DNA of 32,000 nucleotides from Nonlabens ponticola (GCF_003966335.1 NZ_CP034549.1:2100001-2132000), one strand, 5' to 3'; counted from the stretch's first letter, positions 1 to 32,000 are shown. Numbers and translations: made by a program. The notes: generated by a model not told the origin, from the letters alone.

Positions 1-2
1 TG

Positions 3-1361
3 CGCAAGGGTCTAGCCGCAGGAATGGACATCGACACCTTTGCACCACGCTTGTCATTCTTTTGGGCTATAGGCATGAATCACTTTATGGAAATTGCCAA
101 GATGCGCGCAGCACGCATGCTGTGGGCAAAAATGATCAAGCAATTCAATCCTAAAAATCCCAAATCGCTGGCATTACGCACGCATTGCCAGACATCAGGC
201 TGGTCTCTGGCAGAACAAGATCCGTTCAACAACGTTGCGCGAACAACTATCGAGGCTGCCGCTGCCGCATTTGGTGGTACGCAGAGTTTGCATACCAATG
301 CCCTTGACGAGGCCATTGCCTTGCCTACAGATTTCAGCGCGCGTATCGCTAGGAACACGCAGATATATCTGCAGGAAGAGACTGGAATTACTAACACGGT
401 CGATCCTTGGGCTGGCTCCTATTATGTTGAATCGCTTACCGATCAAATCGCTCACAAATCCTGGGAACTTATACAAGAAGTTGAGAAATTAGGCGGAATG
501 ACCAAGGCCATTGAGGCTGGCATTCCTAAAATGCGTATAGAAGAAGCAGCCGCCAAAAAACAGGCACGTATTGATTCAAATCAGGACGTGATTGTTGGCG
601 TCAACAAATATCCTAGTCCAGACGAGGATCACATAGACACCCTTGAGGTGGACAACGCTGCCGTGCGCGCAGATCAAATCAACCGCCTAGAAAAGATCAA
701 GGCAGAACGTGACAACGATAAAGTCAATGCAGCACTGGACGCTTTAACGGCACGCGCAAAGACTGGCGATGGCAATTTGCTGGAACTAGCCGTTACCGCT
801 GCAAAGGAACGCGCCACTTTAGGTGAAATTTCAGATGCTTTGGAAAAGGAATTCGGTCGCTATCGTGCACAGATCAAGAGTGTTCAAGGTGTTTATAAAA
901 AAGAGATTATGGATGATTCCGCTTTCGCGAAAGCGCAACAATTAGCAGACGAGTTTGCAAAAAAAGAAGGTCGTCGTCCACGCATCATGATCGCAAAAAT
1001 GGGTCAAGACGGTCACGACCGTGGTGCCAAAGTAGTCGCAACAGGCTATGCAGACGTAGGATTTGACGTGGACATAGGACCACTATTCCAAACACCAGCC
1101 GAAGCAGCCAAACAAGCCGTGGAAAATGATGTGCATGTTCTAGGTGTTTCCTCACTTGCGGCAGGTCACAAAACACTTGTACCACAAGTCATGGCAGAGC
1201 TCAAGAAGTATGGCCGCGACGACATCATGATTATAGTTGGCGGCGTGATACCGCGAAAAGACTATGAATTCCTATTTGAATGCGGCGTGGCAGCAGTCTT
1301 TGGCCCTGGTACTAAGATCAGTGATGCGGCAATTGATATATTGACGTTGCTGGAAGCCTAG
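3..1361 (+). CDS. scpA: Methylmalonyl-CoA mutase, C-terminal part (5' end lies upstream of the window)
   Basis: The frame is open from nt 3 to the window edge, so the ATG at 24 is internal. The C-terminal B12-binding domain carries the DxHxxG motif ([13 protein letters not shown]). [12 protein letters not shown] and VGGVIP are typical of the MCM large subunit. Confidence 0.9.
920..935. repeat. Iterated palindrome copy 1 (CGCTTTCGCGAAAGCG)
   Basis: Perfect 16-bp palindrome inside the MCM gene, read as S-AFAKA-Q. The 22 nt TTCCGCTTTCGCGAAAGCGCAA are identical to copy 5. Confidence 0.95.
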
Positions 1362-1424
1362 AATTATGTTGCTGTAACATATCAGCTTTTTTCCAGTCAT
1401 CTAACAGAACCCAAACCACAAAAG

Positions 1425-2858
1425 ATGTATCGCTCGATCATAGTTTTTCTCTCATTATTTATCAGTATAACTTCAGGCGCACAGCAATTAGAGTTAGCGC
1501 CTTATGAGTTTACGTCAAGATCAGGTGACACCATAAATGCACAGTTAGGATCATTTAAAGTTCCATTAGATAGAGCTAGCGCTACTTCTACGGATTCAAT
1601 CGACATAAGATTTGTCAGGTTTAAGAGCACGAATCCTAATCCACAGGCACCCATTGTATATCTAGCTGGTGGACCTGGCGGTGCTGGAACAGGCGCGGCA
1701 TCGGGTAATCGCTTTGAGCTTTTCATGAAATTGCGTGAGGTTGCAGATGTCATTGCCTATGATCAACGTGGTACTGGATTATCTTATCAGCCACCTGTTT
1801 GCCCTTATGACATAGCGTTTGAAACTGATCGTGCGATTGATCGCAAAGAATATGCCGATAGAACCACAGCAGGATTGAAAAAATGCATTGAGTTTTGGGA
1901 AGAAGAAAATGTCAATCCTATGGCATATAACACGAGCGAAAACGCTCAGGACATAGATGACCTTAGAAAAATACTAGGCGCTGATAAATTATCACTTTGG
2001 GGAATAAGCTATGGATCACATCTCGCCTTTGAATACATAAGACTGTTTAATGATCAGGTCGATAAGGTTGTGCTTGCAAGTCTAGAAGGCCCCAATCAAA
2101 CACTGAAATTACCAGTAAATCAAGATCAATTTCTTCAAAATATTATCGACCGCGCTGCAGACAATTATGGCACTGATCGAAAGTATCCTGATTTACAAAT
2201 GAAAATCAATTCGGTTCATGAGCGATTAAAGGATAGTCCAGTTACGGTTTCTTACAAGGATCGAAGAAATGAAGATCAAACCGTTACGTTTTCAAATTTT
2301 GAGCTGCAAACCATAATCAGTACGTTCTATTTGAAAAATCCAGGTGATTCTAAGGTGATACCGCAACTTTATTCACAGATGTATGAGGGCGATTTTACTG
2401 GTGTCGCATCATGGATAACTATTTTTAAAAGGTATTTATTCTCGCGTATGGACGTCATGTCAACGATGATGGATTTACGTGGTGGCGCCACTTTGGAAAG
2501 GCTTGAAAAAATTGAAAAACAGATCCCAACAACCATTCTTGGTGGCAATGTAAATTTTGTGCTCTACGAGTGGCAACGTGATCTAGGAATTGAACCACTG
2601 CCTAATGCGTTTAGAACACTACCCAATAATAACGTGAATGCACTTTTACTGTCCGGCACGATGGATGGCCGCACGTATGTAAATAGCGCCAAAGAAATAG
2701 CTGCAAGTTTCAATAAGGGAACGCACGTCATCCTTGAAAATGCTGGTCACGATTTGTTTATGCAGGATCCACTAGTATCTGATTTGGTGATAGACTTCTT
2801 TAAAGGTATTAAACCTGTTAGCACGTATTTCACTTTACCTGTGGTGGCTTTTGAGTAA
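1425..2858 (+). CDS. Secreted alpha/beta hydrolase, prolyl/tripeptidyl aminopeptidase-like (S33-type)
   Basis: N-terminal signal peptide (MYRSIIVFLSLFISITSGAQ). GGPGG oxyanion-type motif, GxSxG nucleophile elbow (GISYGS), C-terminal NAGHD histidine region. Confidence 0.7.
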   Translation: MYRSIIVFLSLFISITSGAQQLELAPYEFTSRSGDTINAQLGSFKVPLDRASATSTDSIDIRFVRFKSTNPNPQAPIVYLAGGPGGAGTGAASGNRFELFMKLREVADVIAYDQRGTGLSYQPPVCPYDIAFETDRAIDRKEYADRTTAGLKKCIEFWEEENVNPMAYNTSENAQDIDDLRKILGADKLSLWGISYGSHLAFEYIRLFNDQVDKVVLASLEGPNQTLKLPVNQDQFLQNIIDRAADNYGTDRKYPDLQMKINSVHERLKDSPVTVSYKDRRNEDQTVTFSNFELQTIISTFYLKNPGDSKVIPQLYSQMYEGDFTGVASWITIFKRYLFSRMDVMSTMMDLRGGATLERLEKIEKQIPTTILGGNVNFVLYEWQRDLGIEPLPNAFRTLPNNNVNALLLSGTMDGRTYVNSAKEIAASFNKGTHVILENAGHDLFMQDPLVSDLVIDFFKGIKPVSTYFTLPVVAFE

Positions 2859-2864
2859 GTTTTA

Positions 2865-3656
2865 TTAATTTTTGTTTCTTCTCTCTCGTCTTTCCTGGCG
2901 TTCTTTATTACGCTTATAAAAATAGATTCTGCGCCTTTCTTTGACGGTTAGGTCGTTGGAGTCTTGCTTTAATAATTCCTGCATTTCAGCTACCTCTGAT
3001 TTTGAAATGCTTTTCTCATTGCGCATGCTGGGATTGTATCTTACACCTAAAGCAAAACTGAGATAATTACCATTATCAAAATCATCACCTAGTGCATCGG
3101 CTGTACTAATATTGTAAGAAACAAGCTCATAACTAGGGCTTACAAATACAGAAATATCCTTATTGAATGAGTAATCAATACTTGATGTAAATCTCAAGAC
3201 ATTACCACTGTCTCTAAAGCGTCCAGATCCCTGATCAAAGTTTTGTCTATTTTTATTCTGGCTATATCCGTAACCTATGTCTGCGGTTGCATTCCACGTC
3301 TCATTTATCCTAAAATCGTACCCTACAAATAGGTAGGCGTTGAATTTTGTGCTGCGATCAAACTCACCAATAACATTCGTGTCTTGCACATCAAAATAGT
3401 CCAAGCTTAATGCACCACCTACATAAATATCATCATATACCTTAAATGCCAATCGCGAACCAAAACCATAGCCAAATTCAAGTCCATTGCCTATAAAATT
3501 GTCACCTGAAGGAACCGTACGCTGCATGTGTAAATCAAACATAAAGGCGCGTTCTAGGACTTCATCCTTATCGTTAGCTATAATGGACTGCCCTTGACAA
3601 AAAGAATAGCCAGTAACAAGCATCAAAAAAACCAAACTTTTAATAATTGATCTCAT
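2865..3656 (-). CDS. Outer-membrane beta-barrel (porin-family-like) protein with a basic C-terminal extension
   Basis: Signal peptide, followed by alternating aromatic/glycine-rich strand pattern (YGFGSRLAF, VGYDFRI, IGYGYSQ, LGVRYNP). The last ~55 aa are helical and charged (KERRRIYFYKRNKERQERRERRNKN). Overlaps the upstream lipoprotein gene by 17 nt. Confidence 0.6.
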   Translation of the reverse strand: MRSIIKSLVFLMLVTGYSFCQGQSIIANDKDEVLERAFMFDLHMQRTVPSGDNFIGNGLEFGYGFGSRLAFKVYDDIYVGGALSLDYFDVQDTNVIGEFDRSTKFNAYLFVGYDFRINETWNATADIGYGYSQNKNRQNFDQGSGRFRDSGNVLRFTSSIDYSFNKDISVFVSPSYELVSYNISTADALGDDFDNGNYLSFALGVRYNPSMRNEKSISKSEVAEMQELLKQDSNDLTVKERRRIYFYKRNKERQERRERRNKN

Positions 3657-4347
3657 AGCGCTCTTCTGGATTATTTACGGGAAATTCTTGAGTGATATCG
3701 TTGCCTTCGGTATCCGTGTAGTCAATACTAATAATTGATGGAAAGAAAGCTAGTAGCTGTGTGCTCTCATCTGAGTTTTCAGCGTTGATGGTAACTCGTG
3801 ACTCATCGCTAAATTCACAAAATTCATCTATGACAAATTCATCGTTGATATAAAATTCATTGCAAAAAGTGGCAAAGTAATTTAGTCTAACTTCGATAGG
3901 ATCTGTTGTACCGCTCACATTCTCAAAGTCAATGATAATTTGTGAAACTTTTCTTATGACAATTTCCTCAATCTCGAGAGTTAAATCCTCATCAAAGCTT
4001 GTTTCATCAACCTCGATAACACGTACTTCCTCATTGGACATTTCAATAGTGACGTAGTACCTGAAGTTTGTATCGTATAGCGTTAGAAAAGAGACCTCGC
4101 CGTTTGCATCGGTCATTCCTTGACCCAAGAGAAAATCTTCATCAGCTGGCGAGAATTTGGAAATGTTCTGGTTTGAAAAACGAAAATCATTAGTTCTAAA
4201 GGTAGTTAGCTTGACTTTTAGATTGTCCATCGGCGCACCGCTGGCATTGACAACTCTTGTTTTAAAAAATCCACGTTTGTCGTTGTCAAGCCGTGCCTCG
4301 CAAGAAACGAGCAGACTTACCAGAATTAATAATATCAATTTTTTCAT
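3640..4347 (-). CDS. Hypothetical lipoprotein
   Basis: The likely start is the internal ATG at 4347, which gives MKKLILLILVSLLVSCEA, a lipobox with Cys. The 17 residues upstream in the ORF track look non-coding. Acidic, beta-rich body. Probably co-transcribed with 2865..3656. Confidence 0.6.
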   Translation of the reverse strand: MKKLILLILVSLLVSCEARLDNDKRGFFKTRVVNASGAPMDNLKVKLTTFRTNDFRFSNQNISKFSPADEDFLLGQGMTDANGEVSFLTLYDTNFRYYVTIEMSNEEVRVIEVDETSFDEDLTLEIEEIVIRKVSQIIIDFENVSGTTDPIEVRLNYFATFCNEFYINDEFVIDEFCEFSDESRVTINAENSDESTQLLAFFPSIISIDYTDTEGNDITQEFPVNNPEERYEINY

Positions 4348-4477
4348 AGGTTGGATTTGAGGTAAGATGCATAAAGACCTTATAGGATGCGTGTGCAATT
4401 GTTAATTGCTTGATAAATGAGTGCTAACGTTACATTAGAATTGAACGTTCTACCATCAAACCATTCTATCTTTCAGC

Positions 4478-5029
4478 ATGATACGATTCACACTCAGCAT
4501 TTTATTTATCGCTCTTATGTCTTGCAATACCAACACTGCTACCCTATTTGATTTTGAAAAGGGAGCCGATATCTCAAATTGGCAAATCGAGGACGACAGA
4601 GTCATGGGTGGCATTTCTCAAGGAAATTTCGAATTAAACGATGACGGTCATGGTCATTTTCATGGTATTGTCACAGTAGAAAGTAACGGTGGATTTAGTT
4701 CTGTACAGAACAATTCATATGACGTAAATGTTGATCCAAGCAATCATATTAAATTGAGAGTCAAAGGTGATGGACACACTTACCAGCTTAGAGTTAAGGA
4801 TCAGCAAAGCACTCGTCACAGTTATGTAGCCGACTTTGAGACAAGTGGCAACTGGCAAACGGTTGAAATACTACTATCTAGTATGAAACCTACCTATCGA
4901 GGAAGATCTGTTGACCAACCTAATTTTGATAAAAACTATTTGAGCCAAGTAAGAATTATGATAGGCACCAAAAAGAAACAAGAGCCTTTTGATCTCTTGA
5001 TTGACAAGATTGAGTTGGTTACTGAGTAG
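4478..5029 (+). CDS. CIA30 family protein (complex I intermediate-associated protein 30-like domain)
   Basis: Lipoprotein-like leader (FIALMSCN). The DDRVMGGIS ... NGGFSSV pattern is characteristic of the CIA30 domain. Confidence 0.65.
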   Translation: MIRFTLSILFIALMSCNTNTATLFDFEKGADISNWQIEDDRVMGGISQGNFELNDDGHGHFHGIVTVESNGGFSSVQNNSYDVNVDPSNHIKLRVKGDGHTYQLRVKDQQSTRHSYVADFETSGNWQTVEILLSSMKPTYRGRSVDQPNFDKNYLSQVRIMIGTKKKQEPFDLLIDKIELVTE

Positions 5030-5035
5030 AATTAG

Positions 5036-5779
5036 CTATTCTTTTGGCTCTATAGCTTTCATCATATCCAGCGCAAGAAAACTAGTATCCTTGTTGTAAT
5101 ACCAATGGCGATATGCTGGAATTTTGATATCGTCAATTATTTCTTCCCTAGAAAGTAATATATACTCACCCGACTGTGGATCAATCGCACCATCTTCTTT
5201 TGTCTTAAAAAATTGATAGGCCTTGAGCTTGTAGCTTTCTGGATCAAAATAGAAAAACCAGACATCGCTACCGACTTCTGGGTCATAAGTGACTTTGATC
5301 TTCAAGTAATCCGAACCCCATTGGGTCACCTCTTCTACTTCTTCGTGAACCATCGTGCCTTGATCCTTGAGTTTCATAGGCAGTCCATATAGATAAGTGT
5401 AATAGTCGCGCATGAAATAACCACGATCGATCCTGTCTTGATCTGGACTTGAAACCAGCTCGCCGTTGTTTCTGTAAATTACTTTCTCTGGCGTGACCAG
5501 GTATTGCTGCGATACTGTATCCACCATACTGGTGAGTATGAAACGCTCTTTAGGCAAATTAATATCTACGTGGCTCAGCCTTTCTGGTCGATCTGGCATG
5601 CGCATGAGGACTTCAAACTCACCTTGAAACGTGGGCCAGCTGTTGCTAGGATCGTGATACTGTATGGATTTGCCGATGATTTCTTGTGCAGTGAGCTGTT
5701 GGGATTCCGCCACTTCGACTTGGCTCAGTGCAGGTTTCGCGAAAGCAAAAACCAAAACAACCATCATTACATATTTCAT
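5036..5779 (-). CDS. Hypothetical secreted protein
   Basis: A start at MKYVMMVVLVFAFAKPALSQ (ATG at 5779) gives a clean signal peptide. The ORF track start at 5803 is also possible. I recognise no catalytic motif. Confidence 0.55.
   Translation of the reverse strand: MKYVMMVVLVFAFAKPALSQVEVAESQQLTAQEIIGKSIQYHDPSNSWPTFQGEFEVLMRMPDRPERLSHVDINLPKERFILTSMVDTVSQQYLVTPEKVIYRNNGELVSSPDQDRIDRGYFMRDYYTYLYGLPMKLKDQGTMVHEEVEEVTQWGSDYLKIKVTYDPEVGSDVWFFYFDPESYKLKAYQFFKTKEDGAIDPQSGEYILLSREEIIDDIKIPAYRHWYYNKDTSFLALDMMKAIEPKE
5733..5746. repeat. Iterated palindrome copy 2, 13/14 variant (GGTTTCGCGAAAGC)
   Basis: Inside the signal peptide of the minus-strand gene 5036..5779, read as AFAKP. Confidence 0.8.
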
Positions 5780-5842
5780 AATACGGGAATTAAAAAATGC
5801 CATCAGAAACCTGATAGCATTGTAAAAATAAGTGGTTTGTAA

Positions 5843-6193
5843 TTAATCCTTGTGCATGAAAGCCTGCTTGGCTCTCAAGGTTGCCTCATCCTCTACCACA
5901 TCTTCATCTGGTACGCAACAGTCCACGGGACATACGGCGGCACATTGTGGCTCTTCATGGAAGCCTACACACTCTGTACACTTGTCTGGCACGATGTAGT
6001 AGAACTCGTCACTTACAGGTTCCTGCGTCTCATTGGCATCGACTTCTTTGCCTGATGGCAGGACCACATTGCCGTCAAGATCAGTACCGTCTGCATAGCG
6101 CCAATCGTCAGCTGCCTCATAAATAGCCGTGTTGGGACATTCAGGCTCGCAAGCGCCGCAGTTGATACATTCGTCTGTGATGATGATCGCCAT
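5843..6193 (-). CDS. 4Fe-4S dicluster ferredoxin
   Basis: Two cluster motifs: [12 protein letters not shown] and CTECVG...[10 protein letters not shown]. Confidence 0.85.
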
Positions 6194-6205
6194 AGCTGTT
6201 TTCTT

Positions 6206-6213
6206 TACTTTTG
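6206..6213 (+). promoter_or_regulatory. Candidate Bacteroidota -7 box (TACTTTTG) for the acyl-CoA reductase-like gene
   Basis: Matches TAnnTTTG. Lies 18 nt upstream of the TTG start at 6231. Confidence 0.35.
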
Positions 6214-6215
6214 TG

Positions 6216-6223
6216 CAAAAATA
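6216..6223 (-). promoter_or_regulatory. Candidate Bacteroidota -7 box (TATTTTTG on the minus strand) for the ferredoxin gene
   Basis: The reverse complement of CAAAAATA matches TAnnTTTG. Lies ~23 nt upstream of the ferredoxin ATG (6193). Back-to-back with the plus-strand box. Confidence 0.35.
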
Positions 6224-6230
6224 ACTACCA

Positions 6231-7337
6231 TTGTCTGTAGCGCCAATTAATACCTCGTTAAATGATCGTATTCAAGCCTTTGCTCACGCTGGCACAGTGC
6301 TTTCCGATTACCTAAAGTCAGATGATCATCAAGATCAGAGTCATGCACAACTTATTGAGGATGCACTGATTAGCGCACAGCAAAACAACTCGTGGTTTAC
6401 TCGTGACAATCTGGTATTTGCCTTGCACGAATGGAGTGAAGCATTGACAGTAGAAAATCTAGAGTCCTGGCTTGCGCCCTATCACATAAGCAATATCAAG
6501 CCAGTAACTGTTGGTGTAATTGCCGCAGGAAATATACCGTTGGTTGGTTTACACGATGTACTCTCCATCATTCTGGTGGGTCATCACGCGTTAATAAAGA
6601 CCAGTTCTAACGATCAGGTATTACTGCCCATGGTTCTAGAATTAGCAGCAAGCCACAAACCAGAACTCAAGAATTCTTACACCATCACCGATGGTAGACT
6701 AGAGAATTATGATGCGGTCATTGCGACAGGTAGCGATAATACGGCTCGATATTTTGAGCATTACTTTGGCCAAAAGCCTAATATCATACGCAAAAACCGA
6801 AATTCCATTGCCGTACTGGATGGAACGGAATCTCACGAGCAGCTGGTCGCCTTAAGTGATGATGTGTTTTTGTTTTTTGGATTGGGTTGTCGCAGCGTGA
6901 GCCATCTTAAGGTGCCTGTTGATTATAATTTTGATGCATTTTTCAAGGCTATGTATGAGAAAAGAGAAATTATCAGTTACTTCAAGTATGCCAATAACTA
7001 TGATTACAACAAGGCAGTTTATTTGATGAGCGAGTTCAAATTGCTGGACAATGAATTCTTAATCCTTAAAGAAGAAGCAGATTCCTATGCCTCGCCTATT
7101 GCATCATTAGGTTACAGTCATTATCAGGATCTTGACGATATCAAATCTGAGATTGCCACAAATGCAGAAAAACTACAATGCGTGGCCTGCACATCCAGCA
7201 TGCAGGAACAATTAGCACCAGCAATTGCAAACTTGCAAACGCCACAATTGGTTGACTTAGGTAATACCCAGAAACCTAGACTACAAGATTATGCAGATGG
7301 CGTTGACACCGTGCAGTTTCTGTTGACATTATCTTAA
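6231..7337 (+). CDS. Acyl-CoA reductase (LuxC-like) family protein
   Basis: TTG start. [12 protein letters not shown] and [14 protein letters not shown] segments resemble LuxC-type acyl-CoA reductases. As I recall, its position between ferredoxin and serC is the usual flavobacterial arrangement. Confidence 0.6.
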
Positions 7338-7408
7338 AAACTTAGTGTTTTGGTAACACAAATAGCACAGCAATTTTTGATCTTTGAATAAATCTAAAAA
7401 TCTGTTTG

Positions 7409-8470
7409 ATGCTCAAGCACAACTTTAGCGCAGGACCCTGCGTACTACCTCAAGAAGTATTTAAAAAAGCTGCTGATGCAGTTTTAAACTTCAACGATCT
7501 CAGCATACTAGAAATTTCTCACCGCAGCAAGGATTTTGTCGAGGTGATGGAAAAGGCTAGATCACTTGCATTAGAGCATTTAGGATTGACTGGCAAGGGC
7601 TACACCGCACTGTATTTAGGTGGTGGTGCGAGCATGCAATTTCTCATGGTAGCCTATAACCTACTTGAGAATAAAGCTGCTTATTTGGATACAGGAACCT
7701 GGTCTGCCAAGGCGATCAAAGAAGCCAAAATGTTTGGCGATGTGAATGTTGTGGCTTCTTCCAAGGAGTCTAACTACAACTATATTCCTAAAGACTACAC
7801 CGTACCAACTGATGTGGATTACTTCCACTTTCAAACCAACAACACCATTTTTGGAACTCAGTTGCATGAAACACCAGATGTTAAGGTGCCGCTGGTATGT
7901 GATATGAGTAGTGATATCATGTCCAGACAACGCAACTTTGACGCTTATGACTTAATTTATGCTGGCGCACAGAAAAACATGGGTCCTGCTGGAGCCACAT
8001 TGATAGTGGTCAAGGATGAAATCTTAGGCAAAGTAAGCCGTCAAATTCCGTCCATGCTGGACTATAAGGTTCATGCGAGTAAAGATTCCATGTTTAATAC
8101 GCCACCTGTTTTCCCAATCTATGTGACTATGCTCACGCTAGAATGGCTCAAGGCAAACGGTGGTATCGACTGGGTTGAGACCTTGAATAAAGAAAAAGCA
8201 GCCAAAATCTATAATGAGATCGATAATAATCCGCTATTTAAGGGGTTTGTAACAAATCCAGAAGATCGTTCCATCATGAACGTTACGTTCTCGCTACACG
8301 ATGAGAGCCTAAAGGACCGATTTGATACGTTGTGGAAAGAAGCTGGCATCAACGGCTTGAATGGTCACAGATCTGTAGGTGGTTACCGTGCTAGTATTTA
8401 TAATGCTCTTACCATAGACAGCATCGATGCATTGGTGGCAACCATGAAAGAACTGGAGCGCACTGCATAG
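7409..8470 (+). CDS. serC: 3-phosphoserine / phosphohydroxythreonine aminotransferase
   Basis: FSAGPCVLPQEV N-terminus, ISHRSK motif, GAQKNMGPAG (PLP lysine region), GGYRASIYNA C-terminal motif. The ATG at 7409 is preferred over the TTG at 7406. Confidence 0.9.
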   Translation: MLKHNFSAGPCVLPQEVFKKAADAVLNFNDLSILEISHRSKDFVEVMEKARSLALEHLGLTGKGYTALYLGGGASMQFLMVAYNLLENKAAYLDTGTWSAKAIKEAKMFGDVNVVASSKESNYNYIPKDYTVPTDVDYFHFQTNNTIFGTQLHETPDVKVPLVCDMSSDIMSRQRNFDAYDLIYAGAQKNMGPAGATLIVVKDEILGKVSRQIPSMLDYKVHASKDSMFNTPPVFPIYVTMLTLEWLKANGGIDWVETLNKEKAAKIYNEIDNNPLFKGFVTNPEDRSIMNVTFSLHDESLKDRFDTLWKEAGINGLNGHRSVGGYRASIYNALTIDSIDALVATMKELERTA

Positions 8471-8479
8471 TGATGATAG

Positions 8480-8501
8480 TTACGCTTTCGCGAAAGCGTA
8501 A
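8480..8501. repeat. Iterated palindrome copy 3, extended 22-bp perfect form (TTACGCTTTCGCGAAAGCGTAA)
   Basis: Intergenic, 10 nt after the serC stop. Confidence 0.95.
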
Positions 8502-8565
8502 TTATCAAAATCTCACTACAAGAAACAACAAACAAACAAACCAATTCAAAATTTCTAACAAGTTG

Positions 8566-9189
8566 ATGATGAGCGACTGGAAAAACATGTGGGACGAGCG
8601 ATATGCAAAGGATGAATATGCTTATGGCTTGCTGCCCAATGTGTTTTTTGCCCAGCAATTAGATCAGCTGGCCAACGGTAAATTATTACTGCCAGCAGAA
8701 GGTGAAGGCCGCAATGCTGTGCACGCAGCACGCAGCGGTTGGGAAGTTCACGCGTTTGACATAAGTGAGCAAGCCCAAGAAAAGGCGCAGAAACTTGCCG
8801 AGAATAATGATGTAGAGTTGCATTATCAAGTAGGTGATCTACCTGATCTAGATTATGAAGAAGAATCCTTTGATGCCATAGCATTGGTTTTTGGGCATTT
8901 CCCAGCAGATATTCGGCAGGATTATCATAAGCGACTCATCAAACTGCTCAAAAAAGGTGGTGTTTTGATTCTGGAAGGATTTGACGAGCAGCACCTAGCA
9001 TACAGAGAAAAAAATCCAAAAGTAGGCGGTCCTAAAACTGAGGACTTGCTCTTTACTAAGGATGAGATTACAGAAACTTTCCAGGATTTTGAAATCAAAA
9101 GACTGGAACAAGCTGAAGTAGAACTAAAAGAAGGAAACTACCATGATGGCACTGGTCATGTGATACGTTTCGTTGGAATAAAAAATTAG
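8566..9189 (+). CDS. Class I SAM-dependent methyltransferase
   Basis: Motif I-like LLPAEGEGRNAVHAA, then acidic loop HAFDIS and post-I/II segments. I start it at ATGATG 8566. The upstream 32 codons in the ORF track translate the intergenic palindrome and an AAAC-rich tract. Confidence 0.7.
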   Translation: MMSDWKNMWDERYAKDEYAYGLLPNVFFAQQLDQLANGKLLLPAEGEGRNAVHAARSGWEVHAFDISEQAQEKAQKLAENNDVELHYQVGDLPDLDYEEESFDAIALVFGHFPADIRQDYHKRLIKLLKKGGVLILEGFDEQHLAYREKNPKVGGPKTEDLLFTKDEITETFQDFEIKRLEQAEVELKEGNYHDGTGHVIRFVGIKN

Positions 9190-9192
9190 AAC

Positions 9193-10152
9193 ATGAGTAA
9201 AAAAGTATTAGCAAATGACGGCGTATCACAAAGTGGCGTTGAAAAACTAGAGGAAGCTGGATATGAGGTGATCACGACAAACGTGGCTCAAGATCAGCTA
9301 AAGGATTATATCAATAAGCATGAAATTGATGTATTGCTGGTGCGATCTGCGACCACCGTGCGTCAAGAATTAATTGACGCCTGCCCTAGCCTAAAGATTA
9401 TAGGTCGTGGTGGCGTTGGTATGGATAATATTGATGTGGCTTATGCTCGTGAGAAAGGTCTTAAGGTCATCAACACGCCAGCAGCCAGCAGCGCTAGTGT
9501 GGCCGAGCTGGTTTTTGCACACCTTTATGGTGGTGTACGATTCTTGTATGATGCCAATCGCAGCATGCCGCTAGAAGGCGATAGCAATTTCAAAGGTTTG
9601 AAGAAAGCCTATGCTAAAGGCGTTGAGCTGCGCGGTAAAACTATAGGTATCATAGGAATAGGCCGTATAGGTCAAGAAGTGGCTAAAATTGCCGCTGGAG
9701 TAGGAATGAACATAATCGCTCACGACAGCTATGCAGATGGCGCACCTACAGTTTCGTGGAAACTTTTTGATGGTCAGGAAATAAGCGTTCAAATACCACT
9801 AGTTGGTAAAGATGAGCTACTCAAACAAGCTGACTTTATCACGTTGCATGTTCCTGCGCAAGATGATTATGTGTTAGGTGCTGACGAATTCAAAGCCATG
9901 AAAAAAGGTGCCGCTGTAGTCAATGCTGCACGTGGTGGTGTTCTTGATGAGGTTGCACTTGTTGCAGCGTTAGAAAATGAGCACTTGAGCTTTGCTGCGC
10001 TGGATGTTTTTGAAAAAGAACCACAACCAGAAATCACCTTGATGATGAATAGCAAGTTGTCGCTCACGCCGCACATTGGCGCAGCTACCAACGAGGCACA
10101 AGATCGCATAGGCGTCGAGCTGGCAGATCAAATCATTGCAGAATTAGGATAA
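9193..10152 (+). CDS. serA: D-3-phosphoglycerate dehydrogenase / D-2-hydroxyacid dehydrogenase
   Basis: NAD-binding GIIGIGRIGQEVA. Catalytic region NAARGG...E...TPHIGAAT. Lies in the serC neighbourhood. Confidence 0.8.
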   Translation: MSKKVLANDGVSQSGVEKLEEAGYEVITTNVAQDQLKDYINKHEIDVLLVRSATTVRQELIDACPSLKIIGRGGVGMDNIDVAYAREKGLKVINTPAASSASVAELVFAHLYGGVRFLYDANRSMPLEGDSNFKGLKKAYAKGVELRGKTIGIIGIGRIGQEVAKIAAGVGMNIIAHDSYADGAPTVSWKLFDGQEISVQIPLVGKDELLKQADFITLHVPAQDDYVLGADEFKAMKKGAAVVNAARGGVLDEVALVAALENEHLSFAALDVFEKEPQPEITLMMNSKLSLTPHIGAATNEAQDRIGVELADQIIAELG

Positions 10153-10174
10153 TTATTATTCTACATTGAATCTA

Positions 10175-10202
10175 AAGCCTGCACAATGTGCAGGTTTTCT
10201 TA
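10175..10202 (+). terminator. Rho-independent terminator after serA
   Basis: CCTGCAC-AAT-GTGCAGG stem-loop (10178-10194) followed by TTTTCTT. Confidence 0.6.
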
Positions 10203-10272
10203 CATCATAAGGCTATTTAAGCTAGGAAAATTTATATAACTTAGGAATCAATAATCAACTAAAGATTCCGTC

Positions 10273-10671
10273 ATGATCAAACGTACTTCAATAGGAAACG
10301 AGAATATTTTATCTGTAAAGGTTATTGAAGATCTTAATAACGATGACATGGACTGGTTGACTACCTTGATTGATAAAAAAGCAAATGATGATAAGGTGCA
10401 AAATATATTACTCTATATCGAGTTTGAGGATTTTGCCGATATGTCTATTGAAAACATGATTAAATATTTCAAACTTTTTATAAGTAAGGGACATAATTTA
10501 ATGCAACGAGTTAGCCGCGCCGCCGCTATTACAGATGATACCATGTTAGCAAATAAATTGGCATTAGAATTTAGTTTATTACCTAGTACCAAATTCAAAA
10601 GCTATAAGCCAGAACACAAAGAAAATGCCTTGCAATGGCTCCGCGGTGATGAGCTTGTAGAACCAGTATAG
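10273..10671 (+). CDS. STAS/SEC14-like (SpoIIAA-like) domain protein
   Basis: Size (132 aa) and pattern (LLYIEFEDF..., ITDD...) resemble the DUF3478/STAS-like family. No catalytic motif. Stop lies 2 nt from the next gene. Confidence 0.4.
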   Translation: MIKRTSIGNENILSVKVIEDLNNDDMDWLTTLIDKKANDDKVQNILLYIEFEDFADMSIENMIKYFKLFISKGHNLMQRVSRAAAITDDTMLANKLALEFSLLPSTKFKSYKPEHKENALQWLRGDELVEPV

Positions 10672-10673
10672 GT

Positions 10674-11762
10674 TTGAGTATTATGCTGCGACACACTGGA
10701 TTACTTATCACTTTATTCACGATACTATGTGTCCAACAAACCTGTCAAGGACAATCCAGAAAGCTTAAGAATGTTAGAGAACAGTTTTTAAAAGAAGCCG
10801 AAGTTCAAAAAGTCCCATCGATAGACGCGATAATCTGGTCACCAAAAGACTCGCTTGCCATTGATTACCATAATCCTGATGTACTTAATATTCATGAATA
10901 TGGTTTAGGAAGCACCACCAAGATGCTAAGCGCTATCGTAGTCATGGACCTAATTGAAAGGGACTCGATAGATCTAGAGATACCTATTAATTACTATTTG
11001 CGTGAGCAGGGTCGTGAGGCATGGCAAGGCATTAAGGTCAAGCAACTCCTGAACCATACTAGTGGTATCGTTGATTACACGCGCAACCCAGATTGGATCA
11101 AGATGGTCACGGCACAGCAATCACCACGAACTACACAAGAGCGATTAGCTTTGGTAATTGATAGTTTGTCACAGCCACAAGGAATATTTCACTACAGCAA
11201 TACCAATTATGTTTTGCTGGAACTTTTGATCGAAACAATTACCGGCGATAATTATTCCATTGTCTTTAATGATTTCTTTAAGCAACGTGATCTAGACGGT
11301 ATATATTTACCTACAAGCATAGACTCGACACAGACCTTTTTTGCTCAAGATTTAACAGCGGTGAGCAATGTAACAAACACACAGGAGTATTACGGCTATG
11401 CAGGCGATGCGAGAGCCAGTCCGCGCGATCTGCTAGACCTATTCAAAAAACTTTTCATTGACCACAGCATACTCAAACCAGAAACGCTGCAACTCATGCA
11501 ATCCTGGATCACGATGGGAACTATGACGATTCAAATGGATAATGCTGGCATACAAAATTATGGCTACGGCTTCATGAAATTAGACTTTGGAGACACTCAA
11601 TTGCTGGGTCACAGTGGTGGCACCTTAAAATATCAATCCTTTGCCTTTATCGATCCTGCAACGCAAACCGTGATCGTTGCGATGACTAATGCCAGCGGCG
11701 CTCATTACAACAACGCATTTGTGCAGCATCTCATTCCCATACTGTTGACAGCAATAGATTAG
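10674..11762 (+). CDS. Serine hydrolase, beta-lactamase/penicillin-binding-protein family
   Basis: Signal peptide. SxxK (GSTTK), YxN (YSNTNY) and HSGG (KTG-equivalent) motifs in the canonical order. TTG at 10674 or ATG at 10683 as start. Confidence 0.75.
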   Translation: MSIMLRHTGLLITLFTILCVQQTCQGQSRKLKNVREQFLKEAEVQKVPSIDAIIWSPKDSLAIDYHNPDVLNIHEYGLGSTTKMLSAIVVMDLIERDSIDLEIPINYYLREQGREAWQGIKVKQLLNHTSGIVDYTRNPDWIKMVTAQQSPRTTQERLALVIDSLSQPQGIFHYSNTNYVLLELLIETITGDNYSIVFNDFFKQRDLDGIYLPTSIDSTQTFFAQDLTAVSNVTNTQEYYGYAGDARASPRDLLDLFKKLFIDHSILKPETLQLMQSWITMGTMTIQMDNAGIQNYGYGFMKLDFGDTQLLGHSGGTLKYQSFAFIDPATQTVIVAMTNASGAHYNNAFVQHLIPILLTAID

Positions 11763-11792
11763 ATCAAGCTCAGTAAGTCTTGTGGTGAGTTA

Positions 11793-11806
11793 GCTTTCGC
11801 GAAAGC
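11793..11806. repeat. Iterated palindrome copy 4 (GCTTTCGCGAAAGC, flanks GTTA / GTAAC)
   Basis: Intergenic, 31 nt after the stop of the beta-lactamase-family gene. The right flank matches copy 3, and the left arm lacks one C. Confidence 0.95.
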
Positions 11807-11879
11807 GTAACAATCAACCATCCATTACACCTGATAAAAGTCATTTATGTTGTAATTTGAGAGCTTAACAAACATACTC

Positions 11880-12518
11880 ATGGCTTCTATACTCGATTTA
11901 TTACAAACAGACCTGGGACAAACTTTGATTCAAGGAGCGTCCAAAAAAACCAATACCACACCAGACAAAACAGCTAATGTTTTATCACAGGCAATGCCCT
12001 TGATTCTAGGAGCCATGCAGCGCAATGCGAGAACACCACAAGGTGCGCAATCGCTTAACAACGCCTTGAGCAATCCCAAACACAATGGTGGCGTGCTAGA
12101 TATATTGGGCGGCCTTTTTGGCGACGGTCCTGGTACTCCAGATGATCTAGTGAATGAAGGGTCTGGGATTTTGGGACACGTTCTAGGACAAAAACAACCG
12201 CAGGTAGAAAGTGCTATATCAACATCAAGTGGCGTTGACGCACAATCAGTAGGACAAATTTTAAAGATCGCGGCGCCTATTATCATGGGATTACTGGGTA
12301 AGCAAAAACAGGAGCAACAAGTTAATGATAACGGAATAGGTGATCTACTTGGTTCTGTTCTAGGACAATCTGGTTCACAAGATCAATCCTTTATCTCTAC
12401 CCTACTCGATGCAGACGGTGATGGCAGCATGATCGATGATGTAGCTGGAATGGTGTTAGGCGGCGATAAGAAAAAATCAGGTCTAGGCGGTATGCTGGGT
12501 GGCCTTTTTGGAAAATAA
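11880..12518 (+). CDS. DUF937-like glycine-rich protein
   Basis: ILDLL N-terminus. Repeated LLG/LGG glycine-rich segments and a DADGDGS motif, as in DUF937 proteins. Confidence 0.5.
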   Translation: MASILDLLQTDLGQTLIQGASKKTNTTPDKTANVLSQAMPLILGAMQRNARTPQGAQSLNNALSNPKHNGGVLDILGGLFGDGPGTPDDLVNEGSGILGHVLGQKQPQVESAISTSSGVDAQSVGQILKIAAPIIMGLLGKQKQEQQVNDNGIGDLLGSVLGQSGSQDQSFISTLLDADGDGSMIDDVAGMVLGGDKKKSGLGGMLGGLFGK

Positions 12519-12942
12519 AGGCACGGTGAAAAATGTGCTTTCATATTTTGTGATTCTGGTATCTATAGTGATTCTAGCATCCTGCGGTAGCAATCAAGCT
12601 AAATATCCCAACGATACTGAACCTACTGCAGTTGCTGGCGATACTATACGTATAGCCAACGATAGCCTAGAATATGAGATCATAATCATCGAACCTGGAT
12701 TCAATGCCTGGCTAGCTACTCAACCACCACGAGGTTACTTTACTCCAGCGATCATGGATGCGTCCAACGATCGCAAGGTGTTGGAATACAATTTAAGAGT
12801 GAATGCGCCGCTTAATTATGATCCTAGTTTATATGTTTTTAGGATAGATTATGATCGCGATGTTGATTATGGTGATGAGGTAACCTTCTTACTGTTTAAC
12901 TATTTTAGATTCTTTGAACAGCGGTATAATCAGCGATTGTAG
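12499..12942 (+). CDS. Lipoprotein, DUF6146-like
   Basis: Lipobox ILASCGSN. Conserved-looking EYEIIIIEPGFNAWL...PRGYF and LFNYFRFFEQRYNQRL segments. The start is uncertain: ATG 12499 overlaps the previous gene, and in-frame GTG codons at 12526 and 12535 are alternatives. Confidence 0.55.
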   Translation: MAFLENKGTVKNVLSYFVILVSIVILASCGSNQAKYPNDTEPTAVAGDTIRIANDSLEYEIIIIEPGFNAWLATQPPRGYFTPAIMDASNDRKVLEYNLRVNAPLNYDPSLYVFRIDYDRDVDYGDEVTFLLFNYFRFFEQRYNQRL

Positions 12943-12956
12943 CCTATTTTTGCAGT

Positions 12957-13460
12957 ATGCAAAAGATTAAGGAAAACTGGGAAATAACCGAGAGCTGGCA
13001 ATTTATCTACATTTTTCTAGGTGTTGTGGCATTACTTGCTTGTGGTTTTTATGTAGCGTTTAAACTACTGCCTAGCACGTTTGAAGATGTGACGTATGAG
13101 TATTTGTTTGTCGGCGCTGTAACGTTGGTATTGGCTTACATATTTTATAGGATTAGCCTTTGGCTCTTTGAAAAGCTAAAACCACGTTGGGCTGTTGAAT
13201 ATCGATGGGAATTGATTGCCATATTTATTGTTTTTGCTATTACCGGTTCAGCATCTGCTAGATTATCTGGACCTGTGCTTGAATGGATAGGATTAGATCG
13301 AGAAACCACTAATGCCTGGATATTTTGGCCGTTGCGCCTACTGATTATCTTTCCTTTTTATCAAGTGTTACTCGTAGTTATGGGCTGGATCTTCGGTCAG
13401 TTTGATTTTTTCTGGGCTTTTGAGAAGAAGATGTTAGCAAGGTTTGGTATTAAGCTTTAA
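12957..13460 (+). CDS. Conserved integral membrane protein
   Basis: About four predicted hydrophobic helices. C-terminal FFWAFEKKMLARFG motif. Function unknown. Confidence 0.55.
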   Translation: MQKIKENWEITESWQFIYIFLGVVALLACGFYVAFKLLPSTFEDVTYEYLFVGAVTLVLAYIFYRISLWLFEKLKPRWAVEYRWELIAIFIVFAITGSASARLSGPVLEWIGLDRETTNAWIFWPLRLLIIFPFYQVLLVVMGWIFGQFDFFWAFEKKMLARFGIKL

Positions 13461-13509
13461 AAACTGAAGTAATAGTTAAAGTAAAGGCATTGTCTTTTTA
13501 AAAATCCTG

Positions 13510-13517
13510 TATATTTG
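13510..13517 (+). promoter_or_regulatory. Candidate -7 box (TATATTTG) of the tRNA-Arg promoter
   Basis: Exact TAnnTTTG match 28 nt upstream of tRNA position 1. Confidence 0.45.
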
Positions 13518-13544
13518 CAACCGCTTTTAAAAAAGCATAAGTAA

Positions 13545-13618
13545 GGTCGCGTAGCTCAGCTGGATAGAGCATCTGCCTTCTAAGCAGACGGTCACAGGTT
13601 CGAATCCTGTCGCGATCA
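13545..13618 (+). tRNA. tRNA-Arg (anticodon UCU)
   Basis: Hand-folded 74-nt cloverleaf. Acceptor GGTCGCG/CGCGATC (one G-U pair), D stem GCTC/GAGC, anticodon stem TCTGC/GCAGA with loop CTTCTAA, T stem ACAGG/CCTGT with TTCGAAT loop, discriminator A. No encoded CCA. Confidence 0.95.
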
Positions 13619-13630
13619 CGACACTCAATC

Positions 13631-13665
13631 AACCATGCTCAAAATGAGCATGGTTTTGTTTTTTT
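13631..13665 (+). terminator. Rho-independent terminator of tRNA-Arg
   Basis: AACCATGCTCA / TGAGCATGGTT 11-bp inverted repeat followed by TTGTTTTTTT. Confidence 0.75.
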
Positions 13666-13748
13666 CAGGCATGTCAAAAGCCATAGCTTATGTAAGTGCA
13701 TGAAAAGAATAAAACTAAACGCGACCAAAGGAGCGGCTGGGTTGATTT

Positions 13749-13808
13749 TTTGCAACATTGAGTTCTCTTGGGATCTTGTGAATAATCCTGTCGCGATCAC
13801 GACACTCA
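13749..13808 (+). repeat. Degenerate copy A of the tRNA-Arg 3' end
   Basis: 13784-13808 is identical over 25 nt to 13603-13627: the T-loop 3' part, acceptor 3' strand, and 9 nt beyond the discriminator base (the tRNA ends at 13618). The T-loop region upstream is recognisable but carries indels. Confidence 0.8.
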
Positions 13809-13834
13809 CAACTGCGTTGTGATTTAAATAAGAA

Positions 13835-13874
13835 AAATCCAACAAGCAATAAGCTTGATTGGATTTTTTGTTTT
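13835..13874 (+). terminator. Terminator-like hairpin after repeat copy A
   Basis: AAATCCAACAAGC / GCTTGATTGGATTT stem (one bulge) followed by TTTTTGTTTT. Confidence 0.55.
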
Positions 13875-13909
13875 AAAGCACCTAGGCTTCATAAGCCTGG
13901 GCAGTTGTA

Positions 13910-13961
13910 TTTGCAACATTGAGCTCTATCAGGATCTTGCGAATAATCCTGTCGCGAGCAC
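13910..13961 (+). repeat. Degenerate copy B of the tRNA-Arg 3' end
   Basis: 52 nt, aligned by hand to copy A (13749-13800) with 6 mismatches. Shares AATCCTGTCGCGA with the tRNA 3' end, then diverges. Confidence 0.7.
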
Positions 13962-14072
13962 ACTTTAATTTAGAAATCCTTGTAAAATCAATGTATTTGG
14001 TAGCTAGAGTTTTTTATTGCGATCAAATAAGTATTTTGACACGCACTAATCACTTAATAATTCTACTAGTTT

Positions 14073-14468
14073 ATGTCTTACCAGTATGCTTCACTACCAG
14101 ACCGGATCAAAGCAGCCATCATTGACGGTATCATTCTAATCATCGCCATGTATCTGACCACTGATATCTTGAGTAGGTTCGACCACGTTTCAGACTTTGT
14201 CAGGATCACGATTTTTGTTATTCTATTTTTTCTTTATGATCCATTAATGGTTTCAATCTTTGGAGGAACCTTAGGTCACTTACTAAGTGATATATCAGTT
14301 AAAAAACATCAGGATGAAACTACTAATATCAATTTTATAAAGTCAATAGTTCGTTTTTTTCTCAAGATCACTCTAGGCTGGTTGTCATTACTTACCGTTA
14401 CTGGCAATGAAAGAAAACAAGCTATTCACGATCTAGCCGTTGGATCTGTAGTGTTAAGAGATGTTTAG
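14073..14468 (+). CDS. RDD family membrane protein
   Basis: N-terminal ASLPDRIKAAIIDGIILII (RDD-domain start), three hydrophobic segments, C-terminal HDLAVGSVV. Confidence 0.65.
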   Translation: MSYQYASLPDRIKAAIIDGIILIIAMYLTTDILSRFDHVSDFVRITIFVILFFLYDPLMVSIFGGTLGHLLSDISVKKHQDETTNINFIKSIVRFFLKITLGWLSLLTVTGNERKQAIHDLAVGSVVLRDV

Positions 14469-14614
14469 TTTAATGTTATAATAGTATTTTAATTCCTGAC
14501 AAACGCAACAAAATTCCTTCAACTGTCGATCTTTAGAGATTCTGATGGCTTCTAGTCAGGCTCACTATTATGACAAACTTCAACCATGATTAATAGATTC
14601 TATTATACCAACTA

Positions 14615-15166
14615 ATGAAAACCATCGTACTCCTTTTCATTTTATGCTCAGCGTGTGCAATCAACGCGCAATCCTTTCATACAGAGCATAATTATAAATC
14701 AAAAGGCATTATCATCCAGAACAGTTACCCAAAAGGTGGACAACGGTTCACAGCACCAGATGGGAAAGAATATGTTTATGTAATCTTTTGGACTTCTATC
14801 ACCAATAGTAGCGATGCTTCTATGCAGTTAAACCTAGCGTTCTCTGCAAATTCATTTACTATTCCATCATCAGGTGACATCAATTTTAATGTATACCTGC
14901 CAGATACTGAAATGAAGCCCGAAAAGGCTGCACTACCTAATTATGGTCTGGATATAATCTCTTATTTAAATAAAAATCTAGATAGCAAAACTAAATTAGG
15001 TGCGACAATAACGCCTCATAGTTCATACAGCTTTTATACGGTGGCCATTGCCAATCAAGGTGTTGAAGGTACTATGCGTGCAGGATTTGAATTGCAAAAT
15101 GAGGAGTTGATATACGGCCTCAATAACCATAAAATTTCTAGCGGGACAATACAATTGGTAAAATAG
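14615..15166 (+). CDS. Hypothetical secreted protein
   Basis: Signal peptide MKTIVLLFILCSACAINAQ. I recognise no domain. Confidence 0.5.
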   Translation: MKTIVLLFILCSACAINAQSFHTEHNYKSKGIIIQNSYPKGGQRFTAPDGKEYVYVIFWTSITNSSDASMQLNLAFSANSFTIPSSGDINFNVYLPDTEMKPEKAALPNYGLDIISYLNKNLDSKTKLGATITPHSSYSFYTVAIANQGVEGTMRAGFELQNEELIYGLNNHKISSGTIQLVK

Positions 15167-15296
15167 CATATAAATTACGTTCAACGAGTTGCTCAGTATG
15201 GTACAGTTGAGCATTCTCTTTCACAAAATAATCTTACAATCCGCTACCCTTGTTATTCCTGTTCTAACTTTACGACCTACAATAAAAACCAACCAC

Positions 15297-15893
15297 ATGC
15301 CTTATAGAATGTTTGAAGAGTATAATATCGAGGTCACAGACGATATAAAGGATAAATACAAAAGCGTTATTACAGATCTAGGTGAAGATGTAGAACGTGA
15401 AGGCCTACTCAAAACACCAGAGCGTGCCGCCAAAGCAATGCAGTTCCTAACATCAGGATATGATCAGGATCCAGCAGCTGTGCTCAAGGGAGCCATGTTT
15501 GCCGAGGATTATAAGGATATGGTTATTATCAAGGATATTGAATTGTACTCGCTTTGCGAGCATCACATGCTACCGTTTTTTGGTAAAGCGCACATCGCTT
15601 ACATTCCTAACGGTCATATTGTGGGATTATCTAAGATTCCTCGTATCGTAGATATTTTTGCACGACGCTTGCAGGTACAAGAACGTTTAACGCACGATAT
15701 TCTAGAGTGTATTCATAATACATTGCAACCTCAAGGTGTTGCTGTGGTGATAGAAGCTTCACACATGTGTATGATGATGCGCGGTGTACAAAAGCAAAAC
15801 AGCTCTACCACTACCAGCGGTTTCCGCGGGCAATTTGAAAAAGTAGAGACTCGTACTGAGTTCCTAAAGCTAATCGCAAGCGACCTGCACTAA
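15297..15893 (+). CDS. folE: GTP cyclohydrolase I
   Basis: [39 protein letters not shown] and QVQERLT motifs. The ATG at 15297 is preferred over the ORF-track start at 15189, whose extra 36 aa are hydrophobic and non-homologous. Confidence 0.9.
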
Positions 15894-15942
15894 AACCAGA
15901 CTTTGGAACGTTTTTTGACTATTTCTTGTCAAAAAACAACCA

Positions 15943-16248
15943 ATGTTCAATTCTAAAGCATCAAAATTATTTTTTAGTGTCGTCTTTGACCTGGTGGGTA
16001 TGGCGTCTTATGCTATTCCTGTCGTGGGCGAACTCATCGACATCGTTTGGGCACCGATTGCCGGTTACCTCATGACGCGAGTTTATCCTGGACAAACGGG
16101 TAAAGCAGCTGGAATCCTAACCACTATTGAAGAACTTGTTCCTGGGCTGGACATCATTCCTACCTTCACGCTCACATGGATTTACACCTACATCATAAAG
16201 AAGGAACAAACGGAAACGGTCGAAGCTCTAGAGCTACCGCAAGCATAG
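15943..16248 (+). CDS. Small hypothetical membrane protein
   Basis: Two to three hydrophobic segments (VVFDLVGMASYAIPVVG, VWAPIAGYLM, DIIPTFTLTWIYTYII). Function unknown. Confidence 0.45.
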   Translation: MFNSKASKLFFSVVFDLVGMASYAIPVVGELIDIVWAPIAGYLMTRVYPGQTGKAAGILTTIEELVPGLDIIPTFTLTWIYTYIIKKEQTETVEALELPQA

Positions 16249-16249
16249 A

Positions 16250-16774
16250 CTATTTAGCCAGATCAGCGTGATGTTTCATCAACTTGCTGATTTTAGGATC
16301 AATAATCGCCGTGCAATAGCCTTGCTGGCGATTGTTATTATAGTAATCTTTATGATACGCCTCTGCATGATAGAATTCAGTAGCTGGAGCAATCTCGGTC
16401 ACGATAGGATCTTTAAACGCATTGCTATCTTCTAGCGATTGCACATATTCTCGTGCGATTTTTTCCTGCTCCTCATTCATATATAAAATTGCGCTGCGAT
16501 AGTGCGTTCCCACGTCATATCCTTGCCTGTTGAGCGTGGTAGGATCATGGGTCGCCATAAATACTTGTAGCAATTGGCGATAGGTTACTACATCTGGATC
16601 ATAGGTTATCAAGATGGCTTCTGCATGGCCAGTGCGACCTTGCACTACTTCACGATACGGTGGATTCTTTATAAAACCACCGCAAAAACCTGGCTCCACA
16701 TCGCTTACACCTTTCACTCGCTGAAAAACCGCCTCAGTACACCAGAAACAACCACCTGCCAATATCGCCTGCAT
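16250..16774 (-). CDS. msrA: Peptide-methionine (S)-S-oxide reductase
   Basis: GGCFWC active-site motif at the N-terminus, GHAEA, DPTTLNRQG, YHKDYY. Confidence 0.9.
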   Translation of the reverse strand: MQAILAGGCFWCTEAVFQRVKGVSDVEPGFCGGFIKNPPYREVVQGRTGHAEAILITYDPDVVTYRQLLQVFMATHDPTTLNRQGYDVGTHYRSAILYMNEEQEKIAREYVQSLEDSNAFKDPIVTEIAPATEFYHAEAYHKDYYNNNRQQGYCTAIIDPKISKLMKHHADLAK

Positions 16775-16859
16775 ATATTTTTTTAAGCAAGTTACTTGCC
16801 GCGCCAGCGATAGCCGCGAGTATTAACAAGGCTTTAAAAGTTACTGGGCTTTAACATTT

Positions 16860-16867
16860 TATTTTTG
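16860..16867 (+). promoter_or_regulatory. Candidate -7 box (TATTTTTG) for the 16885 gene
   Basis: TAnnTTTG match 18 nt upstream of the ATG at 16885. Confidence 0.35.
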
Positions 16868-16884
16868 TCATTTTGTAGTTACCT

Positions 16885-19338
16885 ATGTTTAAATATTCTT
16901 TGATTGTTTTATTGATTTTTATGTGTTCCGCTTTCGCGAAAGCGCAATCACCACAGTCTACTCAACAAATCAAGAGAAAAACCTACAAGGCAACAAGAGT
17001 CGATGACGCGCCTACCATCGACGGTAAGCCCTTTGAAGAATTTTGGGATGCTATACCGCGAGGTGGGAATTTTGTTATGGTGGAGCCTACAAACGGCCAG
17101 CCAGAACGAGACACGCACCGCACGGAATTTAAGATCGCATACGACGATAATGCGTTGTACGTCGCTGGTTACCTGTACGATAGCGATCCTTCACAAATAT
17201 TTAGACAGTTCTCACAGCGTGATGAGATTTTTGCCCAAGCAGACCTATTCGGTTTCTTTGTCAATACTTATAACAATCAGATCAACCAAACCCGATTTTT
17301 TGCCACTAGCGCCAATGCATTGGGTGATGCCGTTTCAGAAAACGGTCGTGAGGATTTTAGCTTCAACGTGGTATTTCAATCAGAGACGTCCATCGATGAG
17401 CAAGGATGGTTTGTTGAAATGCGCATACCGTATAGAACCTTGCGATTTACAGAAACGCCGGTCCAGGATTGGAGTTTCCAGATATTCCGCAGGATCAGGC
17501 ACCTCAATGAAGACTATTCTTATAATTATATAGATATTACACAAGGTAACAGCTCGCAGTATGACGCGCTACTTACGGGTGTAGAAAACATCAATCCACC
17601 ACTGCGATTGAATCTTTATCCTTTTGCATCGGTAGTATATGACACTTTTGAGGGTGAGTCTACGACAGACTTTGCTGCTGGTATGGACTTGAAATATGGT
17701 ATCAACGACGCCTTCACACTAGATGCTACTTTGATTCCAGATTTTAGCCAGGTTGCATTTGATCAGGTACAATTAAACTTAGGTCCTTTTGAACAGCTCT
17801 TTGGAGAAAATCGAGCCTTCTTTGCAGAAGGTACTGACCTTTTTCAAAAAGGTGATATCTTCTTCTCACGTCGCATAGGTCAGACGCCATCTGGTTTTAG
17901 AAACATAGATCGTTTTGAAGATGAAGATATCATTGATAATCCAGACAAGAGCCAGCTGCTCAACGCGGTAAAAGTTACTGGTCGCAATCGCAATGGTCTA
18001 GGAATAGGTTTTTTAAATGCCATCACCAGTAAAACTGAGGCAACACTCTTCAATAACGTTACCGAGGAATCAAGAAAGGTAACGACGGAGCCTTTGACTA
18101 ATTACAATGTCCTAGTCCTGGATCAACAATACGGCAGCAACAGCTCAATATCCTATGTTAATGCAAGCACTTGGCGCAGCGGTAATTTTACTGATGCAAA
18201 TGTTACTGCTATAGTTTCTAATCACAATGACAAGGAACTCAGAAATAATTACCGTGGAGAGTTTAAAGTAAGTAATCGATTTACACCTGATGGTGGCGTA
18301 GTTGGCTTCAGCACTGAGGCTCGATGGAGACAGACAAGCGGTAACTGGCGTGGTAGAGTGGATCATTTTTTCCAGGATAAAAACTGGGATCCTAATGATC
18401 TGGGTAGAAACTTTAGAAATAACTTTCATCAAGTAAATGGTGAGATACAATTCAATCAATTTACACCAGTTGGCGCATTCAATAGTTACAGCATCGAGCT
18501 GCGCGGCAGCCACAGACGATCTGCAGATCCTGATTTTCACATACGTAGTAATGCTAGAGTTGCAGCGAGATTCCGCACCAGAGAACGCAATTCATTTGGT
18601 GCAGACGTTGGCGCCAGCACGCGCAATTTGAATAGGTTTGAATCAAGAATTGATGGACTCAATGTGAGATATGCTCCTAATGTAAATTCTGGAGCGTTTA
18701 TCTCTACAGACTACCGCAAGAAATTTGCGATTGATATACGTGCTGGATACTTTGAACTATTTGGAGATCCAGAAGTTGGTTACAATTACAACATTGCTCC
18801 TAGATATCGATTCTCTGATAAATTTATCTTGATCTATAGATTTGATTGGGGTAAAAACGATCAACGCATTAGTTATGTGACGCTTACTGATGATGGTGAA
18901 ACTTCAATCTTGAGTAGACGCGACACGCATACAGTAGAAAATAGTGTATCTGGGACATTCAATTTTGATAACAGGCGAGCATTGAGTTTATCTTTTAGAA
19001 ATTTCTGGTCTAGAGCTAAATTCTCTAGAGATTTTGAGGAATTGCAAAGCGATGGACGTACCATACCATCAGACTTTGAACTAGAAGAAGGTGACAATCC
19101 CGATGCTAACTTTAATGTATGGAACCTTGATCTTGCCTACCGTTGGCGATTTGCACCTGGTAGCGAGGCAACACTACTGTACCGTAATAATATTTTCAAT
19201 TTTGACAATCAGGGACGCATAGCATTTGAAGATAGTTTGTCAGATCTGTTTGATCAATCTATTCGTCATAATCTATCACTGCGTGTGAGTTACTTCTTTG
19301 ATGTAAACCGCGCAGTCAATTGGTTTAAATCTGCTTAA
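16885..19338 (+). CDS. Large outer-membrane protein, carbohydrate-binding family 9-like N-terminal domain plus DUF5916-like beta-barrel
   Basis: Signal peptide. N-terminal DDAPTIDGK...FW motif typical of CBM9-like domains. Long beta-rich C-terminal region ending in an aromatic-rich segment. 817 aa, as in flavobacterial DUF5916 proteins. Confidence 0.6.
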   Translation: MFKYSLIVLLIFMCSAFAKAQSPQSTQQIKRKTYKATRVDDAPTIDGKPFEEFWDAIPRGGNFVMVEPTNGQPERDTHRTEFKIAYDDNALYVAGYLYDSDPSQIFRQFSQRDEIFAQADLFGFFVNTYNNQINQTRFFATSANALGDAVSENGREDFSFNVVFQSETSIDEQGWFVEMRIPYRTLRFTETPVQDWSFQIFRRIRHLNEDYSYNYIDITQGNSSQYDALLTGVENINPPLRLNLYPFASVVYDTFEGESTTDFAAGMDLKYGINDAFTLDATLIPDFSQVAFDQVQLNLGPFEQLFGENRAFFAEGTDLFQKGDIFFSRRIGQTPSGFRNIDRFEDEDIIDNPDKSQLLNAVKVTGRNRNGLGIGFLNAITSKTEATLFNNVTEESRKVTTEPLTNYNVLVLDQQYGSNSSISYVNASTWRSGNFTDANVTAIVSNHNDKELRNNYRGEFKVSNRFTPDGGVVGFSTEARWRQTSGNWRGRVDHFFQDKNWDPNDLGRNFRNNFHQVNGEIQFNQFTPVGAFNSYSIELRGSHRRSADPDFHIRSNARVAARFRTRERNSFGADVGASTRNLNRFESRIDGLNVRYAPNVNSGAFISTDYRKKFAIDIRAGYFELFGDPEVGYNYNIAPRYRFSDKFILIYRFDWGKNDQRISYVTLTDDGETSILSRRDTHTVENSVSGTFNFDNRRALSLSFRNFWSRAKFSRDFEELQSDGRTIPSDFELEEGDNPDANFNVWNLDLAYRWRFAPGSEATLLYRNNIFNFDNQGRIAFEDSLSDLFDQSIRHNLSLRVSYFFDVNRAVNWFKSA
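16929..16944. repeat. Iterated palindrome copy 5 (CGCTTTCGCGAAAGCG)
   Basis: Inside the signal peptide of the 16885 gene, read as S-AFAKA-Q. Confidence 0.95.
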
Positions 19339-19356
19339 GTACCTTACCTTTAAATC

Positions 19357-20025
19357 ATGATAAAGGCGCAACATATTTACAAGTCGTACGGTGATCTCGA
19401 GGTACTCAAGGATGTAGATCTCGATATTAAACAAGGTGAGATTGTAAGTGTGGTAGGTACTTCTGGCGCTGGTAAAACAACCTTATTACATATTCTAGGT
19501 ACTCTAGAACCGGCTGATAAGCGTAAGGAGACCTCACTAATCATTGATAATACAGACGTAACAAAACTGAGCAAAAAGCAATTGAGCAACTTTAGGAATC
19601 AATCACTAGGTTTCATCTTTCAATTTCACCAACTATTACCTGAATTTACCGCTTTAGAGAATGTTTGTATTCCAGCATTCATCAAAGGAACCAGCAAGGA
19701 AAAAGCAGAAAAGCGTGCCAAAGAACTACTTACATACCTTAAGCTATCAGACCGCATGAATAATAAGCCAGGTGCATTATCTGGTGGTGAGCAACAACGT
19801 GTGGCAGTGGCGAGAGCGTTGATTAACAATCCTAAGGTTATCCTAGCCGATGAGCCTACTGGAAATCTAGATAGTAATACCGCGCAAGATCTTCATGAGC
19901 TTATCATAGACTTGCGAAAAAAATTCAATCAGACTTTTGTGATCGTCACACATAATCATGAGCTCGCTAGCCTCGCAGACCGCACGCTCACCATGCGCGA
20001 TGGTAAATTTGTAGAACAACTGTAG
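19357..20025 (+). CDS. lolD: ABC transporter ATP-binding protein, LolD-like
   Basis: Walker A GTSGAGKTT, signature LSGGEQQRVAVARAL, Walker B ILADEPTGNLD, H-loop VTHN. Confidence 0.8.
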   Translation: MIKAQHIYKSYGDLEVLKDVDLDIKQGEIVSVVGTSGAGKTTLLHILGTLEPADKRKETSLIIDNTDVTKLSKKQLSNFRNQSLGFIFQFHQLLPEFTALENVCIPAFIKGTSKEKAEKRAKELLTYLKLSDRMNNKPGALSGGEQQRVAVARALINNPKVILADEPTGNLDSNTAQDLHELIIDLRKKFNQTFVIVTHNHELASLADRTLTMRDGKFVEQL

Positions 20026-20433
20026 ATGGAAAATCTCACGCTAACAACGCCAGCCTTACTCTTTAGCGCTATTTCCTTGATCATGCTCGCTTACACCAAT
20101 AGATTCCTGGCGTATGCGGCAGTAATTAGAAATCTACATGCGGTTTATAAAGAGAATCACGACACCTCATTGCTGCGTCAAATCAACAACTTAAAGAGAC
20201 GTTTAAATTTGACTAAATACATGCAAATTCTCGGGATTTTGAGTTTGCTTTTATGTGTGCTCACTATGTTCTTAATTTAAATAGGATTTAAACTTGCGGC
20301 GATTTATACTTTTGGCGTTGGTTTATTCCTACTCATACTATCACTTGCTTTTCTCATACGCGAGATTCAAATTTCTACACAGGCACTACAGTATCACATC
20401 AGCGACATAGAGGTACATCTCAAGAATAAATAG
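20026..20433 (+). pseudogene. DUF2721-like membrane protein gene interrupted by an in-frame TAA (20278-20280)
   Basis: The ORF 20026..20280 ends MFLI-stop. The same frame continues IGFKLAAIYTFGVGLFLLILSLAFLIREIQISTQALQYHISDIEVHLKNK-stop at 20433. Together (~135 aa, TPALLFSAISLIMLAYTNRF N-terminus, EIQIS near the C-terminus) they match the length and layout of DUF2721 proteins. Confidence 0.65.
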
Positions 20434-20440
20434 GACGATT

Positions 20441-21208
20441 GTGAAAAAGGCTGAGCTCAAGGAATTTTTAGATGAGAAAGTGCTCATTTACAATAATCCA
20501 GACTTCATACCGCACGACCCTATCCAGATACCGCATCAATTCTCATCGCCCGATGACATTGAAATTTCTGGTTTCTTGATCGCCACCATCGCTTGGGGCA
20601 ACAGGAAATCCATTATCAATAATGGTAACAAACTCATGCAGTTGATGGATCACGCACCTGCAGATTTTATTCGCAATTTTGAGCGTCAGGATTTAGAACG
20701 TTTTGACGGTTTTGTCCATCGCACGTTCAATGCAGACGATGCTAGAACCTTTATGCTAGCGTTACAGGACATTGAGCGTGAAGATGATGGACTCGAGTCA
20801 GCTTTCGCGAAAGCTTACAAATTATCCAGCAACCTGCAAGAAGGAATTTCAAAGTTTAAACAACGATTCTTCAACATAGAGCATTTACCGCGCACCCAAA
20901 AACACGTGAGCGACCCGATGAAAAACAGCAGTGCCAAAAGAATAAATATGTTCCTGCGCTGGATGGTCAGGAAAGATAATGCTGGAGTAGATTTTGGGAT
21001 ATGGAATTCTATTCCTGCCAGCGCTTTATCGTTGCCACTCGACGTACACACGGGTAATATTTCTCGAAAATTAAAACTGCTTAAACGCAAACAAAACGAC
21101 GGTAAGGCAGTCGCAGAGCTAGATAGCGCATTGCGCAAGCTGGATCCAGAAGATCCTGTGAAATATGATTTTGCGCTTTTTGGCCTAGGTGCATTTAAAG
21201 ATTTGTAG
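20441..21208 (+). CDS. TIGR02757 (DUF2400) family protein
   Basis: GTG start. DPIQIPHQF...DIEISGFLIATIAWGNRKSI and KRINMFLRWMVR segments resemble the TIGR02757 family. Confidence 0.55.
   Translation: MKKAELKEFLDEKVLIYNNPDFIPHDPIQIPHQFSSPDDIEISGFLIATIAWGNRKSIINNGNKLMQLMDHAPADFIRNFERQDLERFDGFVHRTFNADDARTFMLALQDIEREDDGLESAFAKAYKLSSNLQEGISKFKQRFFNIEHLPRTQKHVSDPMKNSSAKRINMFLRWMVRKDNAGVDFGIWNSIPASALSLPLDVHTGNISRKLKLLKRKQNDGKAVAELDSALRKLDPEDPVKYDFALFGLGAFKDL
20800..20815. repeat. Iterated palindrome copy 6 (AGCTTTCGCGAAAGCT)
   Basis: Inside the TIGR02757-like gene, read as S-AFAKA-Y. Confidence 0.95.
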
Positions 21209-21280
21209 GAAATCTTAAGTTTAGGTTAAAGTTATTTATAAAAAGAGTATGTTTACCATTCCCTACCTTGAAGCCATAAA

Positions 21281-22483
21281 ATGATAACTGCACCGCTACA
21301 TAGCCATGAAAATGAGCGACTTGAATATCTGGATCAATTCAGGATTGAGCGCGGAGCAGTGGCAGATCTCGACGAGCTGCTGGATATGGCTTGTAGGATG
21401 ATCGATATTCCTAAGGGACTAATTTCCATCGTAGAAAGTGACGAGGTCTTCTTTAAATCAGAATATGGTCTGGATCTAGGTTCCAGTCCTAGGGATTTGA
21501 GTTTTTGCTCACATGCCATCGCTAGTGGGAAACCTCTCTTTTATATTGAAGATGCTACACAGCATCCAGAATTTCATGATCATCCATATGTAACCGCAGC
21601 TGATCCTGTCGTGTTTTATGCAGGTGTTCCCATTATGGATGAAAATGAGTTGCCATTAGGGACTGTTTGTGTGATTGACAACAAACCTAGGTCACTAGAC
21701 ACGCACCATAAAAAATCGCTCAAGTTCATTGCTCAAATGATCATGAAGTACCTAGAGCTACAAAAACGCAATGCAGAGTTACAAAAGCAAGGTACCGTAC
21801 TTGAGGAAAAAAACCTGATGTTGCGCAACTTTGCCCATGTAGTGTCACACGATCTTAAAATGCCACTAGCAAATGTTGTAATGACCACAGATCTAATGAC
21901 CGCTAAATATGCTGAATCATTAGATACCAAAGGAATACAATATTTGAAAGGCATGAAGTCCAGCGCACTATCTATGTCTGAATATATTGACAATATTCTC
22001 AAGCATTATGAAAGTGAGCAGCCTGTACGAGGTACTCGCGATGATTTCAACATTAATGAATTATTGATCAACATCCAGCAAATGTTGGGTATTGATGAAG
22101 ATCAGGTACATTTCGTTTTGCCCGAAGACGATCTGGACATAAGCGCAGATCGCGCAGCGGTAGAGCAAATATTGCTCAATCTCATTGGCAATAGCCTCAA
22201 ATATAATTTTCAGGACCGCATACGCATACAGATCAATGCTACTGAAAGTAAGAAGTATTACCGTATATCGGTCATAGATAACGGTATTGGAATTCCCAAA
22301 GGCAAACAGGAAAAGATCTTTGAATTATTCACAACGCTCAACCAAACCGACAGGAACGGAAATAGCGGAACTGGAATAGGATTATCTACCGTCAAGATCC
22401 TTGTTGATAAGCTAGGTGGCGTGATTACCTGTAAATCCAGAAAAAATCAAGGCACAGAGTTTACTTTTACCATCGCTAAATAA
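21281..22483 (+). CDS. GAF domain-containing sensor histidine kinase
   Basis: N-terminal GAF-like region (YAGVPI...LGTVCVID). H-box FAHVVSHDLKMPL, N-box LLNLIGNSLKYN, G1 DNGIGIP, G2 GTGIGLS. No transmembrane segment and no adjacent response regulator. Confidence 0.8.
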   Translation: MITAPLHSHENERLEYLDQFRIERGAVADLDELLDMACRMIDIPKGLISIVESDEVFFKSEYGLDLGSSPRDLSFCSHAIASGKPLFYIEDATQHPEFHDHPYVTAADPVVFYAGVPIMDENELPLGTVCVIDNKPRSLDTHHKKSLKFIAQMIMKYLELQKRNAELQKQGTVLEEKNLMLRNFAHVVSHDLKMPLANVVMTTDLMTAKYAESLDTKGIQYLKGMKSSALSMSEYIDNILKHYESEQPVRGTRDDFNINELLINIQQMLGIDEDQVHFVLPEDDLDISADRAAVEQILLNLIGNSLKYNFQDRIRIQINATESKKYYRISVIDNGIGIPKGKQEKIFELFTTLNQTDRNGNSGTGIGLSTVKILVDKLGGVITCKSRKNQGTEFTFTIAK

Positions 22484-22535
22484 TCACTTGTCGTGTTGAG
22501 TAAACGGCCTATCTTTGATCAATCCTTGATAATCG

Positions 22536-24434
22536 ATGCTGTTTAAATACCCTGCTGTACTTTACGGGCTTTTCTTCCTACTCTTACCGATTCTCATTCA
22601 TCTTTTCCAGCTGCGACGCTTTAAGAAAAAGGCATTTACTAATGTTGCTTTTCTAAAACCACTTGTCACTCAAACTAGAAAAAGTCGCAGCCTTAAGAAA
22701 TGGTTAGTGCTTTTAACCCGATTGTTGGCTGCGGCATGTATTATCATTGCCTTTGCACAACCATTCTTTTCTAACCCAGAAATCGAAACTTCTAAAGGTG
22801 ACCTAATCATCTACTTGGATGATTCCGCAAGTATGGAGCGACAAGGAAAAGACGGTAAATTATTGCAAGAAGCTATTAGAGAATTACTAGAACATCTAGA
22901 TCCATCACAGACCTTTACCTTATTTACCAACAAAGAAGAGTTTCCAGCCGTAAATAAAACCCAGATTGCCAACCAGCTACAAAGGATTAAAGCAACTGGC
23001 GTTTCTCTTTCTCCAGAAGATGTTATTTTAAAAGCAAATAATCTTGCTGGACGAGAAAGTCAAAACACTCAATTCTTATGGATTTCTGACTTCCAGCAAT
23101 TGGATAACGAAAGTTTTCCAGATTCTACCTATACGCTGCAAACAAGTTTAGTTGCCTTGAAACCACAGGAATCAAACAACATCAGTATCGATAGTGCTTT
23201 TATTAAAGATAAATCGATCAGTGAAACAATCATTGAGGTTCAACTGTCTGCTGATAACGAGACTGACAAACCTGTCACGCTTTCCTTGTCAAATACTTCT
23301 AGCTTGATCGCCAAAAGCACAACCACTATAAATAGTGGTAAAGGCGTAGCAAGCTTTAGTTTGCCAGCTAATGAGCAGTTTATTGGAAATATACTTATTG
23401 AAGACAATTCAATGACTTTTGATAATGTGGTTCATCTCGCTATTAATAAGAATAGCAAGGTGAAAGTTTTGCACGTAAACGATAGTCCGTCTGATTTCCT
23501 GAACCGAATTTTCACTGCAGATGAGTTTGAGTATGTGACCACAACCAGCAACAAACTCAACTATAACTTAATTAAAGATCAACAAGTTGTAGTACTAAAT
23601 GAGGTAGGCAATATCCCAACAGCATTGGTGTCACAAATTAATTCATTTACGAGATCTGGTGGCGTGGTATTGCTAATTCCACCTAGCAACCAGCATAATT
23701 ACGATCAGTTTACAGCAGTTTCTTCCAGTGAAATTGTAAACCAAGGAAATAAAATTACCAGTATCAATTTTGACCATCCACTGTTACAAGGTGTATTTAA
23801 TAAACGTATTCAGAACTTTCAGTATCCCAGCGTAAACTCTACGAGCATACAAAGTAACAGCCGCAACAAAATTTTGAGCTATGCAGATGGTAGTCCGTTC
23901 TTGTATCAATCAGGAAATATCTATGTATTCACCGCAGCGCTGAATCAGGAAAATAGCAATTTTCAAAATTCACCTCTTATAGTTCCAGTTATCTATAATA
24001 TAGGTTTGTCGACTAGCAACAAGCAACAATTATATGTTGGGATGGATAGGCAAACGGCTATCAATATTCCTACAACCGTGCAAGACGATCAAGTTCTTGA
24101 ACTTACAAGAAATGACGTTACAATTATACCACCGCAACGAGCGTACGATTCTTATGTGCAGATTGAAACTGGTCAAGAAATACCAGTTGCTGGAATCTAC
24201 GATGTGAGGAACGGTGACAACGTCGTCTATAACATTGCCTACAACGAGAATAGAATTGAGAATACTCAAAACACTTACAACCTTTCAAGTCTAGAAAATG
24301 TTGAGACAGATATAGCGAGCGTATTGATTAAGCGCAATGAAAACGCTCTTGAAAGCACCTTATGGAAATGGTTTCTCATGGGTGGTCTACTCTTTCTCAT
24401 TGTTGAATTACTCATCCTTAAATTTGTCAAATGA
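22536..24434 (+). CDS. BatA (aerotolerance-related) N-terminal domain membrane protein
   Basis: N-terminal double-TM motif PAVLYGLFFLLLPILIHLFQLRRFKK, long extracytoplasmic body, C-terminal TM anchor. Confidence 0.6.
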   Translation: MLFKYPAVLYGLFFLLLPILIHLFQLRRFKKKAFTNVAFLKPLVTQTRKSRSLKKWLVLLTRLLAAACIIIAFAQPFFSNPEIETSKGDLIIYLDDSASMERQGKDGKLLQEAIRELLEHLDPSQTFTLFTNKEEFPAVNKTQIANQLQRIKATGVSLSPEDVILKANNLAGRESQNTQFLWISDFQQLDNESFPDSTYTLQTSLVALKPQESNNISIDSAFIKDKSISETIIEVQLSADNETDKPVTLSLSNTSSLIAKSTTTINSGKGVASFSLPANEQFIGNILIEDNSMTFDNVVHLAINKNSKVKVLHVNDSPSDFLNRIFTADEFEYVTTTSNKLNYNLIKDQQVVVLNEVGNIPTALVSQINSFTRSGGVVLLIPPSNQHNYDQFTAVSSSEIVNQGNKITSINFDHPLLQGVFNKRIQNFQYPSVNSTSIQSNSRNKILSYADGSPFLYQSGNIYVFTAALNQENSNFQNSPLIVPVIYNIGLSTSNKQQLYVGMDRQTAINIPTTVQDDQVLELTRNDVTIIPPQRAYDSYVQIETGQEIPVAGIYDVRNGDNVVYNIAYNENRIENTQNTYNLSSLENVETDIASVLIKRNENALESTLWKWFLMGGLLFLIVELLILKFVK

Positions 24435-25681
24435 TCTTACTCAAAAAAGTTACGGTAATCGATAAGCAATCATCATGGCATCACAAGACCATCGACATAT
24501 TGATTGAGGATGATATAATTAAAGCGATTGCAAGCACAATCGATGATGAGGATGCTACGGTCATCGAGGAAGAAAATCTGCATGTCTCCATCGGTTGGAT
24601 TGATTCTAGCGTTTGCCTGGGTGAACCTGGCTTTGAAGATCGACAAACTATTAAGAATGGTCTAGACACAGCTGCGGCTTCAGGTTTCACTCATATCATG
24701 ATGAATCCTGATAATCAGCCCAATCCGCAAGATGCCAGCGGCATCAAGAATTTGAAGAATAGTTTACCAGAACATGCAGTAAGTATTTTACCCGTAGGAA
24801 ATCTATCTATAAATCAAGAAGGAAAACATCTTGCAGAATTATATGACATGCAGCAAGCTGGTGCAGTCTCGTTTTATGATTTCAAGAAGAGTATTGGAAA
24901 TAGTAATCTTCTCAAGTTAGCACTGGAATATTCCGGGCCTTTTCATGGAGTAATTCAATCATTCCCACAAGATAATCACGTCGCGGGCAATGGCTTAATC
25001 AGTGAAGATGAGACAAGCGTACAATTAGGGATAAAGTCTATCCCTAAAATGGCTGAATCAATACAAATCGCCAGAGACCTAGCCATCGCAGCTTATTCTG
25101 GTAATCATTTACACATTCCTACCGTTTCCACAATTGCTGGATTAGAACTTATAAAAGCTGCAAAGCAAAAAGGAACTAAGGTAACTTGCAGCGTTGCCAT
25201 TGCCAATTTTGCGACTGCTAGTCCTGCATTACTAGATTATGACACACGGTTTAAATTGCAACCACCATTGAGAGACGAGCAGGAAATCTCGGGTATAAAG
25301 GATTTTATAGAGGATGGAACTATTGATATGATTACCAGCGATCATATACCTAGAACCATAGAATCAAAAAAGGTGGAATTTGATCACGCAGATTACGGTA
25401 GTGCAAGTTTAGAAAGCGCCTTTGGCATCGCAAACCTACTGTTGGATTCTAATAAGACGGTCGAACTTTTTACAGCCGCCTACAATGTCTTCAATCTTCC
25501 AACAACTAAAATTGAGGAAGGACAACGAGCTAATCTCACGCTTTTCAATCCTGATGAGATATATATTATGAAGAAACATAACATGCACTGCACTTCAAAA
25601 AATAATATGTTTCTAGATCGACAACATAAAGGCAAGGTGATAGGTATCATCAATAAAGGAAAACTGCACCTCAATGACTAA
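24431..25681 (+). CDS. Dihydroorotase-like amidohydrolase, probably non-catalytic
   Basis: Overall DHOase layout, with GEPG after the first strand and SDHIP (the TDHAP equivalent). The canonical DxHxH metal motif reads DSSVC instead. The start overlaps the upstream stop (ATGA). Confidence 0.6.
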   Translation: MILLKKVTVIDKQSSWHHKTIDILIEDDIIKAIASTIDDEDATVIEEENLHVSIGWIDSSVCLGEPGFEDRQTIKNGLDTAAASGFTHIMMNPDNQPNPQDASGIKNLKNSLPEHAVSILPVGNLSINQEGKHLAELYDMQQAGAVSFYDFKKSIGNSNLLKLALEYSGPFHGVIQSFPQDNHVAGNGLISEDETSVQLGIKSIPKMAESIQIARDLAIAAYSGNHLHIPTVSTIAGLELIKAAKQKGTKVTCSVAIANFATASPALLDYDTRFKLQPPLRDEQEISGIKDFIEDGTIDMITSDHIPRTIESKKVEFDHADYGSASLESAFGIANLLLDSNKTVELFTAAYNVFNLPTTKIEEGQRANLTLFNPDEIYIMKKHNMHCTSKNNMFLDRQHKGKVIGIINKGKLHLND

Positions 25682-26030
25682 TCAAACAGACGGCAAACTA
25701 TTAGCGCTACTCGCCTATGCTAGTGCTCTATTTTTATACTTGCATCTAGTCATATTCCTGGCGTTTTTAGGAACCTTCATCTTGTTAAACATGGGAAGAA
25801 ATCGAGAGTTTGTAGCCTTTCATCACAGGCAAATGTTTGGGATAGGGCTTATCGCAATTCTTGTAAACTCATTGGCAAACGTGGTTCCCAATGGCTGGAT
25901 TGCATTATTATTTATCACAGGAGTCGTCATGATCGCCGCCATAGGTTTTCTAGCCGCAATAAAAAATCTTAAAACACCACTACCCTACATCGGTGAGAAA
26001 TTCCAACAGTGGTTTAAATTTATTCAATGA
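25674..26030 (+). CDS. Small membrane protein, DUF4870-like
   Basis: Three hydrophobic helices. KLLALLAYASALF ... EFVAFHHRQMFG pattern. Overlaps the previous gene by 8 nt. Confidence 0.45.
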   Translation: MTNQTDGKLLALLAYASALFLYLHLVIFLAFLGTFILLNMGRNREFVAFHHRQMFGIGLIAILVNSLANVVPNGWIALLFITGVVMIAAIGFLAAIKNLKTPLPYIGEKFQQWFKFIQ

Positions 26031-26698
26031 GTCTACACAAAGAACTAAGCCTACAATATCGCCTGCGTCCATCAAGCATTGAGAATCCACCATTGCTATT
26101 GCTGGTGCATGGTTACGGTAGTAATGAGGACGATCTATTTTCTTTCGCTCCTTACATGACTGATGAATTGCTGATCGTCTCAGTAAGGGCACCATATGAC
26201 ATGCCGCCACAAGGTGCTGCGTGGTATGCCATTGATTATACAGCTGCTGGTGGGAAATTCAGTGACTTAAATCAGGCTCGTGAGAGTATGCAATTGATCG
26301 AGAAGTTTCTCAATGAATTAAAAGCGCATCATAATTATAATCAAGATAGCGTCAACATACTTGGATTCTCACAAGGAGCAATTTTGTCCTTGGCAATGAG
26401 TCTTAACAACCCAGCATTATTCAAAAATGTTGTGGCCATGAGTGGTTACCTTAATGTTGATCTCGTGCAGGCAATGGATGATGTGGAGTTACGCTTTCGC
26501 GAAAGCAAAATCAAACCCAATTATTTCATATCACACGGTTCCATGGATCAAGTCATACCTGCGGACTGGGCACGACGCACTGCTCCTATTCTCAAGAAAT
26601 TAGAGGTCGATCAGGTTTATAAAGAATATGCCGCTGGTCATGGCGTGGCACCAGACAACTTTGCCGACATGAAATCCTGGCTAGAAGCTAGACTCTAG
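26027..26698 (+). CDS. Alpha/beta hydrolase, phospholipase/carboxylesterase family
   Basis: LLLLVHGYGSNEDD, nucleophile elbow GFSQGA, C-terminal HGSMDQVIP and GHGV histidine region. ATGA overlap with the previous gene. Confidence 0.75.
   Translation: MSLHKELSLQYRLRPSSIENPPLLLLVHGYGSNEDDLFSFAPYMTDELLIVSVRAPYDMPPQGAAWYAIDYTAAGGKFSDLNQARESMQLIEKFLNELKAHHNYNQDSVNILGFSQGAILSLAMSLNNPALFKNVVAMSGYLNVDLVQAMDDVELRFRESKIKPNYFISHGSMDQVIPADWARRTAPILKKLEVDQVYKEYAAGHGVAPDNFADMKSWLEARL
26493..26506. repeat. Iterated palindrome copy 7 (GCTTTCGCGAAAGC)
   Basis: Inside the esterase gene, read in a different frame as L-RFRES-K. The left flank GTTAC matches copy 3. Confidence 0.95.
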
Positions 26699-27198
26699 CG
26701 ATACTTGTCGTAAAGTACCGAATGAAGTGTGGTCAACTCAATCTGGTTGTCCTCGCTTATGTTGTAATTGATTAATAATTCACCCCATTGATAATTATCG
26801 CTATAATTGGCAAGTACCCACTTGTGATTGACAAATTTAGTGTCATTGATTTGAAAGCCACGACCTTGACCAATATAGGGAACTAGAGGATTGCCGCCTT
26901 CTTCTAGGTTAAGGTCCAATAGTTTATCGACCACTTGCTGTTCAATTTGTTGCTGTGTGTATCCTAACTTCTCTAGATAGTCTTGAGCCTCTTGATTACC
27001 AGTGAGACTAAATGTTTTGCCCTGAAGCATGGCGGCGTCCTCTATACTGTCTAATTCGCGTTCTTGTTTGTAGGCTTTGGCTCTTAAACTAGTCACATCC
27101 TTCTCTAGAGCTTCCTGATATTTTCTACCATTGATGTAAAATACGAGCGCAATTAAAGATGCAAAAATGAATAAGTACAGATATAAGTTTCTTCTCAT
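26695..27198 (-). CDS. Hypothetical membrane-anchored protein
   Basis: Single N-terminal TM segment (LYLYLFIFASLIALVFYI), then a coiled-coil-like segment. 4-nt overlap with the upstream MBL gene. Confidence 0.5.
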   Translation of the reverse strand: MRRNLYLYLFIFASLIALVFYINGRKYQEALEKDVTSLRAKAYKQERELDSIEDAAMLQGKTFSLTGNQEAQDYLEKLGYTQQQIEQQVVDKLLDLNLEEGGNPLVPYIGQGRGFQINDTKFVNHKWVLANYSDNYQWGELLINYNISEDNQIELTTLHSVLYDKYR

Positions 27199-27968
27199 GG
27201 ATTTGATTCAATAACAAGGTTGTCATAGGCCAAAAATACATTCTCTGGCAAGCTTTCTTGTACAGTCGCATGAAAACCTAAATGATGACTAATATGTGTA
27301 AAATATGTGCGTGCTGGCTTGAGTTCCTCGATAAGCTCCAGTGCTTCTTCAAAATTTAAGTGCGTGCAGTGTGGTTCTATACGCAGCATATTTATGATAA
27401 GAACATCTAGATTCTTAAGTTTTTCCTTTTCCTCTTCTTCTATGGTTTTGACGTCAGTCATGTAGGCTACATCACCTACTCTAAAACCATGAACCGGTAT
27501 AAAACCATGATCCGCTAGAACTGGTGTGATACTCACTCCTTTGACTTCAACTTTTTCCTTATCAAAAATTCTCACATCGAGATCTGCGACGCCTGGATAT
27601 TTGTTTTCTTCTACAAACATGTAGTTGAAACGTTGCTTAAGCGCCTCGTGAACACGAGTTGTCATGTAACAAGGAATAGCGCCTTGTCTAAAGAAAAAAG
27701 GCCTCAAATCATCAAGACCAGCTGTATGATCTGCATGTTCATGGGTGAAAAGAAGCGCATCAAACGATGTTATCTCGTTGACCAGCATTTGTTGCCTGAA
27801 GTCTGGACCACAATCAATTAGCAGCCTACAATCATCAGTCTCTATCATTGCACTTACACGCAAACGCTTGTCACGTGGGTCATCGCTATGGCATACAGGA
27901 TGATCACTACCTATTACAGGTATTCCTTGTGATGTTCCAGTGCCCAGTATAGTGAGTTTTACTTTCAT
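27195..27968 (-). CDS. MBL-fold metallo-hydrolase
   Basis: HxHxDH motif (THEHADH) and the downstream His/Asp pattern typical of the metallo-beta-lactamase fold (PhnP/GloB-like size). Confidence 0.75.
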   Translation of the reverse strand: MKVKLTILGTGTSQGIPVIGSDHPVCHSDDPRDKRLRVSAMIETDDCRLLIDCGPDFRQQMLVNEITSFDALLFTHEHADHTAGLDDLRPFFFRQGAIPCYMTTRVHEALKQRFNYMFVEENKYPGVADLDVRIFDKEKVEVKGVSITPVLADHGFIPVHGFRVGDVAYMTDVKTIEEEEKEKLKNLDVLIINMLRIEPHCTHLNFEEALELIEELKPARTYFTHISHHLGFHATVQESLPENVFLAYDNLVIESNP

Positions 27969-28018
27969 TAAGTTAGGTTAAAAATATTGATATTATTTCA
28001 TTCGGCTATGAGGTTTGC

Positions 28019-28026
28019 TACCTTTG
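28019..28026 (+). promoter_or_regulatory. Candidate -7 box (TACCTTTG) for the 28052 gene
   Basis: TAnnTTTG match 26 nt upstream of the ATG. Confidence 0.35.
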
Positions 28027-28051
28027 TTAACACATCGATAAAGCACCATGC

Positions 28052-29503
28052 ATGGCTATTACCTTACCAGGAGATAATGAATTTGAAACGGTACCTTCGT
28101 TAAAAAACAAAGCACTACGCATTAATCTCAATAGAAACATCTACGGAACCTTTGCAGAGATAGGCGCCGGACAAGAAACGGTAAGACATTTTTTTAGAGC
28201 TGGTGGCGCTTCTGGGACTATCGCAAAGGCGATGAGCGCCTATGACAAGGACTTTTCTGATGCGGTTTATGGTGTACAAGACGATGGCCGCTACGTGACG
28301 GAATCTCGTTTGCGCAAGATGTTGCGCTATGAAACAGATCTTATAGAAGAACGCATATCTCGAGAGAAACACCCTGAAAAACTATTCTTTACCTATGCAA
28401 ATACCGTTGCAACCATTGATTTTGCTAAAAAATTCTTGGGTCACGGTTGGGTAGGAATTAAGTTTCAGGTCGCGCCAGGTGAAGAATATTCAGAAATTAT
28501 ACTTCACGTACGTTTCAAGGAACGTGATGCACGATTACAGCAAATCACCCTAGGTATTTTGGGAACCAACTTGATCTACGGTGCTTTCTACAAGCATGAC
28601 CAGCCTAAAAAGCTGCTCAAATATTTATATGATCATATTGATAAGGACAAAATTGAGATCGATTTGATCAACTTTGATGGTCCACGATTCAAGAATGTAG
28701 ATAATCGCTTGATGAGCCTGCAATTATTACGCAATGAAATGACTGAGGCCGTCATGTTCGGTCCAGATGGTAATAATATTCTGGCAGCGCGTATTCTTTA
28801 TAAGAAAAACGTATTGGCCTTGCGAGGTAGCTTTAGACCTGTTACCAAGGTAAATATGGACATGTATCGCACTGCCAAAGCAATGTTTATAGAATCGGGA
28901 ACAGTCAAAGAAGATCGATTAGAGACCATTTTTGAAATCACATTAAGTAATCTCAAGGCATCGGGAGAAATTGATGAAGAAGACTTCCTGCACCGTGCAG
29001 AATTATTGGGGTCGCTGGGTCAAACCGTTATGATTTCCAACTTTAAGGAATACTATAGACTGGTAGAATTTTTAAACAACTATACTAAGGAACGTATAGG
29101 TCTCGTGATGGGCGTCAATAATCTTGTAGATGTATTCGATACGCAATATTATACTCATTTAAGTGGAGGTATTCTAGAAGCCTTTGGTAAGTTATTCTTC
29201 AAGAATTTGAGAGTTTATTTATATCCTATGCAGGATCCAGAAACTGGAGAGCTCATTACCAGCGACAACCTCAAGGTTCATCCTCGAATGAAAGAATTGT
29301 ACAAATTCTTTAAATACAATGGCAAAGTCAAGGATATAACTGACTATGACGACAGCATAGGCCATATCTATTCGCGCGAAGTGCTGCGCATGATTGATGA
29401 AGGCGAGGACGGCTGGAGAGAAATGTTACCAGAAGGCATTGCCCGACTTATAGACGAGCAAAACCTCTTTGGTTGTAATGTGACTCAAGACATGGATGCC
29501 TAG
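28052..29503 (+). CDS. Conserved protein of unknown function (483 aa)
   Basis: Long uninterrupted ORF with a promoter-like box. Soluble, with no signal peptide. The N-terminal YGTFAEIGAGQE...AGGASGTIAKAMSAYD segment looks conserved, but I cannot assign a family. Confidence 0.6.
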   Translation: MAITLPGDNEFETVPSLKNKALRINLNRNIYGTFAEIGAGQETVRHFFRAGGASGTIAKAMSAYDKDFSDAVYGVQDDGRYVTESRLRKMLRYETDLIEERISREKHPEKLFFTYANTVATIDFAKKFLGHGWVGIKFQVAPGEEYSEIILHVRFKERDARLQQITLGILGTNLIYGAFYKHDQPKKLLKYLYDHIDKDKIEIDLINFDGPRFKNVDNRLMSLQLLRNEMTEAVMFGPDGNNILAARILYKKNVLALRGSFRPVTKVNMDMYRTAKAMFIESGTVKEDRLETIFEITLSNLKASGEIDEEDFLHRAELLGSLGQTVMISNFKEYYRLVEFLNNYTKERIGLVMGVNNLVDVFDTQYYTHLSGGILEAFGKLFFKNLRVYLYPMQDPETGELITSDNLKVHPRMKELYKFFKYNGKVKDITDYDDSIGHIYSREVLRMIDEGEDGWREMLPEGIARLIDEQNLFGCNVTQDMDA

Positions 29504-29949
29504 AGAATTTGGTCTGCGTGAGCTTTGGTTTTCACCTTAGTAATCACATCTTCTATCACGCCATTCTCATCAATGACAAAGGTCGTGCGGTGGATACCGT
29601 CGTATTCCTTGCCCATAAATTTCTTCGGACCCCAAACTTGGTAGGCATTCAGCAGCTCGTGATCTTCATCAGCTAGTAGATCGTATGGCAATTCATACTT
29701 GTTTTTAAAATTACTCTGGCGTTTAGGACTATCGGCACTTGCTCCTAGTATTTCATATCCGCTTTCGCGAAAGCGTGACACGTTATCTCGCAAATTGCAA
29801 GCCTCTGCAGTGCATCCAGGTGTACTCGCTTTGGGATAGAAGAACAGGACTAACTTCTTACCTTTGAAATCGGATAGAGAAACGGTCTCGCCATCTTGGT
29901 TAGGTATGCTAAATTCTGGTGCTTTATCGCCTGGTTTAAGAGTGGTCAT
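29500..29949 (-). CDS. bcp: Thioredoxin-dependent thiol peroxidase (peroxiredoxin Bcp)
   Basis: FFYPKASTPGCTAEAC active site with peroxidatic and resolving Cys five residues apart. ~150 aa. Confidence 0.85.
   Translation of the reverse strand: MTTLKPGDKAPEFSIPNQDGETVSLSDFKGKKLVLFFYPKASTPGCTAEACNLRDNVSRFRESGYEILGASADSPKRQSNFKNKYELPYDLLADEDHELLNAYQVWGPKKFMGKEYDGIHRTTFVIDENGVIEDVITKVKTKAHADQIL
29760..29775. repeat. Iterated palindrome copy 8 (CGCTTTCGCGAAAGCG)
   Basis: Inside bcp (minus strand), read as S-RFRES-G. Confidence 0.95.
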
Positions 29950-29983
29950 AGGTAGTTTTTTTGGTTATAAGTAAAGATACAAC

Positions 29984-30652
29984 ATGAACAAAAAGGAAAA
30001 AGTAAACTTTGTAATTCAAAAGCTGGAAGAGCTCTACCCTACTATTCCTATACCTCTTGATCATAAAGATCCATACACATTGCTAATCGCCGTTCTATTG
30101 AGCGCTCAAAGCACCGATGTGCGCGTGAATCAAATAACACCATTACTTTTTGAACGAGCAGACAATCCTTATGACATGATAAAAATATCCATAGAGGAAA
30201 TCAGAGAAATCATCAAACCTGTAGGCTTGTCACCCATGAAGTCTAAAGGTATTCACGGTCTATCCCATATATTGATCGATAAACATGAGGGTCAGGTGCC
30301 ACAAACCTATGAGGATCTAGAGGCCTTGCCTGCCGTGGGTCACAAAACGGCTGCGGTGGTGATGTCACAGGCCTTTGGGATACCGGCTTTTCCCGTGGAC
30401 ACTCATATTCATAGGTTGATGTACCGTTGGAATTTAACCAATGGAAAAAACGTGGTGCAAACTGAAAAAGATGCCAAACGCTTGTTTCCAGAAGAAAAAT
30501 GGAATGATTTACACCTGCAAATAATATGGTACGGTCGTGAATACAGTCCAGCTCGTGGCTGGGATCTGGAAAAAGATATCATCACAAGTACTGTAGGAAG
30601 AAAAAAGGTACTGGATGATTACTATAAAAAGAGAATCCGCACTAAAAAATAG
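29984..30652 (+). CDS. nth: Endonuclease III family DNA glycosylase/lyase (no Fe-S cluster loop)
   Basis: HhH-GPD region LPAVGHKTAAVVM (catalytic Lys) and VDTHIHRL (catalytic Asp). The protein contains no cysteine at all. Confidence 0.75.
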   Translation: MNKKEKVNFVIQKLEELYPTIPIPLDHKDPYTLLIAVLLSAQSTDVRVNQITPLLFERADNPYDMIKISIEEIREIIKPVGLSPMKSKGIHGLSHILIDKHEGQVPQTYEDLEALPAVGHKTAAVVMSQAFGIPAFPVDTHIHRLMYRWNLTNGKNVVQTEKDAKRLFPEEKWNDLHLQIIWYGREYSPARGWDLEKDIITSTVGRKKVLDDYYKKRIRTKK

Positions 30653-30663
30653 TGCGGATTCTC
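30631..30663 (-). terminator. Hairpin terminator for the minus-strand sigma / small-ORF transcript, embedded in the 3' end of nth
   Basis: Perfect 13-bp stem GAGAATCCGCACT / AGTGCGGATTCTC with a 7-nt loop. On the minus strand it is followed by TTTTTAT; on the plus strand no T-run follows. Confidence 0.55.
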
Positions 30664-30680
30664 GATCTGAAAACAAAAAT

Positions 30681-30827
30681 CTAATTGTTAAGCGTCTCAA
30701 ATATCATGTTCTTGTATCGCGTGACACTTAATGCTTTTGAGTAGTTGAGTATACTACTAATGGTTTCTGGCCTTGGACCTGTAGGTTTCAAACGTTCAGG
30801 TGTTGATGAATTGTAAAGTTTTGGCAT
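30681..30827 (-). CDS. Candidate small protein (48 aa), not in the supplied ORF track
   Basis: My own translation of the minus strand: MPKLYNSSTPERLKPTGPRPETISSILNYSKALSVTRYKNMIFETLNN-stop. Lies 62 nt downstream of the sigma-factor gene, upstream of the hairpin terminator. Confidence 0.35.
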   Translation of the reverse strand: MPKLYNSSTPERLKPTGPRPETISSILNYSKALSVTRYKNMIFETLNN

Positions 30828-30889
30828 GTTTGTATCGTTTATTGATAGTAAAACGATACTTGCTTTAAATTATTATCTATTTAATCCTC

Positions 30890-31474
30890 TTATTTTGTAA
30901 GAATAATATTATGCTTATCGATCACTTTTCGCAAATTGATGAGTGCATATCTCATTCTGCCTAGAGCAGTGTTGATACTTACATCAGTTTGTTCTGCAAT
31001 TTCTTTAAAGGACATTTCCTTGTAGATGCGCATGATGAGTACCTCTCGTTGATCGTCTGGTAATTCATCTACTAACTTGCGCACATCACTGTGAACTTGG
31101 CTTGTAATCAAATCTGACTCGATGCTCTCACATCCATCACTAATGACGTCAAAAATGTCAAAGTCGTTTCTTGCCTGAAACTTAGGCATGCGCTTATTAC
31201 GACGGAAGTGGTCGATGACAAGATTGTGACTTATCCTCATGACCCATGGCAAGAACTTACCTTCCTCATTATACTTACCACGTTTTAGGGTACGTATCAC
31301 TTTAATAAAGGTATCCTGAAAGATATCTTCTGTGATATCACGATTCATGACCTTAGAAAAAATAAAGCTGTAGAGTCTTTGTTTGTGGCGATTGACCAGT
31401 ACTTCTAGAGCACTTTCATTTCCATCCATGTACTGTCTCACGAGGACAGCATCGTTAACGTTGTTCTTTTCCAT
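30890..31474 (-). CDS. RNA polymerase sigma factor, sigma-70 family ECF-type
   Basis: Region 2 (DIFQDTFIKV, WVMRISHNLVIDHFRR) and region 4 HTH (SFKEIAEQTDVSINTALGRMRYA). Confidence 0.8.
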   Translation of the reverse strand: MEKNNVNDAVLVRQYMDGNESALEVLVNRHKQRLYSFIFSKVMNRDITEDIFQDTFIKVIRTLKRGKYNEEGKFLPWVMRISHNLVIDHFRRNKRMPKFQARNDFDIFDVISDGCESIESDLITSQVHSDVRKLVDELPDDQREVLIMRIYKEMSFKEIAEQTDVSINTALGRMRYALINLRKVIDKHNIILTK

Positions 31475-31665
31475 ATAGCAACTACTTAATAGCTAGTTTT
31501 TTATCAACCAGAATTTTTAGAGAGTAGTTTTATGGAATACGCAGATTGTTTATAAATTGTTAACGGGATAAATATAGCAACTTTTATTCCACAATAGCAA
31601 AAATCTATTTTACAATTTAACAATTTAATAGATTTGACCGTTTATCATATCGATCAACGGCTGCT

Positions 31666-31673
31666 TATCTTTG
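31666..31673 (+). promoter_or_regulatory. Candidate -7 box (TATCTTTG) immediately upstream of uvrA
   Basis: TAnnTTTG match ending 6 nt before the ATG at 31680. This would imply a leaderless or near-leaderless mRNA if it is used. Confidence 0.3.
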
Positions 31674-31679
31674 TTAGCT

Positions 31680-32000
31680 ATGGCTACAAATCAATTGTTT
31701 GATAATATAGATTCTCTAAGTCCCAAAGAGAATATTCTCATAAAAGGTGCACAATTGCACAACCTCAAAAATCTCAATGCCGTCATACCACGCAACGAGC
31801 TGGTTGTGATAACTGGTTTATCCGGTAGCGGTAAATCATCGCTAGCATTTGATACCTTGTATGCCGAAGGTCAACGCAGGTATGTCGAGAGTCTATCGTC
31901 TTATGCACGCCAGTTTTTAGGAAGGCTCAATAAGCCTAAAGTGGAGTACATAAAAGGAATTGCACCAGCCATCGCGATTGAACAGAAAGTAAATTCTACC
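31680..32000 (+). CDS. uvrA: Excinuclease ABC subunit A, N-terminal part (continues past the window end)
   Basis: My own translation: MATNQLFDN...[12 protein letters not shown]...[39 protein letters not shown]...IAIEQK, the canonical UvrA N-terminus with Walker A. No stop codon before the window end. Confidence 0.9.

Follow-up and report, generated by a model that had tools for sequence, protein, structure and literature searches.

The exact 14-bp perfect palindrome GCTTTCGCGAAAGC is iterated through a 32-kb window of the Nonlabens ponticola chromosome (the whole stretch of DNA that was analysed) and is a clade-wide feature of two marine flavobacterial genera, Nonlabens and Dokdonia, in which it is maintained at the DNA level. 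The reading favoured here, with a probability of roughly 35%, is that the word serves as a self-DNA tag like USS, DUS and HIP1 and would be read, as a symmetric duplex site, during uptake or recombination. Other bacteria have uptake sequences and HIP1 words; this counterpart of them is apparently undescribed.

Copies in the window

An earlier note on this DNA had claimed seven exact copies and one 13/14 copy, six of them in genes and two intergenic. A recount gave all eight at the same coordinates and with the same split (Table 1), and no further match at ≤2 mismatches was present in the window. The chance figure of about 1e-4 given in that note also stands, an order-0 model predicting that number of exact copies for 32 kb. 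In dinucleotide-preserving shuffles the mean number of matches at ≤2 mismatches was 0.14 and none of the 100 shuffles reached eight.

Table 1 Copies of the word in the 32-kb window of N. ponticola
Position	Match	Location	Reading
921..934	exact	methylmalonyl-CoA mutase gene, linker between mutase and B12-binding domains	AFAKA
5733..5746	13/14, GGTTTCGCGAAAGC	DUF6503 protein signal peptide, minus strand	AFAKP
8484..8497	exact	intergenic, 13 nt past stop codon of serC-like aminotransferase gene	
11793..11806	exact	intergenic, 30 nt past beta-lactamase-family stop codon, upstream of DUF937 gene	
16930..16943	exact	DUF5916/CBM9 protein signal peptide	AFAKA
20801..20814	exact	within DUF2400 (TIGR02757) gene	AFAKA
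26493..26506	exact	within Abhydrolase_2 esterase gene	RFRES
29761..29774	exact	within bcp (peroxiredoxin Q) gene, minus strand	RFRES

Distribution across the clade

Four other, orthologous Nonlabens loci contained 3–7 copies per 20 kb. A scan covering the genomes of 185,579 species was then used as a source of matches, from which 120 blocks were sampled: 83 were from Dokdonia, Nonlabens or uncultured Flavobacteriaceae, with 1.5–1.8 copies per 8 kb, and the remaining taxa gave single matches, mostly in high-GC DNA. On the complete chromosome of Dokdonia sp. R86516 copies are dispersed at 0.88, 1.38, 2.15 and 2.82 Mb. The over-representation seen in the window extends to four more Nonlabens loci and to dispersed blocks from many Nonlabens and Dokdonia genomes. 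The syntenic Bizionia and Mangrovimonas loci (about 69 kb) had no copies, even when three mismatches were allowed. In the clade 98 of 152 copies fell within long ORFs; about 65–75% of copies are inside genes and about 1/4 to 1/3 are intergenic. A figure of about 600–800 sites is an extrapolation, the genome-wide count for N. ponticola being extrapolated from 32 kb, which weighs against the tag reading.

Maintenance at the DNA level

The third reading frame of the word, LSRK, had been noted only in a spurious ORF extension. It is indeed unused in this window, but it holds 18 of the 98 coding copies elsewhere in the clade, and all three frames are used across the clade. Conservation at the protein level was tested through the way in which the peptides are encoded and was not supported: AFAK was word-encoded in 63 of 67 cases, FRES in 28 of 28 and LSRK in 22 of 28, making 113 of the 123 tetrapeptides in the clade. 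The peptides are by-products of the word.

At orthologous sites the word is spelled with identical codons, against a synonymous codon identity of only 0.41–0.54 elsewhere. N. marinus retains all five copies of locus L001, including the same one-mismatch variant, at an overall nucleotide identity of 75%. The copy at 20801 is unchanged in two other Nonlabens species although the residues around it differ, and the esterase copy (CGC TTT CGC GAA AGC) is the same in four Nonlabens species whose proteins are 57–65% identical. The site at 921 also carries the word at the orthologous position in an uncultured relative (79.5% amino-acid identity), and at the 5733 site the Dokdonia orthologue (45% amino-acid identity) has an exact copy in the same place in its signal peptide.

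Other sites differ between lineages. The syntenic Dokdonia locus lacks a copy at the position matching 16930, where in N. ponticola AFAKA gives an A-x-A cleavage-type motif, and near the 20801 site in the same Dokdonia locus the closest copy is intergenic instead, about 400 bp off. The bcp site reads CGT TTT CAA AAG GCA or GCC TTT AAA TCT AAG in outgroups, with no indel, and N. dokdonensis bcp has a decayed copy with two mismatches. In a UvrA-like gene there is a 13/14 match whose sole mismatch affects a proline codon, the proline being conserved in outgroups as well. Comparison of this gene and of BatA with outgroups or sister species revealed no indel at the word, and presence and absence between loci L001 and L002 amount to three substitutions and zero indels. 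The alignment of orthologues bears out a lineage-specific word made by substitution, Bizionia and Mangrovimonas having no copies. The further suggestion that the word was written into tolerant positions and not inserted is right for Bcp but does not cover the esterase copy, which sits in a variable 10–11-codon segment missing from the Bizionia and Mangrovimonas orthologues. Copies are gained and lost by base substitution where proteins tolerate change, namely in signal peptides, linkers, variable loops and gene ends.

Extent of the motif

The motif extends beyond the 14-bp word: a symmetric 16-bp core, CGCTTTCGCGAAAGCG, is preceded by about 20 nt of C-poor, G/T-rich DNA and followed by a mirrored G-poor flank that is A/C-rich, not T-rich; this holds in all frames and in intergenic DNA. 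The flank preferences are weaker than the core, symmetric, and reach to about ±20 nt with low information per position. They are position-specific, with T at −3, −4, −7, −10 and −13 and with C accepted only near −2, −8 and −14. The flank consensus proposed earlier, GTTAC...GTAAC, was correct as regards −1 C/+1 G (83% of copies) and −3 T/+3 A (69%), but position −2 varies by lineage, with a TAC/GTA and a TTC/GAA dialect. A weak extended palindromic consensus, TGATTNC...GNAATCA, could be recognised. Past about ±5 nt the copies share composition only, and within a copy one arm is not complementary to the other.

In the window, a long extension of the palindrome (TAGTTAC...GTAATTA) is confined to the 8484 copy, whose DNA fold had an energy of −13.6 kcal/mol (z −5.8). 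The other five of the six copies folded did not exceed shuffles in stability. All 16 two-mismatch variants were non-palindromic, and this lack of compensatory variants implies that it is the sequence that is read and not a structure. A search of Rfam at every copy returned zero matches. An intrinsic terminator or structured RNA was rejected on the basis of these ordinary folds, the A/C-rich 3′ flank, the lack of covariation and the lack of an Rfam match.

These data also bear on the possibility that the word is the conserved core of a MITE-, REP- or RPE-like mobile element, sometimes inserted in frame, whose flanks have decayed. REP/BIME, MITEs and the Rickettsia palindromic elements are likewise dispersed palindromic repeats, the esterase copy does lie in a lineage-specific extra segment, and both the weak extended palindrome and the excess of exact over near-exact copies could be read in the same way. 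This origin is nevertheless extremely improbable, as an insert of 14 or 16 bp would shift the reading frame, Bcp, the UvrA-like gene, BatA and the L001/L002 pair have no indel, and the majority of copies are in genes and stable at orthologous sites across species and genera. Unlike those elements the word has no conserved element past about 16–28 bp, no terminal repeats and no target duplications. Membership of the REP/BIME/MITE families was rejected in the absence of a long element present as an indel and of an essentially intergenic location (6/8 copies in genes in the window, 98/152 in ORFs in the clade), and RPE-like in-frame insertion because no copy except that of the esterase sits in extra sequence. 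A longer repeat family, which the earlier note had named as a refutation of its claim, is thus not supported, the flanks sharing composition only and gain and loss occurring without indels. The claim itself, of a genome-level DNA word under selection or drive with HIP1- or uptake-like behaviour, is supported by the over-representation, the non-repeat flanks and the DNA-led peptides.

Spacing and near-matches

Gaps between copies in the window measured 2751–5692 bp, in agreement with the dispersal of 2.7–5.7 kb reported earlier, and are more regular than random placement would give (CV 0.25, P ~0.001). Copy density is about 1 per 3–5 kb with even spacing. In the clade none of 50 gaps was shorter than 800 bp, where a Poisson model expects about 28%, and the minimum was near 0.85 kb. 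There is mutual repulsion between copies at short range.

The ratio of exact to one-mismatch copies is about 7:1, and three-mismatch copies are at chance level (17 observed vs ~15 expected). The half-site GCGAAAGC alone is barely enriched (30 observed vs 20 expected), and TCGCGA and CGCG have roughly their expected frequency elsewhere than in the word. By our own calculation the core has an information content of at least 29 bits, when about 12 bits suffice for one site per 4 kb; such a surplus is characteristic of USS/DUS and not of ordinary binding sites. A tag has to be rare in foreign DNA, and so would need such a roughly two-fold excess.

It is possible, though rather unlikely, that the word is instead a binding-site array for a chromosome-organising dimer (a Noc-, SlmA-, ParB- or NAP-like protein, or a condensin loader) acting on the 16-bp palindrome. 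In that case the flanks would be contacted or wrapped to about ±20 bp and the regularly placed sites would serve to organise the nucleoid or to segregate it, with purifying selection keeping each of them. A perfect dyad of 14–16 bp with symmetric, position-specific flank preferences suits a dimer footprint, as do the barely enriched half-site and the lack of compensatory palindromic variants, and the even spacing with its minimum and the conservation at orthologous sites are on the same side. With its ratio of about 7:1 the palindrome looks more like a tight dimer-binding site than like a graded uptake preference. Under a graded drive many intermediates would be expected, so the chance level of three-mismatch copies also counts against a tag. 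The periodic distribution of HIP1 was interpreted as a chromosome-organising array (PMC5861425). The extrapolated sites are, however, exact over 14–16 bp and carry about twice the information needed to locate them, where ordinary architectural sites are degenerate, and the known arrays (parS, NBS, SBS and matS) number tens of sites, not hundreds. The parS/NBS arrays of ParB/Noc were rejected as a class for the word, since its half-site fits TGTTTCAC or TATTTCCC at only 3/8 positions and its density implies hundreds of sites.

A very unlikely alternative is that the word is actively written into DNA by a dedicated, sequence-templated short-patch conversion that would install the 16-bp core at new sites, with neither indels nor homology in the flanks, and perhaps bias about 20 nt around it. 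Such a writer would explain the excess of exact over near-exact copies, precursors that are too rare, and new copies of the type found in BatA, where at least five core positions of the N. marinus copy, and its flanks, differ from the sister sequence. The clustered differences that were observed are not statistically exceptional at the divergences involved, and substitutions accumulating one by one in hypervariable segments, under strong selection or drive, account for these data too.

The word in phages

The two sequenced Nonlabens phages (35.7 kb) have zero copies of the word, which speaks for a tag, and some real phage contigs bear it at host-like density. Neither a purely host-only tag nor a host architectural function predicts such contigs, which therefore count against both the tag and the array. 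One Nonlabens phage avoids CGCG 5-fold (9 vs 44 expected), suggesting that at least some hosts restrict, and presumably methylate, CGCG.

This avoidance, together with the CGCG and TCGCGA in the core, would be in keeping with a functionless, neutral by-product of methylation-linked or very-short-patch-type biased repair that converts near-cognate sites to the word. Exact copies stand far above one-mismatch copies as if near-misses were corrected, and the C-poor 5′ flanks look like a C-to-T mutational footprint. We consider this quite unlikely: near-cognate substrates are expected by chance at only about 0.003 (one mismatch) and 0.06 (two mismatches) per 32 kb and cannot by themselves seed hundreds of copies, TCGCGA and CGCG outside the word are at about expected frequency, even spacing is not expected, the flank preferences are position-specific and not a smooth gradient, and no repair system with 14-bp specificity is known.

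The phages are also relevant to a bidirectional Chi-like signal for recombination and end protection. The word consists of GCTTTCGC and GCGAAAGC overlapping by GC, so each of its strands ends in the sequence of the d(GCGAAAGC) mini-hairpin found in the phage G4 complementary-strand origin and elsewhere, which is extraordinarily stable (Tm 76.5 °C), resists exonucleases and binds SSB poorly (PMC13037366). After a double-strand break to either side of the word, the 3′-ended strand would arrive at this sequence, which makes up the word's 3′ half on both strands. Breakdown of the strand would halt at that point, and RecA would be loaded onto the adjacent G/T-rich 5′ flank. Formation of the hairpin within the word, and a role for it there, are hypothetical. 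RecA prefers GT-rich DNA, and on each strand the C-poor, G/T-rich 20 nt 5′ of the word are on the side that forms the 3′ tail. Like Chi of RecBCD/AddAB, the word occurs about once per 4–5 kb (that of E. coli being similar to the 1 per 4 kb here), is G/T-rich on the prospective 3′-tail strand and is patchy in phages, and even spacing would limit the loss of DNA at any break. The Nonlabens phages that have their own ERF and YqaJ recombination genes lack the word while other phage contigs have host-like density; a similar pattern is reported for Chi in phages, but only one phage lineage underlies the argument. HIP1, too, has been suggested to act in a Chi-like way (bioRxiv 10.1101/2024.09.10.611283). 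This explanation is unlikely nonetheless. Known Chi sites are 5–8 nt, asymmetric, read on a single strand, oriented with replication and mildly over-represented, whereas the word is a palindrome of 14–16 bp; an active 8-nt hairpin should enrich isolated, oriented GCGAAAGC, which was not seen; and nearest-neighbour folding of the copies is unremarkable. Mini-hairpin motifs are isolated at single-strand replication origins, and the word is a duplex palindrome iterated hundreds of times. Membership of the Chi class itself was rejected, as a perfect palindrome cannot be oriented and the half-site alone is not enriched.

Comparison with self-DNA words

HIP1 of cyanobacteria (GCGATCGC) and the word are both perfect palindromes, hugely over-represented within and between genes, with conservation of sites beyond neutral, non-random spacing and a CG-containing centre as a possible methylation target. 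The function of HIP1 was also unexplained for long and is now tied to transformation (PMC5861425; PMC4390886; bioRxiv 10.1101/2024.09.10.611283; 10.64898/2026.06.24.733823): it promotes natural transformation, an effect that depends on methylation, and is proposed to be an uptake or Chi-like signal (bioRxiv 10.1101/2024.09.10.611283; 10.64898/2026.06.24.733823). The word has a different sequence and belongs to a different phylum, Bacteroidota, and is an analogue and not a member of the HIP1 family. Its core is 14–16 bp against 8 bp, with far higher information, and its density is about 5–10 times lower. At the short range covered here copies of the word are regular and repel each other; HIP1 has a periodicity of 10–90 kb. 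The strand-symmetric C-poor/G-poor flanks set the word apart as well. HIP1-type palindromes have sub-sites recognised by orphan methyltransferases, and no cognate methyltransferase is known for the word.

The DUS of Neisseriaceae (12 nt) and the USS of Pasteurellaceae (9-nt core plus flanks) resemble the word in being clade-specific with dialects, over-represented by orders of magnitude within the clade, and present as hundreds of exact copies, which substitutions have produced between genes and at coding positions that tolerate change. In both cases copies are stable at orthologous sites and evenly spaced, with a low-information flank and an information excess of about two-fold. DUS and USS are asymmetric, shorter and 3–4 times denser (about 1 per kb) than the word. 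DUS often occur as close inverted pairs, while close pairs of the word are absent, and the strand-symmetric flanks of the word have no counterpart in known uptake sequences. DUS/USS have an experimentally established uptake bias and receptor, as with ComP for DUS (PMC3868556); for the word both are hypothetical.

A self-DNA tag would operate as follows. During uptake or recombination of DNA, for instance in natural transformation, the duplex site would be recognised by a symmetric, presumably dimeric, protein, and segments carrying the word would be preferentially transmitted or repaired. That bias, alone or with selection, would spread the word and hold its copies exact genome-wide. The even spacing could arise because a second copy near an existing one would add little, and methylation of the central CGCG/TCGCGA may aid recognition, as proposed for HIP1. 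To our knowledge there is no known competence phenotype, receptor or methyltransferase for Nonlabens or Dokdonia, which counts against a tag. A literature search found no report of competence in either genus, and there were no receptor or competence genes within the 32-kb window. Riemerella, which belongs to the order of both genera, is naturally competent with a preference for its own DNA, yet has no known uptake sequence (PMC7965970).

Copies of the word in the window

A scan of the window for the 14-bp perfect palindrome GCTTTCGCGAAAGC (the word) returned the seven exact copies and one 13/14 copy that the earlier note had reported, and gene assignment agreed with that note in placing them in six unrelated coding sequences and at two intergenic sites, the latter immediately past stop codons (see table). 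No further match at ≤2 mismatches was found in the window, nor was any other iterated word of 9–14 nt. The order-0 expectation per 32 kb is 1e-4 exact, 0.003 one-mismatch and 0.06 two-mismatch copies; dinucleotide-preserving shuffles (n = 100) averaged 0.14 matches, and eight were reached in none of them.

Depending on the frame, the word is translated as AFAK, FRES (RFRES) or LSRK. In the AFAK frame it repeatedly gives the A-x-A motif that ends signal peptides, as in the DUF5916 and DUF6503 proteins. Elsewhere in the window a tRNA-Arg(TCT) gene is followed by two direct repeats, both of which terminate in a duplicate of its 3′ end; integrative elements seem to have left stacked att-site scars in the stretch 13545–13961.

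Positions of copies of the word and of other features (start positions for copies; window coordinates unless a locus is named)
Feature	Position or identifier	Sequence or setting
Exact copies	921, 8484, 11793, 16930, 20801, 26493, 29761	GCTTTCGCGAAAGC
13/14 copy	5733	GGTTTCGCGAAAGC
Copy in DUF6503 protein	5733	signal peptide
Copy in DUF5916 protein	16930	signal peptide
Copy in methylmalonyl-CoA mutase		inter-domain linker
Copy in DUF2400 protein		within gene
Copy in Abhydrolase_2 esterase		within gene
Copy in Bcp		within gene
tRNA-Arg(TCT)	13545-13619
Two direct repeats, ~160 nt	13749-13800, 13910-13961	following the tRNA gene
tRNA 3′-end copies	13603-13627, 13784-13808	AATCCTGTCGCGATCACGACACTCA
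tRNA 3′-end copy, degenerate	near 13943-13961
One-mismatch copy in UvrA-like paralogue	L001 6491, L003 6483 (Nonlabens)	GCTTCCGCGAAAGC, gene sense strand
Copy in DUF6503 protein of Dokdonia	L109 3355	signal peptide
Insert in N. dokdonensis, ~3 kb	L004 13316-16073	relative to other Nonlabens
Word-bearing phage loci (IMG/VR)	L215, L240, L243, L251, L131/L180, L206
Word-bearing IMG/VR contigs	3300031224_000073, 3300031223_000064, 3300031211_000072, 3300039191_000376, 3300038696_000259

Distribution and density

The window's Bcp matches Nonlabens ponticola Bcp at 100% identity. Orthologous 20-kb loci from four other Nonlabens genomes hold 3–7 exact copies apiece. The genomes of 185,579 species were then scanned by 8-kb blocks, giving at least 120 matching blocks. 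Among the matches listed, 33 blocks are from Dokdonia, 24 from Nonlabens and 26 from uncultured Flavobacteriaceae, with 1.5–1.8 copies per block at dispersed chromosomal positions; other taxa among these matches have single copies, mostly in high-GC DNA, which is the chance expectation. Syntenic loci of the outgroups Bizionia and Mangrovimonas (~69 kb) contain neither the word, even at three mismatches, nor any other iterated palindrome. The scan and the empty outgroup loci together show that the word is a property of the Nonlabens–Dokdonia clade. In unbiased stretches there is one copy per 2.9–6.8 kb, a density which, extrapolated rather than counted, would amount to several hundred copies per genome.

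Three loci labelled “uncultured Aquimarina” or “uncultured bacterium” (L116, L008 and L053) hold two copies per 8 kb and resemble the clade in GC content and, mostly, in their flanks; they probably belong to it and are mislabelled or unnamed. The insert in the N. dokdonensis locus, which carries a HepT/MNT toxin–antitoxin pair, a DEAD-box helicase and a small ORF, falls within that locus's longest word-free gap (9.7 kb). This single case fits acquired DNA lacking the word.

Conservation as DNA and origin by substitution

The codons of the word are fixed where the surrounding gene has diverged. In the esterase, four Nonlabens species whose proteins are 57–65% identical all have CGC TTT CGC GAA AGC, next to residues that vary, and where residues are conserved their synonymous codon identity is 0.41–0.48; Bcp and DUF2400 follow the same pattern. 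All five copies in the Nonlabens locus L001 are kept in N. marinus, including the same one-mismatch variant, at an overall DNA identity of 75%. Nonlabens and Dokdonia have the DUF6503 signal-peptide copy at matching positions (protein identity 45%), and the mutase-linker site is shared with an uncultured relative. Other sites have moved: the syntenic Dokdonia locus L114, for example, has an intergenic copy beside DUF2400, not one within the gene.

In clade ORFs totalling about 200,000 codons, the word encodes 63 of 67 occurrences of AFAK, all 28 of FRES and 22 of 28 of LSRK, and the tetrapeptides that it does not encode are as numerous as amino-acid composition predicts. These counts and the ortholog codon comparison rule out a protein-level motif; the word is kept as DNA. 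A clear case of compromise between the DNA word and protein constraint is the UvrA-like paralogue, whose one-mismatch copy reads L-P-R-K-R and has been kept by two species of Nonlabens. The site, CCG CTT CCG CGA AAG CGA, uses codons rare for a 40% GC genome and matches the word at 13/14 positions, and its one mismatch affects a proline codon, the proline being conserved in the outgroups as well.

A miniature mobile element is very improbable as the source of the copies. Beyond about ±5 nt from the word they are alike in composition and not in sequence, and the arms are not specifically complementary (6.22 pairs of 19 within a copy vs 6.25 between copies), so that the copies do not form one longer repeat family. 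No length change accompanies the word in Bcp, as the earlier note had remarked, in the UvrA-like gene or in a BatA copy specific to N. marinus, against either outgroups or sister species. The exception is the esterase copy, which lies within a variable segment of 10–11 codons absent from Bizionia and Mangrovimonas; this case is ambiguous, and the missing indels and unshared flanks otherwise rule the mobile element out. A difference in presence between L001 and L002 consists of three substitutions and no indel, in line with gain and loss of the word by substitution. The L001/L002 differences need not be a single multi-nucleotide event, as at 5.2% divergence chance alone would produce clusters of this kind within 20 kb.

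Exactness, spacing and flanks

In an unbiased set (the window with L001, L003 and L004) there are 21 exact, three one-mismatch and two two-mismatch copies, and three-mismatch copies are at chance level. Spacing is even: gap lengths in the window vary with a CV of 0.25 (P about 0.001); those in the N. marinus locus are likewise regular (P about 0.005). Among the matches listed, none of 50 gaps in clade blocks is below 800 bp and three are below 1.5 kb, where a Poisson process would give about 28% and 47%.

The core is followed outwards by a symmetric signature. C at −1 and G at +1 are found in 83–84% of copies, T at −3 and A at +3 in 69%, and T is favoured at −4, −7, −10 and −13. Over ~20 nt the 5′ flank is G/T-rich, with C at 2–9% at most positions (~18% background), and the 3′ flank mirrors it, being G-poor and A/C-rich. 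The signature does not differ between intergenic copies and those in any of the three frames, and orienting copies by the direction of the gene leaves it symmetric; it is therefore not a coding artefact (of signal peptides or codon positions) or a transcriptional one. That the word is a neutral by-product of methylation-linked repair seems quite improbable to us: the depletion of C is of the kind that a C-to-T mutational footprint might leave, but the skew is position-specific, which favours recognition over a pure footprint of this type.

Both strands of the word end in d(GCGAAAGC), a mini-hairpin of extraordinary stability that resists nucleases and is poorly bound by SSB (PMC13037366). Through this hairpin and the GT-rich flank the word could act as a bidirectional Chi-like end-protection signal. 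We consider this unlikely, as the half-site outside the word is barely enriched (30 observed vs 20 expected), leaving the mini-hairpin unsupported as a functional unit. Nearest-neighbour DNA folding is unremarkable for most copies and no copy matches an Rfam family; with the weak enrichment of the half-site, this indicates that the full duplex palindrome is the unit kept. A hairpin or terminator is further rejected by the non-complementary arms and by the two-mismatch variants, of which none of 16 is palindromic.

Restriction and phages

In the Nonlabens and Dokdonia loci, TCGCGA and CGCG occur outside the word about as often as expected, so an NruI-type restriction context was rejected. TTCGAA is 5–10 times rarer than composition predicts (8 vs 91 expected in Nonlabens, 16 vs 78 in Dokdonia) and CATG is halved in the Dokdonia loci; both shortages are probably restriction–modification footprints.

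The Nonlabens phages P12024S (JQ823122) and P12024L (JQ823123), ~35 kb each, have no word at ≤2 mismatches. Each has recombination genes of its own (ERF and YqaJ) and encodes a DNA methyltransferase. P12024S strongly avoids GGCC (0 vs 35 expected), CCGG (2 vs 34) and CGCG (9 vs 44), which suggests that the host restricts all three and methylates its own CGCG, the centre of the word. Several metagenomic phage contigs have 2–3 exact copies per 12–15 kb. Their genes include those for an HK97-type portal, protease, major capsid protein, head–tail adaptors and tape measure, and their copies have the host-like C at −1 and T at −3 with a weaker flank skew (C 12%); they are probably temperate phages of the clade. 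A further IMG/VR locus with three copies (L179) is of doubtful phage origin.

Possible function

The clade-wide results support the suggestion that this is a word at the level of the genome, subject to selection or drive and resembling HIP1 or uptake sequences. Our tentative reading, with a probability of about 0.35, is that the word is a candidate self-DNA tag, a symmetric duplex site that would be read in DNA uptake or recombination. This is favoured by its restriction to one clade with flank dialects, its origin by substitution at protein-tolerated positions, the stability of orthologous sites with some turnover, the even spacing and the low information of the extended flank. The information content favours it too: the core carries at least 29 bits (computed), whereas about 12 bits would specify one site per 4 kb. 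A tag absent from foreign DNA would need this excess, which is present in USS and DUS and absent in ordinary binding sites.

HIP1 sites are likewise conserved and spaced non-randomly (PMC5861425), and HIP1 raises natural transformation in a way that depends on methylation, and it has been proposed as an uptake or Chi-like signal (bioRxiv 10.1101/2024.09.10.611283; 10.64898/2026.06.24.733823). Riemerella, from the order of Nonlabens and Dokdonia, is naturally competent with a preference for its own DNA, and no uptake sequence is known for it (PMC7965970).

Counting against a self-DNA tag are the presence of the word in some phages and the near absence of intermediates, which tight dimer binding fits better than graded preference. 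Known uptake sequences are also asymmetric and denser, and we know of no competence, receptor or methylase in the clade. An array of binding sites for a chromosome-organising protein would accommodate tight binding, and the information excess is foreign to such sites; we judge this unlikely.

Significance

Hyper-abundant genomic words are rare: USS and DUS occur in two proteobacterial families and HIP1, whose function has been debated for 30 years, in cyanobacteria. By sequence and defining features the word does not belong with HIP1, DUS/USS, Chi, REP/MITE or parS. It differs from USS, DUS and HIP1 in being in another phylum, in a core that is far longer, perfectly palindromic and nearly invariant, in the mutual repulsion of its copies and in its strand-symmetric flank signature. 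A literature search found no paper mentioning it, and the N. dokdonensis and D. donghaensis genome papers do not mention it. It is the first clade-specific hyper-abundant genomic word in the Bacteroidota that we can find, and its palindromic core is the longest and most exact of such words known to us.

As an independent example it gives comparative leverage on the function and spread of such words, and it could be a taxonomic marker for metagenome bins. Proteins are shaped by it as well, since their signal peptides, linkers and loops receive AFAK, RFRES or LSRK. Should the word prove to be a tag for uptake or recombination, abundant marine Flavobacteriia would be seen to exchange DNA in a sequence-specific way, genetic tools could exploit the word by adding it to transforming DNA, and metagenomic contigs, prophages and horizontally acquired DNA could be assigned to the clade with the word as marker.
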